Assembly: GCA_030695905.1 (NCBI GenBank)
Contig: JAUYOL010000036.1
Location: forward strand, 118,814-182,813
Direction: 5' to 3'
Origin: Candidatus Omnitrophota bacterium
GTDB taxonomy: Bacteria > Omnitrophota > Gorgyraeia > 2-01-FULL-45-10
Length of the DNA stretch: 64,000 nt
Shown here: positions 1-64,000 of the stretch, in pieces
Numbering within the stretch: position 1 is the first letter of the stretch
Layout of the letters: each line of letters opens with the position of its first letter
Program-made: the position numbers and the translations under genes
The notes under the pieces: model-generated
Databases searched by the model: none
What the model was told of the DNA's origin: nothing
Seen by the model: the letters and a program-made list of their open reading frames with translations, nothing else

Positions 1-667
1 GACTGGTATATATAGCCGCGTACGGCGCCCGGCGTCCGATATCGTCAAAACAATGCCAATTATGCGCTCGGTAAAGATTCATCGGGAGCAGATCCCATGC
101 CGCGATCGGAATTCCGATATCCAGATTCTTGATCAGCGCCGCTCTCTGATTATTTCTTATCATGCCCCCTTCAGAAAACCATAGGCCGGGAACATGCGAA
201 AACTCATTTTTTCCTGATTTCAAAACACCTATCAGGATCTCTAATGTAAGCGGCCCTTCCCCTTCAATAGCAAAATCTACGCTCTCTTCTTCCAATGTCT
301 GCTTGGGCAATGCGGTCGGATGAAGCCCGCCGATAGCCACTTTGACAGCTGTATTGTCCTTTATCGCCTTACAGATCCTGCCGGCAATGGTCATGTTCTG
401 AGTAGACGCTGATGGCTGCGAGCCATATACAATTACGGCAGCTAATAAAGGATTTAGCTTTTTGACTCTTGCCGCCGTTTCTTCTGGGGTAATATTCTCG
501 GCATTAGCATCAATTATCGCGATCGTGTGCTTATTGTTCCTTAAATAGGCGGCTATTACAGCGGCCCAAAACGGAGGCTCGATCGCGGAATAGTCCTGCC
601 CCATATCCTGATAGACCTGTTTCCTATCGCCTGGATTTATCAATACAATATCAATTCTATCAGGCAT
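1..667 (-). CDS. Cobalamin-binding radical SAM protein, N-terminal part only (start ATG at 667, continues off the left edge). The translation MPDRIDIVLINPGD...AVKVAIGGLHPTALP has a B12-binding-domain look
   Basis: Hand translation of the minus strand from 667 gives an open frame to position 1. It contains GG-H-T-x-P, the same motif shared by the other six B12-rSAM genes here. The start overlaps the transketolase-C stop as TAATG. The radical SAM core itself is off-window. Confidence 0.55.
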   Translation of the reverse strand, partial: MPDRIDIVLINPGDRKQVYQDMGQDYSAIEPPFWAAVIAAYLRNNKHTIAIIDANAENITPEETAARVKKLNPLLAAVIVYGSQPSASTQNMTIAGRICKAIKDNTAVKVAIGGLHPTALPKQTLEEESVDFAIEGEGPLTLEILIGVLKSGKNEFSHVPGLWFSEGGMIRNNQRAALIKNLDIGIPIAAWDLLPMNLYRAHNWHCFDDIGRRAPYAAIYTS

Positions 668-1623
668 TAGTGTTGTCCCAATAACGCTTTAACATCTTTT
701 GCGATACTATTTTCACCCAGCTTGTTCAGTTCGTGCAGGTAATCCCTGCTTCCGATATCAAAAACATAGGAATCGTTAAAGCCGATATTTTTTAACCTTA
801 TCGGAGAATTGTTTTTATTTAATAAGTGCAAAATAATGCTGTCAAGCCCGGCCTTGTTAATAAACCCTTCCTCAAGAGTTAAAACATATCTATAATTTTT
901 TAACGCATTAAAGAGCGGGCCTTCATTTAAAGGTTTCAGCATGAAAATATCTATGAGCCCGATATCTATGTCTTCCTGGCTCAATTTTTCTACTACCCGC
1001 AATGCTTTATGGGTCATATATCCCGTAGAAACAAGACATAAATCTGTACTCTTTTTTAATTCACTGAATCCGCTTTCGATATCGGCCTTTTTATAAATTG
1101 AAGGAAGCGGTTTACCGTCAAACCTGAGATACTTTGGCTTTTTCACCTTTATCGAATAGTCCACAAATCTTTCAGTTAGCACCCAGTCGCTTGGAGAGAA
1201 TATTTCTATGTTCGGCAATACCCTCATTATAGAAATATCCTCGAGGCAATGGTGCGTCGGGCCCGAAACATCGTAACTTAAGCCAGCCCCCACCCCGACC
1301 AGATTAACATTTACATCTTTAAGCTGCGACTGCATCGACAGATTGATCCTGATCTGTTCATAGGGGCGCATTGTCAGAAATGGCGCTATGGCATAGGCAT
1401 ATACCGTAAATCCCTCCAACGCTAATCCTGTTGAAATATTGACAAGGTCCTGCTCGGCAATGCCTACATTGATAAACCTGTCTTTAAAAGAGCTTCTTAA
1501 CCTGTCGAGTTTTGGAGAGCCAAAATCAGCACAAACAAAAAATATGCTTTTGTCACTCTCCATGCGGCTAGAGAGTTCTTCAATAAAAACGTCCCGCATT
1601 GTCTTTAAATTTTCTTTTTTCAT
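667..1623 (-). CDS. Transketolase, C-terminal (pyrimidine-binding) subunit of a split transketolase
   Basis: 318 aa. The GIAEQDLV motif and overall pattern are typical of the transketolase C-terminal section. It overlaps the N-terminal subunit gene by 4 nt. Confidence 0.8.
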   Translation of the reverse strand: MKKENLKTMRDVFIEELSSRMESDKSIFFVCADFGSPKLDRLRSSFKDRFINVGIAEQDLVNISTGLALEGFTVYAYAIAPFLTMRPYEQIRINLSMQSQLKDVNVNLVGVGAGLSYDVSGPTHHCLEDISIMRVLPNIEIFSPSDWVLTERFVDYSIKVKKPKYLRFDGKPLPSIYKKADIESGFSELKKSTDLCLVSTGYMTHKALRVVEKLSQEDIDIGLIDIFMLKPLNEGPLFNALKNYRYVLTLEEGFINKAGLDSIILHLLNKNNSPIRLKNIGFNDSYVFDIGSRDYLHELNKLGENSIAKDVKALLGQH

Positions 1624-2453
1624 TCTAACCCGGATACCAACGTATCGACCTCATCGGCCGAAAGATTTTTAATATGGCTTAAAGAATCTGTTTCAAGCCT
1701 GGCCACGCCCTTACCCTTAACGGTATTAGCGATCAAAACCTTTGGCCTCTTATTATCCGTTTCTTTAAAATGCCGCAGAGCATTACAAAGCTCCCCCACA
1801 TCATGGCCATTTACTTTTTTAGCGATCCAGCCAAAGGCCTCGAACTTCTTTTCCAGCGGAGCCAGGTCAATTATATTTTTGCAATAATCCAGCATGCATA
1901 CTTTATTATCATCCACGATAAGTACCAGATTATCCAGCTCATGCTCCGATGCGAACATTACCGCTTCCCATATCGAACCTTCATAGAGTTCTCCATCTCC
2001 GACCAACACAAATACTTTCTCTTTACGTTTCTTTCTTTTCAGGCCCAGGGCCATGCCGCAGCCGACGCCTAAACCATGGCCAAGAGAACCATTGACAGTT
2101 TCAAATCCGGGTATGATAGCATCCGGTATGCCTCCTAAAATGCATCCGGCCTTACAGACATTATTCAGGTATTCCTTAGGAAAAAATCCTAAATCCGCCA
2201 GTACGGGATAAAAAGAAACCGCGCCATGGCCCTTGCTGATTATAAACCTGTCCCTGCCTTCCCACGAAACATTCTTGGGATCAAAACTTATTACCTTGCC
2301 ATAATACAGCACGGCGAATATTTCAACTGCTGAAAGCGAAGAAGCAAGCCTTGTCTCCTGGGCAACCTTATGGATCTTCAGCGTTTCTTTCCTGACCCAT
2401 TCGGATTTTTCTTTCAAAAATTTCAATTTACTATATTTATCTGACATTGCCAT
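1620..2453 (-). CDS. Transketolase, N-terminal (thiamine-diphosphate-binding) subunit
   Basis: 277 aa. ThDP-binding motifs GHGAVSFYP, GSLGHGLGVGCGMALG and VGDGELYEGSIWEA. Confidence 0.8.
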   Translation of the reverse strand: MAMSDKYSKLKFLKEKSEWVRKETLKIHKVAQETRLASSLSAVEIFAVLYYGKVISFDPKNVSWEGRDRFIISKGHGAVSFYPVLADLGFFPKEYLNNVCKAGCILGGIPDAIIPGFETVNGSLGHGLGVGCGMALGLKRKKRKEKVFVLVGDGELYEGSIWEAVMFASEHELDNLVLIVDDNKVCMLDYCKNIIDLAPLEKKFEAFGWIAKKVNGHDVGELCNALRHFKETDNKRPKVLIANTVKGKGVARLETDSLSHIKNLSADEVDTLVSGLE

Positions 2454-3390
2454 ATATGTTGTTGGAGATAATTTTATACCCCTTTATCAGCTCTCTTATT
2501 CCCATATCGAGGGAATGGACCGGTTTAAAACCTGCCTTTTCTATTTTCTCATTTGATACGATATAATCCCGCTTATCGGGATCCTGCCCGACCTGAGATT
2601 CCATATATACAAAATCAGGGATATGTTCTTTTATCTTTGCGCATAGTTCTAACTTTGAAAGATTCGCATCGGACAGGCCGACATTATAAGCCTCATTCTT
2701 CATTTCAGAAAACTTTTCCATTGCATGCATAAAAACGCGCGCCACATCGCGCACATGAATGTAGTTTCTCCTAAAATGGCCCTCAAATACAACTACAAAC
2801 CTGTCATTTACCGCTCTGTAGGTAAAATCATTTACCAGTAAGTCGATCCTCATCCTTGGCGATACGCCAAAAACAGTAGCGAGGCGAAAACTTATTGAAT
2901 TTCCCCTATCAAGGATTATCTTTTCAGCCTCCATCTTCACCCTGCCATACAGGGTAAGCGGGTTTAACGGGCTTTTTTCCGTACAATGTATATCCTTCTG
3001 GCCGATGCCGTAGCCGCTGTTCGTAGTAGGCATGATTATTCTTTGCTCTTTGGATGCAAGTTTTGCGATCAGGCCTATGGCATCTCTGTTTATTGTCACG
3101 GCTCCGGTCTTATCCCTGTTACATAACGGTGCGCCGACCAAAGCTGCAAGCGGAATAATATAATCGGCATCTTTAAGAAGCGGTTTTAACACGGCTTCGT
3201 CTCTGGCGTCCCCTCTTACGACATCAAAGCCTTTATAAGTACAGCAATCCAGTAGCGAGTTTTGGCCATACATGAAATTATCCAACACCGTAATCTTATA
3301 TCCTGACTTTAGCAGCTCTGGAATCAAAGCTGATCCGATGTAACCTGCGCCGCCTGTAACTAAAATACTTTTTCCGGTTTCCTTCACCAT
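2437..3390 (-). CDS. NAD-dependent epimerase/dehydratase (extended SDR)
   Basis: N-terminal Rossmann motif ILVTGGAGYIGS; YGRVK (YxxxK) catalytic motif. Confidence 0.7.
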   Translation of the reverse strand: MVKETGKSILVTGGAGYIGSALIPELLKSGYKITVLDNFMYGQNSLLDCCTYKGFDVVRGDARDEAVLKPLLKDADYIIPLAALVGAPLCNRDKTGAVTINRDAIGLIAKLASKEQRIIMPTTNSGYGIGQKDIHCTEKSPLNPLTLYGRVKMEAEKIILDRGNSISFRLATVFGVSPRMRIDLLVNDFTYRAVNDRFVVVFEGHFRRNYIHVRDVARVFMHAMEKFSEMKNEAYNVGLSDANLSKLELCAKIKEHIPDFVYMESQVGQDPDKRDYIVSNEKIEKAGFKPVHSLDMGIRELIKGYKIISNNIYGNVR

Positions 3391-3420
3391 GGAATAATTC
3401 TCCGTTTGGTTGTTTTGCTT

Positions 3421-4209
3421 TTAAGTATATCTGACAAGAACATCTTCTCTTCTTTTAACCAGCGCCTTTGGGTTTTCTATCAGATCCGTGGCGCTCCAGG
3501 CATCAACGCAATATTGTTTCATATAATCGTAGTTAAAATATCCATAACCGCCATCTCCCCACCTGTCGCCCCATGAATTCTTGAATTTAAACAGCTTCTT
3601 TGGATCATCATATCCGATAACGCATATGGCATGACCACCCTGATATATCTCTTTTTTCTTTGGCATAGGAATCAGCCCTGTTTTGGCGGCCTTTTTTGTA
3701 AACCACGATTCATAGACGTCGACCCCTGCCAAAAATGGGCCATTGATCACAAGGCTTCTTTTCATATCCGGCATGGTCTTTAAGCGGGCATAGGCCATTA
3801 TCTTATATTTTACCGCTGCCTTACCAGAGCCTGTTTTCGGCTTATCTGACTGATGCGGCCGGTACGGCCAGTAATTTTCAGGCGGCGTGCCGTAATTCAA
3901 TAATATTTTCATGGCCACCCTCGGATACGTACCATCCTCTTCAGGGCTGCCATCATATTTTTTGCATAGCTGGTAAAGATATCTAGGTGAAAGCGAAATT
4001 AAATTCTTGTATTCTTTTGTATCCTGATATTCTTTCATGCCGACCACACTCGCGAACGCCACGCAAGTGCCTTCGTCCCCTTGACTTCTAACAGGTGTCA
4101 TGTTTTCAGTATAATCGATGTTGGGCGGCAGTGGAATCGGCGGCAGGACCAAGCCCATCGGAATATCACGCAAATCGCGGGGATCTTTTAAACAGCCTAA
4201 CCTACGCAC
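3421..4209 (-). CDS. Papain-like (C1A) cysteine peptidase domain protein with no signal peptide or prodomain
   Basis: QGDEGTCVAFAS matches the papain Cys motif QGSCGSCWAF. GGHAICVIGYDD supplies the catalytic His and NSWGDRWGDGGYGYF the Asn-Ser-Trp. The N-terminal 40 aa are Pro-rich with no hydrophobic leader. Confidence 0.65.
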   Translation of the reverse strand: MRRLGCLKDPRDLRDIPMGLVLPPIPLPPNIDYTENMTPVRSQGDEGTCVAFASVVGMKEYQDTKEYKNLISLSPRYLYQLCKKYDGSPEEDGTYPRVAMKILLNYGTPPENYWPYRPHQSDKPKTGSGKAAVKYKIMAYARLKTMPDMKRSLVINGPFLAGVDVYESWFTKKAAKTGLIPMPKKKEIYQGGHAICVIGYDDPKKLFKFKNSWGDRWGDGGYGYFNYDYMKQYCVDAWSATDLIENPKALVKRREDVLVRYT

Positions 4210-5503
4210 CTTCCTCCTTAAGGGCTGTCTTTTGAACCGCTATGATCAAACCCATCATAAACCACATTAAATTCGCTAATTGTAAGGCGTAAAAATTAAC
4301 ATCGAAAAAGCTATGCACTAAAAATGCGAATAATCCCGTTAATAACCCTGCCAGGATGCAGCCGTAAAATGTATCTTTAATTTTTCTCACATTTGTAATA
4401 GAGGCCTTGAACAAACTTACTATGACAAAAATGAAAGAAAGTAATCCAACGATCCCTGTCTCAGCCGCCATTTGAAGATAGGAATTGTGGGGATAGATCC
4501 CAGCCTCTAATAGGCCGCTTTTATAACGAGGCGCTACGATAGAATATGCGTTTAACCCGCAACCAAAAACGGGAAAGTCCCTGATGATCAATAGTGCCTC
4601 CCGCCATAGATTGGTCCTGACAATGTCCATATTTTGCATTATCAGGACGAGACTCTGCTTTATAGCAAATACAGGGTCCTGTCCTTCGATAGTCATATGT
4701 ATAAAAAACGGGATAGCGATAAGCGATGCCAGCAATATAAAAACTATGCTGATTAAAAATATTCTATTTTTTTTAACCACCATGTTAACTATCATGAAAA
4801 ATATCGCTGCAAAAGCAAGCCCCGTCCAGGCACCCCTTGACCGCGTCAGTACAAGACACGCCATTAATGCGCTCGATAGGCATATTATCAATACACCGGC
4901 TAAAAACCACAATATAACAGGTATGGCTTTCTTCGGTTTATTGATTATCAGCGCATAAAAGATGCCGTACAATAACGGCAACATTACTATGAGCCACGCA
5001 CCAAAACCGTTGGCACTGGAAAAGGAGGCTGTAATCCTGCCGGCTTGCGGATATTTTCTTAAAAAATCCCCCACTGTTGTCACATATTGAAAAATGCCGT
5101 CTGCGCCTATAAGCAGCATAGACAAGACCATGGTAACCATCACTGCATTCAGCTTTTTTCTATCGTTTATAATCTCTGCTACTATAAAATACAACACCAC
5201 TCCCTTGAGTAGCTTAGAGAAAAATCCTCTTAGGCTTAAAGAAATAGAGGTGCTAAGAAGCACCGATAGAAATGCTGCTATTATAAATAAATATACCGGG
5301 AGATTTAATTTTGTATCAACCGGTTTAAATATTCGTATCAACGAACTCCGCGAATCATAAGATAGCGCCCTATTTAAAATCCATAATGCAAAAGCAACCG
5401 CAATGCATATCTCTACCGCTGATTTTGAAAATGGCAGAGTAAATATCATTACCGATAAAGCTAACACTGTCAGCCAGCTAACCCATTCTCTAACTATCGC
5501 CAT
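4202..5503 (-). CDS. O-antigen ligase/polymerase family membrane protein (Wzy_C-type)
   Basis: About 10 predicted TM helices. YPHNSYLQMAAETGIVGLL matches the Wzy_C (O-antigen ligase) signature H-N-x-Y-L...E-x-G. Confidence 0.6.
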   Translation of the reverse strand: MAIVREWVSWLTVLALSVMIFTLPFSKSAVEICIAVAFALWILNRALSYDSRSSLIRIFKPVDTKLNLPVYLFIIAAFLSVLLSTSISLSLRGFFSKLLKGVVLYFIVAEIINDRKKLNAVMVTMVLSMLLIGADGIFQYVTTVGDFLRKYPQAGRITASFSSANGFGAWLIVMLPLLYGIFYALIINKPKKAIPVILWFLAGVLIICLSSALMACLVLTRSRGAWTGLAFAAIFFMIVNMVVKKNRIFLISIVFILLASLIAIPFFIHMTIEGQDPVFAIKQSLVLIMQNMDIVRTNLWREALLIIRDFPVFGCGLNAYSIVAPRYKSGLLEAGIYPHNSYLQMAAETGIVGLLSFIFVIVSLFKASITNVRKIKDTFYGCILAGLLTGLFAFLVHSFFDVNFYALQLANLMWFMMGLIIAVQKTALKEEGA

Positions 5504-7349
5504 TATATTTTCCGTTCGGCTTGTAAGTAGGCACCATCTCTTTTATTTTGGCTAAGACCTTTTCTTCGTCCATTAAATTAGCCAGTCTTTCCAGTGTCTT
5601 CATGTCTTTGCGCAATTGAAGAGCGTCGAAATTATTTGGTTGCGCAATATAAATCTTATCGTGTTTTGTAGCCTTGTTATGCTCAATGTCCAAAAGCATT
5701 TCCTCCATCATCTTTTCTCCGGGCCTTAAACCGATAAATTTAATCTCTATATCCTTGTCTGGCTCCAGCCCGGACAACGTTATAAGATTTCTTGCAAGAT
5801 CCGCTATTTTTATCTGTTCGCCCATGTCAAGGATGAGCACTTCGCCGCCCTTACCGATAGCGCCTGCCTGCATAACAAGCTGAGCGGCTTCACTTGCCGT
5901 CATAAAAAATCTTTTAACATCGGGATGCGTTACTGTAAGCGGTTTCCCGGCCGCTATCTGCTGCTTGAATATAGGTACCACGCTGCCGCTGGAGCCGATT
6001 ACATTACCGAACCTTACAGCCATGAACTTTGTCCTCGCGGTCTTGGCCTTTGACTGTATCATCATCTCGGCTATCCGTTTTGAGGCCCCCATGGTGCTTG
6101 TAGGATTTACCGCCTTATCCGTAGATATCATTACAAACTTCTCCACTCCGTAATGCTCTGATGCATAAACAAGATTTCTTGTTCCAATGATATTGTTTTT
6201 TATGGCCGCGATGGGATTCCCTTCCATGAGCGGCACATGTTTATGCGCAGCGGAATGAAAAACTATATTAGGCCTATATTTAGAAAATACGCTCTTCAAT
6301 AGCCCTATGTCTTTTATGTCACCGATAATAGTTTTAAATGACATATGGGGATAATTTGCCTTAAGCTCCATCTCTAAAAAATATAAATCGTTCTCGTTTA
6401 AATCATATAATATTAATCGGCCGGGATTAAACTTTGCTATTTGCCGCGACAATTCTGACCCTATAGTGCCGGCAGCGCCTGTTATTAAAACAACTTTGTT
6501 CTTTAATAGAAAGCTTATATCCTGTGTATTTATATTGACAGTTTCCCTGCCCAAGAGATCTTCAGGTCTTACATCTCTTATATGTTTTATCGTTACCTCT
6601 CCGGTTAATATCTTATGAATTTCCGGCATGGTCTTGATCTTCACTTCTGTCTTTTCGCATCTTGAGACGATATCTCTTATTGTTCTACCGCTAGCGGAAG
6701 GCATGGAAATGATCACTTCTGATATATTGTGGTTTTTGATGGTATCTTTTATATCATCGATCTTACCTAAGACTTTTACGCCGTGTATGCGAGAATTTAG
6801 CTTACTTGGGTTGTCGTCGATAAAACCTACCGGCTGATATATTCTTTTTTTTGCATTAATCATCTCACGAACAACCATTTCACCTGATGCGCCGGCTCCT
6901 ATTATAAGAACTCTTTTGAGATTATGGGATTTAAGTTGCCTGAATTTAATCAAAACTCTAGGAGAAAATCTTGAGCTACCAATGAAAAAGAGGCATATCA
7001 GATAATCGATCAATAGTACTGACCGGCTCATCTCTATGCGTTGCGTAAAAAATGCTACCGCAATAAGCGATAAGCTGCCCATCGTCACAGATTTTAATAT
7101 ATTTATTGCTTCGCTTATGCTCGCATAGCGAAATGACCATTGATACATCCCAAAGATAGCAAGTAGAATAATCCTGAGAATGGTTGCCCACATCATAAAA
7201 TACAGGCATGGAGATACAATAATGGCGGTGAGTCGCCAGTCAAATCTGATCGCAAAGGCTAAGAACATCGACAAATTCACTAACACCAGATCGACGGCCA
7301 GCATTATTGGTATTCGTAATCTATCGAATATATCTTCTATATTATGCAT
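5490..7349 (-). CDS. Membrane-anchored NDP-sugar 4,6-dehydratase/epimerase (CapD / PglF / WbpM family)
   Basis: 619 aa. Four N-terminal TM helices followed by two Rossmann domains (LIIGAGASG; VLITGAAGTIGSEL). Length and architecture are typical of PglF/CapD. Confidence 0.8.
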   Translation of the reverse strand: MHNIEDIFDRLRIPIMLAVDLVLVNLSMFLAFAIRFDWRLTAIIVSPCLYFMMWATILRIILLAIFGMYQWSFRYASISEAINILKSVTMGSLSLIAVAFFTQRIEMSRSVLLIDYLICLFFIGSSRFSPRVLIKFRQLKSHNLKRVLIIGAGASGEMVVREMINAKKRIYQPVGFIDDNPSKLNSRIHGVKVLGKIDDIKDTIKNHNISEVIISMPSASGRTIRDIVSRCEKTEVKIKTMPEIHKILTGEVTIKHIRDVRPEDLLGRETVNINTQDISFLLKNKVVLITGAAGTIGSELSRQIAKFNPGRLILYDLNENDLYFLEMELKANYPHMSFKTIIGDIKDIGLLKSVFSKYRPNIVFHSAAHKHVPLMEGNPIAAIKNNIIGTRNLVYASEHYGVEKFVMISTDKAVNPTSTMGASKRIAEMMIQSKAKTARTKFMAVRFGNVIGSSGSVVPIFKQQIAAGKPLTVTHPDVKRFFMTASEAAQLVMQAGAIGKGGEVLILDMGEQIKIADLARNLITLSGLEPDKDIEIKFIGLRPGEKMMEEMLLDIEHNKATKHDKIYIAQPNNFDALQLRKDMKTLERLANLMDEEKVLAKIKEMVPTYKPNGKYNGDS

Positions 7350-7403
7350 TTTGGAGATTATATCCTTTATCAGCTAAATAGTCAATTATAGCACTACAAT
7401 ATA

Positions 7404-7964
7404 TCAGTGGTGCACGCCTTCTCCCTGAATTGATTTGATAATAGTCATAACTAAAATCTTGCCATCCAATAGAAGAGATTTGTTTTTCAGATAATACTCA
7501 TCAAATTCGACCTTAACCGGTATGGGGAGGCTATCTCTTCCGTTAACCTGCGCCCATCCCGTAACCCCCGGGGAAAGCTTATGTATATTTTTTTTAGTCC
7601 TTAACTCTATCAAATCGTACTGGTTAAATAATGCCGGGCGGGGGCCTACAAAAGTCATGTCCCCAGATATTATATTGAACAACTGCGGAAGCTCGTCTAG
7701 ACTAAATTTACGCAAAAATTCACCGAACGGCGTAATATAGTTATCCGGATTTTGAAAGAGATGAGTTGCGACAGTCGGTGCGCCAAGACGCATAGTGCGA
7801 AACTTTGGCATCTTAAATATTTTATTATCAATACCTACCCTATCCGACCAATATAAAGCAGGCCCTTTAGAGGTAAGCTTGATCACCAAACCGATAATGA
7901 GCATTGGGATGCTTAAAATAACTAATAAAAAACCCGCCATTATAAAATCAAAAACGCGTTTCAT
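7404..7964 (-). CDS. Undecaprenyl-phosphate sugar phosphotransferase (small PglC/WbaP-C-terminal-type initiating transferase)
   Basis: 186 aa with a single N-terminal TM. Conserved DELPQLFN and FVGPRP motifs of the bacterial sugar transferase family. Confidence 0.85.
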   Translation of the reverse strand: MKRVFDFIMAGFLLVILSIPMLIIGLVIKLTSKGPALYWSDRVGIDNKIFKMPKFRTMRLGAPTVATHLFQNPDNYITPFGEFLRKFSLDELPQLFNIISGDMTFVGPRPALFNQYDLIELRTKKNIHKLSPGVTGWAQVNGRDSLPIPVKVEFDEYYLKNKSLLLDGKILVMTIIKSIQGEGVHH

Positions 7965-9402
7965 TATGCCTTTTTAATTGTCGCGACAAGCATTTAGAGG
8001 AGATAAACATGCTTGTCATGTGCTTTACGAAAAAATAATTCAACTGCACCCAGTCCACTTTTATGTAGCTATAGAACTTATAGGCATTAAACATTGCTTT
8101 AAAAAGCCTATTACGCGGGAGCCGTATCAGCTTTTTTATTATAGGGATAAGAAAAGGAAACTGCACGGCGATTGCAAACAGATCATGCAGGTTGATAATT
8201 TCATTCTTATGTACTAATTTAAGCGGCGTGGAAGAATGATAATCCGGCTCTATACGATAATCGATATCCAAAAGGCCATTATCGGCCGCAAGTCTGTACA
8301 GCTCTGTCCCGGGATAAGGCTGGATTATAGAGATCCAGCTATAAGCAGGCTTGCATTTTACGTTCAATTCTACCGTTTCAAAAGCATCTGATAATGTCTC
8401 CTTAGGCAAGCCTATCATATTAAATGTTTCGAATTTGATATTATATTTCTTAAGCAAAGCACAGGCTTTAATGATCTGTTCATTGCTCATGGGCCTTTTC
8501 AGCACATCCCTCCTCAACCTTTCGCTGCCTGATTCTATGCCGATAACAACAAGAAAGCATCCGCTGTCCTTCAGTCCTTTGGCTATGCTTTCTGTCACCA
8601 GATCAACTCTGACGTGACAGCAATACGGTAAATTCACATCTTTCTTATATCTTTCAACAAACTCAGAGAACCATCTTTTATCAATTATGAATATATCATC
8701 TACAAAACGGACCGCTTTTATCTTGTACCGGGCTCTTATCATCTTCAGCTCCGCCATCATATTATCTATGTTCCGTTTTCGTACATACGTTCCCTTGCCA
8801 CTGTAGTAATCTTTAAGCTCCTTATTAAAACAATAGGTACAGCTATAAGGGCAGCCCCTGCCGGATATAACGTCCAATACCCCGTAATTTTTGTACTCAT
8901 AATATTCATTGATCAGGCTCCTGTCGGGAAAGGCTATGTTGTTAATATCGGCAAGCGGCCTTATCTCATTTTTTATGATCTGATCATTGACCTTAACGCA
9001 AAGGTTCGGGATCCGGGAAAAATCTTTGCGATCATTGATATTACGCAGTAATTCCATAAAAGCATCTTCTCCTTCGCCCCTACAGATAATATCTACGCCT
9101 GGTTCTTTAATAAATTCCGGGTAAAAAGTGGGATGCGGGCCGCCGAACACAGATAAAAAAGAGATTCTTTTTTTCAGCAAAGTATTAATCTTAAGGTATC
9201 TCTTTTCGGTGCCGGTAGTCACTGAATAGCAAATGACATCCGGACGGAATGCAACCGCTTTGTTTAAATATTTTCTATCCAGGTTCGGTATGAGCAACGA
9301 TGTTTCATGGCCTTCGTTTTTGGCGACAGAGATGAGATATAATAATCCTAACGGATCTCTGATGTCTGCGCTTGGTTTTAGATAAATAAATAATACTCTC
9401 AT
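7948..9402 (-). CDS. Cobalamin-binding (class B) radical SAM enzyme
   Basis: N-terminal B12-binding domain (VFGGPHPTFYPE). The radical SAM cluster motif CPYSCTYC (CxxxCxxC) lies in GRGCPYSCTYCFN. Confidence 0.8.
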   Translation of the reverse strand: MRVLFIYLKPSADIRDPLGLLYLISVAKNEGHETSLLIPNLDRKYLNKAVAFRPDVICYSVTTGTEKRYLKINTLLKKRISFLSVFGGPHPTFYPEFIKEPGVDIICRGEGEDAFMELLRNINDRKDFSRIPNLCVKVNDQIIKNEIRPLADINNIAFPDRSLINEYYEYKNYGVLDVISGRGCPYSCTYCFNKELKDYYSGKGTYVRKRNIDNMMAELKMIRARYKIKAVRFVDDIFIIDKRWFSEFVERYKKDVNLPYCCHVRVDLVTESIAKGLKDSGCFLVVIGIESGSERLRRDVLKRPMSNEQIIKACALLKKYNIKFETFNMIGLPKETLSDAFETVELNVKCKPAYSWISIIQPYPGTELYRLAADNGLLDIDYRIEPDYHSSTPLKLVHKNEIINLHDLFAIAVQFPFLIPIIKKLIRLPRNRLFKAMFNAYKFYSYIKVDWVQLNYFFVKHMTSMFISSKCLSRQLKRHNETRF

Positions 9403-10340
9403 CTGCTACCCTTTATTGTCCTGCTAATACCCTCTTCCATAGTAAACGGCGGTTTCCAGCCCAGTAAATTGCTTATTTTGCCGCTATCAACGGTAAGGGC
9501 CCCTGCTAGCTTCTCTAACTCTTCATTCCTGCCTATGATTTTGGATAGCGCCTTTAAAATTCCGGGATATAAAGAAAATAAAACCGCCTTCTTACCCATA
9601 GCGCGAGCGAGCATCTTTATTAGATCCGGTGTAGACACATCGTCGCAATCGCTTACCATAAAAGTCTCGCCTGCCGCCAGCGGATGACTAATACAAGTAA
9701 TAATGGCATCCATCAAATTACCGATGTAAAGAAAGCTGCGCCGATTGTTGATACTTTTAAGCGGTAATGGCAGGCCAATGCCTACAATTTTAATTAAATT
9801 CTTAAAATTAGCCTTCACCCCCGGCCCATAAACCAAGGGAAGCCGCAGAACAACTACTTGAAGGCCGGTTTCAGCGGCTACGCGAGCCAAGGAATCTTCA
9901 GCTTCCCGCTTACTGATACCATAAGCATCTTTTGGCTCAGGAGGATCGTTTTCAGTATACGACCGCCTAGATCCCTCGCCATTTACTTTGACTGAACTGA
10001 TAAAGATAAATTTGTTAATTCCCGCCCTTGCAGCCATACGCGCCAAACGCTCCGTGCCCCGAACATTAACTTTACGAAAAACTTCAAGTGAATCCACGGC
10101 AGACTCTTTAGTAATATGGGCGCGCGCTGCTAAATGGATGACCGTATCCACTTTAGCTAAAACTTGCTGCCAATCCGTTGACTCGTTTATATCTCCCACT
10201 TTAATATATTCATCAACCCCGGAAATATACCGTACATTATTGCGTATAGCCACACGGACAGAATAGCCTTTTTCTTTCAAAAGAGCGCACAGATTGCGCC
10301 CTATAAATCCCGTTGCGCCTGTTACGAGAACTACTGACAT
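9399..10340 (-). CDS. NAD-dependent sugar epimerase/dehydratase
   Basis: VLVTGATGFIGRNL Rossmann motif; YGISK (YxxxK). Confidence 0.7.
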   Translation of the reverse strand: MSVVLVTGATGFIGRNLCALLKEKGYSVRVAIRNNVRYISGVDEYIKVGDINESTDWQQVLAKVDTVIHLAARAHITKESAVDSLEVFRKVNVRGTERLARMAARAGINKFIFISSVKVNGEGSRRSYTENDPPEPKDAYGISKREAEDSLARVAAETGLQVVVLRLPLVYGPGVKANFKNLIKIVGIGLPLPLKSINNRRSFLYIGNLMDAIITCISHPLAAGETFMVSDCDDVSTPDLIKMLARAMGKKAVLFSLYPGILKALSKIIGRNEELEKLAGALTVDSGKISNLLGWKPPFTMEEGISRTIKGSR

Positions 10341-10344
10341 AAAA

Positions 10345-11463
10345 TCAACTCAAAATCCTTTGTATTTCTTTAAGATATGCGTCTACAACCATGGCTTCTT
10401 CAAATTTTCTTTTTACTTTATCGCGGCCGGCCTTACCCATCCTTAAGCGCTCCTCGGGTCTCAGTTCTATCATCTTGCCGAATGAATCGGCTAACGCCTG
10501 AGTGTCTTTGACGGGCACGGAAAAACCATCGATCCCTTCATCTACCACCTCGCGGCAGCCGATCGCGTCAGTTGTGATTATCGGTTTCTCCATGGCTAAT
10601 GCCTCTAAGAGAGACTTCGGGATTCCCTCGCGGTAGGACGGCAATACCACACAATCCGACCCGCAGATAAACGGCCTGACATCCTTAACTTCACCGTGGT
10701 AAACAATAATACCTTCCTTTTCCCAACTCTTTATTATTTCCATGCCGACCGCCGCTGGATTACCCGGGTCTATTATACCCACCAGCCAAAACTGTGTTTT
10801 CGGGTATTTTTGTCTCGTAAGTCTGGCGGCTTCAACAAATTCTTTCAGCCCCTTATCCCATAAAAACCTTCCCGTAAATAGAAAAACGAATGAGTCGTCG
10901 CCTCTTTTTAAAGAACCGCAAAAATCCGGACTGAAAAAATTTGTATTCACTCCGGATCCGTTCACGAGTACTGCCTTATTCCTCTTTATAATGCCTTTTC
11001 TTACGAACAGGTTCAGATCGTCCTTATTCTGAAAAAAAGTAGTCCTTGCAAAATGGCACCCTATCTTATAAAGGAATTTTATCAATTGATAAACCGGGCT
11101 TTTCTTAATAAAGAGATACCCTAAACCCGATATATTATCGATACATGGCACGCCCGCCAAAGCGGCTGCCACGGCGCCATAGATATTCGGCTTTGGAGTG
11201 TAGTGCACGGCTATATCGGGCCTTTCTTTTCGATATATCCTGTAAAGAGCGATGGTCTGCTTCAGATCCGTAAACAGGTTCATGCCCTTCCGGTCAATAA
11301 CCAAAGGAATGAAGCTAAAGCCCTTGCTTGTCACTTCATCCGCGTAGCCATTATCCTGGGCGCAGAATATCACATCATAACCTTTGGATTTCAAGCCCTT
11401 CATCAAGCCGACCCGAAAGTTGCGGATGGTCAAAGTCGTGTTGGATACGATTATTGCTTTCAT
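10345..11463 (-). CDS. GT4-family glycosyltransferase
   Basis: C-terminal Glycos_transf_1 signature EGIPKSLLEALAMEKPIITTD. Confidence 0.75.
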   Translation of the reverse strand: MKAIIVSNTTLTIRNFRVGLMKGLKSKGYDVIFCAQDNGYADEVTSKGFSFIPLVIDRKGMNLFTDLKQTIALYRIYRKERPDIAVHYTPKPNIYGAVAAALAGVPCIDNISGLGYLFIKKSPVYQLIKFLYKIGCHFARTTFFQNKDDLNLFVRKGIIKRNKAVLVNGSGVNTNFFSPDFCGSLKRGDDSFVFLFTGRFLWDKGLKEFVEAARLTRQKYPKTQFWLVGIIDPGNPAAVGMEIIKSWEKEGIIVYHGEVKDVRPFICGSDCVVLPSYREGIPKSLLEALAMEKPIITTDAIGCREVVDEGIDGFSVPVKDTQALADSFGKMIELRPEERLRMGKAGRDKVKRKFEEAMVVDAYLKEIQRILS

Positions 11464-12878
11464 TCGGCCTTTTGTTTCTTTTTGATCTTCAGGCTATCGA
11501 GAAAAACCGTAAAACCCGCTATGCCCAAAGCCACCAAGGTTGTAATATACGGGTATCTCATACGATATAATGTCCCGATATTACTGATTGTCAGCCCATA
11601 GATAAGCATCATATAAACACAAAACGCAAAAATTGTCCAAATCTCAGCCCGTTTACGCCAGCGCCAGATCGCACACGGCAAAAATAGCAAAGCAAAATAC
11701 ACGACCATCATTTCATAAGAAGCTACCCTGCGCATCAAATAACTCCCCCGATATGTGCCCTCGCTAAACCACTGAGTCGGAAAAGGCGCCAGGAAGGCGA
11801 TCTGGGCCGCTCGGGGTAAATAGATTAGCATGTCTTTAGCGTTGCCAAATCCGATATCACAATCAATATTGCTCCTGGCTTCAGGGGCGCTCCCGCGAAA
11901 ACCCCGCCTTATTATAGCCAGGTGGCATGCATTGCGGTCAATAAATAAAGGGAGCCAGGACGACCTTTTCCAGCACATATCAATATTATTCTTTTCAATT
12001 ATTGTTCCTGCATCAGCTTCTACAACTATGGGGCTTTCAATTGTAGAGGATATATTCTGTACTGAGGATTTTTCGGCGTGGAACTGAGCGCTTACAACAC
12101 TTTTTTTTAAATCGGCTGGGTGTAACTGCGCTGATATTAAAAGTATAAATAGCATATCCAATAAAATGAGCGCTGTTTTATGCCATGATATATCTTTTTT
12201 AAATGCCCTGATAAAGAGTACTAAAAAAAGTATGGAAAAAAATGAAATTACAAACGGCATTACAATCATTAACATATAAGAACGCACAAGCCACAGTAGA
12301 ATAAAACCGCAAATACAAAAGATAATTGAATAAAAACTGATAGAAAACCAACTAACGGCTTTATTGCTCGCTAATTTGACTAATGAAACTAGGCCGTACA
12401 AAAGCATTACTACGCCTAATACGCTAAAGATATCTTTATGTAATTGAGCGGTCCACTGCAGGTTTGATGGAAAGACTAAAAAAGGTAAAGCACAAAGGAT
12501 CGATTTGAACTTATTGTTTATAAATAAATCCAGAAGGTTAACCAAGACCAGCGCGGCGCTTGCATGCAAGGCGGCATTTAGAGGGATGAGTATCCTGGCA
12601 TTCGGTAAAAAAACATAAAATATAGATGCTATACCGGATACAACATGGCCTTCCGGCTTTAATTGCCATGCCGACCAGCCTTGGGCGTGAATTTTATTGG
12701 CCGATTCCAAGGCTAATTTATGAAAACCAATGCTATCGAAAGAACAAATAAGCAGTCCGCTGCCGGCATGCAAACCTGGGAAGACATACGGTAATAACAC
12801 AAACTGCACAAAAGCGGAAACACAGAATGTATAAAAGAAAAAGATGCACCATAATTTTAGATTATTTATTTTATCCAT
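11460..12878 (-). CDS. Polytopic membrane protein, function unknown (possible Wzy-like polymerase)
   Basis: 472 aa, 10 or more hydrophobic segments, with a roughly 120 aa soluble loop. No diagnostic motif recognised. Confidence 0.35.
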   Translation of the reverse strand: MDKINNLKLWCIFFFYTFCVSAFVQFVLLPYVFPGLHAGSGLLICSFDSIGFHKLALESANKIHAQGWSAWQLKPEGHVVSGIASIFYVFLPNARILIPLNAALHASAALVLVNLLDLFINNKFKSILCALPFLVFPSNLQWTAQLHKDIFSVLGVVMLLYGLVSLVKLASNKAVSWFSISFYSIIFCICGFILLWLVRSYMLMIVMPFVISFFSILFLVLFIRAFKKDISWHKTALILLDMLFILLISAQLHPADLKKSVVSAQFHAEKSSVQNISSTIESPIVVEADAGTIIEKNNIDMCWKRSSWLPLFIDRNACHLAIIRRGFRGSAPEARSNIDCDIGFGNAKDMLIYLPRAAQIAFLAPFPTQWFSEGTYRGSYLMRRVASYEMMVVYFALLFLPCAIWRWRKRAEIWTIFAFCVYMMLIYGLTISNIGTLYRMRYPYITTLVALGIAGFTVFLDSLKIKKKQKAE

Positions 12879-13822
12879 CGAAACTTGCCTTCTATTTTAC
12901 GGTCATGCAACCATTTCCATGCCGTATACGGTAGGTACGTCAAAATATACAATACAAAAAATACGGAGGCAGCAAATCTGTATGGCGCCAGTTCGGACCT
13001 GGCAGATTTCGGATCATGTTTTTCCACGTGTACTTTCGCCTGCCAATATGCCAGCTTTGCCTCATAATACCTGATCTCGGAAGCATATTTTAGTTCTATC
13101 GAATCGTCAATTTTTTTTAACTTATTTAATATGTACCTCATTTCCATTGGATGCATATGATGAAGTTTTTTGCTACTCATATCCCCATGGATACGATAAA
13201 TTGCAAGCGGCTCGTCGATATATAATGCTTGTAATTTTAAAAGAATTCTCATAAAAAAATCAAATTCTTCTGACAGACCAAGTTTTTCGTCAAATTTCTC
13301 ATCAAGTCTCTTGACAGCGCTCATCCTGAGCATTGCAGTCTGCAAAGCAACCGGATAATTATACAAGAAACTCCCGAAAACATTTCCTTCCGGCTGCTGT
13401 CCGCTCAAAGCGGGTATTAAATTGCCTGTTTTTGGCATTATTAACCTAAAGTAGTTGCCGTAAACAAAATCGATATCACTTCTATTGTTTAATGCGCCTA
13501 CCTGCTTTTCAAGAGTTCTTGGCAGCCATTTATCATCGCAATCTAAAAATGCCAGATACTGCCCTCTAGCTTCGGCCATAGCAAGATTCCTGGCCTTGCC
13601 AAGCACGAAACATTGATCGCTTTTAAAATAACGCAGCTTTGGGCCATAGCTTTTCGCAATACCGGCGCTCCCATCGGTAGACGCATTATCCCAAAAGATG
13701 ATCTCCCAATCGGTATAACTTTGTGCATATATACTGCCGAGAGCTTCTCGTAAATACTCCTCACCGTTCCTGCAGTTCATTATTACACTTACGAGAGGAT
13801 TGGCAACACTCGCTTTATCCAT
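12866..13822 (-). CDS. GT2-family glycosyltransferase
   Basis: VSVIMNCRNGEEYLREALGSIYAQSY...WDNASTDGS (GT2 N-terminal motif with DxD region). The start is placed at the ATG at 13822 (MDKAS...), which removes the overlap with the upstream gene. The track ORF extends to 13906. Confidence 0.75.
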   Translation of the reverse strand: MDKASVANPLVSVIMNCRNGEEYLREALGSIYAQSYTDWEIIFWDNASTDGSAGIAKSYGPKLRYFKSDQCFVLGKARNLAMAEARGQYLAFLDCDDKWLPRTLEKQVGALNNRSDIDFVYGNYFRLIMPKTGNLIPALSGQQPEGNVFGSFLYNYPVALQTAMLRMSAVKRLDEKFDEKLGLSEEFDFFMRILLKLQALYIDEPLAIYRIHGDMSSKKLHHMHPMEMRYILNKLKKIDDSIELKYASEIRYYEAKLAYWQAKVHVEKHDPKSARSELAPYRFAASVFFVLYILTYLPYTAWKWLHDRKIEGKFRWIK

Positions 13823-13826
13823 GACT

Positions 13827-14264
13827 CTATTTCCAGGCATATGGGATTGCTGCATCGGTAGGGCCAGCCCTTTTGATCTCGTTCGGATCATGGGGCATGT
13901 CAGCACAATTTGCTATAAGTGCCGGGATATCGGACATTCCTTTAAAACCGTACCATAACATAGGTGGTATTTTTACTAAACAGTAATTGTCCTCCCCTAT
14001 CTCCATTTCCAGCATTTCACCCTTGGTTGAAGAACCCTCCCTGTCATCGAATATGACTAATTTAACCTTGCCTACCGGGACTGCAAAACACTGCGTCATC
14101 TTCAAATGCTTTCTCCATGCCTTCACTACGCCGCTATTTACGGAAGAAAAATATATTTCTCCGAATGCCGTAAAAAGGGGCGAGTCCCGCCTGATCATGT
14201 GCATAACCTTGCCGCGGTTATCTTCTATCTTTTGCAACTTCTCTGTCAAAACGCCGCCTATCAT
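13827..14264 (-). CDS. Cupin-fold sugar-nucleotide isomerase, WxcM/FdtA-like (3,4-ketoisomerase family)
   Basis: About 146 aa. EDNRGKV...FGEIYFS...GVVKAWRKH pattern and length resemble FdtA/QdtA. The start is placed at M18 of the track ORF (14264), 4 nt after the upstream stop. Confidence 0.5.
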   Translation of the reverse strand: MIGGVLTEKLQKIEDNRGKVMHMIRRDSPLFTAFGEIYFSSVNSGVVKAWRKHLKMTQCFAVPVGKVKLVIFDDREGSSTKGEMLEMEIGEDNYCLVKIPPMLWYGFKGMSDIPALIANCADMPHDPNEIKRAGPTDAAIPYAWK

Positions 14265-14268
14265 ATCT

Positions 14269-15393
14269 CTAATCCTTCGCCCAATTAAGATTATGGGTTC
14301 GTGCCTCTGAAACATAATAATCTATCTGCTGCGCCGTAAAATCTAACATGCTCTTACTCTTGTCCTTATAATATTTCTCATACCATTCGGCTGCCATCTT
14401 TATGGTATCGGGAAAAGACAGTATCGCGTGCCAACCAAGTAGTCTTAGGGCCTTGTCGCTGGATACTTTTAAAAACATGCTTTCCCGTGATATTTTTTTC
14501 TCGCTTAAATACTTCCATTTATTATTTCCGCCGAAATACCCCGAAAACAGCTTAATAAGCTCTCTCACCGATTTGCCCATCTCATGGCTCGGGCCGAAAT
14601 TAAATGACTCGCCGCATAGTTTATTGGATTCGCAGACTCTTGCCCCCAACCATAAATATCCGCTTAATGGTTCGAGAACGTGCTGCCATGGCCTCGTTGC
14701 TTTAGGATTTCTGATAAGCACCTGTCTGTCAGCGCTCCATGCCCTGACACAGTCCGGCACCAATCTATCGGCGGCCCAATCCCCTCCCCCTATCACGTTC
14801 CCTGCCCTGGCTGTAACCATTTTACAATTATTATAAGGTCTGCTGAAAAAAGATTTAACGTATGAATGACAGACCAGTTCGGCACACGCCTTCGAAGTAC
14901 CGTAGGGATCGTTTCCGCCGAGCTCATCTGTCTCCCTGTATCCCCATTCCCATTCCATGTTCTTATAACATTTGTCGCTTGTTATCATTACGCCTACAAT
15001 TTTAGTCTGCATGTGGCGCATACACTCCAGGACATTGACGGTACCCAGGACATTAGTCTCAAAAGTCGTTTTCGGATCAAGGTAGGCCTTGTTTACAATA
15101 GGTTGGGCAGCCAAGTGAAATACAAAATCGGGTCTATGTTTTACGAATACTTTTTTCAGAAAGTCGTAGTCCCGCACATCCCCTTTTATGTGCTCGATAA
15201 ATTTATTAATCCTGCAAACCGAGAATAAACATGGATTAGACGGCAAATATGATGAATATCCTATTACTTTAGCGCCTAATAAATTTAACCATACAGAAAG
15301 CCACGACCCCTTAAAACCCGTGTCTCCGGTAACTAATACCGTCTTTCCTTTGTAGGCATTTTTAAGATCCGCTTTATTTTTAAGTCTACTCAT
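14269..15393 (-). CDS. rfbG: CDP-glucose 4,6-dehydratase
   Basis: VLVTGDTGFKGSWLSVWL: the TGFKGSWL motif is typical of the CDP-glucose 4,6-dehydratase (RfbG/DdhB) subgroup. 374 aa. Confidence 0.7.
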   Translation of the reverse strand: MSRLKNKADLKNAYKGKTVLVTGDTGFKGSWLSVWLNLLGAKVIGYSSYLPSNPCLFSVCRINKFIEHIKGDVRDYDFLKKVFVKHRPDFVFHLAAQPIVNKAYLDPKTTFETNVLGTVNVLECMRHMQTKIVGVMITSDKCYKNMEWEWGYRETDELGGNDPYGTSKACAELVCHSYVKSFFSRPYNNCKMVTARAGNVIGGGDWAADRLVPDCVRAWSADRQVLIRNPKATRPWQHVLEPLSGYLWLGARVCESNKLCGESFNFGPSHEMGKSVRELIKLFSGYFGGNNKWKYLSEKKISRESMFLKVSSDKALRLLGWHAILSFPDTIKMAAEWYEKYYKDKSKSMLDFTAQQIDYYVSEARTHNLNWAKD

Positions 15394-15452
15394 ATCATCT
15401 CCCGGTTATATTATATTAGTTATGATTAGAACGAACAAGTCAATTTTATCTA
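15394..15452 (-). promoter_or_regulatory. AT-rich 59-bp intergenic spacer between the aminotransferase and the CDP-glucose dehydratase; possible internal promoter/RBS region
   Basis: One of the few non-overlapping junctions in the block, and markedly AT-rich. No consensus -35/-10 identified. Confidence 0.15.
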
Positions 15453-16568
15453 TCAGTAAAAAACTTTTATTCTCTTTACTATATAGGCCTGATCCTTTTT
15501 GGTAACGTCCGGATGTAAGGGAATACTAAGCAGTTCGCTATGCATTTTCTCCGTTATCGGCAAATGAACGTTGCCTTTTTCATAATACTTTAAAAGATGG
15601 TTGGGATAATAATGAATACCGCATTCTATACCGCTGTCTATCAAATGCTGTCTCAAGCTGTCCCTCTTGTCTTTTTTTACCTTTATCGGAAATATATGCG
15701 GCACCACTTTATCATAATCGCATGGAAATAAAGATATGCCGGAAAGATCTCCCAACTCACTACAATATCTTTTGGCCAATTCTTGCCTGCAAGGTTTGAA
15801 TTCTTTTTCAAACCTGGCAAGTTGGGTAATACCTATTGCCGCAAACAGATTACTCATATGATACCGGTACCCCTGATGAAAGACATTGAATTCCCAGCTT
15901 CTCTGACCCTTATATCTCTTTTCAGTATCTTTATGAATACCCAAAAGCCTGGCGTCCATAACGAACCGGATCACCGTGGGATCGTTTGTCACCACTGCGC
16001 CGCCCTCTCCGGAGGTTATATTCTTTATCCCGTCGAAACTGAAACATACCACATCCCCAAAAGAACCTATTTTTTTATCACTATAAACGGTCCCAAAAGC
16101 ATGGGCCGCGTCCTCCACTACCCTGAGTCCGTTTTTTTTCGCAAATTTATATACTTCATCGAGGTTACCCGGCCATCCGGCATAATGGACCGGCATTATG
16201 GCCCTGGTCCTTTTAGTCAACCGCTTCCCGGCATCTCTTAGATCTATAGTGCATGTTTCAGGCATTATCTCACATGGCACAGGACGAGCTCCCACAGCTG
16301 TTATGGCCTGAAAACATCCCACAAAGGTAAGCGATTGCACCAACACTTCATCGCCCGGGACGAGACCGATCCCCCTCAATGCAAGATGAAGAGCCGCCGT
16401 GCCCGAATTTACACAAATGACTTTCCCGCCTCCGACGTAACCTTCTAGCGCCTTTTCAAACTCATTGACATATTTTCCCATCCCCAGATAAGAATCGTCG
16501 ATAACCCTGCCTAATGCCTTCTTCTCAAGGTCTCCCACTATCGATTTAGATAGCCGTATTTTTTTCAT
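15453..16568 (-). CDS. DegT/DnrJ/EryC1/StrS-family PLP-dependent sugar aminotransferase
   Basis: SFDGIKNITSGEGG retains the Schiff-base Lys, so this is an aminotransferase rather than an E1-type dehydrase. MPVHYAGWPGNLDEV...VVEDAAHAFG. Confidence 0.8.
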   Translation of the reverse strand: MKKIRLSKSIVGDLEKKALGRVIDDSYLGMGKYVNEFEKALEGYVGGGKVICVNSGTAALHLALRGIGLVPGDEVLVQSLTFVGCFQAITAVGARPVPCEIMPETCTIDLRDAGKRLTKRTRAIMPVHYAGWPGNLDEVYKFAKKNGLRVVEDAAHAFGTVYSDKKIGSFGDVVCFSFDGIKNITSGEGGAVVTNDPTVIRFVMDARLLGIHKDTEKRYKGQRSWEFNVFHQGYRYHMSNLFAAIGITQLARFEKEFKPCRQELAKRYCSELGDLSGISLFPCDYDKVVPHIFPIKVKKDKRDSLRQHLIDSGIECGIHYYPNHLLKYYEKGNVHLPITEKMHSELLSIPLHPDVTKKDQAYIVKRIKVFY

Positions 16569-16580
16569 CTCACGATCTTT

Positions 16581-17417
16581 CTATGCCTTGGCCTCAACCC
16601 AATAAGTATCCCATCTGGTCTTCTTTTTAAACATGCCGTCCTGGATAACGCGGAATCCGGCCGATCTCATGGCATTAAAAAATTCATTTCTATTCCTTGA
16701 ATATCCCCAGAGCTGACCCCTTTCCTTCAGGCCCAGCGTTTCCAAAAATCGTCTCGATATATTTTTCAATTCATTTAACAGTATGTCAAAAAAGGCCGAT
16801 GGTTCAAAAGACCAACTGATCAGGATACACCTTCCACCTTTTAATAGACGAAATCTGACATTTTTAAGAAGCGCTGTTAATTGCTCCTGATCCAGACAAT
16901 ATTCAACTCCCGCAAGATAGATCACATCAAAACCAATATCCGGAGGGATACATCCCGGGAAAGTTCCCACAAATATTTTCTCTTCCGGCATATGTTTCCT
17001 TATCCATGCAAGCGATTCTCCCGACCCCTCCGCTATGCTGAGATTAAACGGACCTATACCCAGCAGCGCTTTTTCTATCATGCCTATGCCGCATCCAACT
17101 GATAATATCCTGATATCTCCCAAACCTGAAAATCCATCCCGCAAAAACTCAGCGGTCTGTATTTTTAATTCGACCCATTCCGGATCAAGCTCATCCCAAT
17201 CCCTGTATCTTCCCAACAGCTTTTTGTAATACTCTTTATAAAAATCAGCAGCCGCAATGCGGACGGGAGAAACGGCGATAAAATCCTTGAAACGGATACC
17301 GTGCCATTCGTTCTGGAAAATCTTTCTCATCTTAATCCTTCTCCGGACTTTTGGCGTATAAATATGGAAACCTTTTTGATAAAGTAAATGGGATCGCCCA
17401 GTAATTTCCATAAACAT
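16581..17417 (-). CDS. Class I SAM-dependent methyltransferase
   Basis: ILSVGCGIGMIE (motif I) and an acidic motif II region. Confidence 0.6.
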   Translation of the reverse strand: MFMEITGRSHLLYQKGFHIYTPKVRRRIKMRKIFQNEWHGIRFKDFIAVSPVRIAAADFYKEYYKKLLGRYRDWDELDPEWVELKIQTAEFLRDGFSGLGDIRILSVGCGIGMIEKALLGIGPFNLSIAEGSGESLAWIRKHMPEEKIFVGTFPGCIPPDIGFDVIYLAGVEYCLDQEQLTALLKNVRFRLLKGGRCILISWSFEPSAFFDILLNELKNISRRFLETLGLKERGQLWGYSRNRNEFFNAMRSAGFRVIQDGMFKKKTRWDTYWVEAKA

Positions 17418-18826
17418 TTTTTCAAAAAAAGCATCGGAGAATTTATGAAAAAACTCCTTAAAAGATATTTTTCGCCTTCTGCGAGTATTTTTTTCAATTT
17501 TTTACCATCAAATTCCGGCGTAGAGACAGCAAAACTCCTGATATGCAGATCGTCAAGAGTAAAATCACTGCAAAGATAATTTTGCTTTTTGCATATATCA
17601 TAAAGTTCCGAGCCAGGATAAGGAGTTGCTATAGAAATATGCGGCGTGAAGACGCCGAGCTCTCTGGAAAGGCTAAAACTGTCCCACATCTGATCCTCCG
17701 TCTCACCGGGCATACCGATGACAAGGAAAAGGCCTACGTTTAAACCGATGCTCTTTGCGTATTTAACCAGCGGCTTTACCTTATCAAGATTTAATGGTTT
17801 TTTTATCAACCTGTCGAGGACATCCTTATTTCCGGATTCTACTGCAAAGTTTATTGTGCGGCAACCGCTCTTCTTCATCTTATCTATAAGACATTCGCTT
17901 AAGGTCCATGCGGCTATGCCGTTAGGAGTGTCCCATTCCATATCCAGCCTACTCTGCACCATGCCGTCAAATATCGCCTCGGCTCTTTTCGAATCCAGCG
18001 TTAAATTGTCATCCTCAAACATTATCTCCTCTATACCGTATTCCGCTTTTATCTGTTTCAGTTCTTTTATTACATTCTCGCAAGAACGGGGCCTGAAAGA
18101 CCGACCCCATACCGCATATGCGGAACAAAACGAACATCTCGCCGGGCACCCTCTCGAAGTTATTACAGGAGAAAAACGCCTTTTCCTCCTGTCTCCATGG
18201 GAAGATCTTAACCCAAAATACTTGTCCATATTCAACAGATGCCTGGCAGGAAAAGGCAATGAATCCAAATCATCTATAAACCTTTTTTTTGGGAGCACTT
18301 TAATCCGGCTGTCTTTTCGGTATCCAAACCCATCTAGCCCTGAAAGATCACATCTGCCCTCCAATAAATGCACCAGGTCTATGATTGTGCGTTCTCCCTC
18401 GCCAAGGACCACATAATCTGTGTTGGGGTCGGAGAGGACAAGTTCCGGCATAACCGTTGGATGCGCTCCGCCTGCAACCGTAATAATCATATTATTTACT
18501 TTTTTTGCTATTTTATATATCTCATGCGCGTTCTGACGCTGAATCGTAAAAAGGTTGTTCACGCCCACGATATCAGGACCGTAAGATTCTATAATCTTCT
18601 CTATCTCCTTGAAAGAAAGCCCTATTCTTATCATCTTATCTGATATTTCAGCATGGTCACTCCAACCGTCTATCAAACAGTCTACTATTTTTGTTTCTAT
18701 ACCTTCTCTCTCTAAAACGGCTGCCAGGTACCCAAGCCCAAGCGGGGGCATCGGATTAATATCAATCCTGTCCTTAAATGTAACTGCCGGGGGGATAAAC
18801 AAAAGGGCCTTTTTTATCTTCTTCAT
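17327..18826 (-). CDS. Cobalamin-binding (class B) radical SAM enzyme
   Basis: VAGGAHPTVMPE in the B12 domain; RGCPARCSFCSA carries the CxxxCxxC motif. Confidence 0.8.
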   Translation of the reverse strand: MKKIKKALLFIPPAVTFKDRIDINPMPPLGLGYLAAVLEREGIETKIVDCLIDGWSDHAEISDKMIRIGLSFKEIEKIIESYGPDIVGVNNLFTIQRQNAHEIYKIAKKVNNMIITVAGGAHPTVMPELVLSDPNTDYVVLGEGERTIIDLVHLLEGRCDLSGLDGFGYRKDSRIKVLPKKRFIDDLDSLPFPARHLLNMDKYFGLRSSHGDRRKRRFSPVITSRGCPARCSFCSAYAVWGRSFRPRSCENVIKELKQIKAEYGIEEIMFEDDNLTLDSKRAEAIFDGMVQSRLDMEWDTPNGIAAWTLSECLIDKMKKSGCRTINFAVESGNKDVLDRLIKKPLNLDKVKPLVKYAKSIGLNVGLFLVIGMPGETEDQMWDSFSLSRELGVFTPHISIATPYPGSELYDICKKQNYLCSDFTLDDLHIRSFAVSTPEFDGKKLKKILAEGEKYLLRSFFINSPMLFLKKCLWKLLGDPIYFIKKVSIFIRQKSGEGLR

Positions 18827-19569
18827 ATCTTCATCCTTTTACCAAAAAAGGCATCGATAGCCATAATATCTCCGTGCGGACAATTCATCATCGGGTATTT
18901 CATTATTTGCGGACCAAAAACAGCTCTATTTTCCATAAACAGCTTACGTATATAGGCGGCAGGGCTTCCTAAAATCTGCCCACACGCCATATCCAACTTC
19001 CCTACCCCGTATTTAATCAAATCTATGGCCGCGTCTGCATCGCCTACTGTAAAGACACCGCGCCTTTTATAACAAAAATAACAGGCCTCTATAATACAAT
19101 AAATAATATCAAATTCGAGGGGCAGTTTGTCGTTGAAATTCTCCCAATCCATGACCCATGCAACACCATCGTCCATAAAGAGTATGTTATCAATTGAATA
19201 ATCGCCGTGGCTGAAATTGGTATCATCTATCCTGAATATGTCCATGTAATGGCTCAGGGCATTGCGTATCTTTCTATAATTCTTCGTAATAGGCAGCCCA
19301 AGGTCCCCAGGGATGCCGTCTTTGTACGACAATCTCAGCTGAAAGAATGTATCTTTATAAGCCCTGAATGACAATACAGGATTGCAGGCCAGATTCAATC
19401 TTTGGCCGTACCAGGTTAGGCCGTCATGCTCTCTCTTGATAGACCTGGCCCCGTCAGCATTAAAAGCGGTCTTGACTATGCCGACCGGAACCGCGCGCTC
19501 ATCCAGGTCCACCGCCACTTGAACAGAACTATCATGGGAACAATTGCGTATTAATTCCATTGAGTTCAT
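18823..19569 (-). CDS. APH/choline-kinase-fold phosphotransferase (small kinase)
   Basis: SHGDYSIDNILF is the HGDxxxxN catalytic loop and VMDWENF is the (I/V)DxE metal-binding motif of the aminoglycoside/choline kinase family. Confidence 0.55.
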   Translation of the reverse strand: MNSMELIRNCSHDSSVQVAVDLDERAVPVGIVKTAFNADGARSIKREHDGLTWYGQRLNLACNPVLSFRAYKDTFFQLRLSYKDGIPGDLGLPITKNYRKIRNALSHYMDIFRIDDTNFSHGDYSIDNILFMDDGVAWVMDWENFNDKLPLEFDIIYCIIEACYFCYKRRGVFTVGDADAAIDLIKYGVGKLDMACGQILGSPAAYIRKLFMENRAVFGPQIMKYPMMNCPHGDIMAIDAFFGKRMKI

Positions 19570-20582
19570 TTCCTGGCCAGCACAACAAAGCTTTGGGAGA
19601 AAAATCCTAGCCTTAGCCTTCTAAAGACGATATCCTCTATTGCATAGCATACTGCTTTTGCAATAATATTCCTCCCCTTCTTATACATGCATGGCCTATA
19701 ATACCTCATCCCGTTATCCGTCAATATATATTCCGGAAACCTATAATCCGGAAAAGCGTAAAAGATTCTTACGTCTTTAAACCCCGCACTGATAAGCATC
19801 TTCCTTAAAGACTTCCTGGAATATGTCCAGTTTACATACGGCCTGCCCAGGACGGCTTTCGAGACAAGATCCTGAACAATCCTGGGCAAAAAAGTGATAA
19901 ATCTTATATTGCAATGAGGGTCAGGCAGCCCAAGAAAATTAAATATATCAAACCGATTTTCTATGGCAAGATAGAGCTGGCCACCGTTCTTGAGGCCATC
20001 ATAAATGGTCTTAAGAAATCCCGTCTGAATATGACATGGCCTGGCGGTGCGTTCGTATTTCTTAGCTAGTCTTTTTCCATAATACTTCTTTAACTCCACC
20101 GTACCTTCTTCGGGGATCCATTCGAGCACCCCATTGACCAAAAATTTATCAACGGAACAGTTTTTATACTTGAGCTTTCTCAGATCCGCACATACTAAGT
20201 CTGCTTTTGTCAGGCCTTCCTCTGTCAGGCGCCGCTTCAATAATAGAAGAGATTCCCGGGTCTGGTCAACGGCTATAACATTGCATCCCGCTCTTGCAAG
20301 CGGCACTGTCAATGCTCCCCACATGCAGCCTGCGTCCACAACAATATCCCCAGGTCTCGGATCCAATAACAGCAGCCCTCCGGCCCGCTTATCAGAAAAT
20401 ATTACGTCGAAATATTGCGGGAAGTGACACTGAACCGTTTTCCTCGAACCAAGACCTGAAAGGTCTGATACGTACCTGTCATTTTCGTTCTTATCCAGAT
20501 TGGACCAGTACCCTCCGCTGGGCCCGAACCATATACCTTCCCGGTTTTCCAGCTGTCCTGACACAACACTATCTATGCTCAT
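19566..20582 (-). CDS. Class I SAM-dependent methyltransferase
   Basis: VVDAGCMWGALTVPLARAGCNVIAVD (motif I plus acidic residue). Confidence 0.65.
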   Translation of the reverse strand: MSIDSVVSGQLENREGIWFGPSGGYWSNLDKNENDRYVSDLSGLGSRKTVQCHFPQYFDVIFSDKRAGGLLLLDPRPGDIVVDAGCMWGALTVPLARAGCNVIAVDQTRESLLLLKRRLTEEGLTKADLVCADLRKLKYKNCSVDKFLVNGVLEWIPEEGTVELKKYYGKRLAKKYERTARPCHIQTGFLKTIYDGLKNGGQLYLAIENRFDIFNFLGLPDPHCNIRFITFLPRIVQDLVSKAVLGRPYVNWTYSRKSLRKMLISAGFKDVRIFYAFPDYRFPEYILTDNGMRYYRPCMYKKGRNIIAKAVCYAIEDIVFRRLRLGFFSQSFVVLARK

Positions 20583-22329
20583 TTAAAGCCTCGATCCATT
20601 CATCACGCCAATTATTACTGGCGGCAGCAAATCTTTCACAGAAAACATTTCTCGCTCTTTGCACCTTAATGTCGCTCCACCATTTCATGGGATTGTCATA
20701 AATATCGTTTACTTTTTTCGCCGCATCCTCAGGGCTCTTATATAAAATACCGACATCTCTTAAAAGTTCAAAATATGTCTCGGCCTCCGGCCTAATAATA
20801 TAATTGTCATGATCCCAAAACCAGACAGTTGGAGCGTTTATTGCCATTACCTCGAGATTTGATGTACTCAGATGATCTATGACCACGATCTTTGCTTTCT
20901 TGATCAGGTTCACTGCCCTGCCTTGATCGGAAAAAATCTTTATCCCCGGGATCATCTTCTTTACCGTTTCTATCTCACCCCATCCTATCTCCTGATAAGG
21001 CCTGTACAACAATCTATCCCGCAAGGGCTCATCCAAACCGTCGACGAATCTTTTCTTGTCTAAAAAATATTGTGGCATATCATCCTGAGCAAATGCGGCC
21101 TGGAATCTACATAGATATTTATGTATACCTGATCCAATGAATAATAACAATCCATCATTGTTTTTTTGATAAGAATCCTTTAGCACGGACAGGTGCGGGC
21201 TGCTTAATGGAACTGTTTTGTCATTGTTTTCGTAGCGCCATCCCCAGGTATAAAATATATCCTTTTCCATCGAAATCGTCTCGGCAAGCGATAAAAACAT
21301 ACCATAACCGCCTCCATGCTGAAAATCGAGCAGCACGGTATCTGTTAAGGTTGAGTTTGCGGCAAAGAATTTAAATTTTTCGTTAAACAGCCAGCCTGTT
21401 ACCGATCCTACGGCTTTTACATTTTTTGTCGTTACCTTACTGTTGTATTTATTAAAGTACTCTACATAGCACATTGGGATTGCATCCGGGATTAGTTCCT
21501 TAAGAAAATTTTGGAATTTATCGGCTGTCTTCCCCATCTTCAGGCCTTGCCTTCTGGCCCGGGAATAGCAATTCTTATTCATGGGCCCCTGGGAATCAAA
21601 GTTTTTGAAAACGACTGAATTAAACCGGCATTCCGATTCTAACATTAATATCTGCCGCCAATCAACATGGTACATATCGCTCAAAATTATTTCTTTTTGG
21701 GAAAAAATATTACTTAAATATTTCAAACCATAGAACATCTTTTTGGCAAAACCGCTGCTATAAATATTTTTATTCCCCGCCGTCTGGGGCACTATCGTCT
21801 TCTCTGCGACCCTGCCAGGGAAAAAATAACGCGCTATGAGGCTGAATAGTTTCAGATTATAGTAATCATCGGAGGCTTTTCCTCTTATAGATACAAAATC
21901 ATAGGTATCCACAGTTAATAATTCGCACAGAGATTCAGGCAGGATATAAGTATAAGCATTCTGATGGACAGTAAACGCATTTTCTATTCTTCTGTATCTT
22001 TCATATAATATCTCTATGAAATGCGATAACCACGGCCCGACAAGTATCCTCCAGTATCTTTGAGGGTAAGAAACGCCGTGAAGAAGATTCAATTGCTCGC
22101 TCAATTCTCTTAGTATCTCCTCATATATCTCACGGCACAGGCCGGCTGCGGTTTCTATTTTAAAAGCAGGCTTCCAGGGAGAGACAACTATAGAACAAGG
22201 CCTGCCCTCGATTAGCTTTCTATTTTTTTCATCCGCCAAGCACCACGGACCGAGAAACAGCACCTCACTGTCGATATCCCAAGCGTCAGAAATGCCCGTC
22301 GTAGCTAAAAATTGCCTGCCTAAGCCCAT
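20569..22329 (-). CDS. Large soluble transferase of uncertain family, possibly TagF/CDP-glycerol glycerophosphotransferase-like (GT-B)
   Basis: 586 aa. The C-terminal stretch AKIVVIDHLSTSNLEVMAINAPTVWFWDHDNY resembles the TagF-family block SDILITDYSSVxFDFLLLNKPIIFYxPD. This is a weak, motif-level call. Confidence 0.3.
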   Translation of the reverse strand: MGLGRQFLATTGISDAWDIDSEVLFLGPWCLADEKNRKLIEGRPCSIVVSPWKPAFKIETAAGLCREIYEEILRELSEQLNLLHGVSYPQRYWRILVGPWLSHFIEILYERYRRIENAFTVHQNAYTYILPESLCELLTVDTYDFVSIRGKASDDYYNLKLFSLIARYFFPGRVAEKTIVPQTAGNKNIYSSGFAKKMFYGLKYLSNIFSQKEIILSDMYHVDWRQILMLESECRFNSVVFKNFDSQGPMNKNCYSRARRQGLKMGKTADKFQNFLKELIPDAIPMCYVEYFNKYNSKVTTKNVKAVGSVTGWLFNEKFKFFAANSTLTDTVLLDFQHGGGYGMFLSLAETISMEKDIFYTWGWRYENNDKTVPLSSPHLSVLKDSYQKNNDGLLLFIGSGIHKYLCRFQAAFAQDDMPQYFLDKKRFVDGLDEPLRDRLLYRPYQEIGWGEIETVKKMIPGIKIFSDQGRAVNLIKKAKIVVIDHLSTSNLEVMAINAPTVWFWDHDNYIIRPEAETYFELLRDVGILYKSPEDAAKKVNDIYDNPMKWWSDIKVQRARNVFCERFAAASNNWRDEWIEALNEHR

Positions 22330-23852
22330 TTTACATTCCTCTGAAATTTCATATCAAAACCGATGGCTTTTTTCACCTCTTCCTTTTCGGCGGGTTTCAG
22401 TAATTTAAAGTAATAAAAGCCCAACGAAACGCCGTATATTACGGCCATCTCAAAAATAGTAGCAATAAAATTAGATGGGTATAAATAAAATAAAACAACC
22501 GTAGAAAAAATGGCGACTAATAAATATAGCAGCAGGTTTACCTTTACGCTCTTATCGAAATATTCCTTAAAAGTAACTTTCAGCATCTTTAGCGACAGGG
22601 CCAATTCCAGCGGAAACGCGACGAAGATCATGGAAAAAGCCAGGCCTGCGGCCAGGGCGACAATACCTAAGCTTTTAACAAAAATAAGACTTACCAAGAG
22701 ATTTGAGATCCCGGCAGCTAATATTATAAAGAAGGTTCTTCGCACTATGCCCTTTGCCGATAATAGCCCTACCGCCAATTCTGAAGTGCCGCTAAAGAGC
22801 CAGAGGGACATTATTATTCTTGCGGGCAGTATGCTTTCCCGGAAACTTTCCCCCATCCAATGAATTATAAAAGGTTTGGCGAAAAAGATGGCGATTAACA
22901 CTGCAGGAAGAAGCACGGCCGACATCAATTTCGTCCCTTTAAATAAAAGCTGCTTCTGTCGGGCATAATCATGAGCCCCTTCCATCTCAGACGCAGCTAT
23001 CCATGCAGGTCCTCCCAGCGTTGAATTAATAACGCGAAAATAATTCTGCAGGTTAAAAGCCACGGCGTATAGAGATATCGCCGACACCGAAACAAAATAG
23101 CCTATTATGATATTATGTATCTGGTATAAAAATATGGCTGACAATGAACTTAAAAACATAAAGATACTGAAATTAAATATAAATTTAAAAGTATTAATGT
23201 TCCTGTGCGGAAAAACTATGCGAAAATTGACATGTTTGACCGTGAACCAAAAAAAGACCGCGCCGGCAGTAAAATTCAATATCTGCATGGCTATGAAAAG
23301 CTGCAGGATACCGAAGCCCTTGATTAATATAAAAAAGGTTACTATCGCAAGTAATATCTGATTGATTATGCTAATTGCGGCATCAAGGTTCCACATGTTC
23401 AGCCCCTGTATTGCCCTGCGGAATATACCCATAGGCCATACCACCAATGATGATAATGCCGCCGCGATTAAGAGGTCTCTCATAACCCGAATATTTGCAG
23501 GGTCGATCTTAAAAAAATAAATGAAATATTTTGAGCTTAAAAATAACATTAACGAAATCAAAACGCCTATAATGACATAGAACGTGAAGGATGCGTTGAT
23601 TATATGGCCTATCCCTTTAAAGTCTTTTTTACCATGATATTCAGATACATATTTCGTGAGTGCGGACATCATTCCAAAATCCAATAATCCAAAATAATCG
23701 GTAACTGTCAAAACGATAAGGTAAACACCGTATATCTCTTTGCCAACATGCGCTACTATAAAAGGAAAAAGCATGAACGATATGAGCATATATACGCACC
23801 TGCTCAGCGCTATATAACTTATATTCTTTCCTATCGTTCTGGCTTTTGACAT
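22320..23852 (-). CDS. wzx: Oligosaccharide/polysaccharide flippase (Wzx, MOP superfamily)
   Basis: 510 aa, about 12-14 TM helices, with an N-terminal pattern typical of Wzx/PST proteins. Confidence 0.7.
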   Translation of the reverse strand: MSKARTIGKNISYIALSRCVYMLISFMLFPFIVAHVGKEIYGVYLIVLTVTDYFGLLDFGMMSALTKYVSEYHGKKDFKGIGHIINASFTFYVIIGVLISLMLFLSSKYFIYFFKIDPANIRVMRDLLIAAALSSLVVWPMGIFRRAIQGLNMWNLDAAISIINQILLAIVTFFILIKGFGILQLFIAMQILNFTAGAVFFWFTVKHVNFRIVFPHRNINTFKFIFNFSIFMFLSSLSAIFLYQIHNIIIGYFVSVSAISLYAVAFNLQNYFRVINSTLGGPAWIAASEMEGAHDYARQKQLLFKGTKLMSAVLLPAVLIAIFFAKPFIIHWMGESFRESILPARIIMSLWLFSGTSELAVGLLSAKGIVRRTFFIILAAGISNLLVSLIFVKSLGIVALAAGLAFSMIFVAFPLELALSLKMLKVTFKEYFDKSVKVNLLLYLLVAIFSTVVLFYLYPSNFIATIFEMAVIYGVSLGFYYFKLLKPAEKEEVKKAIGFDMKFQRNVKWA

Positions 23853-23870
23853 ATATCTTCTACTGATCCG

Positions 23871-24629
23871 TCACCATGCGTGCAAACCGCCGTCAACATA
23901 TAATAAATGTCCGGTAATATATGAGGCGGATTCGGACGCCAGAAACAAAACAGGGCCTACGATATCTTTTTTATCGGCCATTCTTCTCAATGGTACTCTT
24001 GTACTGTATTGTTCTTGAAATAACCTGCTGTGCTTATCCAAAACCCCTCCCGGACAGATGGCATTTACTCTAATATTAAATGGAGCGGCATAACAAGCCA
24101 GATACTTGGTAAAGGTATTTATCCCGCCCTTTATTAATGGATATGACGGGAGGCTTGCGATTTCTGTATTTTTGTATATCCTGAAGTCCGGCGACAAGTC
24201 TCCGTATGTGGAACTGAAATTTATAATCACCCCGTGTTTAGCTTTTTTCATATTTATCAATATCTCTTTGCAACATCTGTAAAATCCTAACAGATGATCC
24301 ATGGTATCCCTTCCTACGATATCCGGATCCACATCTTCGATTCTGCCCTTAGAATTGTCCTGCCTGGGCCAGGCGCAGTTTATCCAAACGTCTATCTTCT
24401 TATCATGAACTATTACATCGGATATAAATCTCCGAATAGACTGAGAGGATGTTATGTCGATCTTTATATAATTTATATTACTTTTATTCCGAAAATTCTC
24501 GGGAACACGGGTACCGACAAAAACTTTAGCGCCGTAGCCGTCAAACGCATTTGCAAGCTCCGTACCGATCAGCCCGGTCCCGCCTATTACGCAAACTACC
24601 TTATCCTTCATATTGAGGAAATCTTTCAT
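23871..24629 (-). CDS. Short-chain dehydrogenase/reductase (SDR)
   Basis: VVCVIGGTGLIGTELA Rossmann motif; YPLIK (YxxxK) then NAICPGG. An alternative start at 24611 (MKDKVV) would shorten the overlap with the upstream gene. Confidence 0.7.
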   Translation of the reverse strand: MKDFLNMKDKVVCVIGGTGLIGTELANAFDGYGAKVFVGTRVPENFRNKSNINYIKIDITSSQSIRRFISDVIVHDKKIDVWINCAWPRQDNSKGRIEDVDPDIVGRDTMDHLLGFYRCCKEILINMKKAKHGVIINFSSTYGDLSPDFRIYKNTEIASLPSYPLIKGGINTFTKYLACYAAPFNIRVNAICPGGVLDKHSRLFQEQYSTRVPLRRMADKKDIVGPVLFLASESASYITGHLLYVDGGLHAW

Positions 24630-25719
24630 TATTTATCTCCTTTTTGAGCCTTTTACAAATCAGTTTTTGGTCGCATCTCGTATAGCATTTATGATCTTTG
24701 GGAAAATCACCGTTTATGTGCCATCTTCTAAAATTTTTATAATCCACACTGTTCCATATCTCTTTTAGGGTCTGACTGTTGGCATTGCCTAAAACCATCT
24801 CGCAATTATAATCCTGCGTGCATGGGACTACAGAGCCGTCAACCATTACAGTCATCGATGTCCACGGAAACTCGCAATACTGTGTTTCGTAATGAGACCT
24901 TGGTTTTCCCGCGTCATCATCCTTATAATACCATTGATTGTCCTGGCTCTTTATATAAGCATAGACATCCCTATCCTTCCAGAGGCCCATAAAGTCATCG
25001 TGCATCTTAACGGAATTTTTTGACCGAGAAAGGTCGAGCATCGTTATAACTATCTTGGTTTTAAGCGATGGGTTCTTTGATTTTGCATTTATAAGCTCGC
25101 GTATCAATTTATACGAACGCGTAAAATCGTTGCTCTTTCCCCTGATCTTCTTGGCGCTTTCGTCGTCGATCGCATCCATGGCGAATTTTATGACTCCGAC
25201 TCCGGCTTCCATCATTTTTATAAATTTATCCACATCTATATTTGCTGGCACGCAGGAGAAATAGGTCGGGATATTATATTTTGAACATAAAGCAATTCTT
25301 TCTACAAGATAAGGGTCCAGCGGCGGCTCACCATAACCGTGCAAGATCAGCGACTTTGATACCGTATAAAAATAAAACGCGTTTTCACTTTTATCCGATG
25401 GATGAATACGATATTCATCTGCGATAAATTTCCAGAAGCTATCCATCGCCTCTTTTTTGTGAGGCATTATCTGTTTTATGACTTTTTCAAAAAGCCCCAT
25501 CTTCATAACCTGCGCGGGACGCCTCATCAGGCTTGTACGCGGGCACATCTTGCATTTCATATTGCAAGCATTGGTCGTTTCGATATTAAAAACACACGGA
25601 TATTCATCTGTATGCTTCCTAAGGATTGCCGACACTTCGGCCTGGCGGATATGGGATTTCATATCGACGATCTTCTTTTTTATTTCCGAAGTGGTTCTAA
25701 AAAAGGATATATCGAACAT
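24601..25719 (-). CDS. Radical SAM enzyme with Cys-rich C-terminal (SPASM/twitch-like) region
   Basis: ETTNACNMKCKMCPR carries CxxxCxxC. Additional C-terminal cysteines in CEFPWTS...VVPCTQDYNCE. Confidence 0.7.
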   Translation of the reverse strand: MFDISFFRTTSEIKKKIVDMKSHIRQAEVSAILRKHTDEYPCVFNIETTNACNMKCKMCPRTSLMRRPAQVMKMGLFEKVIKQIMPHKKEAMDSFWKFIADEYRIHPSDKSENAFYFYTVSKSLILHGYGEPPLDPYLVERIALCSKYNIPTYFSCVPANIDVDKFIKMMEAGVGVIKFAMDAIDDESAKKIRGKSNDFTRSYKLIRELINAKSKNPSLKTKIVITMLDLSRSKNSVKMHDDFMGLWKDRDVYAYIKSQDNQWYYKDDDAGKPRSHYETQYCEFPWTSMTVMVDGSVVPCTQDYNCEMVLGNANSQTLKEIWNSVDYKNFRRWHINGDFPKDHKCYTRCDQKLICKRLKKEINNERFPQYEG

Positions 25720-25723
25720 GTGT

Positions 25724-26845
25724 TTATTTTATCCCCTTTCCGACTTCAAATTTCTCGTGCCAGAGCCCCCATTGATCCTGACGAAAAAGTTTCGGATTGT
25801 ACCATTTATCAAGTATTCTCCAGAATTCAACAGGCTTCATGCCCGTAAAATTCAAGAATGCGTCTACAATACCCTGATCAAGGATCTTGTCGTGTTTTTT
25901 TACATAAGGTATCATTTCCTTGCGTGTCGCGATTCCTGCGCGGATCCAGCGCGATGCCATTTCGGTGGCCGAAGCGTGGCCGAACTTTGGGTATTTCAGA
26001 TACTGGTTCAGCAGATATCCTATCGAGTCGATCTGGTTATATTGCTCTACCGTCCCTTCTCTTATATACTCATGAGCAAGATGCCGGAAGCCCCACCGTT
26101 TCGCGAGTTCATAATTTCGATGGCTGTCCCATGGTACAAAATAGCTCAAATATATCGGGTCGAGCCCATACCCTTCACATTCCTCAAGCGTCGGCTGTTT
26201 GGCTGATTCCAGGTCTCTTTCGGTCAGATCCCCGTCCTTCAGCCATTGGTTCCATGCCGGTTTCACTACATCATTTTTCGACTGCAATTTTGCCGATGGG
26301 GTTTCTTCGTTGTATTTTCCTCCGTATGTATAATTCACATTTTCGCCGTAAATCAACAGGTGCAGCCCTAATTTCATCGCCATTCTGTAAGGGTAGGCAT
26401 AAATCAACGCATCTCCATACCATGTAGGCGACCCGATTTCAATCAATGCCTTCTTCGCCAATATGCGTGTCACATTATGATTCGGTATTATCGAAATAAT
26501 GTCACAATTGAATGTATCGGATAAATTTGCGAGATTTTTTCTTCCGGTCTCGGTCCAGTCTATATTGCCTACCGCGAGAAGAACGGGATTCATCCGCATG
26601 ACTTCTTTCATATACCATACCTGAAAGTGAGAATCCTTCCCTCCCGATACCGCAATCGCGCAATCATAACTATTCCCGTATTTTCCTCTGTACTTACTGC
26701 ATACCTTTTCAAATTTTTTTTTGCGCTTATTCCAGTCGGTTTTTCTTTGTTTGCCATAATTATGGCACGGCGAGCAAACACCGTCCTTTTGAAAGGTTAT
26801 CCCCGGCCTCGTGTCTGGCATCAAACATCTTTTGCAGTATTTCAT
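25724..26845 (-). CDS. N-acetyl sugar amidotransferase (WbuX/PseA-like PP-loop enzyme)
   Basis: N-terminal Zn-ribbon YCKRCLMPDTRPGITFQKDGVCSPC followed by the PP-loop AIAVSGGKDS. The architecture is characteristic of the LPS/NulO acetamidino-forming amidotransferase family. Confidence 0.75.
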   Translation of the reverse strand: MKYCKRCLMPDTRPGITFQKDGVCSPCHNYGKQRKTDWNKRKKKFEKVCSKYRGKYGNSYDCAIAVSGGKDSHFQVWYMKEVMRMNPVLLAVGNIDWTETGRKNLANLSDTFNCDIISIIPNHNVTRILAKKALIEIGSPTWYGDALIYAYPYRMAMKLGLHLLIYGENVNYTYGGKYNEETPSAKLQSKNDVVKPAWNQWLKDGDLTERDLESAKQPTLEECEGYGLDPIYLSYFVPWDSHRNYELAKRWGFRHLAHEYIREGTVEQYNQIDSIGYLLNQYLKYPKFGHASATEMASRWIRAGIATRKEMIPYVKKHDKILDQGIVDAFLNFTGMKPVEFWRILDKWYNPKLFRQDQWGLWHEKFEVGKGIK

Positions 26846-26850
26846 CGAAA

Positions 26851-27549
26851 TTATCTCCTTTTCTTATTTTTTAAAACTAACTCTGCGACGTGAAAATCCC
26901 ATGCCGTATCGATATCAAGCGACCTTTCCTGCGGCATAATGTAAGGTACCGCACCCTTGGGCACAAAAGTACGTTGCTTCAGAAGTGATGAGCAGGTATT
27001 CAGATAGATCGCACCATTTTGTTCGTACAATTCCGGCAACGCCTGCCTGTACATGTATCCGTCATTCGGAGGAATAAAATATTCCAATGAACGTTTTTTA
27101 TTTATGCTGTGTGTTTTATAAGGATATTTTATAATTTCACAGACACTGACAACAGCGAGTGTATTACGATTTTTGGCCAATTTAATGACATTTTCCATAT
27201 CTTCGGTTGTCCTGAAAGGAGATGTCGGCTGAAGCAGCATTATATAGTCCGGGTAACATGCCTCATGTTTTTTCAGCCAATCGATCGCGTGGAGCACGAC
27301 TGAGATATGTGGGGATTCATTTTTTGAAAGTTCTCCGGGGCGCCTGAACGGCACTTCGGCGCCGTGTCGCTTCGAAACCTTTGCGATTTTCTCGTCGTTA
27401 GTAGATACAATTACACGGCTTAAGCCCTTGCATTTCAACGCCGCCTCTATCGTCCATGCAATCAGCGGCTTGCCCGCAAGGATTTTTATGTTCTTCCCCG
27501 GTATGGATTTTGAACCGCCACGTGCCGTAATAAGCCCGATAATCTTCAT
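26851..27549 (-). CDS. neuA: CMP-nonulosonic acid synthetase (acylneuraminate cytidylyltransferase family, short form)
   Basis: MKIIGLITARGGSKSIPGKNIKILAGKPLIAWTI is the classic NeuA/CMP-Kdo-like N-terminus. At 232 aa it lacks the esterase domain. Confidence 0.85.
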   Translation of the reverse strand: MKIIGLITARGGSKSIPGKNIKILAGKPLIAWTIEAALKCKGLSRVIVSTNDEKIAKVSKRHGAEVPFRRPGELSKNESPHISVVLHAIDWLKKHEACYPDYIMLLQPTSPFRTTEDMENVIKLAKNRNTLAVVSVCEIIKYPYKTHSINKKRSLEYFIPPNDGYMYRQALPELYEQNGAIYLNTCSSLLKQRTFVPKGAVPYIMPQERSLDIDTAWDFHVAELVLKNKKRR

Positions 27550-27554
27550 AATCG

Positions 27555-28733
27555 CTATCTCCTAATATATTTTTTGCCGGACATACCTTTATTGTCCGTA
27601 TGATATTCACTGCAAAATTGCTTCTGAATTTCCGTGCACCAGATCTGGGATCCATTGAGTATAGAAATGAACCGCTTCACGCTCTTACCGTCCCCAAAAT
27701 GCGTGGTAGGGGTCTTCGGGACATCCGGTATCTTATTTATAGCGGATGTGATATCCGCTGCCGACTCGCGGACGTTAATGATAGTCTTATAAGCGAATCG
27801 CCCGCTTTGCCGGTTCCCGATATTTATAGACGGGATCCCGTAATACGGCGCCTCCCTGATACCTGAGCTCGAATTGCCGATGATGAATTCACAATTTTTA
27901 AGCAACGTAAGGAATGATTCGAAGCGTATCGAAGGAAATATCCTGAAATTTCGGTTTTTACTCATAAGCTTGAGTTCTCTTATTATAATATCTGACCCGC
28001 TGTCATTATTGGGGTATAATACTATATATTTTTTGCCGGAACTCGCCAGCGCCTTTGTGACCTGCCGGACATTATCGGATAAATCATGCAGATTCGTAGT
28101 TACCGAATGATATATGAATAGCGCGTATTCCTTAAAATCAATTTCGTAGTGCTTCTTGACCGCCGATAAAGCCGGGAGGTAGCCGGAATCCATAAGGTCC
28201 ATGTCCGGGGACCCTATCACATATATGTTTGACTTCTTCTCGCCCATCTGAAGCAGCCTTTTCTTAGCTTCTTCATTCGACACGAAATGTACATGCGCAA
28301 GCTTCGATATCGAATGCCTTATTGATTCATCTATAGTCCCAGACAGTTCGCCGCCCTCTATGTGCCCTACGATAATATTGTTCAATGCTCCGACAACAGC
28401 ACCTGCAAGCGCCTCCACGCGGTCACCATGGACAATTATAAGGTCCGGCCTCGTCGCGGATACATAATCACCGAAGCCATGGATCGTATTCCCGAGTATG
28501 GCATCCATCGAATTGCCGGTTTTCTGATTATAATAACTAAATATATTTTTAAAGCCGGCTTTTATGACTTCGTCTACAGTGCTGCCGTATTTAGGCAACA
28601 TGTGCATGCCGGTTGCGAATATATGGGTTTCGAATGCCTTTTCCTGTTCGAGCGCTTTCATCAAAGGCTTAAGTTTGCCGAAATCGGCACGCGTACCCGT
28701 TAAAAAAATGATCTTTTTACTTTTCATAGACAT
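27555..28733 (-). CDS. neuC: UDP-N-acetylglucosamine 2-epimerase, hydrolysing (NeuC-type)
   Basis: IIFLTGTRADFGKLKPLMKAL...HIFATGMHM...VHGDRVEALAG, NeuC/LegG-like. 392 aa. Confidence 0.8.
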   Translation of the reverse strand: MSMKSKKIIFLTGTRADFGKLKPLMKALEQEKAFETHIFATGMHMLPKYGSTVDEVIKAGFKNIFSYYNQKTGNSMDAILGNTIHGFGDYVSATRPDLIIVHGDRVEALAGAVVGALNNIIVGHIEGGELSGTIDESIRHSISKLAHVHFVSNEEAKKRLLQMGEKKSNIYVIGSPDMDLMDSGYLPALSAVKKHYEIDFKEYALFIYHSVTTNLHDLSDNVRQVTKALASSGKKYIVLYPNNDSGSDIIIRELKLMSKNRNFRIFPSIRFESFLTLLKNCEFIIGNSSSGIREAPYYGIPSINIGNRQSGRFAYKTIINVRESAADITSAINKIPDVPKTPTTHFGDGKSVKRFISILNGSQIWCTEIQKQFCSEYHTDNKGMSGKKYIRR

Positions 28734-29766
28734 GCTCCCATTTCAACTGCCTGTTCTTCTTAATGCAGCATTTCGCCTTTTTTCCGAGAAGCGCGCTTAA
28801 GTGCCCTGCTTTTATCTCGCCTGTTCCAGGGCGCTTAACCCAGATGTTTTCTTTAGTCAGTTTTTCTCCTGCATCGATATCACGTATCGCGACCACACAG
28901 GCATACGCAAAATCTATCGTTGGTTGTTCCTCTTTTAAAATAGTTTTGCTGCCACCTGATGCCGAATGTATTATACGGCTGCCTGTAATCAATTGTCTGA
29001 GTTCACCGGGATCCATAGAGATAGCTATATCCGGCCCCGGCCAATCTTTATCGGATGTAAAATGTCTTTCAAGGATACTGGCTCCCAAAGCTACGGCCGC
29101 TAAACACGGAAATATGGTAAATGAGTGGTCCGATAGCCCGAGCACAGCATTCGGAAAATGCTTTTTGAGTTCGGCCAGCGCGCCAAGCCTTATTTTGCCG
29201 GGAGGTGTGGGATACATGGATGTGCAATGTAAGAGAGCATACTGCACTTTATTCTGCTCCAGAATTTTCACGCTTTTTCTGATAGAATTGATATTGTTCA
29301 TGCCCGTACTTAATATCACGGGCTTCCCGAAACCGGCAATATATTCTACAAGCGGATAATTATTGCATTCTCCGGAGCCGATTTTATAAGCGCCTACCTT
29401 CATGCGCTTCAGACGATCGGCTGCTTCGCGCGAAAAAGGCGTAGACAGATAAATCATACCTTTTTTATCCGTATATGCTTTTAGTTCCTTATCCCCTTCT
29501 TCCGATAATGCGCACCTGACCATGATATTCCAGATCGATTCTTTTGCGTTAGCTGGCACCACGCCGTTATAGATCATTTCATCTTCTATTACATGCGCCT
29601 GAAATTTAACACATTCACAGCCTGCAGCCACCGCATCGTCGACCATTTTCCTGGCTTTAGCGACGCTGCCTTCGTGATTAATTCCGATCTCGGCTATCAC
29701 GAGCGGTGGGTAATCTTCTCCGATCCTGCGGCCCGCAATATTAATTTCCGGTTTTTTTGGTTTCAT
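28717..29766 (-). CDS. neuB: N-acetylneuraminate (nonulosonic acid) synthase, NeuB family, with C-terminal SAF domain
   Basis: PLVIAEIGINHEGSVAKARKMVDDAVAAGCECVKFQ (NeuB TIM-barrel N-terminus), then LGLSDHS, then a C-terminal antifreeze-like domain. Confidence 0.85.
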   Translation of the reverse strand: MKPKKPEINIAGRRIGEDYPPLVIAEIGINHEGSVAKARKMVDDAVAAGCECVKFQAHVIEDEMIYNGVVPANAKESIWNIMVRCALSEEGDKELKAYTDKKGMIYLSTPFSREAADRLKRMKVGAYKIGSGECNNYPLVEYIAGFGKPVILSTGMNNINSIRKSVKILEQNKVQYALLHCTSMYPTPPGKIRLGALAELKKHFPNAVLGLSDHSFTIFPCLAAVALGASILERHFTSDKDWPGPDIAISMDPGELRQLITGSRIIHSASGGSKTILKEEQPTIDFAYACVVAIRDIDAGEKLTKENIWVKRPGTGEIKAGHLSALLGKKAKCCIKKNRQLKWEHVYEK

Positions 29767-31250
29767 GTATTTTTATTTCCCTGTTTTATTTTTTTAAATA
29801 CTTTTACGAGGCCTTTATAAAACATTTCGAATATTACGCAGCCACCCTGCATTAACCTGCGTATATCACAAACAGAACGTATCGTCCTGATATTTTCCCA
29901 CCATATCGCAGGGCTCAAATAATATTCAAGGTTCGCGCGCCTGTGCCAATAACGCATCTTATCAAGTCCAAAATTGGGGTTCACATATACGGGATTATCA
30001 AAATTCAACGAAAGATAATCGTGCCACTTGTCGACCTTGCGCAGCCCTCCGGTACGCTTACAGCTTTCATTTAATCCTGTCCCCGGATAGGGGACCGGCA
30101 GCCAGAATACCGATATCGGCGCTTTCATCTTTTTCGCGCATCTGATCGTGCGGCGGACCATGTCTTCGTTCTCATTCGGAAGGCAGATTATGAAATTATT
30201 CAGGCAGCGGAAACCGGCCTCGCGGACCCATCGAACACCGCGCATCTGCTCGTCTATAGTTATATTTTTATTCACAAAATCCAGCGTCTCCTGATTGCCC
30301 GATTCTACTCCTATGGCGATCTGTCTTCCGCCGGCTTTGTACATCATTTTAAGTAGCTCCGGGTCAACACAGTCGGCACGCGTATTACATGACCATAGTA
30401 GCCCCAGATCCGCCTCAACCATCTTTTTCATTAATTTCATCGTAAACTCACGGTTTATAGTAAAAGTGGAATCCTGGAAATATACACCGCGCGCCTTTTT
30501 CTCAAATTTTAAAATTTTCAATTCCTCTACAATGCGTTCCGGACTGTAAAAACGTATTTTTTTACCGAGAATTTTTGACGCGCCGCAATATGTGCAGCTA
30601 TATGGGCATCCCCTTTGCGTCATCACGGAATAATTCGGGAGCACCACATACTGCGTCATATGGGGCACGTAGCGTTTGAGGTCCAAGTCCGAATAAAAAC
30701 CTAACGGCAGGCTGTCAAGGTCCATGACAAACGGGCGCTGTTCGTTAATAATAATTTTTTCTCCTTCACGATATACCAATCCCGCTATCTTTGACCATTC
30801 ATTTCCTCCGGACAGTTCCGACAAAAATTCATCCATCGCATGTTCGCCTTCATGGCGTATGATAAAATCCAACTCCGGACACTGCTGCATGCTGAGTTCC
30901 GGTAGCATCGTTACATGAATATTGCCCATCACGACTTTTGAACTCGGCAGTGCTTCTTTAACGATTTTTGCCGTTTCGAACGCATAATCCGCGGTCGGAG
31001 TATATACAGATAATCCGACAACATCGTAAGATCTCTTCTTTAAGTATTGTTTCAATGAATCGGCGACAAAATCGCCGAACTGCATATCAATAAAATCAAC
31101 ATCGTGCTTCTTGCTCTTGAGCCAGGAATAAATCGAGATAACACCCATCGGCGGAAGATGGCCCTGCAAGGATGACACGTCTCCCCATGCCGCTTTAACA
31201 GGGCTTAATGGTTCAAGTAACAATGTCTTTAATTTTTGGCCGTTTTTCAT
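29763..31250 (-). CDS. Cobalamin-binding (class B) radical SAM enzyme
   Basis: VMGNIHVTMLPE in the B12 domain; RGCPYSCTYCGAS carries CxxxCxxC. Confidence 0.8.
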   Translation of the reverse strand: MKNGQKLKTLLLEPLSPVKAAWGDVSSLQGHLPPMGVISIYSWLKSKKHDVDFIDMQFGDFVADSLKQYLKKRSYDVVGLSVYTPTADYAFETAKIVKEALPSSKVVMGNIHVTMLPELSMQQCPELDFIIRHEGEHAMDEFLSELSGGNEWSKIAGLVYREGEKIIINEQRPFVMDLDSLPLGFYSDLDLKRYVPHMTQYVVLPNYSVMTQRGCPYSCTYCGASKILGKKIRFYSPERIVEELKILKFEKKARGVYFQDSTFTINREFTMKLMKKMVEADLGLLWSCNTRADCVDPELLKMMYKAGGRQIAIGVESGNQETLDFVNKNITIDEQMRGVRWVREAGFRCLNNFIICLPNENEDMVRRTIRCAKKMKAPISVFWLPVPYPGTGLNESCKRTGGLRKVDKWHDYLSLNFDNPVYVNPNFGLDKMRYWHRRANLEYYLSPAIWWENIRTIRSVCDIRRLMQGGCVIFEMFYKGLVKVFKKIKQGNKNT

Positions 31251-31256
31251 ATTTAT

Positions 31257-33116
31257 CTATTTCCGGCCTGCCATTACAAATAGCTGAAAGCCCCATTTAG
31301 GCAGGCACAGATTAAATGCCGCATACGTGGCCGATGCCAGTATCTTCTGTGAAAAACTGTATTCTTTTCCAGAAAGAAAAGATTCACGTATTTTATCGGG
31401 ACGCAAATTAATCATGCGTTTATACAGATTAAAAAACGGGAAGCCCCACGCCTCGAGCCTGATCACATCAAGGCCTTCGTTCTTCAACGCATCCTCTATC
31501 TCTTTCGGTTTAAAATGCTTTTTATGCCCTACTCGCCTGTCGATTTCAAACATAGGGCCGCACGGAACAGTTATAAAAAGCCACTTGCCTGTCATTGATG
31601 CCAAACTTTTGACGGCGGCCCGGTAATCGTCGCAATGCTCTATGACTTCCATACATATCACGGCATCGAATTTGTCGCCAAGCGCTTCCTTATTGAGGTC
31701 TATCTTCGAAAAACTCATGCCCGGAAAATTAACACGGTTTGACGCTATGACAGCATCAGAGATATCAGCGCCCACCAGCCTGGCATCCGGCATTAAACGG
31801 TGCGCATCCAACAATAATTCTGCGTTTCCGCAGCCAACGTCAAGGATACTACCCGGCGATACCGAAGAAAGCCATGAAACGATCTTTTTTCTCCTCATGC
31901 GCGGCGCCGGAGAATGCTTGACCATGTCTCTCCACTCTTGCCATGCAAAATCATAAAACACCTCGGAGTTTTTCTGCCTTGAGCCCGCCGTTAAATTCAT
32001 CTTTGTTCTTTTCGCTGTCATGCTCCATGTCGTACCATAAGTATTTTCAAGTTTGTCGATAGATAATCCGGCCTGTTCGGCGAGTTTACGTACTTCGTCT
32101 CTACTAAAATGATATGAAACCGGCGCATACTTTATCAGGCTGAAACAGGATGACTTTATAAGCTTGAAATTGCTTTTTGACCATAACATCATATGGTCAA
32201 ATAACGGCAATTTTTTGCAGATGCGCTCGGGAAACAGGAAATTCACCGGCAAATAGAACAATTTGATCAATAGAAATATAAAAATAGCCGGAAAAATAGA
32301 AATAAATTTCCGGCCACCAAGCGGTATCTGACGAATTATGCCCTTCAGAGGCTCAACGACATGTGTCATAATGAAATTATTCTCATAGCTATAAACACAT
32401 ACCGCGACGGTTCCTCCCTGAACCAGAACATTCGCGAGAGCAAAAAAAGCTCCGCGCTTATCAATAACATGTTGCAGCGCATGGTCACATATTGAAATAT
32501 CGGCTATACCGCTACGTAACGGATTACACAATATATCACACCTGACCAGTAGAAGATCTATATTTTTATCTATGAGCTCTTTGACTCGGTAAATCTCATC
32601 GCCCGCTTCAGTCACTATAACCAGGCCGGGACTATTTTTTGATACATGATATGCTTCACGGCCGGTTCCGCCGCACCAGATAACGACTTTCCTGCCCCGG
32701 TACTCTTCAGGTTCTATCCGTATAAATTCCCTAAAGCTTGAAGGCCCGTTAAAATCGTCTTTTTCAAATTCACTTTTATCCCACTTTACGCCAACACCCC
32801 GCTGGTAACCAAGACCATTGGATGCCTTTTGTGTCAATAAAGATTCATCCAATAAACTACCGACGGTTTTCTTAAAAATAAAATTAATCGAATCACAAAT
32901 TATTTTTTCATGATCATTCAAAAAATGAGGAAGCAGTGAATTTTTAAAAAATATACCTATGCCGTCAATGACCGGATAGGACTCGCCACAACGCTCGCAT
33001 TGAAGAACCCCGTTTTCAATAAAGTCGCCGCTTGCATGTGAAATACGATTGTCAGCCAACTTAAGGGCGCCGCCGCATTCCATACATTCCAACATTGATA
33101 TATGTGAAAGCTTCAT
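31257..33116 (-). CDS. Fusion protein: Trm112-like Zn-ribbon plus two class-I methyltransferase domains
   Basis: N-terminus CMECGG...CERCGESYPVIDGIGIF (Trm112-like). VVIWCGGTGREA (first Rossmann MTase-like domain) and ILDVGCGNAELLLD...VICMEVIEHC (second MTase). The start is taken at M10 (33116), adjacent to the upstream stop. The track ORF extends to 33143. Confidence 0.6.
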   Translation of the reverse strand: MKLSHISMLECMECGGALKLADNRISHASGDFIENGVLQCERCGESYPVIDGIGIFFKNSLLPHFLNDHEKIICDSINFIFKKTVGSLLDESLLTQKASNGLGYQRGVGVKWDKSEFEKDDFNGPSSFREFIRIEPEEYRGRKVVIWCGGTGREAYHVSKNSPGLVIVTEAGDEIYRVKELIDKNIDLLLVRCDILCNPLRSGIADISICDHALQHVIDKRGAFFALANVLVQGGTVAVCVYSYENNFIMTHVVEPLKGIIRQIPLGGRKFISIFPAIFIFLLIKLFYLPVNFLFPERICKKLPLFDHMMLWSKSNFKLIKSSCFSLIKYAPVSYHFSRDEVRKLAEQAGLSIDKLENTYGTTWSMTAKRTKMNLTAGSRQKNSEVFYDFAWQEWRDMVKHSPAPRMRRKKIVSWLSSVSPGSILDVGCGNAELLLDAHRLMPDARLVGADISDAVIASNRVNFPGMSFSKIDLNKEALGDKFDAVICMEVIEHCDDYRAAVKSLASMTGKWLFITVPCGPMFEIDRRVGHKKHFKPKEIEDALKNEGLDVIRLEAWGFPFFNLYKRMINLRPDKIRESFLSGKEYSFSQKILASATYAAFNLCLPKWGFQLFVMAGRK

Positions 33117-35002
33117 TTGCACCGCCTGTACTGCAGGCTCCAATTGATAAATTGGAGTATCCCTAAAAGCATGAACCCGGCGTTAACGGCCCCGTGCTTA
33201 TGCTCATCCCATAACTTGTTCACTTCGTCCCATTTTAGATACGGTACCGACGATTTAGCGCCGGAAAGATAATCCCCGAAAATATTGCTCATCGGCCCGG
33301 CTTCCCTGAACCATTTATCGACCGGAGGTAAAAACCCCGCCTTTGGCCTCGAAAATGATTCTTTAGGCGCCCTGTCCGCGATCGCCTCGCGAAGTATCCG
33401 CTTACCCCTGAGCCGATAACGTTTTGCCTCGTCCGGGAGGTTCAGGCAAAACTCCACCAGCTGCTTGTTTAGAAGAGGCACTCGCACCTCAAGGCCGTTG
33501 GCCATGCTCATCCTGTCCACTTTTGCCAAAATACTCGGAAGATGAAACTTAAGGTCGGCATGCTGGCGGGCGGTCAGATAAGACCTTTCGGACGGCACCT
33601 CTTTCATCAATTCGGCATATTCGCCCACCGGATCGAGTTTTTCCGCATCACGGAAGAAATCAGGATCATAAAGACGTTTTTTCATAGCCGGAGAAAAGAT
33701 GCGGCGAAACGTAGCGTGATCCCTTCCGCCGCATTCTTCCGAAGCATCTAAAAGGCGTTCTGCCGCCATTCTTGCGCCATAACGGCTGTTGTCCGACGGC
33801 AAATATCGCGATAAGGCCCTCATCGATCTTCTGATCATTCCGGGTAACATCCTCATACAAGGCGTGATCTCCCCGGCCATGTACGTATCATAGCCGGCAA
33901 GTAATTCATCGCCTCCGTCCCCGGCAAGAGCAACGGTTACTTTCGCGCGTGTAAACTTTGACAGCTGGTACACCGGAAAACAGGATGCGTCCGCGAGAAG
34001 TTCTTTCATAGCACCGAGCGTTTCGTTTATCGCATTTTCGGTCCACGCAAAAACCAATGATTCATTCGACACCTTAAGGTGCCTTGCATAATGTTCGGCG
34101 GCAGGTATCTCGCTGAACTTACGATCTCTAAATCCGAGAGTGAATGTCGCGGGTTGCTTTCCGGCCTCCACGGCAGACAGCGCTACGGCATACGAATCGA
34201 GCCCTCCCGAAAGAAAAAGTCCTAGCGGCGCGTCAGAAATGAGCTGCCGTTTTACTGCCGATAAAAGTAACTCATTGAAGCGGCCTGTTAATTTAGATGA
34301 CAGCGGCTCCGCACATGCACCGTATTCCGGCTTCCAATAACAGCTTAATTTCGGCTGTCCGTCGCTCACTGTCAACATGCACCCGGGCGGAAGTTGATAT
34401 ACACCCTTCAATCCCGATCTCGGCGCGGGCAGATAGTTGAATGTAAAATATACATCGAGATCCTGCGGATTATATTCAGGGCACGGGTTCAATGCGCCGA
34501 AAAGCGCCGGTAATTCCGAAGCAAAAAATACCTGGCCCTGATAATCCGTATAAAAAAGAGGTTTTACGCCGAAATGGTCGCGGACAAGAAAAAGCTTCTT
34601 GTCCTTTCTGTCAAACAGGGCAAAAGCAAAAATACCATCGATCTTTCCCAGGCATGCCCATCCCCACTCCTGCCAGGCCGCGAGCAGTACCTCCGTGTCT
34701 GAATTTGATACGAAACGGTGCCCCTTGGATTCGAGCTCCTTACGAATCTCCATAAAGTTATAGATCTCTCCGTTATAACTTATCACAAACCTTTTGTCCG
34801 GAGTAAACATGGGCTGATGTCCGGCCGAGGTCAGATCAAGCACGGACAAACGCGTGTGCCCCAGGAATAAACCCGGCTCCACGTGCATTCCCTTATCATC
34901 CGGCCCCCTGTACGAGAGACGGTCAACCATGGCTTCGAGGCCGTGCTGCGACCAGCTCCTCCGGCTGTCATTATAAGAATAGATCCCTGTGATTCCACAC
35001 AT
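33113..35002 (-). CDS. Asparagine synthase (glutamine-hydrolysing)-family amidotransferase, AsnB-like
   Basis: Starts MCGITGIY (Cys2 Ntn-glutaminase nucleophile). A central PP-loop LSGGLDS region. 629 aa. Confidence 0.8.
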   Translation of the reverse strand: MCGITGIYSYNDSRRSWSQHGLEAMVDRLSYRGPDDKGMHVEPGLFLGHTRLSVLDLTSAGHQPMFTPDKRFVISYNGEIYNFMEIRKELESKGHRFVSNSDTEVLLAAWQEWGWACLGKIDGIFAFALFDRKDKKLFLVRDHFGVKPLFYTDYQGQVFFASELPALFGALNPCPEYNPQDLDVYFTFNYLPAPRSGLKGVYQLPPGCMLTVSDGQPKLSCYWKPEYGACAEPLSSKLTGRFNELLLSAVKRQLISDAPLGLFLSGGLDSYAVALSAVEAGKQPATFTLGFRDRKFSEIPAAEHYARHLKVSNESLVFAWTENAINETLGAMKELLADASCFPVYQLSKFTRAKVTVALAGDGGDELLAGYDTYMAGEITPCMRMLPGMIRRSMRALSRYLPSDNSRYGARMAAERLLDASEECGGRDHATFRRIFSPAMKKRLYDPDFFRDAEKLDPVGEYAELMKEVPSERSYLTARQHADLKFHLPSILAKVDRMSMANGLEVRVPLLNKQLVEFCLNLPDEAKRYRLRGKRILREAIADRAPKESFSRPKAGFLPPVDKWFREAGPMSNIFGDYLSGAKSSVPYLKWDEVNKLWDEHKHGAVNAGFMLLGILQFINWSLQYRRCK

Positions 35003-35016
35003 AAATATGCCCTATA

Positions 35017-36864
35017 TTACTTTATGCCGCTGATTATCCTCTCATGGCTTGAAATGAAATATGAATATGCGACGCGAATCGTCGGAAAGATTGCCAACAG
35101 TATCAATACCGTTATGATCACGAAATGCGCCTTAAACCTTTTGGATACCAGATAGACAAATCCGGCACCGCCGACTAAATATAGCCAGAAAACAAACGGA
35201 TTCAGAAAACGATTGAGGTTCCAGTATGTGGTCCGTGTTGAGCCGACAAATAGAGTAGCGGATGCCATCACTAAAGCGGCAATAAAGAAACTGAATAAAA
35301 ATTTGCTTATTTCGGCATTGCTATTCATGTCTTTCCAAAATGTAGATTTTTTACCTGCCAGCAACATAAATATCGTGGCAGGCACGGCGAACTCCAAAAC
35401 GAGATACCCGAATCCGGTAAGATCCATCGATATTTTACGCACCGGGTACAGCCACAGCCCTATATCGTTTAAACTTCTGAAATAGACGGTCCCGTTAGAA
35501 ACCAGGTTCAGCGCACCCTTGCTCATAGATAAATAAAAGTATATAGGCAGTCCCAGAAGCAAGCCGATCGAAGTGCCGATAACTATATTTCTGATTTTCA
35601 ATTTCTGCCGGTCTATAAGTAAGTAGAAAAACAGAAACACTGTATATGTAAAAAGCAGATATTCTTCTCCGTTACCCACGGCCGCTATCATCAGCAATGA
35701 TGCCAATATCAGTAACGGCAAATCCTTAAACCTTGTAAATACTATGATCATGCTGAGTAAAAGCGCCGCATAACCCTTTACGCTATCAATATAAGTGGTG
35801 AGCCCCCAAGGCACATAAAGCGGAGACAGCCTTGATCTTAAATGCATCGTAAATATAGCCCATGATTTAAAATCCAGCGGGAAAAAATCCCTGATGTGGC
35901 CATGGCTGATAACAAGGTGTTTTAGGCCATTAAAATAAGTAAAGAGCTCCCCGAGCAGTGCAACAAATATCAAAGAGCCCAGCGCGTATGAATGTTTTTT
36001 GAATAGCATCTTTGAAAATATATACGTGCATATATACAACCCCGCATGCCCTATCAGCAACTCTAAATATACCGAGGCCCCGAGGTCTATATCAATAAGG
36101 CGGGCCCATGCGGGCGGCACTATGAGCGACACGATATGCGCGCCGCCGGATGAGTGGCCCGGAAGATTATCGAAAGATATGAAATCATTAGCCAACAATA
36201 ATCTGGCAAAATCAAAATAAGCGTCCGGCTGGCCGTGAGGATATTCGGCATTCAGGAAAAGTGCGTTATTGATAATCAACAGAAGTATCACTGAGATTAC
36301 CTGCAGCTCTTCTGATGACGGCCTCTCGCAGACAGCCCGCCATAAATCAGCGCCTTTTCTTCTATATAACACATAACAGCACGTGATAAACAATACCGAT
36401 ATCAGCAACGCGGTAAAAGCCCCTTTTGTCACGCCAAGCAATATTACTGTTGCAACGGCCAGTACGTTGAAAATAAGACTGCCTGTAATTATAGAAACCA
36501 ATATAGTAACGATGCTGCCCGAATGATCACCGGACAGACGGAGTGCCGGAAAATAACCTAACATGAAATAAAAAAACATCATGATCAGGAATTTATATGT
36601 ATCGTAAGCCTGGCATTTGGTATAAATCGAAATGAACATGATTGATACCGCTGCTACAAGAGCCGCAATTAACGGCAGGGCCCTGTTTCCCGGTTGAAGT
36701 AATCCTAATATTATTACCAAAACGGCAAATACTACCAGTGATAATAACGCCATAGAAGCTGCCGCCGTAAGGTTGTAAGATAAAAATAAGATTGCAAGGA
36801 TAATAAGGGCAGCCAGCAAATAGGCCAACACAAAAGGTTTGTATATAGAGGTATTATTGTTCAT
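35017..36864 (-). CDS. Large polytopic membrane protein, function unknown (candidate GT-C-type glycosyltransferase or polymerase)
   Basis: About 616-626 aa with 14 or more hydrophobic segments. The start is probably the ATG at 36864, which makes an ATGA overlap with the upstream stop. Confidence 0.35.
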   Translation of the reverse strand: MNNNTSIYKPFVLAYLLAALIILAILFLSYNLTAAASMALLSLVVFAVLVIILGLLQPGNRALPLIAALVAAVSIMFISIYTKCQAYDTYKFLIMMFFYFMLGYFPALRLSGDHSGSIVTILVSIITGSLIFNVLAVATVILLGVTKGAFTALLISVLFITCCYVLYRRKGADLWRAVCERPSSEELQVISVILLLIINNALFLNAEYPHGQPDAYFDFARLLLANDFISFDNLPGHSSGGAHIVSLIVPPAWARLIDIDLGASVYLELLIGHAGLYICTYIFSKMLFKKHSYALGSLIFVALLGELFTYFNGLKHLVISHGHIRDFFPLDFKSWAIFTMHLRSRLSPLYVPWGLTTYIDSVKGYAALLLSMIIVFTRFKDLPLLILASLLMIAAVGNGEEYLLFTYTVFLFFYLLIDRQKLKIRNIVIGTSIGLLLGLPIYFYLSMSKGALNLVSNGTVYFRSLNDIGLWLYPVRKISMDLTGFGYLVLEFAVPATIFMLLAGKKSTFWKDMNSNAEISKFLFSFFIAALVMASATLFVGSTRTTYWNLNRFLNPFVFWLYLVGGAGFVYLVSKRFKAHFVIITVLILLAIFPTIRVAYSYFISSHERIISGIK

Positions 36865-37976
36865 TTCAAATCCAGGCTGGGCATCATCTTGAAGCATGGC
36901 ACCCTGTTCAGTAAAATATTAAAAGACGTATCCTGCGCCCAACAGATACAATTATTTTTATGCAAGCGGATCTCTTCGCGCTGACGGATCATTTCTGGGC
37001 TGTTCCATAGTTGCCGTATTGATAAATTATTGATATTCCCCATGCTTGGATAATTAATATTTGCGGTACAATGAAACACGTCGCCATTGGGCAATATCTG
37101 AAGCCGTAAAAACGGCGACCAGCACCTTACCTCCCTGGCGAGTTGTTCCTTATTGAACCAATAACGCGGTATAAGCCTGAAATAATCATTATTGAATTCG
37201 CTGTTCTTGCCGGTTAATCTATCAAAAATATTTTCTACATTTTTTTGTTCATCCGGCCTGAACATAAATTGCTCCATTGCCTCCGCCTCTTTATTATGCG
37301 GCCCATATATATAGCCGCCGACTATAGGCTGGAAACTCGTGACATCCGCGAGCGACTTCAGCCTCGCGTCTATACTGCCCAACCTATGGATATTACCTTT
37401 ATGGACAACTGTGGTGGACTTGATCAGCGGCCGCCTGCCTTTACGTTTTGACTTTATATATTTTATCGCGTTCTCCAGTTTCTCATATAAACCCGGCGAA
37501 TTCCTGATGCTATCATGCTCATCGGGTTTGTCGCTGTCGATACTGACAACTATATAATCCACCTTGTTTTTTATGATCTCGTCCGACTTTTCTCTTAGCA
37601 AAAGCCCGTTCGTGACAATATACACTATGACATTGCGCTCTTTGAGGATCTTGATCACATCAAAAAGATGCGGCCATAACAACACCTCTCCCCCGGTAAA
37701 CCCCACAGAATATGTTTTGGCGTCGATTATTTGGCGCGCTATCTCTTTGGCGCGCTCAGCGCCGACCTGTTCCGGAAACCGTTTTTTCAAACCGTGAGTC
37801 GAGCAAAATTTACAATACATGTTACAGTCATAAGTAACAAGCCATGTCACGAAAAGCGGGCCCCTTTTCGAAGGACGATTCAGTACCCTAGTCAAGACAA
37901 TACTGTAGACAAATGTTATGAAGGCCCTCGCCAGGCTCATGTTTACCGGTACGGGAAATATTCTTTTAAAATTCAT
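36861..37976 (-). CDS. Radical SAM enzyme with SPASM-like C-terminal Cys cluster
   Basis: VTYDCNMYCKFCST carries CxxxCxxC. C-terminal CWSPFLRLQILPNGDVFHCTANINY. The start is taken at the internal Met (37976), just after the upstream stop. Confidence 0.7.
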   Translation of the reverse strand: MNFKRIFPVPVNMSLARAFITFVYSIVLTRVLNRPSKRGPLFVTWLVTYDCNMYCKFCSTHGLKKRFPEQVGAERAKEIARQIIDAKTYSVGFTGGEVLLWPHLFDVIKILKERNVIVYIVTNGLLLREKSDEIIKNKVDYIVVSIDSDKPDEHDSIRNSPGLYEKLENAIKYIKSKRKGRRPLIKSTTVVHKGNIHRLGSIDARLKSLADVTSFQPIVGGYIYGPHNKEAEAMEQFMFRPDEQKNVENIFDRLTGKNSEFNNDYFRLIPRYWFNKEQLAREVRCWSPFLRLQILPNGDVFHCTANINYPSMGNINNLSIRQLWNSPEMIRQREEIRLHKNNCICWAQDTSFNILLNRVPCFKMMPSLDLK

Positions 37977-37977
37977 T

Positions 37978-39234
37978 TTAACCATTATACTTCTCAATTG
38001 CCCCGACAATATAGTCCAGCTGGCCCTCACTCATACCATAATAGATGGGGACAAAAAGCGTCTGCTCCTTAACATGGGCCGCCGACATACATTCAAAACT
38101 ATATTGGCTGAACGCCTTCTCGGCGCATAAAAGGCTTAAGAGAATTTTAGAGCTGTCTATGCCGTATCCGGCAAGAAAACGTTTTAATTTATCCGTATCC
38201 TTAACAAGCAGCGGAAACAGCCAAAATGAATTTAAGGCATGCTCCGTTACGGGCGGAAGCAAAACATTCGAATGAGATCTTAAACTGCGGTATAAATAAA
38301 TACCGTGCCTTATACGTTCCTTCTCTCTGCCTTCCAGCGTTGTTAACTGGCTTAACCCCATTACCGCCTGCTGCCATGTAAATTTTACGAGAAAGTCTTC
38401 CGGCATCGATTCCCTCAACATGACGGTCTTATTCGTTTTCTGGTACAGGGAGAAATAATCTCCGAAAGGCATGGCCATGCGCATAAGAGGAAAAACAATG
38501 CGCTGAAACAGGGCCGGATTCACGGCTGCCTTGATAATAATATTTTTTATCGCTTCCAGTATAAGCGGTAATTTTTTGGCCCGTTGCAGCCTTAGACTCT
38601 CCTCCTTCAGCCTGTTCAACAGCGCGGTATCTTTCGACAATACCATCCCCCCTGACAGGGTGCAGACAGGCTTCAACAGGCTCAGGCTGAAGATAGCCGC
38701 CTGGCCAAAAACTCCGAGTGGGCGGCCACTATATTGAGAGCTTAACGCCTGAGAGCAATCCTCTATAAAAGGGACGCCGCGCCGTTTTGATATTTCCATG
38801 ACCTTATCCATATCCGTTGCGTATCCACACAAATGAGTGATCAATATGAGCGCGGTATTACTATTAACCTTTCTTTCAAGGTCGTCACAATCGATTGTAT
38901 AGGCATTTGGCAGGAGGTCTACTACCACCGGATTAAAACCCGCCAAACGTATCATATTGACAAAATCCGCTACATGTATAGCCGATATAATAACTTCTCC
39001 TCCGGCTTTAAGCCCCATGTTCTTCAGCAAAAAGTAGAAGGCCACGCGAGCTTTTGAAAAACACACTCCGGGAGGAAGATTGTATCGCAGGCCGAACCGG
39101 CTTTCAAATTCAGAGACCGATCCTTGCTGTTCAGGCCGCGGCTTAAATACAAGTAAATTTGCCAGGAACGAAATAATATCCTTTAAAGGAAGTGTCGGTC
39201 TAATCCTGGGTATCGAGCTCATGATTATATCCAC
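37978..39234 (-). CDS. DegT/DnrJ/EryC1-family PLP-dependent aminotransferase (divergent)
   Basis: IFSLSLLKPVCTLSGGMV (Lys-containing PLP motif region). N-terminal fold-type I AAT pattern. 418 aa. Confidence 0.65.
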   Translation of the reverse strand: MDIIMSSIPRIRPTLPLKDIISFLANLLVFKPRPEQQGSVSEFESRFGLRYNLPPGVCFSKARVAFYFLLKNMGLKAGGEVIISAIHVADFVNMIRLAGFNPVVVDLLPNAYTIDCDDLERKVNSNTALILITHLCGYATDMDKVMEISKRRGVPFIEDCSQALSSQYSGRPLGVFGQAAIFSLSLLKPVCTLSGGMVLSKDTALLNRLKEESLRLQRAKKLPLILEAIKNIIIKAAVNPALFQRIVFPLMRMAMPFGDYFSLYQKTNKTVMLRESMPEDFLVKFTWQQAVMGLSQLTTLEGREKERIRHGIYLYRSLRSHSNVLLPPVTEHALNSFWLFPLLVKDTDKLKRFLAGYGIDSSKILLSLLCAEKAFSQYSFECMSAAHVKEQTLFVPIYYGMSEGQLDYIVGAIEKYNG

Positions 39235-39252
39235 CGTTTCTTTTAAACGGCC

Positions 39253-40248
39253 CTAGTCCTTAACGAACAAAAAGCGCAAAATAAATTTTGAGTAAAGCTG
39301 ATTTACTAAAAATAACAGGACCTTATCCGATTCCGGGCCGGCCAAATAGTCTTTAAAATCCATCCATGAAACTTTCTTCATTTTCCTGATCTCTGCCGGC
39401 AGTCCAAAGCCCGCCACAATCGTATTTCTGGTTATTGCCGACAAGGCCTGCCCGCGGTAGATCACTATATCCTTCCCTCTATACTTTCCGGGAGCGCTTA
39501 ATGACAGGTCCTGAAAAAGCAATTCGGGCTCTGATAGGACACGGTCCATCATAGCGCCGGAAGCGGTATCCCCCCCTCCGGTAATTACGGCCAGGATGTT
39601 GTTTATGTAGCGCAGTATATCCTGCAAAAGCCGCTTTGTGATCTTCTCTTCTATCGGCATTGAATCATACTTATAGGCCGAAGCCCTGATAAAACTGTTT
39701 CCCGGTACATTACCGCTCAAGACCGCCCCCGGAGTTATTACCGTATGCGGCCCTATCGTGGTACACGGCAATATCACGGTAGACATACCTGTCCAGGAGC
39801 ATTCTCCTATAATTACATCGCCCTTCTTTGCGGGGTATCCCTGGACCCTCGGTAGGTATTCTCCGTGCGTATAGATAGTATTTCTCGGGCCAAAACAGGA
39901 ATAATCCTTCATAGTGATGGAGCAATTCGGGAAACATTCAATAAGGCATTGCACCGAAACAACATTCCTGTTTTCAGACTTAAAAGTTCCTTTGCCGTAA
40001 ATTTTCGTAAAAACCGCGATCCTGCTCTTTTGGCCCAGCCTAAACTCTTTTAGCAGGACAATCATGGTAAAAGGGTCTATACAGGCATCATCGCCGATAC
40101 TCAATTGATCTACCATGATAAAACTAAAAGCCCCTATCTTGACTCTTTTGCCGATCTTAAAGCCCATGCACCTCCACAACGCTATCTTCAGAAAAGCAGG
40201 GAGAAAAAAAGCGATAACCTGAATAAAATATTTAAAGTGTTTTTTCAT
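39253..40248 (-). CDS. Hexapeptide-repeat (left-handed beta-helix) acyl/acetyltransferase with N-terminal TM helix and C-terminal extension
   Basis: Repeated [LIV]-G-x-x-x-x hexads (IGDDACIDPFTMIV...IIGECSWTGMSTVILPCTTIGPHTVITPGAVLSGNV). An N-terminal hydrophobic segment. Confidence 0.6.
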   Translation of the reverse strand: MKKHFKYFIQVIAFFLPAFLKIALWRCMGFKIGKRVKIGAFSFIMVDQLSIGDDACIDPFTMIVLLKEFRLGQKSRIAVFTKIYGKGTFKSENRNVVSVQCLIECFPNCSITMKDYSCFGPRNTIYTHGEYLPRVQGYPAKKGDVIIGECSWTGMSTVILPCTTIGPHTVITPGAVLSGNVPGNSFIRASAYKYDSMPIEEKITKRLLQDILRYINNILAVITGGGDTASGAMMDRVLSEPELLFQDLSLSAPGKYRGKDIVIYRGQALSAITRNTIVAGFGLPAEIRKMKKVSWMDFKDYLAGPESDKVLLFLVNQLYSKFILRFLFVKD

Positions 40249-40252
40249 ATGC

Positions 40253-41146
40253 CTACCTCGTTAACCATTCTTTTCTGCTGGAAGAGATCCTGATGATATC
40301 TCCCAGTACGCCGATCGCCAGTAAAAGCGTAACTACTACGCCAAAGATCATGTAATATAAAGAGAGGGTGTGCATCCTGAAAAGGGCCAGGGTCATGGCG
40401 GGGATACAGACAACGAAGATCATGCAAGCCGACAGGATTATGAAAAACTTTATCGGGTCAAAAAAGGTTATTCCCTGGACAATGTATTTGATGGTCCTAA
40501 TAGAATCGCGGCCATGCATCACCTTGCTCTTCCCTTTTCTAAATTTATACTGTATCGGAATATGCTTGATAAAGTATGACTTGCCCATTGCAAGAATGGT
40601 CAGGCTTGTCGTAAAAGAAAAAGTGCCGCATAAAAACGGGAAAAAATTTATGGCAAGGTCGCGCTTGAATATGCGGAACCCGCTGTTGGCATCCTCAATA
40701 TCGTCTTTTATGACGATCTTGATGATCTTTTTGAATATCCAGCGGGAAAACTTTTTGATGGGTTTATCGAGTTTGGCCGTATTCTTTCTTGACCCTATAA
40801 CCATGTCAAATCCGCTATCCATCTCTTTAACAAAATTCGGGATCTCCTCTACCGGATAACTTCCATCAGCGTCGATGATCCCGATCCAGTCATAGCGCGC
40901 GCGTTGAATACCGGACTTCAATGAATTGCCGTATCCGACATTTATAGGATGATTGACGAGGATGATGTTTTTGTAACTCTCGGCGATTTCCCTGGTCTTA
41001 TCATGAGAGCCGTCATTAACGACAATGATCTCATACGATATACCCAGCGTCTTTAAAGTTTTGTGCAGTCTCTCTGTCGTCTCGCCGATACCGTTCTCTT
41101 CGTTATAAGCCGGAACCACGTACGATATCCCGTGCATGTTATCCAT
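40253..41146 (-). CDS. GT2 polyprenyl-phosphate sugar synthase (GtrB/ArnC/DPM1-like) with C-terminal TM helices
   Basis: SYVVPAYNEENGI...IVVNDGSHDKT...GIIDADGS. Roughly 300 aa with two C-terminal TM helices, which matches the GtrB architecture. Confidence 0.75.
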   Translation of the reverse strand: MDNMHGISYVVPAYNEENGIGETTERLHKTLKTLGISYEIIVVNDGSHDKTREIAESYKNIILVNHPINVGYGNSLKSGIQRARYDWIGIIDADGSYPVEEIPNFVKEMDSGFDMVIGSRKNTAKLDKPIKKFSRWIFKKIIKIVIKDDIEDANSGFRIFKRDLAINFFPFLCGTFSFTTSLTILAMGKSYFIKHIPIQYKFRKGKSKVMHGRDSIRTIKYIVQGITFFDPIKFFIILSACMIFVVCIPAMTLALFRMHTLSLYYMIFGVVVTLLLAIGVLGDIIRISSSRKEWLTR

Positions 41147-41172
41147 ATCAGCTATTTTCCTTTCTGTAAGGT

Positions 41173-42276
41173 TTAACTCTCGGTAAGCTTCTTGTTCATC
41201 TTTAAATCCCTAAAATTTATTAGACGATCCCGTATGAATTCAAGGTTATGGCTTGGCAAGCAACCATCCTTGAAGCCTTTTAAATAATATTGGTCTTTAA
41301 GCATATTTTTTTGAATATCAACGAGACGATCTGATAACACATTGCCGTATATGATCTGTATGAGAGGGCACGAGGTAACATCGCCATAAGGATTGACGGC
41401 CATTTTTTCTCTGGCAGCGGGACAGCTTATTCTTCTCAAGCCGTTATAGTTGTCTATTCTTGTCATAGCATGAGTGCTTAATACCCACCTTATATACCAT
41501 TGCTCGTCCTTATTCAATAAAACTTCCATTTTCCCCGCCCAGTGACCAGTTACGCAAGGAGGGGTAATCATTAACAAGACATCCTTCTCTTCACTCAGTC
41601 GAACCAACCTTAGTAGATCTCCACTCAATATCTTGTCCCTGCTTCCCACCGTATTGTAGGCAACAACGAGGCCGAGCTTCTTCGCGGCATTCGTGTTCTC
41701 CATTATTTTTTTAAATGATCCTACCCCCCTGTTGGCATCATGAACAGATTCTACTGAACTGTCGAGCCCCATTTCAAACGAAGATAAACCCGCGTTTTTC
41801 ATCAGCTTCATGCGTTCCGGTGTAAAATAAAATCCATTCGTTGCCATATGAACATAGCACCGCCTATCGCGTATATACTGACAAAGCTCTCTTACTTCCT
41901 CAAAATACAACATTGGTTCGCCTCCATTTAAATTAAACTGGAAGGCGCCCATCTCTACAGCCTGCTCTATGCTTACCTTAAATTGCTCCAAAGAGAGCCT
42001 TTTTCTTCCCCGATCCCTATTTAATGCGCATGAGCATTGTTCGCATGAAAAGTTACACTCATAACCAACTGCTATCTCAAGTGAACGTAAAGGAAATTTG
42101 CCGCATAAGCTCATTAAATAATTTCTCAGCACTCTATCAAGGAGAAAACTATTTCTCACTACGATCTTCAGCCCCTGTCTGAGCCTGTTTCTCTTCATCC
42201 TTGACAATATTCGCCTGCGCTCAATAGGGCTGTCACACGCCTTTTTAAAAGTAGCGAACGATTCGTGGGGCATCAT
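41173..42276 (-). CDS. Radical SAM enzyme (SPASM/twitch-like)
   Basis: VGYECNFSCEQCSC carries CxxxCxxC. C-terminal ISCPAAREKMAVNPYGDVTSCP. Confidence 0.7.
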   Translation of the reverse strand: MMPHESFATFKKACDSPIERRRILSRMKRNRLRQGLKIVVRNSFLLDRVLRNYLMSLCGKFPLRSLEIAVGYECNFSCEQCSCALNRDRGRKRLSLEQFKVSIEQAVEMGAFQFNLNGGEPMLYFEEVRELCQYIRDRRCYVHMATNGFYFTPERMKLMKNAGLSSFEMGLDSSVESVHDANRGVGSFKKIMENTNAAKKLGLVVAYNTVGSRDKILSGDLLRLVRLSEEKDVLLMITPPCVTGHWAGKMEVLLNKDEQWYIRWVLSTHAMTRIDNYNGLRRISCPAAREKMAVNPYGDVTSCPLIQIIYGNVLSDRLVDIQKNMLKDQYYLKGFKDGCLPSHNLEFIRDRLINFRDLKMNKKLTES

Positions 42277-42300
42277 TTTATTTCTCCACGATTAAGCGAC

Positions 42301-43224
42301 TCAGGGTATTGCATAAAATTGTACAAATCCGGTTTTTTTTAGCAACATGCAAACCATATTGATCGGCACGAGACCCATCATAAATAGCGAATAGTATTTA
42401 TTTCGGCCATGGACTAAACTCGTGTTATTCTTTAAATCAGTGCGATGTCTCTGAAGTAAATTTTGAAATGACAATGCAAAATGACTTGTATCCAATGGAT
42501 ATAAAATTTTAATGGTCTTAAAACCGGCTTCTTTCAGCAGACTCCTTAAATTCGAAGCATTAAACTGAAACGTGTGCCGCGGAACATGATTCCCTCCCCA
42601 ATACCTGCCGAACAGAAACCTGTCAAATGAATCAAAATTAGGCGCCTTGCCAAGCAGCGCTCCCTTATCTTTCAGAAGAGCCCTCGCTTTCTTCAGCTCA
42701 TTTAAAGGATTCAGTGTATGCTCTAAATAATTATTCATAAAGATCAGATCATAGCCGTGATTTTCTCTCTCAAGATCGGTAAAAACTCCTTTATGACAGG
42801 CTATACCTGCTTCACTTACAGCATTGACCGCTTTTTCGCTAAAGTCTATGCCTTCCAACTTGTAAAAACCCATACTCTTTAATTTTTTCAACAATAAACC
42901 GATACCGCATCCCACGTCGAGCACTCTCGACCCATAATCTGCGATGCCCCTAATCTCTCTTGCCGTAACCCATTCGCTTATTTTGTAAAAAATTGAATAG
43001 ATAGTGCCTTTTTGTTCCGGTACGGCAAAACCGTGATAGTCCACTTCATAAGATTCCATCAATTCCTGAATTGACGGAAAAGGATGAATTTGCACAGACG
43101 CACATTTTGAGCATTTTCTGTAATCGTAAGAGCCGGCAAATCCGTACTCCCAGTCCCTTATGTTATTGACAATGACCATGAAATCAGTTCCGCCGCATAT
43201 TTTACAACAATATGTAAGGTTCAT
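42301..43224 (-). CDS. Class I SAM methyltransferase with N-terminal Cys4 Zn-ribbon
   Basis: CKICGG...CSKC Zn-ribbon followed by VLDVGCGIGLLLKKL (motif I). Confidence 0.7.
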   Translation of the reverse strand: MNLTYCCKICGGTDFMVIVNNIRDWEYGFAGSYDYRKCSKCASVQIHPFPSIQELMESYEVDYHGFAVPEQKGTIYSIFYKISEWVTAREIRGIADYGSRVLDVGCGIGLLLKKLKSMGFYKLEGIDFSEKAVNAVSEAGIACHKGVFTDLERENHGYDLIFMNNYLEHTLNPLNELKKARALLKDKGALLGKAPNFDSFDRFLFGRYWGGNHVPRHTFQFNASNLRSLLKEAGFKTIKILYPLDTSHFALSFQNLLQRHRTDLKNNTSLVHGRNKYYSLFMMGLVPINMVCMLLKKTGFVQFYAIP

Positions 43225-44726
43225 TCTCTAAACCGTGAAGTAAACCAGTAAAATAGTTTATATTCCACCAGCATCGCTGTTATACCGAACACGAATCGAA
43301 TCTTAGCTATGGGCCCGTAAAAAAATGAAATAAGGCGTAGTATTTTAAATCTTGCCGTTTCCCCCGTGTTTACCTTGTATACTTTTTTGTCTATAAAAAA
43401 CGATGCTATCTGCATCATATTGATCATAGCGGCCAACTCTTTCGTGTACCATGGCGGCCTATAATCTCCCTCTGATTCCATTTCAATCCAACCTTCAAGC
43501 TTCTGTGGTTTAACATATCCGTACTTCAGGGAAAGATCATATAGTTCAGTACTCGGCAATGGCCGATATTTATTTGGCATAAATATGAGCGCGCTCGGGT
43601 TATCCACGATAAGCCTCATTATCAGCTTCCTGGTCTCGTGCAGATCATTAAGGGTCTCTCCGGGTAAACCTATTATCCAATTGTATGCCGTTCTTATCTT
43701 GGGATGCCTTGCCATCTTCCTGTTCACGTTTATTATATCTCGGACAGTGCAATTTTTATTAATAAGGTCCAGGATCTTTTGGGAACCCGATTCGGCCCCT
43801 ATATGCAATATATTTGTACCGACATCTGCCAACTTATCTAGGTACTTGTCGCTCATCTTGCTGATCTCATTTATCCTGGCGCCTCTGAATCCAAGGCGGA
43901 TGACAATACCTCTTTTATTCATCTCATCTATGATGTTTTCGACGTGATCGAGGTCAACGAATGAGTCATCGTCGATAAAATATATATACGTTGCGCCATA
44001 CTTATTCTTTACGTACTCTATATGACCGACTATCTCATCTAAAGGTATTGGAACATATTTCTTCTTAAAATTTTTATACTGCGCTGGCGAAGAACAAAAG
44101 GCGCATTTATACGGACAGCCCATAACGCTGTACATGGAGAAGATGCGCTCCTTACTGTCCAACTGACTGTAACGATCGAGATCTTTTCTTATCAAATCGT
44201 ATGGAATTTCTTTGTAACTAAAGGCCTCGAAGTTGTTTTCGGGCGGCACCTCCACAACGGCGTCATTGTCTCTGTATACAAGCCCCTTGATACCGGATAG
44301 TTCGGCCGCCGAACCGTTCTTGGCAATGCTGCCGGCAAGCAAGGCCAACGGCATGGAGCCATAACCGTTTATTGCGAAATCAACACCCTCTTCACCCATT
44401 ATCTCCCGGCCGTTAAATGTAGCGTGCGGGCCTCCCCAGACGACCTTCATCCGCGGATAGCGTCTTTTAATCCATCTGGTTATCTCCAAGGCGCTTCTGA
44501 TTGGGGCGCCGGTCATAACGCTGATACCGGCAAGGATGGTATCGGGAGTGATCTTCGAAGCTATGGCTTCCTCCCAGCCTTTAGGATGCAGCCTCACGTC
44601 TACGATATTGATCTCGAATCCCGCCTTTATCGAGTCAATGGCAGCGTAGAGCAGGCTTAACGGTATGTGCTGAACCAGCGTCCCCGCCATACCCATTTTC
44701 GGATATATCAGCAATATTTTCTTCAT
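43221..44726 (-). CDS. Cobalamin-binding (class B) radical SAM enzyme
   Basis: VVWGGPHATFNG in the B12 domain; MGCPYKCAFCSS carries CxxxCxxC. Confidence 0.8.
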   Translation of the reverse strand: MKKILLIYPKMGMAGTLVQHIPLSLLYAAIDSIKAGFEINIVDVRLHPKGWEEAIASKITPDTILAGISVMTGAPIRSALEITRWIKRRYPRMKVVWGGPHATFNGREIMGEEGVDFAINGYGSMPLALLAGSIAKNGSAAELSGIKGLVYRDNDAVVEVPPENNFEAFSYKEIPYDLIRKDLDRYSQLDSKERIFSMYSVMGCPYKCAFCSSPAQYKNFKKKYVPIPLDEIVGHIEYVKNKYGATYIYFIDDDSFVDLDHVENIIDEMNKRGIVIRLGFRGARINEISKMSDKYLDKLADVGTNILHIGAESGSQKILDLINKNCTVRDIINVNRKMARHPKIRTAYNWIIGLPGETLNDLHETRKLIMRLIVDNPSALIFMPNKYRPLPSTELYDLSLKYGYVKPQKLEGWIEMESEGDYRPPWYTKELAAMINMMQIASFFIDKKVYKVNTGETARFKILRLISFFYGPIAKIRFVFGITAMLVEYKLFYWFTSRFRE

Positions 44727-46882
44727 TTTAAGTACTCATACAATGTATATTCGTCATTCGAAAATACAGCCTTAAAATTCCTTCCCCGTAGATCAACCGG
44801 ACAACCCGGCGATGACAATATATGGGTCGCGGAGTATCTATCTATAATCTTCAGCCTTAAATCGGGAGGCGCGTCCTTTTTATAAAAAGTGACAATATCG
44901 TCAAATCTCTCGTCATGATCTTTAAAAAATACAAACGCGTAAGCATATCTTTCCATGACTACATCCCTATACGCAAACCCCGAAAAATAGGCGTAATACG
45001 GAGATCTTCCCAGGTTGTGCAATATCATAGAGCCGGATGGCGTATCCTTCTTTACATACTCAATAACGTCATAGAGCTTTCTATCCACATTAAGCTTCTC
45101 GTAAGGCACGGCAAACATTGAATAGTTGAACCATAACACAATAATTGTTAGGAACGATATGGTCGCACTTTTTAATAAAGCGCTTACTTTTTGAAATTGA
45201 AAATACCCGCCCGATAGGACAATGTCGATCACCATCAAGACCACCGCAAGAAGCGCCACGACAGGCATATACAATGCTATAATGCCAGGCTTGTGGGAAA
45301 TAAAGTAATTTACCAGGAGCAGGGCCATGTATATCCATGTCAGGACGCTCACAAAATAAGCTTTGGAACTGCTTTTTGATATAAAGAAATAATAAATGGG
45401 AATGATAGAAAAATATCCGAATAAACAGAATGAAACATAAGCGCTGCCTGCTATCGCGATAAGCACCATGTAGGGCATGCACATCACCGCTATGGCCGGC
45501 CTGCTGGAAATACTAGGGGCTGCACATATCCCCAAAAAGGTATTCATAAAATAAGGCCTGGATTTTGTCTTTGATACGAAAGAACAGGCGTAAATACCGC
45601 CTGCCATGCTTGCCAAATTAGTGTCGGAATGAATAAATGTTGAGGCAGCCTTATAGATCAGCTTGAGGAAGGACAGATCGTTGATGTAGGACTGAAGAGC
45701 GACCGCATTGGGGTAAAAACTGCGTATTGAGATCCGTAATTCTCCAAAAACAAACGCATAGTCCTTGAATACGGTAGCCAGCACGGCCATTGAGCCTGCG
45801 ACCGCAAATGCCCATATCGATACGAAATATATCCTGCGTCTTCGGTCTAATCGGGAGTAAAGGAGACAGATGAGAAGAGATAATAAAAATATTCCTACAG
45901 AGATGATATGCAGGGAGAAACCGATAAGGCATAGGAGGAGTACCGGCGTTATGTATGAACGGGTGTTAATATCTTTTTTTAACAGTGTCTGGCCGGAAAA
46001 ATAGATTTTCATGGCGGTCAAAAGATATATCCAGGATAAAAATGTATGCAGAGCGGTAATACTATTCCCTAACAACGAGTTGTGCTGCCTTGCATAGGAA
46101 AATACCGCGAGTATGATCAAACCGAGAAAAATAGTATTCCAGGGGTCGGTGAATTCGATTTTAGCGAGAACTCCCCTTTTAAAAATGGGCAAAAGAGAGA
46201 TACAGAACAACATAAGTATCAAGAAGACGGGAAAGATCACGCTGTGGAACAATACGATATCCGTTCCGGAGAATTTAACAAAAATACCTTCGAATATTTC
46301 CAATAGTGACGGAAGGGCGGACAGGTTTATCCCGCCGTACAGGGATATCTTATAACCATGGATAAAACTTCCGACATGCCTGACAAGGCTGGAAATAGTG
46401 GCATAATATTGCGACGAATCGGAAGGGTACGGAGCTATTATAACATGGTCCGAAAAGAAGCTGTAGATCCTGAAGCTGTTTTTGGAGATAATAGTAAAGA
46501 GCCCTGAGAAGATGATCGCAAAAGCATAGCTTACTTTTGAACCACTTATATCTATTTTACCCGGCGAAGACCGCCTCAGCGCAATGTAAGCATATGAAAA
46601 AAGAAGCAGCGCAGCATTGCTTGCATAGTTTATGCCAAAGATAAAATTGACTATGGCGATTACCGGTATTGCCAGTAAGATCTTGACTACAGACAGGAAG
46701 GTCTCTTCAATATGTAACCTTTTATCGAACAATAGGTTATAGCATGAATGGCCTATTGGAAATACAAAGAAAACAAGGAAAATATAAAAATACGCTGCCG
46801 AAAATGGATCGATGCACCTGAATGCAATCAGGATAGTAAAGTTAATCCAATATACGGCTGAGAAGAATAATAGTTGTGTCAT
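44723..46882 (-). CDS. Large polytopic membrane protein with soluble C-terminal domain (candidate GT-C glycosyltransferase)
   Basis: 719 aa, more than 15 hydrophobic segments, and a roughly 130 aa hydrophilic C-terminal domain. The layout resembles ArnT/PglB-type GT-C enzymes. No motif-level proof. Confidence 0.35.
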   Translation of the reverse strand: MTQLLFFSAVYWINFTILIAFRCIDPFSAAYFYIFLVFFVFPIGHSCYNLLFDKRLHIEETFLSVVKILLAIPVIAIVNFIFGINYASNAALLLFSYAYIALRRSSPGKIDISGSKVSYAFAIIFSGLFTIISKNSFRIYSFFSDHVIIAPYPSDSSQYYATISSLVRHVGSFIHGYKISLYGGINLSALPSLLEIFEGIFVKFSGTDIVLFHSVIFPVFLILMLFCISLLPIFKRGVLAKIEFTDPWNTIFLGLIILAVFSYARQHNSLLGNSITALHTFLSWIYLLTAMKIYFSGQTLLKKDINTRSYITPVLLLCLIGFSLHIISVGIFLLSLLICLLYSRLDRRRRIYFVSIWAFAVAGSMAVLATVFKDYAFVFGELRISIRSFYPNAVALQSYINDLSFLKLIYKAASTFIHSDTNLASMAGGIYACSFVSKTKSRPYFMNTFLGICAAPSISSRPAIAVMCMPYMVLIAIAGSAYVSFCLFGYFSIIPIYYFFISKSSSKAYFVSVLTWIYMALLLVNYFISHKPGIIALYMPVVALLAVVLMVIDIVLSGGYFQFQKVSALLKSATISFLTIIVLWFNYSMFAVPYEKLNVDRKLYDVIEYVKKDTPSGSMILHNLGRSPYYAYFSGFAYRDVVMERYAYAFVFFKDHDERFDDIVTFYKKDAPPDLRLKIIDRYSATHILSSPGCPVDLRGRNFKAVFSNDEYTLYEYLK

Positions 46883-48180
46883 AATTTATGCTCTTGTACG
46901 CTTTTTGGCCTCAAAATGTGCAATCTTGACAAGATCTGAAATACGCCAAACGAAAAACATACCAGTAGTAACTGCTCTATGCTGCAACGGTGTCTTCCAT
47001 CAATAAAATAAAAACTGTGCAATAGCGAATACGACGAAAAAAGAAGTAGCATCAGGACCGCTATAGGCCGATATTTACTGATACCCATAGCCAGCACAAT
47101 ACCAATGATCGACACGGGAAGGATAATGGAATAATACATCCTATACCACTTAAGATAAGAAGCCGGATAACGCAATCCAGATTGAGGCGAAAACCACCAG
47201 AAGTAATAAAATTTTTTCGCAGTTCTGCCTATAAACCGGTAAGGATACTGTCGAATATAATCGAATGCCGTTGCCCTGAAGAGGTCTGTCTGCCCTGCCT
47301 CATCAAGACTGAGCAGCTTTTGTCTAAAAGCCTCGGGACTGGCTTCAACCCCGGACATTCCCAAAGCCACAGTGGCCGTACCTGAGCTTTGCGGGTTATT
47401 CCCGAGCCAGAATCCCCACCATTGGTTCGATTGAATAAAGACCGGCCTTTTAAAAACGATCGTATTGCGAACGACCCATGGCGAAACTATGATGACCACC
47501 GACACTATACTGATGAGTATTATTTTTTTCGCCTCTTCCCTGTTGCGGGAAAAGAAATAAAGCCAGAACCACGCAAGAATAAAGAATGGCAGGAACATCG
47601 CCCTCTCCAGAACACAGAAACCGGTACACAGGCCCAGTAAGACTTTATAGCGTATTTTGCAATCATCTGAGCATATAACAAGCAGAAGAACCGAACTGCA
47701 AATAAGAAATGAGTAGAAGGCGATCGGGTGCAGCTTTGTTGAAGAATATACAATCGAAGCTGGGTGCAGCGCCGCAAATGTCGTTGCAAGATAAGCACAC
47801 TTCAAATCACAAAACCTTTTAGCCAGAAAGAATAGCACGACGCAGGTTGCGGCACTAAAAGCTATCTGAAGAATGATCGTAAGGGCATGATGATGCCCGA
47901 AAAGAATATATGCCAGGGCGCACAACGCCGGATATAAAGGCGCGACACCTGCGCGTTGGACCGTATTCAGGGTTTCATACATAAAGCCCTTCCCGAGTAT
48001 CATATTTTCCGCCACAAGCTCATATTCAAATATCTGGATCTCCGAATTGGCCTGATAATATAAAAAGCACCCGACCCGTACGATTATCGCAACAAAGATA
48101 ATTCCGAAGAGCGCCAATAGCTCTCCGCGTGCCTTACCCTTACTATAAATAGGATTATTTTTTAGCATAGTCTCTATCAT
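46879..48180 (-). CDS. GT39/GT83-like (PMT/ArnT family) GT-C glycosyltransferase
   Basis: The N-terminal region FEYELVAENMILGKGF...APLYPALCALAYILFG matches the PMT_2/ArnT first-loop region. 433 aa, about 11 TM helices. Confidence 0.55.
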   Translation of the reverse strand: MIETMLKNNPIYSKGKARGELLALFGIIFVAIIVRVGCFLYYQANSEIQIFEYELVAENMILGKGFMYETLNTVQRAGVAPLYPALCALAYILFGHHHALTIILQIAFSAATCVVLFFLAKRFCDLKCAYLATTFAALHPASIVYSSTKLHPIAFYSFLICSSVLLLVICSDDCKIRYKVLLGLCTGFCVLERAMFLPFFILAWFWLYFFSRNREEAKKIILISIVSVVIIVSPWVVRNTIVFKRPVFIQSNQWWGFWLGNNPQSSGTATVALGMSGVEASPEAFRQKLLSLDEAGQTDLFRATAFDYIRQYPYRFIGRTAKKFYYFWWFSPQSGLRYPASYLKWYRMYYSIILPVSIIGIVLAMGISKYRPIAVLMLLLFSSYSLLHSFYFIDGRHRCSIEQLLLVCFSFGVFQILSRLHILRPKSVQEHKL

Positions 48181-48841
48181 TTGACGGTCCGGACACTTTG
48201 TATTTTACAAAATGCCCTATCTCATATAAACTGCTGAGCAAGGGTGGCCTCATTTCTACCATCTTAACCTTTTTAAGCGTCTTTTCCGCTGCTGCGAAAA
48301 TCTGCTTTTCGGTGGAAAGATGCAGCTTCCCGATATCATAACCCAATACCCAGAATAAAAATTTCATAAACGGCCTGTATACCGGAGCGCCATATATGAC
48401 CTGCCCGCCGTCTTTAACTACCCTCGCTATCTCTTTAAACACCTGTTCTTGCTGGTCCGGACCCAGATGCTCAAGTATTGAGATGAGTAATACACTGTCA
48501 AAATAGCCGTCCTGATAAGGCATATTCAGGACATTCCCGTTCCTAAGGATCGTTTTGATCTTTAATTTTTCGAATACCCCGGAAACTGTCTCAATGTCAG
48601 CATCTAAATCCAACCCATGAATCTCTTCGTATTTTTCGCTGAGATTTAAAAATGTCACGCCCGAACCAAACCCTACCTCTAGAATCCTATTCCCGCCCGT
48701 CAGTTCGGACAAACAAAGCTCGATCCTTCTCCTGTAAAGACTGCCTATAAACGGTAATCTGTAAAATTTTATCGGGTCGGATGGGCCCGCTTTTATATAA
48801 CTGCCTGAGGGAAGCATCTTCAGCCGACATTTTATCTTCAT
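48155..48841 (-). CDS. Class I SAM-dependent methyltransferase
   Basis: ILEVGFGSGVTFLNL motif I; ILEHL post-motif. Confidence 0.65.
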   Translation of the reverse strand: MKIKCRLKMLPSGSYIKAGPSDPIKFYRLPFIGSLYRRRIELCLSELTGGNRILEVGFGSGVTFLNLSEKYEEIHGLDLDADIETVSGVFEKLKIKTILRNGNVLNMPYQDGYFDSVLLISILEHLGPDQQEQVFKEIARVVKDGGQVIYGAPVYRPFMKFLFWVLGYDIGKLHLSTEKQIFAAAEKTLKKVKMVEMRPPLLSSLYEIGHFVKYKVSGPSNDRDYAKK

Positions 48842-48847
48842 ATTGAT

Positions 48848-49576
48848 TTATTTCCTTGCTCTTATGTACAACGACCCTGAAATCTCCGATACAAGTGGAA
48901 TTTTTTCAGCCAGGTTGCATATGGGACGAATAAATGCTAATAAAGACTTGGGAATGTGAGGGTGCAGAAAATCAAAAGGAGTAATGATTATATCAGTAAA
49001 ACCCGCTGTCCTCAATCTTTTTCTCAGGTCCCATTTGAAAAAAGCTGTTTCATGTGCGGAATCTCCCAGCATCTTTTTTATAAGAGGTACGTTTTTTTGT
49101 ATAAAGACCTGGGGATTCATCATATTCGGCTCCGTAAAAAATATCGAACCGCCTTTCTTCAACACCCTGTACAGCTCCCTGATGGCCTCGTTCGGATCCA
49201 GGTGGTGCAAGATGGAACTGCCTAAAATCGTGTCGAACGTATTTTCTGGAAAAGTAATGGAATGAGCGTTTTCTATCTTGAATGTGACATTCATTTCATT
49301 AACGGCCGATCTCGCTATATCTATAAGATCCGGAGATATGTCGATTGCGGTGACCATGGCACGTGTTTTTGCCAATTCCTTGGTTAAGTACCCCGTACCG
49401 CAGCCTATTTCGAGTACATGCATTGACGAAGTTATGTGTTTCGTAAGCATGCCTATGCGCCTGCTCCAACGCTCTTTTCCGGCCGGCGTGTCCCAATTCC
49501 ATATATATCCGGCCCCGCGCATTGCTAAAAACTTTCCATGTCTAACTTCGTTTAACAGCCTATCCTCTTTCAGCAT
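48848..49576 (-). CDS. Class I SAM-dependent methyltransferase
   Basis: VLEIGCGTGYLTKELA motif I; ILHHLDP; VLKKGG. Confidence 0.7.
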   Translation of the reverse strand: MLKEDRLLNEVRHGKFLAMRGAGYIWNWDTPAGKERWSRRIGMLTKHITSSMHVLEIGCGTGYLTKELAKTRAMVTAIDISPDLIDIARSAVNEMNVTFKIENAHSITFPENTFDTILGSSILHHLDPNEAIRELYRVLKKGGSIFFTEPNMMNPQVFIQKNVPLIKKMLGDSAHETAFFKWDLRKRLRTAGFTDIIITPFDFLHPHIPKSLLAFIRPICNLAEKIPLVSEISGSLYIRARK

Positions 49577-49623
49577 TATGTAATATCCGCCTTTGCCGTT
49601 AAGATATGACGATAAAAGTATTT

Positions 49624-51087
49624 CTATAGCCTATTCCTGCTATTTGGATCCGCCGATAGATAGGTATAGAAATAATATCCAAAATCATCAAAACATTTCC
49701 CTTTTACTGTCCGTACAACCGATTTAAACAGCGCTTTGTAATTGTTAATCACGAACAGGGCCAATTTTATGAGGAAGCCGGGGTTTTTTAAAAAGAACAG
49801 GATATTTTTATACCTGTTTGCCCTGAGAAACGTATTCCTGTAGTCAGACAAGATTTTCTGATCCAAACTGACCTTCCAAATGTTATTATTGCGGACATAC
49901 CAATTGGACATATCGCGCTCCAATATCCTGTTCTCCTTAACAGCCTGTTCGTAAAGTTCCGACCCCGGATATGGTGTAGCAAAATAACACGTCACAAAAT
50001 CCAAATCCATTTTAGAAGAAGAGCTTATTGTCTCCTTAAGATCCCCTGCAGAATCATCCGGAAACCCGAATATGAATGAACCCAGCGCTCTCATGCCGAT
50101 AGCCCTGGTCATCTTTACAGATTCCGAGACCTGTTTGAAATTCGTTCTTTTCTTAATTTTATTCAGCACTCTTTCGGAGCAGCTTTCTATGCCGTATTCC
50201 ACCTGAACACAACCGGCCCGTCTTATGGCTTTTAACATGCGTTCGTTGACAGTATCAGCCCTGCTATAACATGCCCACTTAATATCGTATTTTTTCGTTA
50301 TAAATTTCTCAGAAAATTCTTCAACCCACTTGGAACCCATGAGAAAGGTATCGTCCATAAAATAGAGCCCGTCTACGTTATACTTTGATGCAATAAGATC
50401 GATCTCTTCCAAAACGTTATCGACGCTTCTCCTCCGATAGGTATTGCCCCATAGATAATTAACGCCGCAATACGTGCATCTTCCGGGACACCCGCGGCTC
50501 GTTGTTATGTTCGCACACCTTCTGGTCCAGACGCCTCTTATAAGACCCGGCGGCTGCAGGTAAGTCTCGTAGTTTACCAGCTCCCTGGCCGGGAAGGCGA
50601 GTGTATCCAAGTCTTCTATTAGTTTTCTCGGAGGGTTGACGGTTATGCCGCCGTCCCGGCCCCTGAAGATCAGGCCGTGTATTTTCGAAAGATCGCTGGA
50701 ACCGTGCCTCAAACAGTCGCACAGTTCGCACATTGTAACCTCTCCCTCCCCATAAATTATATAATCGACTCCGAGCTCATCCATGAACTTGCTTTTAAAA
50801 TAAGAGGGATGTATACCACCCGCTACGATAGGAACGCCAGGCATCAGGTTTTTTATGAGCCCTATAACGGTTTTTGCCAGTTTCAGCTGCGGCGTAGTTA
50901 CGCTTATGCCTACGATATCTGGCTTACGATCTCTAATCCTATTTAAAAGGCCAAGGTCTTTCTCCGTAATATCAAGGAAAATTACGTCATGATTGTTCTT
51001 CATCAAGCTTGAAGCAACGTACCCTAGCCCCAGAGGGAAAAAATTTAAATTTATATCCCTGGGATAGATTAAGCAGACATTGGCCAT
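49624..51087 (-). CDS. Cobalamin-binding (class B) radical SAM enzyme
   Basis: IVAGGIHPSYF in the B12 domain; RGCPGRCTYCGV carries CxxxCxxC. Confidence 0.8.
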   Translation of the reverse strand: MANVCLIYPRDINLNFFPLGLGYVASSLMKNNHDVIFLDITEKDLGLLNRIRDRKPDIVGISVTTPQLKLAKTVIGLIKNLMPGVPIVAGGIHPSYFKSKFMDELGVDYIIYGEGEVTMCELCDCLRHGSSDLSKIHGLIFRGRDGGITVNPPRKLIEDLDTLAFPARELVNYETYLQPPGLIRGVWTRRCANITTSRGCPGRCTYCGVNYLWGNTYRRRSVDNVLEEIDLIASKYNVDGLYFMDDTFLMGSKWVEEFSEKFITKKYDIKWACYSRADTVNERMLKAIRRAGCVQVEYGIESCSERVLNKIKKRTNFKQVSESVKMTRAIGMRALGSFIFGFPDDSAGDLKETISSSSKMDLDFVTCYFATPYPGSELYEQAVKENRILERDMSNWYVRNNNIWKVSLDQKILSDYRNTFLRANRYKNILFFLKNPGFLIKLALFVINNYKALFKSVVRTVKGKCFDDFGYYFYTYLSADPNSRNRL

Positions 51088-51106
51088 TTTATTTCTTTCG
51101 TAGTCA

Positions 51107-54101
<2,995 letters not shown>

Positions 54102-54115
54102 CGGTCAATGCCTCC

Positions 54116-56077
54116 TTAGTCTGTCGCTTCTGCTCTTTCAGACCACTCCTGAAACATCAAGATGGTCCATAGAAAATACTGCCAATTTCGTTTGCCGGAA
54201 AGGTGCTCTTTCCATCGCGTACGAATAAATTGCGCGTCAAACAACCCTTCCCGCTGCAAGCGGGATTCGTCCAGCAAGTTTTGAGCCCAATCTTTAAGCC
54301 TGCCGCGCATCCAGTCACCTACAGGAACACCAAAACCCATCTTGGGCCGCTCGATGAGCGACTTAGGAATATACTTATATAACAGGCACCTTAACATCCA
54401 TTTGGTCTGTCCATCACGCATCTTCATGGATAGAGGCAGACTCCATACCAGGTCGATGATCCTATGATCGAGAAAAGGGATCCTCGTTTCAAGGCTGTTG
54501 AACATGGCCGCACGGTCGACCTTGACCAGTATGTCATCCGGCAAATAAGTCATGCTATCCATATACATCATCTGGACCTTATAGTCCGCGAAGGTTTCTT
54601 TCAGCCCTGTTTCGGTAAGCCATGTACCGGGCTCCCTGGCATCGATAACCACGCGATCCGGGTCGGCGATCTCAGATACCAGGCTGTAGTAAAGAGACCC
54701 GACACCATCGACATTCTCCAGGCGTGTAGAAAGCTTTTCCAGTTTCTCGCCCATATTGGATGGTAAGGTGAAAAATTTGCCGATATACCTGAAAACGCGA
54801 TCCCAGGTCGATGGCGCAATCGCCTTTATCAAACGCCCGGCAGACTTCCTGATCGCGAACGGGACCCTGGAAACATTTTTCCACATATCGGCCAATGCGT
54901 AGCGGTTATATCCGCAAAATAATTCGTCTCCGGCATCGCCGGACAATGAGACCTTGACATATTTGCGCGCCATTTGAGAGATCAGAAAAGTAGGTATTTG
55001 TGAGGAATCCGCAAACGGCTCGTCATACATGCTGCCCAGCTTGGGGATAACCTGCATAGCTTCCGCAGGCGACACATATTGCTCGGTATGATCCGTGCCA
55101 AGGTGCCCGGAAACGGCTTTTGCGTATTCGGCTTCGTTGTAACCCATCTCTTTAAACCCAACAGAAAATGTCTTGACCGGACGGCCTGACTGGGCCTGCA
55201 TCAACGCAACGACCGTTGAAGAATCTATCCCCCCTGAAAGAAAAACACCTAAAGGCACATCCGCAACCATCTGCAGCTTTATCGCGCGTTTCAGCCGCTC
55301 CTCAAGTTCGGATATGGCATCCGCTTCATTTCCCGCAAACGGTCTCGCGATACCGTTCGCCGCGACCTCAGACAATCTCCAGTAGGCCTCAGGTTTAGCC
55401 GAACGCAGCGTATCAGGCCCGTGCGCGGCCTTAAAACTTATATAATGGCCCGGCAGGAGCTTGAATATGCCTTTATAAATAGAGTAAGGCGCAGGAATAT
55501 AGCAATGTCTCAAATACAGACAGATAACGTCCCTGTCGATCTCTCCGACAAAGTCCGGATGGCGTTTAAGTGCCTTCAATTCGGAGCCAAAAATAAGCGT
55601 GCCTTTCTGAAACCCGTAATAAAGCGGCTTTTCGCCGATGCGGTCCCGCGCTAGCGTAAGCACTTTTTCCTTACGATCCCAAAGCGCGATAGCGAACATA
55701 CCAACGGTTCTTTTAAGCGTCTGGTCTATACCCCATTTTTCAAACCCGGCCAATAATGTTTCCGTATCCGAATGGCCGCGCCAGCCTTTATCGTTGTTCA
55801 GCTCTTGCCTCATCTCCAAGTGATTATAGATCTCTCCGTTGAATACAATTACATAACGCCCGGACACGGAGGTCATAGGCTGGTCTCCGGCCGAAGTAAG
55901 ATCAAGTATAGAAAGACGGCGATGCGCCAGCGCGATGCCGGCGTTTTCGTCGGTCCATACGCCGCTGGAATCCGGGCCGCGATGACTTAAAGAATTCGCC
56001 ATCGAAATGCCGATGGAAGCCATTTCCGGATCCTTAAGCGCATTATCTGCCGTAACAAATCCCGTTATGCCGCACAT
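54116..56077 (-). CDS. asnB: Asparagine synthase (glutamine-hydrolysing), AsnB family
   Basis: MCGITGFV N-terminus; LSGGIDSS PP-loop. 653 aa and closer to canonical AsnB than the other paralogue. Confidence 0.8.
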   Translation of the reverse strand: MCGITGFVTADNALKDPEMASIGISMANSLSHRGPDSSGVWTDENAGIALAHRRLSILDLTSAGDQPMTSVSGRYVIVFNGEIYNHLEMRQELNNDKGWRGHSDTETLLAGFEKWGIDQTLKRTVGMFAIALWDRKEKVLTLARDRIGEKPLYYGFQKGTLIFGSELKALKRHPDFVGEIDRDVICLYLRHCYIPAPYSIYKGIFKLLPGHYISFKAAHGPDTLRSAKPEAYWRLSEVAANGIARPFAGNEADAISELEERLKRAIKLQMVADVPLGVFLSGGIDSSTVVALMQAQSGRPVKTFSVGFKEMGYNEAEYAKAVSGHLGTDHTEQYVSPAEAMQVIPKLGSMYDEPFADSSQIPTFLISQMARKYVKVSLSGDAGDELFCGYNRYALADMWKNVSRVPFAIRKSAGRLIKAIAPSTWDRVFRYIGKFFTLPSNMGEKLEKLSTRLENVDGVGSLYYSLVSEIADPDRVVIDAREPGTWLTETGLKETFADYKVQMMYMDSMTYLPDDILVKVDRAAMFNSLETRIPFLDHRIIDLVWSLPLSMKMRDGQTKWMLRCLLYKYIPKSLIERPKMGFGVPVGDWMRGRLKDWAQNLLDESRLQREGLFDAQFIRTRWKEHLSGKRNWQYFLWTILMFQEWSERAEATD

Positions 56078-57198
56078 ATATTGCCTCTGATCTTCCCGTA
56101 AACCGACTCATATTTTTTTACCATAGCGGAAAGGCTGAATCTTTCGCAAACCCGCGATCTCGCATTGCTTCCCAGTTCTCCCGCTTTATCCGGATTACTC
56201 AAGATATAGTCTATCGCGTCCGCTATTGCCTCGGGATCCTTTTCGGGAATAAGTAACCCGTTAAGCCTATTTTCAATTATTTCCGGGACCCCCCCTACAT
56301 TCGTGGCTATAACTGCCTTGCCGGAAAACATCGCTTCGATAATACTAAGCCCAAAACCTTCTTCGAGTGAGGGGTGAACCACGATATCCATTATCGATAA
56401 CAGGTCCGGGATGTCCTTCCTGTACCCTGTAAATATTACCTTCTCTCTCAGGTCAAGCAGGTCTCTTAAGGCAACCAGTCTCTCCTCTAATATGCCGTCG
56501 CCTACAAGCAGAAATTTGACATCCTGCCTTTTCCGGCAGACGATATCGGCAGCACGGATCAAATACTCATGACCTTTTCTCGGATGAAATATACCGACGG
56601 TACCGATTATCTTGACATCATCATCTATCTTCAGTTCGCGTCTGACCTTGGCCCCTGCGTCCATTAAAGGATCAAATCGTTTCAGATCAATACCGTTATG
56701 GATGACCGATATTTTTTTATCGGCGATTCCGTCTAACCGGACTAAGATATCTTTCACGCCGTAAGAGATAGCTATGATATGTTTTGCCCTCTTTAAAACC
56801 CATCTATCCAGGAACCGTTGAAAACTGTTACCGTAAAGATAGAGCATGTTGGAGTAGTGCTTTGTTATCAAAACCGCTGTCTTCCCAGAAAAGATGCCGG
56901 CGAGATAACCTACTATACCTGCATGAAATAGATGGGTATGCAAAATATCAATTTTATTTCGTTTTATGATCTGCACCAGTTTTATAATAGCCGCGGGCAA
57001 ACAGATTATATTGTCGTATCCCAGCGAATAACACTTTTGGCTCAGTTTCTCGATTTCAGCGTGTAAATCACCTCTTTTTTTAAGCGTGCAAAATAACAAC
57101 TCAAATCTTGATCTATCATATTCCCCGGCTATGCCTATAAGTAATTTCTCAGCACCGGCTATTTTAGAGTCTGTCGTAAGATGCAATATTCTTGTCAT
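56065..57198 (-). CDS. GT4-family glycosyltransferase
   Basis: EGFGLSIIEAMFSGKAVIATNVGG (Glycos_transf_1 signature). Confidence 0.8.
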   Translation of the reverse strand: MTRILHLTTDSKIAGAEKLLIGIAGEYDRSRFELLFCTLKKRGDLHAEIEKLSQKCYSLGYDNIICLPAAIIKLVQIIKRNKIDILHTHLFHAGIVGYLAGIFSGKTAVLITKHYSNMLYLYGNSFQRFLDRWVLKRAKHIIAISYGVKDILVRLDGIADKKISVIHNGIDLKRFDPLMDAGAKVRRELKIDDDVKIIGTVGIFHPRKGHEYLIRAADIVCRKRQDVKFLLVGDGILEERLVALRDLLDLREKVIFTGYRKDIPDLLSIMDIVVHPSLEEGFGLSIIEAMFSGKAVIATNVGGVPEIIENRLNGLLIPEKDPEAIADAIDYILSNPDKAGELGSNARSRVCERFSLSAMVKKYESVYGKIRGNICAA

Positions 57199-57211
57199 TT
57201 TTTTAACTTAT

Positions 57212-58045
57212 TCATACTTTCTTAGCGACGATGATTATTCCATTCCCGCTCTTATTTACCTTTGCGACGTCTAAAATCATTAGTATCGTAACAAGCGGTT
57301 GAACAAATAAAAAATAGAGTGGGAATAAGGCCAAAAATAGTAACGGGCGAAACTGGCACATGCAGAACAATTCATAACCTAAGGCGCCAAGTTTCCCAAA
57401 AGATATCCGCGTGTCGATAATCTTGAGTTTATTCTTTTCAATGATCCCGGTTATCTCGCTTAAGGCGTACCCTTCCCGGACATGCTCCAGGCTATGCGGT
57501 TTAAAAAAATCGGCATTTCTCAAGAACGGTAGCACTCTTTTTTGGGGACTTGCCGGCACACCAACGATTAAAATACCATCTCTCTTAAGCGCTTTAAAGA
57601 ATGTCGCGACCACGGCATTATCTTTTTCAATATGCTCCAAAACATCCGTGCATAGTATAAGATCGAATTGATTATCCTGCTGCAGGTCAACAAGATCTGA
57701 ATGCCTGGTTTCAATATTAAGATTCTCCCTGTTTATAAACGGCCTAAAATTTTCTATCCTGGACTTATCGATATCAACGGCGCAAATCTTAGCCCGCGGG
57801 AACGCCCTTGACAAATAGTAACTATACTGCCCAAAACCTACCCCGGCATCAAGTATATTCAATGTTTCTTTTTCCCTGCCCTTGAGCGCAGCTTTGAGCG
57901 CGCACTTTACGTACCATTCCGTCAATATATTCAGAGAAAGGTAAAGATAATACCCTTTTCTTATCAACGAATTTTCGGATAACTTTTTCTTAATAAACTT
58001 TTTCATAAGCTCGCGCCAACACCTTGGAATACTCGTTCTGTTCAT
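57212..58045 (-). CDS. Class I SAM-dependent methyltransferase
   Basis: ILDAGVGFGQYSYYL motif I; LILCTDVLEHI. An alternative start at 58006 is possible. Confidence 0.65.
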   Translation of the reverse strand: MNRTSIPRCWRELMKKFIKKKLSENSLIRKGYYLYLSLNILTEWYVKCALKAALKGREKETLNILDAGVGFGQYSYYLSRAFPRAKICAVDIDKSRIENFRPFINRENLNIETRHSDLVDLQQDNQFDLILCTDVLEHIEKDNAVVATFFKALKRDGILIVGVPASPQKRVLPFLRNADFFKPHSLEHVREGYALSEITGIIEKNKLKIIDTRISFGKLGALGYELFCMCQFRPLLFLALFPLYFLFVQPLVTILMILDVAKVNKSGNGIIIVAKKV

Positions 58046-59240
58046 GAAGCGCCGACTTCTCCGGATCCATCAAAGTTAACACCTTTTCGCGGGCATTTTT
58101 ACCCATCTTCTTCCCGTCAGCAGGGCTTGCTAATATGCTGTCTATCCTGTCGGCCAACGCCATCCAGTCCCTGTTAGGCACCAGGTAACCGGTCTCTCCA
58201 TCAACAACAACCTCTCTCTGCCAGTCATAGTCATATGCGATGATCGGCACTCCGGCAAGCGCAGACTCAACCAATGCCCTACCCATGTGCGGTGAAATAA
58301 TAGCTGTTGCTTTAGGTAAAACGGCGGCGATCCACTCTTGAGCGCGGTTGCCGGCAAAGATCACCGCGTCTTCAACCTTCAGCGAGGTTGCCAGGGCCTC
58401 GAGTTCCTTTCTTATCGGTCCGTCTCCGATTATAAGGCCCTTGACGCGGCGCCCCCGCTTGATAAGTTCAGCGACAACGCGGATCATGTCTTCAATGAGT
58501 TTCATTGGAACAAGACGCGATACGGTCGCCAGGACCTTTTCATCCTTTATTCCAAGCCCGGCAAGCTGCGTGTCGCCGTCGGAACGCACGGCCGGTTCCT
58601 GCCAGTGATCCTTGTGTATAAGATTACCGTACCTAAAAACCGTCGCGACATCGGGGCGGCCGCCATTCTCCAGGGCATAACGCATATTGTCCTCATTCGC
58701 TCCCGCTATTAAGTCACAGCGCGGGAACACAAATCTTTCTACGATCTTTTCAATCCAGCGAAACTTGAACAGACGCGGCATCACAGGCTTTCCCGTCAAT
58801 CGAAAAATTTCGTCATATCTGAAACAAGCCCTGACAACCAAAGGCACTCTCAGTCTTCTGGCTAAAAATAATCCCATTAATCCCAGATAATACGGATCGC
58901 CTATGCGCACAACTTTTACCTTTAGCTCTCTGGCCATCTTAAGCAATATCCGCGTCAGTTTAATTTGCGCTAAAAACAGATTTAACGGAGGCGCAAACCG
59001 CCAGGTACGACTAACGCCTACTTTCCCCTCTACGAACAGATGCGAGTCATCAAGCCGAGTGATGACGGGATCACCGAACCTGTTATCGCCAGATTCAAAA
59101 ATTCCGGCCAGCGGATGCACGGAAATGACCTTATCAAAATATCCTGCAAGCCTTCTACTGTCCAGCGCCTGCTCCATACGGTTTTCCCTGAACATCTTTA
59201 GCGTATAAGACATATCCAGGACAAGGATCGCTTTTGTCAA
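57990..59240 (-). CDS. GT4-family glycosyltransferase
   Basis: C-terminal HMGRALVESALAGVPIIAYDYDWQREVV and GETGYLV (Glycos_transf_1). Confidence 0.7.
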   Translation of the reverse strand: MTKAILVLDMSYTLKMFRENRMEQALDSRRLAGYFDKVISVHPLAGIFESGDNRFGDPVITRLDDSHLFVEGKVGVSRTWRFAPPLNLFLAQIKLTRILLKMARELKVKVVRIGDPYYLGLMGLFLARRLRVPLVVRACFRYDEIFRLTGKPVMPRLFKFRWIEKIVERFVFPRCDLIAGANEDNMRYALENGGRPDVATVFRYGNLIHKDHWQEPAVRSDGDTQLAGLGIKDEKVLATVSRLVPMKLIEDMIRVVAELIKRGRRVKGLIIGDGPIRKELEALATSLKVEDAVIFAGNRAQEWIAAVLPKATAIISPHMGRALVESALAGVPIIAYDYDWQREVVVDGETGYLVPNRDWMALADRIDSILASPADGKKMGKNAREKVLTLMDPEKSALHEQNEYSKVLARAYEKVY

Positions 59241-59243
59241 TTT

Positions 59244-60116
59244 TTAGTACCTGCCTATTAATTTCAAATGAAACTTAAGCGGAATTTTCAAAACTATAAA
59301 ACGGTATAAAAGATATAAGGCACTCCTTAACCTTTCAGGGAGCATAGCCGCTACCTTCTTTAATGAATCACTCCTTTTTGATTGCGCGTCTTTTGCGGCC
59401 TGAGCGCCTGGCCACCTTTTTAAATATTGGCCTTGCTGGATAGAGGCATTAAAAGTAGACGTATCCGTTTTTTTAACTACAAAAAACACATAATATATAT
59501 TCTTGCCAAGGCCTCCATAAGAGAGCCTGTCCAGGCATCCCGGCACATATTTATAGGCATCCATTAAATAATTATTCCCGTATCTGGAATATTTCACGAA
59601 TAACGAATCTTTTATTTCCCAGTTATTTGCCGAATAATAATCCCAGAATAATGTCGGTGAAAACATATAAAATCCGTGTTCTACGCAATTCGTTGAAGGC
59701 AAAAAGTGAATTATCCTGCCCCCTGCTTTAAGCATTTTATGGTAATTCTCGAGTACCTTCGGCAGGTTAAATACGTGTTCCGAAGTGCCTCCGTCAAATA
59801 TCAAATCATATTTACCGTGAAGATTGACTGGCACGTCCTTATTTAAGTCATGTATTATTGTGCATTTCTCAAAATCGCTATAATCAAGGCTGTCTATGTT
59901 GTCAAAGCCGGCCGATAAAAATAAATCCACGTCGGTAACGCGAGCGCCCGTGACGGGTTTTTTTAATTCAAAGCCCATATCTTGAGCCCATCTCTTGAAT
60001 ACAAGCGGCGTGACAGGACAGATATCCTGCCTTCCTATGGTCAGCGCATGCCCGGAAAATTTTTCCCTACTACCCTCTCTCATCAAAAGCTTGATTGAGC
60101 CGCGATCAGTACCCAT
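59244..60116 (-). CDS. Methyltransferase-like protein (class I fold, divergent)
   Basis: YDLIFDGGTSEHVFN...MLKAGGRIIHFLP resembles the Methyltransf_11/23 C-terminal half. No clear GxGxG motif. Confidence 0.45.
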   Translation of the reverse strand: MGTDRGSIKLLMREGSREKFSGHALTIGRQDICPVTPLVFKRWAQDMGFELKKPVTGARVTDVDLFLSAGFDNIDSLDYSDFEKCTIIHDLNKDVPVNLHGKYDLIFDGGTSEHVFNLPKVLENYHKMLKAGGRIIHFLPSTNCVEHGFYMFSPTLFWDYYSANNWEIKDSLFVKYSRYGNNYLMDAYKYVPGCLDRLSYGGLGKNIYYVFFVVKKTDTSTFNASIQQGQYLKRWPGAQAAKDAQSKRSDSLKKVAAMLPERLRSALYLLYRFIVLKIPLKFHLKLIGRY

Positions 60117-60118
60117 TT

Positions 60119-60841
60119 CTATCCCCTATTTTTCAGGCAAATGAACCATTTACCTATTTGCGCGCCGCCTGTCCAGGCAGAATCCAGAATGTATACAACG
60201 TCATGATATTGCTTAAATTTGCTCGCCCACCAGTCCAGGTTGTTATTGAAATAGGACTGACCGGCGCATTTTACCCACCCCTCATTCTTGCCGCTTTCTG
60301 AAACCGGGATCTGATGAAAAGCTGCGTTTTTCACGATTCTGCTCGATTCTTTTATAGCCCTTGAAATGCCTTCTTCGGTAAAATGTTCGATAGACCCGAT
60401 AGAATACGCATAGTCAAAATAATTGTCTTCATAGCCGGTGTCTGTGACATCGCACACCTTAAGCCGCTCTGCCAGTATCCCCTTAGCCACGGCCCTTTCT
60501 ATCAATAAATCGGAAATATCGCATCCGTAGATCACAACTCCGGGAAACTTCTTCGAAAGTATATCGATCGTCTTACCCGTGCCGCAGGCAATGTCTAATA
60601 TCCGTCCGCGACAATTAGCCAGCAGGAATTGAATCTCGTTCCATACCGTTCCTTCGCCCCAATTCTCCAGTTTGTCCGCAAAGGCCTTATTCCAATATAT
60701 GCCTAAGTCCTGATTCGACGGGTTACGCGGCCTTTTTATGCGCCTTGTGATCTTTGAAATAACCCTGTTATTTACAAATTTCAAAGAATCCCACACTACT
60801 GGCGGGCATAGCCGCTTAAAAACTACTTTATAACTTACCAT
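60119..60841 (-). CDS. Class I SAM-dependent methyltransferase
   Basis: ILDIACGTGKTIDIL motif I; YAYSIGSIEHF. Confidence 0.7.
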   Translation of the reverse strand: MVSYKVVFKRLCPPVVWDSLKFVNNRVISKITRRIKRPRNPSNQDLGIYWNKAFADKLENWGEGTVWNEIQFLLANCRGRILDIACGTGKTIDILSKKFPGVVIYGCDISDLLIERAVAKGILAERLKVCDVTDTGYEDNYFDYAYSIGSIEHFTEEGISRAIKESSRIVKNAAFHQIPVSESGKNEGWVKCAGQSYFNNNLDWWASKFKQYHDVVYILDSAWTGGAQIGKWFICLKNRG

Positions 60842-60856
60842 CTCATCTCTTTCGAT

Positions 60857-61702
60857 TTAAAACTTTTTTGGAACTGAGGACGCTTTCATACGGTTCGAAA
60901 TAGCGTCTTTAAAGCTTGGGGTCACGCACCCTTCCCTTTTGTCCGCCAGCGCCTTACAGCCGGATACGCAATATCTGCAAATGTCTTTTCTTAAATTTGG
61001 CCATGCATCCATAAACCTTTCGGGAAAATCATATTTTGCGTATTCCGCGAGCCCAAACAGCATCGCTATCGGTCCGCAGGTGCCTCCGGGCCAGTAACCA
61101 TATGCATTCAATAATACGCCGCATTCCCGCGGAAGGCTGCACACATCCCATTTAAGCCCGAGGTCCACCGGAGCCGAAAGCACATATATAAATGACTCAT
61201 GCGCTTCTTTAGGCGACGCGATAATCTCTATCTTTTTTTCGTTAAAAGCCCTGTCTATATTAGCGTCAAGCCTGCATTCTTTTAAAGCGCTGCTTGAGCC
61301 GATAATACCGTTTGTATATATCTCTATGCGCGCAAGATTCCCGGGAACCATCAATTCGTAGAAAAGCAGCGATATGAAATCATGCAGCCGCGGGTGTAGG
61401 AAAGGCTCTCCGCCAAGTATCTGTATGCGTTTCAAACGAATATTTTTCTGCCTGACCTGGTTTATGAATTTTTCAATTTGCTCAATTTTCATATCCGCGT
61501 CTTTGAGGTGCGGCAGCCCAAGATTACAGAAACGGTTGCACTTAGAACATAATTTGTTGCAACGATACGTGATTTCAAGCTGTATATATTTGACGCGCCA
61601 ATTCTTATCTAAATTTTGCGCGACAGATACTGATGCGCGGTAAATTTTATGCTTTACCCACGGTACTACCTGCCAGATATTATTTTTATTCTTTAAGGAC
61701 AT
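60857..61702 (-). CDS. Radical SAM enzyme (Cys-rich C-terminus); start uncertain between 61702 and 61912
   Basis: EITYRCNKLCSKCNR carries CxxxCxxC. C-terminal CGPIA...CRYCVSGC...GCVTP. The track ORF starts at 61912 and would overlap the upstream GT2 by 208 nt. The internal Met at 61702 removes the overlap. Confidence 0.6.
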   Translation of the reverse strand: MSLKNKNNIWQVVPWVKHKIYRASVSVAQNLDKNWRVKYIQLEITYRCNKLCSKCNRFCNLGLPHLKDADMKIEQIEKFINQVRQKNIRLKRIQILGGEPFLHPRLHDFISLLFYELMVPGNLARIEIYTNGIIGSSSALKECRLDANIDRAFNEKKIEIIASPKEAHESFIYVLSAPVDLGLKWDVCSLPRECGVLLNAYGYWPGGTCGPIAMLFGLAEYAKYDFPERFMDAWPNLRKDICRYCVSGCKALADKREGCVTPSFKDAISNRMKASSVPKKF

Positions 61703-61704
61703 GC

Positions 61705-62667
61705 CTATCTCCACCATCCGAGCATCGGTTTTATGATCCTTTCGCGGAAAAGGCCGTCGTTCGCCACCCTTGTATTCGGATTGTGCAGCCACCGCCAATA
61801 TATAGCCTCGCCTACACGCTCTTTCGATCCGGCCGGGCATAGTGACCCGGCGGATTTGATTAAAAGTTTTAAAAAAACCTGCCTTGCCTGGTCCTGGATC
61901 AAAACGCCCCATAGTTGAAACTTCCTTAAGAATGATATTCTCGCACCCGCTATCCGGCTAAAATGGTCGCAGAATAATATAAAGAACGGCAGGTACCACC
62001 ATGGCTTATTCTGCCCCCCGAGCGCGGCGCTATAATCCTGTTCGACAGTATTCCATTTGGGGCGCCCGAAGTAAGTAAAAAGTACTTCCGGTACCTGGAT
62101 AAAATCGCCGTAAATAGACAGCTCCTGGATAAACGCCAGCTCCGTCGACATGCTTTTACGCAACATGTGCGTTTGGCGCATCGCCGATGAACGATAAAGC
62201 CCGTAAAGCGCCACTGCCGGAAGCCGCTTCAGGGTTTCGCGGTACCTGCCCGCTAACCCTGAGACGTTCGCGAAGCTGTCAAGAGTGGCGACACGCAACA
62301 GCTCTTCCCTGCCCTCAATATAAGACGCCGTATGCACCTGGCACAGCACCGCACCCGAGGATTGTTCCATCTTCCTGACGCATGCGTTCACAAAAGAACG
62401 CTCCCGTTTATCGTCATGCGCGGCCCACATGAAATATTTTCCTTTAGAGAGCTCAAAAACACGGTTAAAGTTATACAGTATCCCCATATTTTTTTCGGAC
62501 CTGTTGTATTTAATCCTGGGGTCTTTATGCGCATATTCCCGGCAGATCTCAGGAGTCGCGTCCGTAGACCCGTTATCAGAAATGATGATCTCAAGATTAG
62601 CGTAATCCTGTTCCAATAGAGAATCCAGTGCGCGCGATATATGCCTCTCGCCATTAAACACCGGCAC
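61705..62667 (-). CDS. GT2-family glycosyltransferase (annotated start is GTG; conserved N-terminal strand lies upstream of it)
   Basis: (E-P-L-V-S-I-G)-V-P-V-F-N-G-E...ISDNGSTD. The GT2 motif begins in codons upstream of the first canonical start codon. Confidence 0.65.
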   Translation of the reverse strand: MPVFNGERHISRALDSLLEQDYANLEIIISDNGSTDATPEICREYAHKDPRIKYNRSEKNMGILYNFNRVFELSKGKYFMWAAHDDKRERSFVNACVRKMEQSSGAVLCQVHTASYIEGREELLRVATLDSFANVSGLAGRYRETLKRLPAVALYGLYRSSAMRQTHMLRKSMSTELAFIQELSIYGDFIQVPEVLFTYFGRPKWNTVEQDYSAALGGQNKPWWYLPFFILFCDHFSRIAGARISFLRKFQLWGVLIQDQARQVFLKLLIKSAGSLCPAGSKERVGEAIYWRWLHNPNTRVANDGLFRERIIKPMLGWWR

Positions 62668-62678
62668 GCCTATACTGA

Positions 62679-64000
62679 CTAAAGGTTCTGAATTTTTGAT
62701 ATACGCCTCATAATCGCGTTACGGAACAACCTGTTAATCCCGAGTTTCGAGAATAGCACCGCCTTCTGCCCGCCCATCCACGAGATCTCAAGATTAAAAA
62801 CTTCATAACATATGACCCGGTATCTGTAGATCTTCATCAGGGCCTTCATGAGCCGCGGATACATCTTCTGTTTTACAGTAGCCGGATAAATATCTTTAAG
62901 CAACCTGTCAAAAACCTTGCGTGGAAGCTTAACAAAAACAAGCATCACGATCAAGATGTTGGCGAGCGTAGGGGCCAGACAGTGAAAGCTGGAGTTAATA
63001 TCAGGGATCGATATGCCTCGCTCTTTCAGATCGGCAGCAAGCTGCGTATTCGGTATCACCCTTAAGGAAAAGAGATACAACGTAAAAGGCCTTGGCAGGC
63101 CATAGACCAATTCCAAGGTACGTATTATATCATCCCGTGTCTCTATCGGATTATCCAGTATGATGTCGTAGTTTGGTGGTACCATATACGAAGAATATCT
63201 GCCTATAATTTTTGTCGCATCCTGAATGAGGCCCGGCCTGTTAGGCCGTTGATAAAATTTCAGGATATCATCGCTGCCGCTTTGTATGCCCATACGCATC
63301 CGCACAAGCCCCGCCCGTACAAGAATGCTTATCTTCTCTTCGTTCACATACGCGGGTATTATGCCGCCGACCGCGAAAGGCATATTTACTTCTTTTTTCC
63401 ACAGCTCCGCAAATTCCTTCAATATGTTAAGAGGTATCGACATAAACCCGTCATCTACAAAAGTCACAGCCGAAAGATACGGATATTTACTTAATACATT
63501 CTTTATCTCATCGATAATATAGCGCGCTGAAGGGTATCTTATCCTGCCGTATGTAGGGTCATTTTTGATAAATTTCGAGTTGCTGCAATAAGTGCATTTG
63601 TTCGGGCAACCGATAGACCATATAGTTGTATAGAATAGCCCTTTTGCTTTAATGAAATCCTCGCCCCGGAATGGGATAAAACCCCTGCCGGAAACAAATA
63701 ACAACTCGTCGTCCATAAATAAATGGAACGGGAATCCGGACATCTCCTGGGGCGTGTTAAGAGGAAGAAACCCGTTCTTTATTACCACCTCTCCATCCCT
63801 AAACCAAAAATTTCCGATCGAACGGTATGAGCTGCCCTGCTCAATCGTTGATAGCAGCCGCAGAAACACTTTCTCGCCTTCGCCGACACAAACCGCATCG
63901 GCGTGCTTGATCACGTCTTCAGGGCACAGTATCGCATGGACGCCGCCCCAAATGATAAAAAGGCTTGGATTCAAGGTCTTTGCCGCAGCAATAACATTCT
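62679..64000 (-). CDS. Cobalamin-binding (class B) radical SAM enzyme, N-terminus off the right window edge
   Basis: IGCPNKCTYCSNS carries CxxxCxxC. IIWGGVHAILCPE is the end of the B12 domain. The frame stays open from the track start (TTG at 63974) to position 64000, and the upstream residues (NVIAAAKTLNPSLF) still look like B12 domain. Confidence 0.7.
   Translation of the reverse strand, partial: NVIAAAKTLNPSLFIIWGGVHAILCPEDVIKHADAVCVGEGEKVFLRLLSTIEQGSSYRSIGNFWFRDGEVVIKNGFLPLNTPQEMSGFPFHLFMDDELLFVSGRGFIPFRGEDFIKAKGLFYTTIWSIGCPNKCTYCSNSKFIKNDPTYGRIRYPSARYIIDEIKNVLSKYPYLSAVTFVDDGFMSIPLNILKEFAELWKKEVNMPFAVGGIIPAYVNEEKISILVRAGLVRMRMGIQSGSDDILKFYQRPNRPGLIQDATKIIGRYSSYMVPPNYDIILDNPIETRDDIIRTLELVYGLPRPFTLYLFSLRVIPNTQLAADLKERGISIPDINSSFHCLAPTLANILIVMLVFVKLPRKVFDRLLKDIYPATVKQKMYPRLMKALMKIYRYRVICYEVFNLEISWMGGQKAVLFSKLGINRLFRNAIMRRISKIQNL

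Follow-up and report, generated by a model that had tools for sequence, protein, structure and literature searches.

A one-strand gene block of at least 89.7 kb, predicted to direct surface-glycan synthesis, in an uncultured Candidatus Omnitrophota bacterium

The 64-kb stretch of DNA that was analysed (hereafter the window) is the middle portion of a co-directional gene cluster in an uncultured Candidatus Omnitrophota bacterium (MAG). The same-strand block runs past both window ends and covers at least 89.7 kb (89,729 nt) and ∼80 genes, values that are lower bounds with the block ends lying outside the region covered, and it exceeds the size given in an earlier note on this DNA. Our preferred reading, to which we assign a probability of roughly 0.7, is that the cluster makes a lipid-linked Wzx/Wzy-type cell-surface glycan and is expressed as a chain of several co-directional operons with read-through and internal promoters.

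The strictly unidirectional layout and the ∼56 credible coding sequences described in the earlier note were both borne out. The window is filled to 98% by minus-strand genes, 54 complete and two truncated at its edges; coverage by open reading frames of at least 150 aa was 98.3% for the minus strand and 5.0% for the plus strand, where the longest frame had 242 aa. Additional plus-strand genes, which the note had named as evidence against its claim, did not appear: the ten largest plus-strand frames of the window had no Pfam match at E ≤ 0.01, and each was nested within a Pfam-supported minus-strand gene. A tRNA and Rfam scan of the window gave no matches. The chance that 56 genes share one orientation is, by arithmetic, ∼3e-17 at 50:50 and ∼5e-6 at a strand bias of 80%. 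The genes are given below with their strand; the frame 62679-63974 of the open reading frame list proved to belong to a 518-aa gene extending to 64235, and the gene at 1..667 (489 aa) continues beyond the low window end and is complete in L003 (10957-12426).

1..667 (-) B12-binding radical SAM enzyme, 5' part; PF02310 E 1.6e-18
667..1623 (-) transketolase C-terminal section (split enzyme); PF02779, PF02780
1620..2453 (-) transketolase N-terminal ThDP-binding section; PF00456 E 6e-32
2437..3390 (-) NAD-dependent sugar epimerase/dehydratase; PF01370 E 1.7e-31
3421..4209 (-) papain-family C1 peptidase; PF00112 E 2e-22
4202..5503 (-) Wzy_C-domain membrane protein (O-antigen polymerase/ligase family), 12 TM-like segments; PF04932 E 1.2e-20
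5490..7349 (-) PglF/CapD-like membrane NDP-sugar 4,6-dehydratase; PF02719 E 6e-117
7404..7964 (-) initiating phosphoglycosyl transferase (Bac_transf, PglC-like); PF02397 E 1.4e-57
7948..9402 (-) B12-binding radical SAM enzyme, missing in syntenic L005; PF04055+PF02310
9399..10340 (-) NAD-dependent sugar epimerase; PF01370 E 3e-43
10345..11463 (-) GT4 glycosyltransferase; PF13692/PF00534
11460..12878 (-) polytopic membrane protein, 8 TM-like segments, missing in L005; no Pfam/NCBIfam match
12866..13906 (-) GT2 glycosyltransferase; PF00535 E 3e-27
13827..14315 (-) dTDP-sugar 3,5-epimerase-like cupin; PF00908
14269..15393 (-) NDP-sugar dehydratase/epimerase; PF16363 E 1.7e-31
15453..16568 (-) DegT-family sugar aminotransferase; PF01041 E 1e-97
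16581..17417 (-) SAM methyltransferase, weak match, start probably at 17330, creating an ATGA overlap; PF13489 E 4e-5
17327..18826 (-) B12-binding radical SAM enzyme, missing in L005; PF04055+PF02310; nearest NCBIfam NF038361, 300 bits, under the 575 cutoff
18823..19560 (-) soluble protein, 245 aa; no family match
19566..20582 (-) SAM methyltransferase; PF13649/PF08241
20569..22329 (-) LIC12162-family O-antigen-associated transferase; TIGR04331 402 bits, cutoff 225
22320..23852 (-) Wzx-type flippase, 10 TM-like segments, public start 23789; PF01943, PF13440, PF01554
23871..24629 (-) short-chain dehydrogenase; PF13561 E 6.5e-32
24601..25719 (-) radical SAM/SPASM enzyme; PF13186, PF04055
25724..26845 (-) WbuX-type N-acetyl sugar amidotransferase; TIGR03573 309 bits, cutoff 203
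26851..27549 (-) CMP-nonulosonic acid cytidylyltransferase; PF02348 E 1.6e-22
27555..28733 (-) UDP-GlcNAc 2-epimerase (NeuC-like); PF02350 E 1e-78
28717..29766 (-) NeuB-family nonulosonic acid synthase; PF03102 E 5e-72
29763..31250 (-) B12-binding radical SAM enzyme; family match; closest solved structure AprD4 6fd2, E 2e-24
31257..33143 (-) Trm112-like + SAM methyltransferase fusion, public start 33116; PF08241, PF03966
33113..35002 (-) AsnB-type glutamine amidotransferase; PF00733 E 1.5e-70
35017..36897 (-) polytopic membrane protein, 13 TM-like segments; no family match
36861..38030 (-) radical SAM/SPASM enzyme, public start 37985; PF04055, PF13186
37978..39234 (-) DegT-family aminotransferase-like, public start 39222; PF01041 E 1.8e-47
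39253..40248 (-) hexapeptide-repeat acyltransferase; PF00132
40253..41146 (-) GT2 glycosyltransferase; PF00535 E 1.4e-31
41173..42276 (-) radical SAM enzyme; PF04055 E 6e-21
42301..43224 (-) SAM methyltransferase; PF13489 E 4e-23
43221..44726 (-) B12-binding radical SAM enzyme
44723..46882 (-) polytopic membrane protein, 10 TM-like segments; no family match
46879..48180 (-) PMT_2/GT-C-type membrane glycosyltransferase; PF13231
48155..48841 (-) SAM methyltransferase
48848..49576 (-) SAM methyltransferase; PF08241 E 9e-25
49624..51087 (-) B12-binding radical SAM enzyme
51107..52432 (-) GT2 glycosyltransferase
52429..53391 (-) NAD-dependent sugar epimerase; PF01370 E 9e-54
53388..54101 (-) transglutaminase-core-like protein, one N-terminal TM-like segment; PF01841 E 2e-5
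54116..56077 (-) AsnB-type glutamine amidotransferase, locally high GC 0.50; PF00733 E 3e-115
56065..57198 (-) GT4 glycosyltransferase
57212..58045 (-) SAM methyltransferase
57990..59240 (-) GT4 glycosyltransferase
59244..60116 (-) 290-aa protein, weak methyltransferase match
60119..60841 (-) SAM methyltransferase
60857..61702 (-) radical SAM-like enzyme, 281 aa by public call
61705..62661 (-) GT2 glycosyltransferase
62679..64000 (-) B12-binding radical SAM enzyme, 3' part of the 518-aa gene starting at 64235

Judged by its gene families, the content is that of a Wzx/Wzy-type surface-glycan cluster, O-antigen- or capsule-like. It includes an initiating sugar transferase, two Wzx flippases (one just beyond the window), a Wzy_C protein, a nonulosonic-acid module, a LIC12162-family transferase, ∼12 glycosyltransferases, at least six polytopic membrane proteins, and several independent nucleotide-sugar pathways, together with 9 B12-radical-SAM enzymes, 5 other radical-SAM enzymes, and ∼12 SAM methyltransferases in the 89.7 kb. 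The nucleotide-sugar pathways (the NeuB/NeuC/CMP-synthetase nonulosonic-acid route, amino- and deoxy-sugar routes, and amidotransferases) would supply the glycosyltransferases, which would assemble a unit on polyprenyl phosphate after priming of this carrier by Bac_transf; Wzx would flip the unit across the membrane, the Wzy_C and GT-C-type membrane proteins would complete it, and the radical-SAM enzymes and methyltransferases would tailor its sugars heavily. On its sequence, the Wzy_C protein could as well be an O-oligosaccharyltransferase or a WaaL ligase; possible acceptors are lipid A-core, protein, and free polymer. The 89.7 kb showed no chain-length or export genes of the Wzz/Wza/Wzc type. 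The papain-family C1 peptidase (3421..4209) was unexpected within a glycan cluster.

A different identity for the locus, whether a mobile element or a cluster for an aminoglycoside-like or RiPP secondary metabolite, is very improbable. The numerous B12-radical-SAM and SPASM enzymes, the closest solved structure, AprD4 of apramycin biosynthesis, and the AsnB-type enzymes, which resemble lasso-peptide cyclases too, would suit a metabolite cluster, but the block also holds Wzx, Wzy_C, Bac_transf, the PglF-like dehydratase, NeuB/NeuC/CMP-transferase, and the ∼12 glycosyltransferases, and its LIC12162 O-antigen family protein exceeds the curated cutoff. None of the Pfam scans gave a precursor peptide, PKS/NRPS, integrase, transposase, or phage gene, and no radical-SAM enzyme of the cluster attained any RiPP-maturase cutoff.

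The 54 junctions comprised 28 overlaps (11 of the exact 4-nt ATGA form), 18 gaps of 0-20 nt, and 8 gaps of >20 nt, giving an overlap or a gap of ≤20 nt at 46 of 54. The largest spacer, previously put at ∼59 bp, measured 59 nt (15394-15452), or 81 nt with the public flippase start call. Tight packing is therefore upheld, but the description of junctions as mostly ATGA was overstated because this form accounts for ∼20% of them. With about every second gene pair overlapping, local translational coupling would be possible.

Promoter and terminator prediction, proposed in the earlier note as a check, yielded candidate promoters in the two largest spacers, which are AT-rich, and no terminator-like site in any spacer of the window:

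7347..7385 (-) candidate internal promoter TTGACT-17-TATAAT, 11/12 match, in the 54-nt spacer 7350-7403
15394..15452 (-) second candidate internal promoter, in the largest spacer, 59 nt, GC 0.27, AATTGACT + TAATAT/TATAAT

At the former site, the -10 hexamer lies 7 nt from the ATG, a leaderless-type arrangement; TTGACT-17-TATAAT-7-ATG was found once versus 0.04 expected, and in 25 loci it was confined to gene starts behind large spacers. The site is conserved before the PglF-like orthologue in at least five relatives (L026, L030, L027, L034, and L005), and in the first four of these, whose orthologues share 72-86% protein identity, TTGAYTAT-N15-(G/T)ATATAAT is aligned and kept while its flanks diverge. 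In the second spacer the promoter-like elements have a non-optimal spacing (19 or 22 nt) and are followed by a GGGAG ribosome-binding site; the orthologous spacer of L005 carries TTGTTT-17-TATAAT. On the minus strand of the window, AATTGACT occurs just twice, both copies falling within the two largest spacers. Promoter-like sites over the window were at chance level (157 versus ∼149 expected), and terminator-like hairpins were in slight excess (77 versus ∼60), all of them intragenic with short stems.

These sites bear on the proposal of a single superoperon for stoichiometric co-expression of one pathway, of which functional relatedness (all genes would belong to surface-glycan synthesis) and operon-like packing survived, but not the single unit or the single pathway. 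One giant transcription unit, perhaps with a processive antiterminator loaded at its 5' end, is unlikely. The terminator-free spacers and short junctions would fit it, NusG-paralogue-dependent operons of 70-80 kb are known (PMC6391919), and the block's 5' end lies outside the region covered, where an upstream master promoter or antiterminator is possible. Against it stand the conserved candidate sigma-70-type promoter directly upstream of the PglF-like gene, the second promoter-like spacer, and a gene content that spans many distinct pathways, includes two flippases, and encodes enzymes, not the subunits of a complex. The ops core GGCGGTAG occurred once, within the Wzx gene, as expected by chance, with no other ops element, and the 89.7 kb showed no NusG paralogue. 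A strong genome-wide leading-strand bias, with co-orientation not specific to the cluster, is even less likely. The coding strand shows G>C (+0.083) and T>A (AT skew -0.087) at its four-fold degenerate positions, a leading-strand signature, and the sign of the GC skew is constant across all 64 kb; transcription-linked mutation, however, would give the same skew, and 80 co-oriented genes at 80% strand bias would still have a probability of ∼2e-8 by arithmetic. Homologous clusters also argue against it. The 16 LIC12162-containing loci, which span five named phyla (10 labelled Omnitrophota, 2 uncultured Planctomycetales, including the syntenic L007, 2 Candidatus Scalindua, and 1 each Nitrospirota, Hydrogenedentota, Leptospira, and unclassified), kept one gene direction throughout the 21.7 kb retrieved, a single cluster boundary excepted, and in CP070780.1 the switch in gene orientation coincides exactly with the edge of the cluster.

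The rfb (LPS O-antigen) locus of L. interrogans is ∼100 kb long with nearly all genes on one strand. Like the block, the Leptospira locus has a LIC12162-family transferase (TIGR04331, named after the Leptospira gene), Wzx/Wzy-type processing, and embedded nonulosonic-acid genes (PMC4243447). It is reported to begin with a MarR-type regulator (PMC10958091), and a close relative of the MAG has an HTH_24 regulator within its block. In the Leptospira MAG locus L022, 22 of 22 genes fetched were co-directional, but this is another phylum, LIC12162 identity is only 25%, and no B12-radical-SAM gene was detected in its 21.7 kb versus nine in the block. Enterobacterial O-antigen and capsule operons (RfaH, ops/JUMPStart), typically ∼5-30 kb, are likewise unidirectional, tightly packed polysaccharide clusters; the block differs in its lone chance ops 8-mer inside a gene, the lack of a NusG paralogue in 89.7 kb, and its predicted internal promoters. 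Their distal genes need long-distance suppression of termination (PMC6391919). The NusG-paralogue-dependent biosynthetic operons of M. xanthus and B. amyloliquefaciens (70-80 kb; PMC6391919) match the block in length and single-strand layout, but they are polyketide/antibiotic operons with few giant genes, whereas the block has ∼80 ordinary-sized glycan genes. In the same phylum, "polysaccharide variable cassettes" are strain-variable surface-polysaccharide loci (bioRxiv 10.64898/2026.06.07.730766); the cassette in the available part of that description is 25 kb, the block being at least 3.5 times longer, and that part gives neither strand layout nor radical-SAM content.

We conclude that the one-strand layout is genuine and of unusual size, yet normal for this kind of cluster: the word "rare" is not supported, given the co-directional homologous loci and the known 70-80 kb operons, and what is unusual about the block is its size. 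In the preferred chain of operons, the sequence points to several promoters, probably, rather than one operon. Because the spacers lack terminator-like sites, transcripts would probably extend far by read-through, internal promoters of the sigma-70 type, at least two in number (7357-7385 and spacer 15394-15452), would re-start transcription, and overlapping pairs would permit local coupling. Window positions 5490-23789 are collinear with L005 (27-72% identity) apart from two extra B12-radical-SAM genes and one extra membrane-protein gene; because these three sit in an otherwise collinear backbone, new genes may be inserted in the same orientation and would gain expression via read-through.

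Minus-strand ORFs of at least 150 aa covered 98.3% of the window bases and plus-strand ORFs 5.0%, the longest of the latter being 242 aa. None of the ten largest plus-strand ORFs had a Pfam match at E ≤ 0.01, each lay within a Pfam-supported minus-strand gene, and tRNA and Rfam scans found no tRNA genes or Rfam families in the window. The all-minus layout described in an earlier note was thus borne out, as was its figure of about 56 genes, with 54 complete genes and one cut at each end (the ORF listed as 62679-63974 is truly a 518-aa gene whose start, at 64235, lies outside the window). Junction sizes were taken from the longest ORFs, amended by public gene calls where these exist, and the 54 junctions comprised 28 overlaps (11 exact ATGA), 18 gaps of 0-20 nt, and 8 gaps of >20 nt. 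The widest spacer was 59 nt, or 81 nt if the public flippase start is taken. Some of the long apparent overlaps (47-91 nt) are over-extended starts, and for the gene at 16581-17417 a better start at 17330 gives one more ATGA junction. The tightness and the 59-nt largest spacer claimed earlier were therefore reproduced, but ATGA overlaps make up about one junction in five rather than most. The flanks, obtained from the end genes and one upstream walking step, matched the window exactly where they overlapped and extended the claimed 64-kb block to at least 89,729 nt, a lower bound at both ends, with ~80 genes on the same strand throughout. Exact protein matches place the window in a 171,534-bp Logan contig (SRR13727529) and a 252,627-bp NCBI contig. 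Direct and inverted repeat searches returned short chance-like matches only and no mobile-element ends. Within the 89.7 kb just one non-coding gap was sizeable, a 258-nt interval ∼5.6 kb past the low end of the window, where public gene calls give a carbamoyltransferase (16225-17819 in L003, the low-end flank) as fragments of 79 and 365 aa; this is probably a broken gene or pseudogene.

Nearly every gene was assigned by Pfam and NCBIfam to surface-glycan synthesis. The principal features, on the minus strand where window coordinates are given, were as follows.

667-2453 (-): split transketolase, its N- and C-terminal parts encoded by two genes that overlap at ATGA, adjoining an epimerase and a B12-binding radical-SAM gene
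4202-5503 (-): Wzy_C protein (PF04932, E 1.2e-20), 12 TM-like segments
5490-7349 (-): PglF/CapD-like dehydratase
7404-7964 (-): initiating polyprenyl-phosphate sugar-phosphate transferase, PglC-like, full-length match to PF02397 (E 1.4e-57)
20569-22329 (-): LIC12162-family O-antigen transferase, TIGR04331 at 402 bits against a curated cutoff of 225, PF27859 in public annotation
22320-23852 (-): Wzx (MOP-family) flippase (PF01943/PF13440/PF01554)
26851-29766 (-): nonulosonic-acid module (NeuB, NeuC, CMP-transferase) adjoining a WbuX amidotransferase
L002 (flank upstream of the window) 4039-5307: second Wzx flippase
Further: two AsnB-type amidotransferases, two DegT aminotransferases, and epimerases/dehydratases
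Further: GT2, GT4, and GT-C glycosyltransferases
Further: three proteins without a family match, of 472, 626, and 719 aa with 8, 13, and 10 TM-like segments, respectively

The Wzy assignment is ambiguous because the Wzy_C domain is common to WaaL ligases and O-oligosaccharyltransferases, and the three polytopic proteins without a family could be further polymerase candidates. In the 89.7 kb, Pfam showed no Wzz or Wza/Wzc-type chain-length or export families, and such genes are not universal inside Wzx/Wzy clusters. Apart from these chain-length and export genes, and with Wzy left ambiguous, the block shows the features looked for in a Wzx/Wzy-type cluster, and the product predicted from the gene families is a cell-surface glycan. 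The split transketolase may provide a two-carbon branch or a chain-extension step on a sugar. The LIC12162 protein had no sequence relative among solved structures. Also inside the cluster were a papain-family C1 peptidase (3421-4209) and a transglutaminase-core-like protein (53388-54101), neither with an obvious role in sugar synthesis. The GC content was locally high (0.50 vs ∼0.43) at 54001-56000, over the AsnB-type amidotransferase at 54116-56077, which may reflect separate acquisition.

The LIC12162 protein had many homologues, and among the matches listed all those with a source name were Omnitrophota MAGs. A simple ORF-tiling script, which recovers the all-minus pattern of the window, served to score three genomic contexts together with 16 loci from named genomes. 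By record title, the loci were 10 Omnitrophota, 2 uncultured Planctomycetales, 2 Candidatus Scalindua, and 1 each of Nitrospirota, Hydrogenedentota, Leptospira, and an unclassified bacterium. All 16 LIC12162 loci were co-directional over ∼21.7 kb each, the exceptions being CP070780.1, in which a genuine edge of the cluster is crossed, and two doubtful ORFs that stand alone; spacers were similarly tight in the Omnitrophota loci and wider in those from Scalindua. A layout that recurs in this way in several phyla is not the rarity that had been supposed. The Leptospira rfb locus, ∼100 kb on one strand, is the closest named system and has the LIC12162 family in common with the block, and the Leptospira locus in our set (L022) is likewise co-directional. 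A literature search returned nothing citable that states the single-strand layout or size of Leptospira rfb explicitly. Like the block, that locus contains embedded nonulosonic-acid genes (PMC4243447), and it has a regulator at its start (PMC10958091). L024/L025, from a relative that is 91% identical in the upstream part of the block, carries further co-directional sugar genes further upstream together with a 117-aa HTH_24 regulator (8446-8799), located inside the block after a 150-nt spacer with a promoter-like element, and this regulator recalls the MarR gene at the Leptospira rfb start (PMC10958091). Strain-variable polysaccharide cassettes of 25 kb are noted in Omnitrophota in a preprint (bioRxiv 10.64898/2026.06.07.730766). 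We conclude that the block is an exceptionally large example of a known locus type and that its organization is not itself new.

Window positions 5490-23789 were collinear with the syntenic relative L005 (8551-21761) at 27-72% identity, and the window held three extra genes, each co-oriented with its neighbours and tightly joined to them: B12-binding radical-SAM genes at 7948-9402 and 17327-18826 and the gene for the 472-aa membrane protein at 11460-12878. On this alignment each of the three is a predicted insertion or deletion the size of a gene, in an otherwise fixed backbone and without exception in one orientation.

Whether the block is one transcription unit, as had been proposed, was weighed from terminator-like and promoter-like signals. 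A consensus scan placed none of 77 terminator-like sites in a spacer, which agrees with a single unit; the total was slightly above the ∼60 expected from shuffles, not a meaningful excess, and all sites were intragenic with short stems. Terminator-like hairpins were about twice as common on the coding strand (∼52 vs 25), probably owing to the T-richness of that strand and not to function. Long operons that need a NusG paralogue, 70-80 kb on a single strand, are documented (PMC6391919). The ops/JUMPStart search of the window returned a single GGCGGTAG, inside the Wzx gene and matching the chance expectation, and within this stretch nothing supports ops/RfaH control. Against a single unit stand two predicted internal promoters. 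Sigma-70-like sites numbered 157 vs ∼149 expected from shuffles, no meaningful difference, and promoter evidence is informative only by position in the rare large spacers and by conservation, not by global counts. Spacers 7350-7403 and 15394-15452, which are the two largest, were both AT-rich (GC 0.26-0.27), and on the minus strand of the 64 kb AATTGACT occurred just twice, once in each of them. The promoter-like elements located were as follows.

7347-7385 (-): TTGACT-17-TATAAT, 11/12 matches, with the -10 hexamer 7 nt before the ATG of the PglF-like gene
L005 20739-20777: promoter-like element in the syntenic relative
L024 8410-8448: promoter-like element in the relative of the upstream part

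The pattern TTGAYW-N16-18-TAYAAT-N6-9-ATG had one occurrence in the window where 0.04 would be expected, and over 25 loci its matches fell into just three classes, all of them annotated gene starts that follow one of the rare large spacers: the window element, the orthologous junction in L005 and its fellow relative L007, and the HTH_24 regulator start in L024/L025. When 13 further loci with a PglF-like gene were compared, TTGAYTAT-N15-(G/T)ATATAAT aligned in register with the window in four of them (L026, L030, L027, and L034; 72-86% protein identity) while the flanks diverged, and L005, L028, and L037 had their own -10/-35 pairs close to the start codon. In the L005 counterpart of the second spacer, TTGTTT-17-TATAAT was followed by a GGAG site. 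Given this conservation in relatives, the predicted internal promoter upstream of the PglF-like gene is well supported and the second, in spacer 15394-15452, is plausible. The absence of terminator-like sites from spacers thus stands in favor of the single unit, and the two predicted promoters, one of them conserved, stand against it; judged from these signals, the block is probably more than one operon. The 7-nt distance from the -10 hexamer to the ATG predicts that the PglF-like mRNA is leaderless or nearly so. Several TTGAYT-16/17-TATAAT copies likewise had a -10 hexamer ending 7-9 nt before the ATG and lacked a Shine-Dalgarno sequence, a sign that Omnitrophota may use leaderless mRNAs.

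Replication orientation may also contribute to the co-orientation. At four-fold sites the coding strand had G over C (+0.083) and T over A, and these skews fit a leading-strand position and transcription-linked mutation equally, so a replication contribution is inseparable from the latter. Unlike the rest of the window, 44001-48000 showed a plus-strand GC skew rising to ∼0 and an AT skew rising to +0.07 to +0.20; this region encodes two polytopic membrane proteins (the 719-aa protein and a PMT_2 protein), and the shift likely comes from their hydrophobic codons, which are T-rich on the coding strand. The block is tiled on one strand with tight junctions, carries a glycan gene set, lacks terminator-like sites in its spacers, has a conserved internal promoter, and follows a general layout. 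An arrangement of this kind would operate as co-directional operons in series, with read-through transcripts that internal promoters reinforce, and overlapping stop and start codons would allow local translational coupling. With insertion in the same orientation, newly gained tailoring genes would need no separate promoter for their expression, and the growing array would be held on one strand.

The ∼80 genes of the 89.7 kb included 9 for B12-binding radical-SAM enzymes, 5 for other radical-SAM proteins, and ∼12 for SAM methyltransferases. Five of the B12-binding and four other radical-SAM proteins were scanned against NCBIfam, and none of the nine reached a curated cutoff; the B12-binding paralogues just outside the window were 25-34% identical to those inside. 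For the one such enzyme searched (29763-31250), the closest solved structures were AprD4, TokK, OxsB, TsrM, and CysS. Despite the many B12 enzymes, the Rfam scan found no cobalamin riboswitch in the window, and a literature search for a link between B12-radical-SAM enzymes and O-antigen or capsule returned nothing relevant. The density of B12-binding radical-SAM genes was 0-1.4 per 10 kb in homologous loci vs 1.1 in an 80-kb stretch of the block, and loci from Omnitrophota, Planctomycetota-labelled MAGs (including Scalindua), and Hydrogenedentota held 1-3 per 21.7 kb. We give roughly one chance in four to the reading that the block is the basis of an uncharacterized polysaccharide chemistry, in which divergent B12-binding radical-SAM enzymes C-methylate or otherwise radically modify glycan sugars repeatedly and are expressed from a read-through domain of >90 kb. 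Were it true, the recurrence of glycan loci rich in such enzymes in these three groups would make it a widespread trait of uncultured anaerobes.

The residual interest of the block lies in its dense, recurrent, uncharacterized B12-binding radical-SAM and methyltransferase genes and in a promoter architecture conserved in an uncultured phylum; the conserved TTGAYT-17-TATAAT offers a testable promoter model for a phylum without genetics. In annotation, the first reading of a very long single-strand run in such MAGs should be a glycan cluster containing internal promoters rather than a single operon. One report describes Omnitrophota as uncultured and mostly ultra-small and, for many of them, proposes a life on other cells or predation on these (PMC10066038). 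Their surface glycans likely matter for host contact and phage defense. At least 90 kb for one surface structure would be a large share of a small genome (for scale, two near-complete Omnitrophota assemblies have contigs of 1.43 and 1.57 Mb), a sign that the cell invests strongly in an elaborate glycan with heavy methylation and amidation.

Follow-up and report, generated by a model that had tools for sequence, protein, structure and literature searches.

ThDP enzymes associated with the branching of 3-deoxy-4-keto sugars comprise YerE, ErwE, the alpha-KADH2 class and a set of proposed split transketolases (TKs), and while branching is known for YerE-type and E1-type enzymes, for TKs it stands as a proposal for a handful of Streptomyces antibiotic clusters. 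In the YerE/YerF route to CDP-yersiniose A, and likewise with ErwE, MMAR_2332 and MygE, a nucleotide sugar, once in its 4-keto form, undergoes E1-type PMP 3-deoxygenation, ThDP-dependent acylation from an alpha-keto acid and NAD(P)H reduction, and such YerE-like pathways also serve LPS-type glycans. The alpha-KADH2 branching enzymes (aldgamycin; kibdelomycin KbDH-alpha/beta; paulomycin Pau11/12) are two-subunit ThDP enzymes of the TK/E1 superfamily that place a pyruvate-derived C2 branch on deoxy-keto sugars, although they belong to the heterotetrameric E1 alpha/beta family and work on dTDP-type deoxyhexoses in actinomycete antibiotic pathways. A matching gene architecture is seen in the split TKs of the miharamycin and amipurimycin clusters, two-gene enzymes in sugar-tailoring clusters that adjoin a ketone-making oxidoreductase and are proposed to add a C2 unit to a keto sugar; all 13 predicted branching TK sequences of this type come from Streptomycetes, and a 2025 review records no in vitro report of split-gene TK carboligation onto a keto sugar (PMC12247030). 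Also related are the C. jejuni GDP-heptose routes (Cj1427, HS5.12, Cj1430, Cj1428/MlghC/DdahC and HddA/HddC/GmhA/GmhB), which start at sedoheptulose-7-phosphate, in which the chemistry of Cj1427 has been described, where Cj1427 plus a C3-dehydratase yields GDP-3-deoxy-4-keto-heptose in vitro, and which, as reviewed, include neither a ThDP nor a radical SAM enzyme (PMC10680097).

The window analysed here (the whole stretch of DNA under study, 64 kb) is a one-strand glycan locus in which three minus-strand open reading frames fill positions 667-3390: a short-chain dehydrogenase (SDR1) and the two halves of a TK, TK-N and TK-C (Table 1). SDR1 runs 17 nt into TK-N, an ATGA holds both the stop codon of TK-N and the start codon of TK-C, and a TAATG likewise joins the end of TK-C to the start of a B12-radical SAM gene (rSAM). 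The translational coupling described in the sequence-only reading, as well as its placement of the pair between a sugar epimerase/dehydratase-type SDR and a B12-radical SAM gene, thus agree with the reading-frame and Pfam calls, whereas its view that a glycan operon ends with the pair does not hold: in the source contig (171.5 kb), coding on this strand runs on gap-free past TK-C into rSAM and further genes, and no terminator-like site above chance was found 3' of TK-C.

Table 1. Features of the locus, with positions in the window unless stated otherwise.
Feature	Position	Strand	Length	Assignment and evidence
Papain-family (C1) cysteine peptidase	3421..4209	-		Pfam Peptidase_C1 2.1e-22; directly upstream
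SDR1 (extended SDR)	2437..3390	-	317 aa	NAD-dependent nucleotide-sugar dehydrogenase, Cj1427-like
TK-N	1620..2453	-	277 aa	Pfam Transketolase_N 6e-32; ThDP/diphosphate-binding (PP) half
TK-C	667..1623	-	318 aa	Pfam Transket_pyr 7.8e-24 and Transketolase_C 1.9e-14; pyrimidine-binding and C-terminal half
rSAM, N-terminal part	2..667	-	222 aa	Pfam B12-binding 1.5e-18; runs off the window edge
rSAM, full gene	L001 11787-13256		489 aa	B12-binding and Radical_SAM domains
Genes beyond TK-C, in order	source contig	same		rSAM (489 aa), GHMP kinase, NTP-transferase, DegT-fold protein, SDR, carbamoyltransferase, PMT_2, another rSAM

The split TK pair at 667-2453 is real and has a genuine transketolase fold, with the PP domain on one chain, the Pyr and C-terminal domains on the next, and the two genes adjoining. 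TK-N matched best in the PDB to 6yak, the N-chain of a split TK (2.8e-51), with human TK at 1.4e-42, while TK-C matched 6yaj (7.2e-34), and the best Pfam matches of the pair are Transketolase_N and Transket_pyr. A single-chain, acetolactate-synthase-like fold of the YerE type was considered and rejected, the marginal TPP_enzyme_C match (6.1e-6) covering the ThDP motif only. The pair differs from YerE, a single chain of the decarboxylase superfamily whose domain order is not homologous to that of a split TK.

Relatives of TK-N fell into two groups, one at 50-91% identity and the other at no more than 46%, such that, judged by sequence identity, the TK-N/TK-C pair forms a discrete subfamily with a sharp boundary, its members sharing 50% identity or more. 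This subfamily is present in 31 independent loci from about eight phyla, its hosts being uncultured Gram-negative phyla, a CPR bacterium and archaea (Methanoperedens), in cell-surface glycan loci, and the cassette was found in no cultured organism. Unbiased clustering of open reading frames across the 31 loci returned only eight recurrent families, with the same partner families and a gene order shuffled between phyla. At orthologue thresholds of at least 50% identity for SDR1 and at least 45% for rSAM, these two accompany the pair in 23/31 and 25/31 loci, and neither they nor orthologues of the GHMP kinase or of a second SDR (SDR2) occur in any of 53 loci with ordinary split TKs, where looser matches were confined to DegT (6/53) and NTP-transferase (1/53). 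The earlier statement that the pair is embedded in nucleotide-sugar chemistry is borne out by this co-occurrence.

To compare active sites, we gave the canonical residues their yeast TK numbers, with the mapping checked on alignments of human TK and the C. hydrogenoformans split TK, and counted columns over 33 subfamily TK-N and 32 subfamily TK-C sequences, taking the 53 ordinary split TKs as the outgroup. The ThDP/Mg2+ motif (GDG...N) is kept, with Asp153, Glu155 and Asn183 each in 33/33, as are the cofactor-activating Glu418 (Glu57 of TK-C; 32/32) and His69 and His263 in TK-N and His481 (His124 of TK-C). Five other positions are changed. His30 is Arg (Arg35 in TK-N) and His103 is Ile (Ile109) in all 33 members, compared to His in 53/53 and 44/53 of the outgroup, respectively; in TK-C, His469 is Gly (Gly112; 32/32), Asp477 is Ser (Ser120; 28/32) and Arg528 is Gly (Gly170; 29/32), the last followed by Lys (Lys171; 31/32). 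These changes break both the catalytic His30/His263 pair and the ketol C1-hydroxyl pair His103/His481, His263 and His481 being kept, and of the phosphate-binding set, Arg359 remains, position 386 has Ser or Ala, and His469 and Arg528 are lost. In transketolase, Asp477 contacts the 2-OH of the acceptor.

This signature bears directly on whether the pair is a housekeeping or auxiliary TK feeding sedoheptulose-7-phosphate into heptose synthesis. The housekeeping enzymes (C. hydrogenoformans 6yak/6yaj; human 3mos) share with the subfamily the fold, the cofactor motif, the activating Glu and the three conserved His residues, along with, for the former, the heteromeric split; moreover, sedoheptulose-7-phosphate is where the heptose pathway begins, archaeal and CPR hosts may have a poor pentose-phosphate pathway, and no second TK was found in the 64-kb window. 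Against this, the five residues replaced are essential for the canonical reaction and phosphate binding and are retained by ordinary split TKs, many of them from CPR bacteria; the best NCBIfam model (NF004559) gave 225.6 bits for TK-N and 134.8 for TK-C, their sum of 360 falling short of the transketolase equivalog cutoff of 488; and linkage is strictly to nucleotide-sugar enzymes, not to pentose-phosphate genes. We thus consider a housekeeping function highly improbable, in keeping with the original suspicion that central metabolism is not the role of this pair.

The same residues speak to the donor. By analogy with engineered enzymes, the five changed positions are those whose mutation makes TK take pyruvate and non-phosphorylated, non-hydroxylated acceptors: the H102L variant accepts pyruvate as donor, its Leu holding the alkyl chain, and variants H461S, D469S/T and R520G/Q/V prefer non-phosphorylated, non-hydroxylated acceptors. 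Because the ketol-hydroxyl His is Ile and the catalytic His30 is Arg in all members, the donor would be a non-hydroxylated alpha-keto acid, for example pyruvate. Classical ketol transfer, in which a ketose phosphate or hydroxypyruvate donates glycolaldehyde or hydroxyacetyl to a keto sugar as proposed for miharamycin and amipurimycin, would suit the fold, a split architecture like that of the Streptomyces enzymes, and the retention of His263 and His481, but the two invariant replacements, the equivalent of one of which (H102L) inclines TK to use pyruvate and alkyl keto acids, make it decidedly unlikely, and extra paralogous pairs in L027 and L034 that keep both His30 and His103 suggest that a ketol-type specificity resides separately. 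The Streptomyces systems also differ in setting, being secondary-metabolite genes with an expected hydroxyacetyl transfer, whereas the pair here sits in surface-glycan loci, is linked to GDP-heptose enzymes and a B12-rSAM, and bears an Arg/Ile/Gly/Ser/Gly signature, evidence against a ketol donor. Two points weigh the other way: engineered pyruvate-using TKs alter His481 too, a residue kept in the subfamily, and, with Arg359 retained and Lys171 a potential stand-in for Arg528, a phosphorylated acceptor could still be accommodated.

We then evaluated the partner enzymes for the probable acceptor. SDR1 matched PDB 6vo6/6vo8 (3e-116) in an ungapped alignment of 310 residues, 55.5% of them identical. 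Going by the molecule name in the record, we take 6vo6 to be Cj1427, a GDP-heptose C4-dehydrogenase, and SDR1 is accordingly predicted to be a GDP-heptose C4-dehydrogenase that makes the keto group. The NDP-4-keto-6-deoxyhexose put forward earlier as an assay substrate is set aside, as the flanking SDR resembles Cj1427 and not a 4,6-dehydratase. An L-2-hydroxyglutarate-oxidase-like gene inside four cassettes fits the alpha-ketoglutarate to L-2-hydroxyglutarate ping-pong cycle of Cj1427. In the DegT-fold partner, His stands where the PLP lysine is expected, as in E1 and ColD, and because of this replacement we assign it as a putative PMP-type 3-dehydratase; most members also have four conserved Cys (E1-like), a motif that sets them apart from the C. 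jejuni dehydratases. SDR2, encoded beyond TK-C on the source contig, matched the heptose C4-reductases of C. jejuni as well as GDP-fucose synthase (Fcl; 3.9e-87), so that enzymes for a (3-deoxy-)4-keto nucleotide sugar and a reductase are co-located. The GHMP kinase was best matched by HddA among NCBIfam models (154.9 bits, far under the cutoff of 600), and the nucleotidyltransferase by the mannose-1-phosphate guanylyltransferase model (176.2 bits; cutoff 440) with HddC second (152.4 bits; cutoff 300). GmhA and GmhB are absent from the 64-kb window, but eight related loci have one or both in cis: both in Methanoperedens locus L014, and either in seven others including the CPR bacterium (GmhB 187 bits against a cutoff of 178; GmhA 185-191 bits, slightly below cutoffs). 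Based on the SDR1 match to 6vo6, the His-type DegT protein and the GmhA/GmhB genes in cis, the pathway probably tailors GDP-heptose, as opposed to the CDP-3,6-dideoxyhexose of YerE, and it shares with C. jejuni the Cj1427-like dehydrogenase, PMP/PLP-type 3-dehydratase, Fcl-like C4 reductase and, in some loci, an RmlC-like epimerase, together with, going by matches below cutoff, HddA- and HddC-like activation enzymes.

Taken together, we favor, at a probability of roughly 0.55, a reading in which TK-N/TK-C is a re-specialised heteromeric ThDP enzyme of transketolase fold and the signature of a conserved GDP-heptose tailoring cassette, whose partners are the C4-dehydrogenase, 3-dehydratase, GDP-fucose-synthase-like reductase, HddA-like kinase, HddC/ManC-like nucleotidyltransferase and, usually, the B12-rSAM. 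Its activity is most likely that of a decarboxylative carboligase placing an acyl unit onto a GDP-keto-heptose, and the cassette appears to make a seven-carbon sugar, branched at carbon or lengthened in its chain, that is destined for the cell surface. In this scheme SDR1 would oxidise C4 of GDP-heptose and the His-type DegT protein would, in most lineages, remove the 3-OH; the TK-like enzyme would decarboxylate a non-hydroxylated alpha-keto acid (most simply pyruvate), with Arg35 holding the donor carboxylate and Ile109 the alkyl group, and the resulting acyl-anion equivalent would add to a carbonyl of the GDP-keto-heptose, giving, if at C4, a tertiary-alcohol branch by YerE-like logic. SDR2 may reduce the leftover ketone and the B12-rSAM, which has no counterpart in the YerE pathway, may provide optional tailoring by C-methylation or radical dehydration, to yield a sugar that has at least nine carbons and is previously unreported in these organisms. 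What survives of the earlier idea of C2 transfer to a keto sugar is therefore C-C bond formation with an oxidised nucleotide sugar as acceptor, most plausibly giving a branched or longer product, and what falls away is the glycolaldehyde donor, unlikely given His103→Ile and His30→Arg. Were the enzyme instead not to join carbons on the sugar, but to decarboxylate an alpha-keto acid on its own or to act as a C-C lyase supplying or clearing a small metabolite for the cassette, the active-site Arg would likewise suggest a carboxylate substrate, and, should SDR1 work as Cj1427 does, alpha-ketoglutarate is already in use in the cassette; yet no neighbour hints at an acceptor-independent role, and the remodelling of acceptor-side positions 469, 477 and 528 argues for a specific second substrate, leaving this alternative very unlikely.

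As to the site of attack, SDR2 resembles a C4-reductase, which counts against C4 branching, and if SDR2 reduces C4 then the TK-like enzyme cannot make C4 quaternary, such that attack would occur elsewhere. One such arrangement is side-chain extension, in which rSAM, as a radical diol dehydratase or dehydrogenase of AprD4 type, would act on the heptose C6-C7 diol to give a 6-deoxy-7-aldehyde or 6-ketone, the TK-like enzyme would add C2 to form a linear nonose-type sugar, and SDR2, as a typical GDP-4-keto-sugar reductase consistent with C4 staying a ketone, would reduce C4 as in C. jejuni. rSAM is the usual direct neighbour of TK-C and forms with it the tightest gene pair, paralogous TK-like/rSAM pairs are seen in L005 and L027, Asp477→Ser suits an aldehyde without an alpha-hydroxyl, and AprD4 (6fd2) is the best PDB match of rSAM. 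At 2e-14 and covering the core domain alone, that match is weak, though, and NCBIfam matches to methyltransferases and HpnJ/BchE are equal or better, while four loci with long flanks (L017, L019, L031 and L025) have the TK-like pair without an orthologous rSAM; we view side-chain extension as unlikely. Two of these, L031 (full 10-kb flanks) and L025 (upstream flank short), lack the 3-dehydratase as well, and therefore neither protein seems obligatory for the TK step.

More tentatively, and at somewhat less than even odds, bacteria, CPR and Methanoperedens would share a widespread cross-domain pathway to a hitherto undescribed sugar of at least nine carbons from GDP-heptose, with the first TK-fold enzyme that naturally acylates a nucleotide keto-sugar with a pyruvate-type alpha-keto acid, alongside a B12-rSAM. 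If true, this would represent a new enzyme class in glycan biosynthesis, a new higher sugar carried at the cell surface by such abundant uncultured lineages as Omnitrophota, Nitrospirota, Planctomycetota and Methanoperedens, nature's own equivalent of TK variants evolved in the laboratory, and, for biocatalysis, a natural TK scaffold open to alkyl keto acids as well as to acceptors that are bulky and carry no phosphate. The subfamily offers hundreds of natural sequences with a diagnostic five-residue signature, and its probable substrate is already enzymatically accessible from GDP-heptose and Cj1427, with or without the C3-dehydratase. Such pairs should not be annotated as pentose-phosphate transketolase in MAG metabolic reconstructions.

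Finally, the papain-family peptidase is possibly associated with the cassette, as a 65% identical copy lies on the opposite side of it in L002/L003 and a 34% identical copy adjoins it in L009.

Three minus-strand open reading frames (ORFs) fill positions 667–3390, encoding a short-chain dehydrogenase (SDR1) and the two halves of a split transketolase (TK), which we denote TK-N and TK-C. An ATGA is common to the TK-N stop and TK-C start, SDR1 and TK-N overlap by 17 nt, and a B12-binding radical SAM (rSAM) gene begins at the TK-C stop codon (TAATG), such that the TK pair, SDR1 and the rSAM gene are physically coupled. These ORFs, their Pfam matches and the coupled starts and stops bear out the split TK pair with SDR and B12-rSAM neighbours that was proposed in the sequence-only reading. 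That reading also had the pair end its operon, which proved wrong: past TK-C, the source contig (171.5 kb, Logan SRR13727529) runs on in the same strand directly into this rSAM (489 aa in full), followed, again on the same strand, by genes for a GHMP kinase, an NTP-transferase, a DegT-fold protein, a second SDR (SDR2), a carbamoyltransferase, a PMT_2 protein and another rSAM, and a terminator scan 3' of TK-C found no site better than chance. The carbamoyltransferase, which lies beyond the window, was called as two ORFs; a frameshift, decay into a pseudogene or a faulty assembly could account for the split.

Positions of features in the window, in the extended source-contig locus (L001) and in homologous loci (other L numbers), each in its own coordinates
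Feature	Sequence	Position	Strand	Match or remark
SDR1, extended short-chain dehydrogenase	window	2437–3390	−	Pfam Epimerase 1.7e-31
TK-N	window	1620–2453	−	Pfam Transketolase_N 6e-32
TK-C	window	667–1623	−	Pfam Transket_pyr 7.8e-24 and Transketolase_C 1.9e-14
C1 cysteine peptidase	window	3421–4209	−	
C1 cysteine peptidase	L002	14330–15130		65% identical
C1 cysteine peptidase	L009	about 887–1600		34% identical
CMP-nonulosonic-acid set	window	26851–29766	−	cytidylyltransferase, UDP-GlcNAc 2-epimerase, NeuB
B12-binding rSAM genes	window	2–667; 7948–9402; 17327–18826; 29763–31250; 43221–44726; 49624–51087; about 63000–63974	−	
Other radical SAM genes	window	24601–25719; 36861–38030; 41173–42276		two with SPASM domain
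3-dehydratase (DegT fold)	L001	14933–16129		
Carbamoyltransferase	L001	17055–17294; 17552–18649		79 aa; 365 aa
PMT_2 (GT-C)	L001	18651–20399		3' of cassette
L-2-hydroxyglutarate-oxidase-like flavoprotein	L004	12961–14088		
L-2-hydroxyglutarate-oxidase-like flavoprotein	L008	14981–16111		
L-2-hydroxyglutarate-oxidase-like flavoprotein	L009	7549–8682		
L-2-hydroxyglutarate-oxidase-like flavoprotein	L013	3628–4740		
AglJ- or dolichyl-phosphate-hexose-transferase-like GT2	L005	2731–3435		one of 9 loci
Paralogous split TK-like pair	L005	1–2721		own B12-rSAM adjoins
Paralogous split TK-like pair	L027	3566–6900		own B12-rSAM adjoins
Paralogous split TK-like pair	L034	6223–7994		

Searches with the TK-N protein returned thousands of matches, the best 120 of which were 64–91% identical and all metagenomic. 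A one-genome-per-species scan revealed 27 loci at 50–89% identity (hereafter the subfamily), separated by a gap from ordinary split TKs at ≤46% (the outgroup), with an Omnitrophica MAG as the nearest relative (89%), which makes Omnitrophota the probable origin of the window. All 27 hosts are MAGs, spanning Omnitrophota, Planctomycetota, Nitrospirota, Desulfobacterota, Chitinispirillaceae, Rhodospirillales, a Shapirobacteria CPR genome and two Methanoperedens archaea. Three further homologues with Pfam-annotated contexts had the gene order of the window and its continuation, namely SDR, TK-N, TK-C, B12-rSAM, GHMP kinase, NTP-transferase, DegT-fold protein and SDR, a set that we term the cassette. 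Of the species representatives scanned, none that is in culture carries it, and its product has therefore probably never yet been seen chemically.

We called ORFs in 86 loci and compared each with the cassette proteins, revealing that the cassette families recur across subfamily loci in orders that differ between phyla. Unbiased ORF clustering of 31 independent subfamily loci, many of them on truncated contigs, recovered eight recurrent families and no others: TK-N (31 loci), TK-C (30), rSAM (25), SDR1 (23), NTP-transferase (20), GHMP kinase (20), DegT-fold protein (19) and SDR2 (19). None of the 53 outgroup loci carries an orthologue of SDR1, SDR2, the kinase or the rSAM. A set conserved despite shuffled order is strong evidence that these genes work together. 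The entire cassette is present in L010 and L014 (Methanoperedens) and L026 (Shapirobacteria), where TK-N is still 60–69% identical to the Omnitrophota copy, which implies recent transfer of the cassette between domains. A papain-family (C1) cysteine peptidase gene, an odd companion for sugar-nucleotide genes, adjoins the cassette in three loci, on a side that varies. Nine subfamily loci also encode a GT2 of roughly 245 aa, and this gene, along with the PMT_2 gene on the source contig, hints that the sugar is first attached to polyprenyl phosphate and that its transfer then takes place outside the membrane.

We aligned N-chains (33 subfamily, 53 outgroup) and C-chains (32 subfamily, 38 outgroup). 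Among solved structures, the TK pair is closest to a functional split TK from Carboxydothermus hydrogenoformans (6yak 2.8e-51; 6yaj 7.2e-34) and to human TK. Counting along the alignments with these structures reproduced human His37, His77, His110, His258, Glu366, His416, Asp424, Gln428 and Arg474, residues with roles established in the TK literature and positions that we take to be equivalent to the yeast (used below) and E. coli numbers. All cofactor residues are kept (GDG, Asn, the activating Glu, His69, His263, His481). Five substrate residues are changed almost without exception: His30→Arg in 33/33 subfamily chains (His in 53/53 outgroup chains), His103→Ile in 33/33, His469→Gly in 32/32, Asp477→Ser in 28/32 and Arg528→Gly in 29/32, followed by Lys in 31/32. 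A simple motif test shows both N-chain changes for 109 of the best 120 database matches, and the summed score of the two halves, 360 bits, falls short of the NCBIfam transketolase cutoff (488). TK-N/TK-C is a conserved, presumably active ThDP enzyme that, judging from these residues, cannot be a normal transketolase. We rejected a housekeeping or sedoheptulose-7-phosphate-supplying TK because His30, His103, His469, Asp477 and Arg528 are invariantly lost and because of the gene context. The earlier suggestion that the pair likely lies outside central metabolism is upheld.

The changed positions are those that protein engineers have altered. With H102L (plus H474S), the donor range of Geobacillus TK extends to pyruvate and further alkyl keto acids, the non-polar residue holding the alkyl chain (PMC11997939), and E. 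coli TK variants H461S, D469S/T/A and R520V/Q/G gain activity on non-phosphorylated, non-hydroxylated aldehydes, with D469S/R520G among the top natural-variant doubles (PMC3657141). We infer that the natural donor is a non-hydroxylated alpha-keto acid, with Arg35 (TK-N numbering; the residue at the His30 position) a plausible carboxylate ligand; glycolaldehyde, the donor first proposed, is probably wrong given the invariant Arg and Ile at His30 and His103. The acceptor would be bulky and lack both terminal-phosphate recognition and an alpha-hydroxyl, a profile that a 3-deoxy-4-keto nucleotide sugar fits. Some subfamily loci hold a second, paralogous split TK-like pair that keeps His30 and His103 and lacks His469 and Asp477 ('GVGAG', 'DIMGPTHH'), such that the tailoring role of TK-like genes in glycan loci seems to be broader and to involve two donor types or more. 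Outgroup split TKs vary as well, with Gly at His469 in 15/38 C-chains, Leu at Asp477 in 11, His103 absent in 9 N-chains and a TK-N motif 'IAH[IL]ASAFS' in L035–L039, L046, L048 and L077. The His469, Asp477 and His103 changes point to more non-canonical split-TK groups in Bacilli, Tenericutes, Saccharibacteria and others.

Partner enzymes point to a heptose. SDR1 matches PDB 6vo6/6vo8 at 3e-116, with 55.5% identity gapless across 310 residues, and we take 6VO6 to be Cj1427 of Campylobacter jejuni, its PDB molecule name presumably being the Cj1427c genome annotation. The best matches of the kinase (HddA) and of the nucleotidyltransferase (mannose-1-P guanylyltransferase and HddC) fall under their family cutoffs, and SDR2 resembles both E. 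coli GDP-fucose synthase (3.9e-87) and the heptose C4-reductases of C. jejuni. Methanoperedens L014 holds GmhA and GmhB together, and seven more loci hold one of the two, including the CPR locus L026 (GmhA); GmhA scores 185–191 bits, slightly below cutoffs, whereas GmhB clears its cutoff (187 against 178 bits). Four loci encode an RmlC-like epimerase. A 6-deoxyhexose substrate, as first proposed, is probably wrong given the SDR1 match and GmhA/GmhB in cis. An MEP-pathway-like scheme, with the TK making a free ketose de novo ahead of the kinase and nucleotidyltransferase, was dropped on the same two grounds and on the HddA and ManC/HddC best matches.

The closest relatives of the DegT-fold protein are the E1 3-dehydrase and ColD. 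All orthologues have His at the PLP-lysine position and four conserved Cys, and distant DegT proteins (30% identity) of other subfamily loci have the His too, which rules out an amino-sugar aminotransferase and, by sequence, makes this protein a C3-dehydratase. It has a conserved CxCxxC...C-KRF motif, but the first of the Cys residues forming the [2Fe-2S] site of E1 is presumably missing, and it may bind an Fe-S cluster in another way than E1; no E3-type reductase gene is conserved nearby. Together with the C3-dehydratase of HS:5, Cj1427 makes GDP-3-deoxy-4-keto-heptose in vitro, restoring its bound NAD by converting alpha-ketoglutarate to L-2-hydroxyglutarate (PMC10680097). In four loci, the cassette includes a DAO-family flavoprotein with L-2-hydroxyglutarate oxidase as best NCBIfam match (246 bits, cutoff 299), which would recycle this by-product; a C. 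jejuni heptose-pathway review makes no mention of such a repair partner (PMC10680097).

From the observed subfamily, signature, gene linkage and partner identities, we infer a pathway that follows the logic of yersiniose biosynthesis, where E1-type deoxygenation gives CDP-3,6-dideoxy-4-keto-glucose, YerE adds a pyruvate-derived C2 unit (its relatives add longer keto acids) and YerF reduces (PMC9306805). Sedoheptulose-7-P would be converted to GDP-heptose via GmhA, the kinase, GmhB and the nucleotidyltransferase; SDR1 would oxidise C4 and the dehydratase remove the 3-OH; the TK-like enzyme would add an acyl-anion equivalent, supplied by pyruvate or a similar keto acid, to a carbonyl of the 3-deoxy-4-keto intermediate; and SDR2 would reduce a ketone, with further, optional modification by the rSAM. 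SDR2 resembles a C4-reductase, which is easier to reconcile with a C4 that remains a ketone and a new bond at another position, e.g., at a side-chain carbonyl made by the rSAM, for which the closest solved structure, though a weak match, is the radical dehydratase AprD4. Against this, long-flank loci L031, L025, L017 and L019 lack an orthologous rSAM or dehydratase, which makes both accessories to the TK step rather than prerequisites. The earlier idea of C–C bond formation on an oxidised nucleotide sugar appears right.

A 2025 review sorts the ThDP enzymes that attach branches to keto sugars into three classes: decarboxylase-type enzymes resembling YerE, which act in LPS, alpha-keto-acid-dehydrogenase-type enzymes of two subunits, which use pyruvate in antibiotics, and a proposed class of split-gene transketolases for miharamycin and amipurimycin (13 predicted sequences, Streptomycetes only) with hydroxyacetyl transfer expected and no in vitro tests (PMC12247030). 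Keto-sugar branching by ThDP enzymes is a known kind of reaction, for TKs hypothetical so far, and our enzyme shares with the third class the split architecture and this general idea. The cassette differs in being carried by uncultured diderm phyla, a CPR bacterium and archaea, in lying within cell-surface glycan loci, and in its probable substrate class (GDP-heptose), a signature arguing for another donor, and a B12-domain rSAM as usual partner. A literature search for this gene combination, or for a transketolase in O-antigen or heptose clusters, found nothing relevant.

The remainder of the window is a single unidirectional glycan locus with a Wzy-like polymerase, a PglF-like dehydratase, an initiating transferase, glycosyltransferases, a flippase, two AsnB paralogues, a NeuB/2-epimerase/CMP-transferase set and many radical SAM and methyltransferase genes. 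Within the window we found no second TK, GmhA, GmhB, cupin epimerase, L-2-hydroxyglutarate oxidase or AglJ-like GT2. B12-rSAM and methyltransferase genes flank the CMP-nonulosonic-acid set, suggesting that this glycan also contains a modified sugar of the sialic-acid type. With seven B12-binding-domain rSAM genes, all on the minus strand, and three others, radical SAM gene density in this 64-kb locus is unusually high.

Follow-up and report, generated by a model that had tools for sequence, protein, structure and literature searches.

A putative six-gene pathway to an acetamidino sialic-acid-like sugar in a Candidatus Omnitrophota glycan locus

Which sugar is made where sialic-acid-type genes lie beside an N-acetyl sugar amidotransferase (NASAT)? 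The question is raised by a stretch of 64,000 nucleotides (the window), part of a glycan locus that spans at least 105 kb in the MAG of an uncultured Candidatus Omnitrophota bacterium. An earlier note had proposed that positions 23871 to 40248 of the window encode a nonulosonic acid (NulO) module of the 5,7-diamino (legionaminic or pseudaminic) type. Each ORF named in that region was confirmed at its position, all on the minus strand, and the gene family identities were upheld by Pfam and NCBIfam profile scores (Table 1). Public start codons lie a few codons further in for some genes.

The NulO module proper is six adjacent genes (23871 to 29766) whose enzyme families could be assigned, whose catalytic motifs are intact, and whose gene neighborhoods are conserved. 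Judged from sequence, the six genes probably form a pathway to a sialic-acid-like nine-carbon sugar with a positively charged acetamidino group, and the route looks like a simple sialic acid pathway rather than a legionaminic or pseudaminic one. The LIC12162-family transferase and the Wzx-type flippase are candidates, by position, for the transfer and export steps. The whole window consists of densely packed genes; therefore, adjacency by itself is weak evidence.

Table 1. Features of the window discussed in the text, with positions, strand, and supporting evidence
Feature	Position	Strand	Evidence or remark
PglF/CapD-like 4,6-dehydratase	5490-7349	-	Polysacc_synt_2, 390.5 bits
PglC-like priming phosphoglycosyl transferase	7404-7964	-	Bac_transf, 194.5 bits
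LIC12162-family transferase	20569-22329	-	TIGR04331, 402.2 bits (cutoff, 225); immediately downstream of module
Wzx-type flippase	22320-23852	-	Polysacc_synt/MatE; immediately downstream of module
SDR	23871-24629	-	adh_short_C2, 111.4 bits; 29-nt overlap with radical SAM gene
Radical SAM/SPASM enzyme	24601-25719	-	SPASM, 57 bits; Radical_SAM, 46.8 bits
Stand-alone NASAT, class II, 373 aa	25724-26845	-	TIGR03573, 309.5 bits (cutoff, 203.2)
CMP-nonulosonate synthetase, NeuA-like, 232 aa	26851-27549	-	PF02348, 80.8 bits
Hydrolysing UDP-sugar 2-epimerase, NeuC "type a"	27555-28733	-	TIGR03568, 422.7 bits (cutoff, 235.9)
NeuB-type nonulosonic acid synthase, 349 aa	28717-29766	-	Pfam NeuB, 242.7 bits, plus SAF
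B12-binding radical SAM enzyme	29763-31250	-	Stop overlaps neuB start by 4 nt
Trm112-like zinc ribbon plus methyltransferase fusion	31257-33143	-	Trm112p, 25.6 bits; Methyltransf_11, 59.3 bits (434-515)
AsnB-type glutamine amidotransferase/adenylating enzyme	33113-35002	-	Asn_synthase, 239.1 bits; GATase_7, 153.4 bits
Polytopic membrane protein, 626 aa	35017-36897	-	~15 hydrophobic segments; passed over by the earlier note
Second radical SAM/SPASM enzyme	36861-38030	-	CNMYCKFC motif; partner of DegT-like gene
Divergent DegT-family aminotransferase	37978-39234	-	DegT, 162.8 bits
Hexapeptide-repeat acyltransferase, N-terminal hydrophobic segment	39253-40248	-	Hexapep, 44.3 bits

The NeuB, NeuC, and NeuA core

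The contiguous NeuB, NeuC, and NeuA genes described in the earlier note are present, and their families scored strongly. NeuB was 54.6% identical (398.9 bits) to the Neu5Ac synthase NeuB of Neisseria meningitidis (1xuu) and kept the aligned catalytic residues (E25, F112, E134, H215, E234, H236, and R314). It scored 359.1 bits against TIGR03569, short of the equivalog cutoff of 399.65, and 229.6 against the PseI model, under 340.25. The best solved relatives of the NeuA-like protein were CMP-Neu5Ac synthetases (6ifd, 147.6 bits; 1eyr, 112.7 bits), and its score against the PseF model was 165.8, under 205.7.

NeuC was 49 to 61% identical to the epimerases of 65 of 80 NeuB loci and was 35%, 33%, and 30% identical to Acinetobacter baumannii LegG, human GNE, and Escherichia coli K1 NeuC, respectively. 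A dehydratase (PF02719) lay within 6 kb in 2 of the 65 loci with this epimerase subtype versus 9 of 10 with the other subtype (Fisher P = 4e-9), and a DegT gene lay within 6 kb in 3 of the 65. Such near-absence of dehydratase linkage argues against a diamino-sugar route; E. coli K1 NeuC, which genuinely uses UDP-GlcNAc, is closer to A. baumannii LegG than to the window NeuC, and therefore epimerase subtype has no simple match to substrate.

The legionaminic and pseudaminic reading

On the reading of the earlier note, the product would be of the 5,7-diamino, legionaminic type; Leg5Am7Ac would be one example. The PglF-like dehydratase, with an aminotransferase and an acyltransferase of the locus, would supply UDP-diNAcBac or a similar 2,4-diamino sugar, which the enzymes of genes 27555-25724 would epimerize and hydrolyze, condense, CMP-activate, and amidinate. 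The enzyme set claimed for this route was not supported: across the window and flanks, no equivalog for LegB, LegC, PglD/LegH/NeuD, PtmE, PseB, PseC, or PseI reached its curated cutoff (the highest LegB score was 83.5 versus 475, and the highest LegC score was 210.8 versus 420), and no PglD/NeuD-like protein was matched at E<0.1. The CapD/PglF-like dehydratase, which had been counted into the module, lies 16.5 kb outside the module, next to the gene for the priming transferase, and scored 193.8 against the PseB model, under 407.75. A DegT gene at 15453 adjoins a CDP-glucose 4,6-dehydratase gene (455 bits). Another Omnitrophota MAG contains a canonical Leg-type row of genes that looks rather unlike the module, and the NeuB of that row is just 36% identical to that of the window.

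Several observations favor the legionaminic-type product. The locus holds several DegT genes, and the PglF-like dehydratase together with at least three further aminotransferases could supply a diamino precursor. Relatives of the window NeuB at 63 to 70% identity, from candidate-phyla loci and among the closest, include some that have a dehydratase and an epimerase of the other subtype, and the NeuB clade members at two loci (L030 and L078) are accompanied by dehydratases and LegG-like epimerases. No positions that discriminate NeuB by partner type were found, and the clade sequences were not separated by partner type. Also counting against a Neu5Ac-type product are the TIGR03569 score of NeuB and the fact that, to our knowledge, the acetamidino NulOs established in glycans are all 5,7-diamino (Leg or Pse) types. 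Legionella pneumophila has a NASAT, and its O-chain is acetamidino legionaminic acid. Neu and Leg synthases are intermixed in large-scale trees (PMC8208679), and our Neu-versus-Leg call comes from gene context rather than from a reference phylogeny because the comparison set included no characterized LegI, LegG, PseA, or PtmG. On balance, a legionaminic-type product is possible but doubtful.

A stand-alone NASAT linked to NulO genes

The enzyme encoded directly downstream of the NulO core is, as had been proposed, a genuine PP-loop NASAT: it exceeds the TIGR03573 cutoff, and the SGGKDS and CxxC...GxCxxC (C4/C7/C24/C27) motifs are intact (for the family definition, see PMC10607449). With NASAT alone as bait, 24 independent loci with class II homologues (57 to 84% identity) were gathered. 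A NeuA or NeuB homologue lay within 3 kb in 20 of them, mostly without dehydratase or FnlABC genes, which supports the proposed tie to a NulO pathway; a DegT gene lay within 8 kb in three loci, and a dehydratase was present in two. At several loci, NASAT lies inside the neu cassette, with NeuB on one side and NeuC or NeuA on the other; at L087, the order is NeuB-NASAT-methyltransferase-NeuC-NeuA, without a dehydratase or aminotransferase.

Alternatively, NeuB, NeuC, and NeuA could yield ordinary CMP-Neu5Ac, with the NASAT acting on another N-acetyl sugar in this glycan, such as a 6-deoxy-hexosamine formed through the PglF-like enzyme. Similar roles have been proposed for WbuX (L-FucNAm, E. coli O145) and WbpG (Pseudomonas aeruginosa O5), which have been assigned hexosamine substrates (PMC10607449). 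Two class II loci (L036 and L048) bear FnlA/FnlB/FnlC-like genes for UDP-L-FucNAc along with neu genes, a class I locus (L040) bears WbpB/E/D-like genes, and tight gene packing weakens the argument from adjacency. Nevertheless, a separate hexosamine target appears improbable, given the frequency of NeuA/NeuB and rarity of dehydratases beside class II NASATs, the placement of NASAT inside neu cassettes, and a window in which no FnlA/B/C set was found.

The earlier note was also right that the NASAT has no adjacent HisH/HisF: no homologue was found by tblastn (E<0.1) in the ~85 kb comprising the window and both flanks, nor was HisH/HisF found within 8 kb of class II NASAT at any of the 24 loci. 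Class I NASATs with HisF/HisH (L040, L042, L056, and L078) were 27 to 29% identical to the window enzyme. The suggestion that the AsnB-like enzyme donates ammonia found no support; AsnB is missing from all 24 class II loci, and the AsnB/B12 radical SAM pair also occurs elsewhere without adjoining NulO genes.

Separate cassettes upstream

The upstream genes are best read as separate conserved cassettes for tailoring other parts of the glycan: the B12 radical SAM enzyme, methyltransferase fusion, and AsnB; the membrane protein; and the second radical SAM/SPASM enzyme, DegT aminotransferase, and hexapeptide transferase. Homologues of the B12 enzyme (52 to 61% identity) occur near AsnB genes at three loci (L109, L110, and L111), only one of which (L110) has NeuB within 8 kb. 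AsnB has an N-terminal Met-Cys-Gly (MCG). The fusion, previously called a dual methyltransferase, contains one clear methyltransferase domain; its middle region scored 20.5 bits against Methyltransf_11, slightly short of the 21.2 cutoff. The membrane protein matched no Pfam or NCBIfam model.

The second radical SAM enzyme gave weak BlsE/viperin matches. Its homologues (44 to 62% identity) adjoin a DegT-like gene at L106, L107, and L108, and at L108 a 46% identical homologue of the hexapeptide protein follows the pair. The three-gene cassette also occurs in members of three other phyla, where neither NeuB nor NeuA lies close by, which argues against the LegC/LegH role proposed for the DegT and hexapeptide proteins. 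An NCBI protein with 100% identity to the DegT protein comes from a Candidatus Omnitrophota MAG. The DegT protein was rejected as LegC (91.3, under 420) and as PseC (101.6, under 423.5). The hexapeptide protein scored 26.3 against the NeuD/PglB/VioB model, under 160.8.

The downstream radical SAM/SDR pair and a proposed pathway

The radical SAM/SPASM enzyme within the module carries a CNMKCKMC motif at residue 52 and had 1370 homologues at E<=1e-20; its only solved match was the auxiliary-cluster domain of BtrN (45.2 bits). The SDR contains GGTGLIG and YPLIK motifs and scored 167.9 bits against PRK09186 and 129.9 bits against PtmA, neither reaching cutoff. SDR homologues adjoined NeuB at 9 of 80 loci, and one row (L113) has homologues of the radical SAM enzyme (58%) and then the SDR (64%), followed by a CMP-transferase and a NeuB.

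From these data we infer substrates, step order, and product as follows. The epimerase would convert UDP-GlcNAc to N-acetylmannosamine, NeuB would condense this with phosphoenolpyruvate to a Neu5Ac-type nonulosonic acid, and the cytidylyltransferase would activate it with CTP. The NASAT would then convert the 5-N-acetyl group to acetamidino, using ATP and ammonia without a HisH/HisF glutaminase; a study in Campylobacter jejuni reported mass-spectrometric signals consistent with CMP-Neu5Am (bioRxiv 10.64898/2026.04.20.719630). Our guess for the radical SAM/SDR pair, which draws on the 45-bit match to BtrN and on two sampled contexts, is another redox step on the sugar, perhaps an epimerization in which a hydroxyl is oxidized and then reduced. 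We give about an even chance to this product, a CMP-activated sialic-acid-type sugar in which CMP-Neu5Ac is turned into its 5-acetamidino form and then redox tailored. The methylated acetamidino nonulosonic acid suggested in the earlier note is a possible product.

Comparison with known systems

In the bacterial CMP-Neu5Ac pathway (N. meningitidis SiaC; E. coli K1 neuDBACES), the same three families occur in one row, and a dehydratase, aminotransferase, and N-acetyltransferase are neither needed there nor found in the window row. However, the E. coli K1 proteins are just 30 to 35% identical to their window counterparts, the window NeuB lies under the TIGR03569 cutoff, no NeuD homologue is present, and the row is extended by the amidotransferase, radical SAM enzyme, and SDR. 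BtrN, a radical SAM dehydrogenase of 2-deoxy-scyllo-inosamine, carries an additional Fe-S domain and acts on sugar-like alcohols. It resembles the radical SAM enzyme of the module in the auxiliary domain, with a similarity that is very low (45 bits) and confined to this domain. By analogy, the upstream 36861/37978 pair would follow BtrN/BtrS logic, a dehydrogenase with a DegT aminotransferase; BtrN and BtrS belong to an aminoglycoside pathway, whereas the window enzymes belong to a glycan locus.

PseA/PtmG of Campylobacter and the Legionella NASAT, which are associated with acetamidino pseudaminic and legionaminic acids, are of the same family as the window NASAT, with the PP-loop SGGxDS and Cys4 zinc motif, and are likewise encoded near NulO genes; the acetimidoylamino form of CMP-linked sugars is ascribed to PtmG. 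Unlike those systems, the window pathway lacks diamino-sugar enzymes and a HisH/HisF-type partner within ~85 kb, and the Legionella enzyme (8wex; 95.5 bits) has 468 residues versus 373, a difference of ~95. WbuX/WbuY/WbuZ of E. coli O145 and WbpG/HisH2/HisF2 of P. aeruginosa O5 also include NASATs of this family, although the WbuY/WbuZ glutaminase-cyclase pair is absent from the window and from all 24 class II loci. Both Neu5Ac and L-FucNAm occur in the antigen of E. coli O145, and L036 and L048 resemble O145 in their mix of neu, NASAT, and FnlA/B/C-like genes.

Organization of the locus

Throughout its 64 kb, the window (1-64000) belongs to a single glycan locus on the minus strand, which extends past both ends; the fetched loci L082 and L083 bring the length of the locus on that strand to at least 105 kb. 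Exact matches (100% identity) of three window proteins to NCBI entries come from a Candidatus Omnitrophota MAG. Because the whole window is one packed locus of this kind, adjacency alone carries little information, and we therefore relied on neighborhoods conserved in other genomes (loci fetched from genomes and metagenomes for comparison are numbered L; genes are named by their window start coordinates). Across about 85 kb (the window and its contig flanks), no fewer than 13 genes for radical SAM enzymes, including nine with B12-binding domains, and approximately nine SAM methyltransferases were found, as well as two Wzx flippases, one Wzy_C protein, and a PglC-like priming transferase for export and assembly. 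A carbamoyltransferase and a GHMP kinase/nucleotidyltransferase pair are also encoded. The gene content of this locus (at least 105 kb) suggests a surface glycan with an unusually high degree of methylation.

The genes named in an earlier note on this DNA were all found in place and on the minus strand, and profile searches confirmed their families. The methyltransferase fusion that it described as dual has one clear domain; the second is borderline, and a Trm112-like zinc ribbon lies in front. What had been taken for a single 16-kb module resolves into three independently conserved cassettes and one membrane-protein gene that had gone unmentioned (35017).

Features of the nonulosonic acid (NulO) module and of the genes upstream of it
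Feature	Window position	Strand	Evidence
SDR	23871-24629	-	family search
Radical SAM/SPASM enzyme	24601-25719	-	CX3CX2C motif CNMKCKMC; SPASM 57.0 bits
N-acetyl sugar amidotransferase (NASAT)	25724-26845	-	TIGR03573 309.5 bits (cutoff 203.2)
Short cytidylyltransferase (NeuA-like)	26851-27549	-	family search
Hydrolysing 2-epimerase (NeuC)	27555-28733	-	TIGR03568 422.7 bits (cutoff 235.9)
NeuB synthase	28717-29766	-	PF03102 242.7 bits (TIM-barrel); PF08666 39.5 bits (SAF)
B12-binding radical SAM (B12-rSAM)	from 29763	-	family search
Methyltransferase fusion	from 31257	-	family search
AsnB-type enzyme	from 33113	-	family search
Polytopic membrane protein	35017-36897	-	no family match
rSAM-SPASM	from 36861	-	CX3CX2C motif CNMYCKFC; SPASM 40.2 bits
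DegT-family protein	from 37978	-	family search
Hexapeptide protein	from 39253	-	family search

The locus encodes four large polytopic membrane proteins (11460-12878, 35017-36897, 44723-46882, and 46879-48180), of which one is PMT_2-like and three are without a family match; each may be a GT-C-type glycosyltransferase or a polymerase. The glycan locus also includes a papain-family cysteine protease gene (3421-4209) and a transglutaminase-like gene (53388-54101), which are unusual beside sugar biosynthesis genes.

The amidotransferase and its conserved partners

The PP-loop attributed to the amidotransferase is present: SGGKDS occupies residues 67 to 72, and the protein is above the TIGR03573 cutoff, with no Pfam match. 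It also has a tetracysteine motif (C4-x2-C7 ... G-V-C24-x2-C27); the combination of a PP-loop SGGxDS and a tetracysteine CxxCxn[GN]xCxxC is the defining NASAT feature in the paper on the Legionella structure (PMC10607449). Near the surveyed NeuB genes, two NASAT classes were found: class I, which occurs with HisF/HisH, and class II, which stands alone and includes the window protein. The class I NASATs (L040, L042, L056, and L078) have HisF/HisH partners (in L040, WbuZ at 269.3 bits and HisH at 221.7 bits) and are 27 to 29% identical to the window protein.

The class II set comprised 24 loci, namely, 21 metagenome loci retrieved with NASAT as the sole bait (65 to 84% identity) and three genome loci. 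As the earlier note had it, the window NASAT lacks HisH/HisF partners, with no match at E<0.1 in the window and flanks (about 85 kb) and none in any of the 24 loci. A NeuA or NeuB homolog lies within 3 kb of the class II NASAT in 20 of the 24 (most of the others are short contigs), and therefore the NulO pathway is the conserved partner of this class. DegT was found within 8 kb in three of these loci, and AsnB was found in none, which lends no support to the proposal that AsnB supplies the ammonia. Class II NASAT with a NeuB/NeuC/NeuA cassette occurs in Omnitrophota, in the fetched Firmicutes genomes, and in unassigned metagenome contigs. An alternative is that the NASAT acts on another sugar of the glycan, as the FnlA/B/C-like genes additionally carried by two class II loci (L036 and L048) and the assignment of WbuX of E. 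coli O145 to L-FucNAm (PMC10607449) would allow, but FnlA/B/C-like genes are absent from the window, and we consider this alternative improbable.

The nearest NASAT relatives (81 to 84% identity) adjoin Wzm/Wzt ABC-transporter genes with the Wzt C-terminal domain (L086, 1392-3515; L087, 5092-5931 and 12034-13317). In L087, these genes flank a cassette in the order NeuB, NASAT, TylF-type methyltransferase, NeuC, and NeuA, in which there is no dehydratase and no aminotransferase. The amidinated sugar of L086 and L087 may be a chain-terminating cap, whereas that of the window may be part of a Wzx/Wzy repeat unit. NeuB/NeuC/NeuA cassettes often include, in addition, a protein of the polysaccharide pyruvyl transferase family (PF04230; 53.5 bits in L048, 12206-13369), with homologs in L007, L016, L020, L021, L036, L040, L042, and L104 and none in the window.

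The NeuB synthase and the NeuC epimerase

In a HMMER alignment to 1xuu, N. meningitidis NeuB residues E25, E134, E234, H215, H236, and R314 are all identical in the window NeuB; we take the His and Arg residues to have catalytic or metal roles. E25, E134, and E234 are catalytic residues of the N. meningitidis enzyme (PMC8208679), a Neu5Ac synthase that shares 54.6% identity (398.9 bits) with the window NeuB. Against the N-acetylneuraminate synthase equivalog (TIGR03569), the window protein scored 359.1 bits, under the cutoff of 399.65, which the scores of its relatives straddle (L048, 407.7; L040, 397.6). It shares 34.5% identity with E. coli K1 NeuB and 36% with the NeuB of L110, which has a legionaminic (Leg) context. 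Because K1 NeuB is 47% identical to this Leg-context enzyme, and thus nearer to it than to the window NeuB, NeuB identity alone cannot assign the substrate and was rejected for that purpose. Neu and Leg synthases are likewise intermixed in a large-scale synthase tree (PMC8208679), and no alignment positions were found that separate NeuBs by the subtype of their epimerase partner. The best relatives of the window NeuB (57 to 70% identity) are scattered over many phyla.

The row order is NeuB-NeuC-NeuA, with overlapping genes or 5-nt gaps. A set of 80 genome loci was fetched with NeuB as the query, and two epimerase subtypes occur next to NeuB in them. The window NeuC belongs to the commoner one (65 of the 80 loci; 49 to 61% identity), in which a PF02719 dehydratase lies within 6 kb in 2 of 65 loci and DegT is found in 3, whereas 9 of 10 loci with the other subtype have the dehydratase (Fisher P = 4e-9). 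In distinguishing Neu from Leg systems, the comparison covered A. baumannii LegG, N. meningitidis NeuB, E. coli K1 NeuB and NeuC, and the NeuB of L110. Homologs of LegG, LegI, and LegF at the generic family level are encoded in the window; LegG is 35% identical to the window NeuC. E. coli K1 NeuB and NeuC (from UTI89) are 30 to 35% identical to the window proteins, and K1 NeuC is closer to LegG than to the window NeuC. An epimerase loop motif was discarded as a substrate marker because K1 NeuC has the same insertion as LegG.

The legionaminic and pseudaminic routes

The assignment to a 5,7-diamino (legionaminic or pseudaminic) sugar was not borne out, since LegB, LegC, PseB, PseC, PseI, and PseF are all under cutoff in the window (the legionaminic acid pathway is defined in PMC6137143). 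The best LegB score, 83.5 bits, belongs to gene 14269, identified as a CDP-glucose 4,6-dehydratase at 455 bits, and the LegC aminotransferase model (TIGR04181, cutoff 420) gave 210.8 for gene 15453 and 91.3 for gene 37978. The scores for the Pse equivalogs were 193.8 (PseB, cutoff 407.75), 270.3 (PseC, 423.5), 229.6 (PseI, 340.25), and 165.8 (PseF, 205.7). For a LegH/PglD-type acetyltransferase, gene 39253 reached only 26.3 against a NeuD/PglB/VioB cutoff of 160.8; PglD-like queries (from L040 and L110) and E. coli NeuD gave no tblastn match at E<0.1 in the 85 kb, and PtmE was undetected in the window and flanks at E<0.1. The PglF-like dehydratase previously counted in the sugar enzyme set (5490-7349) lies outside the proposed region, beside the priming transferase and 16.5 kb from the module, and the strongest DegT of the window, 15453, adjoins the CDP-glucose 4,6-dehydratase. 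The candidate diamino-sugar genes of the locus are thus otherwise engaged.

Another Omnitrophota MAG, L110, has a canonical Leg-type row (11741-17497) of SDR, DegT, CBS-nucleotidyltransferase, PglD-like protein, NeuB (334 amino acids), methyltransferase, and epimerase. L040 (Sulfurimonas) was rejected as a Leg-type reference, since its upstream GFO-type oxidoreductase, aminotransferase, and acetyltransferase form a WbpB/E/D pattern. Several of the nearest relatives of the window NeuB are in dehydratase-containing loci. We consider a legionaminic-type product from the module unlikely. The likeness of NeuB, the absence of Leg/Pse enzymes, the epimerase subtype, and the contrast with the L110 row favor a predicted simple route from UDP-GlcNAc through ManNAc to Neu5Ac.

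Five loci from candidate phyla and other groups (L004, L008, L009, L025, and L034) combine a PF02719 4,6-dehydratase, the distinct epimerase subtype, and a NeuB 60 to 66% identical to that of the window; an aminotransferase was detected among them in L008 only, where it lies some 6.4 kb away from NeuB. From this combination, the NulO of these loci may be 9-deoxy and nonaminated.

Radical SAM genes and upstream cassettes

The sole solved-structure match of the radical SAM/SPASM enzyme 24601 is the BtrN auxiliary-cluster domain (45.2 bits). Its family contains 1370 proteins (E≤1e-20) at about 50% identity across phyla, and two neighborhoods were sampled. In a Deltaproteobacteria MAG (L113), a 24601 homolog (58%) is followed by an SDR homolog (64%), a CMP-transferase, and NeuB, and the radical SAM and SDR genes overlap, as they do in the window; in Roseospira (L112), a 51% homolog lies within a flagellin glycosylation locus. 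We count the pair in the NulO module, and our guess is that it might carry out an oxidation and then a reduction.

Homologs of DegT 37978 (46 to 68%) adjoin homologs of rSAM-SPASM 36861 (44 to 62%) in Elusimicrobia, Magnetospirillum aberrantis, and Oligoflexia (L106, L107, and L108). The Oligoflexia glycan locus adds a hexapeptide protein (46%), a GT2 (61%), and a B12-rSAM (48%), matching the window set 36861-44726. Neither NeuB nor NeuA lies within 8 kb of the pair in any of the three glycan loci, and therefore DegT 37978 and hexapeptide protein 39253 are not stand-ins for LegC and LegH. The rSAM-SPASM/DegT pair appears to be uncharacterized; by analogy to BtrN/BtrS, it may perform a radical dehydrogenation and then a transamination.

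The B12-rSAM gene 29763 overlaps neuB. Its homologs (52 to 61%) co-occur with AsnB in Magnetospirillum sp. UT-4, the Omnitrophota MAG, and a Thermodesulfobacteriota MAG (L109, L110, and L111), with NeuB nearby in one of the three, which suggests that B12-rSAM/AsnB (29763-35002) is a recurring tailoring set. An LIC12162-family transferase was rejected as a conserved NulO partner, as none of the 80 genome loci showed a homolog of it near NeuB.

Proposed pathway and comparison with known clusters

From the families, motifs, and conserved neighborhoods computed here, we predict the substrates, the product, and the sequence of the steps. UDP-GlcNAc would be hydrolysed and epimerised by NeuC, ManNAc would be condensed with phosphoenolpyruvate by NeuB, and the CMP-sugar would be formed by NeuA. 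The PP-loop of the NASAT would adenylate the acetamido oxygen, and displacement by ammonia would give an acetamidino group; the rSAM/SDR pair could make a further redox change on the sugar. The product would be of the 5-acetamidino-neuraminic acid (Neu5Am) type, a reading of the module whose chances we judge to be even. We know of no glycan in which Neu5Am, a charge-neutral sialic acid, has been established. Mass-spectrometric peaks compatible with CMP-Neu5Am in C. jejuni, and a possible preference of the amidotransferase for nucleotide sugars, are described in a 2026 preprint (bioRxiv 10.64898/2026.04.20.719630). More tentatively, it is possible that HisH/HisF-independent NASATs in plain NeuB/NeuC/NeuA cassettes make Neu5Am in general, that the rSAM/SDR pair alters the sugar further here, and that the B12-rSAM might C-methylate it to a higher-carbon ulosonic acid.

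By neutralizing the negative charge of a sialic-acid-like sugar, acetamidino groups alter cell-surface encounters with phages, predators, and immune lectins. To our knowledge, these groups have so far been established on 5,7-diamino sugars of pathogens only, e.g., Campylobacter and Legionella. If a Neu-type sugar is amidinated, the range of chemistry in true sialic acids would widen, the mass-spectrometric signal reported in 2026 would gain a genetic handle, and a NASAT would be able to work without the usual glutaminase partners. If the ordinary reading is true, the module would be one more sialic acid cluster within an unusually large glycan locus. Two uncharacterized radical-SAM cassettes, rSAM-SPASM with SDR beside the NulO genes and rSAM-SPASM with DegT and an acyltransferase, are defined targets for enzymology.

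The module belongs to a known class, the NulO clusters with NASAT. It differs from the known members in that its NASAT is without HisH/HisF partners and accompanies a cassette that has no diamino-sugar enzymes and in that it carries a conserved radical-SAM/SDR pair.
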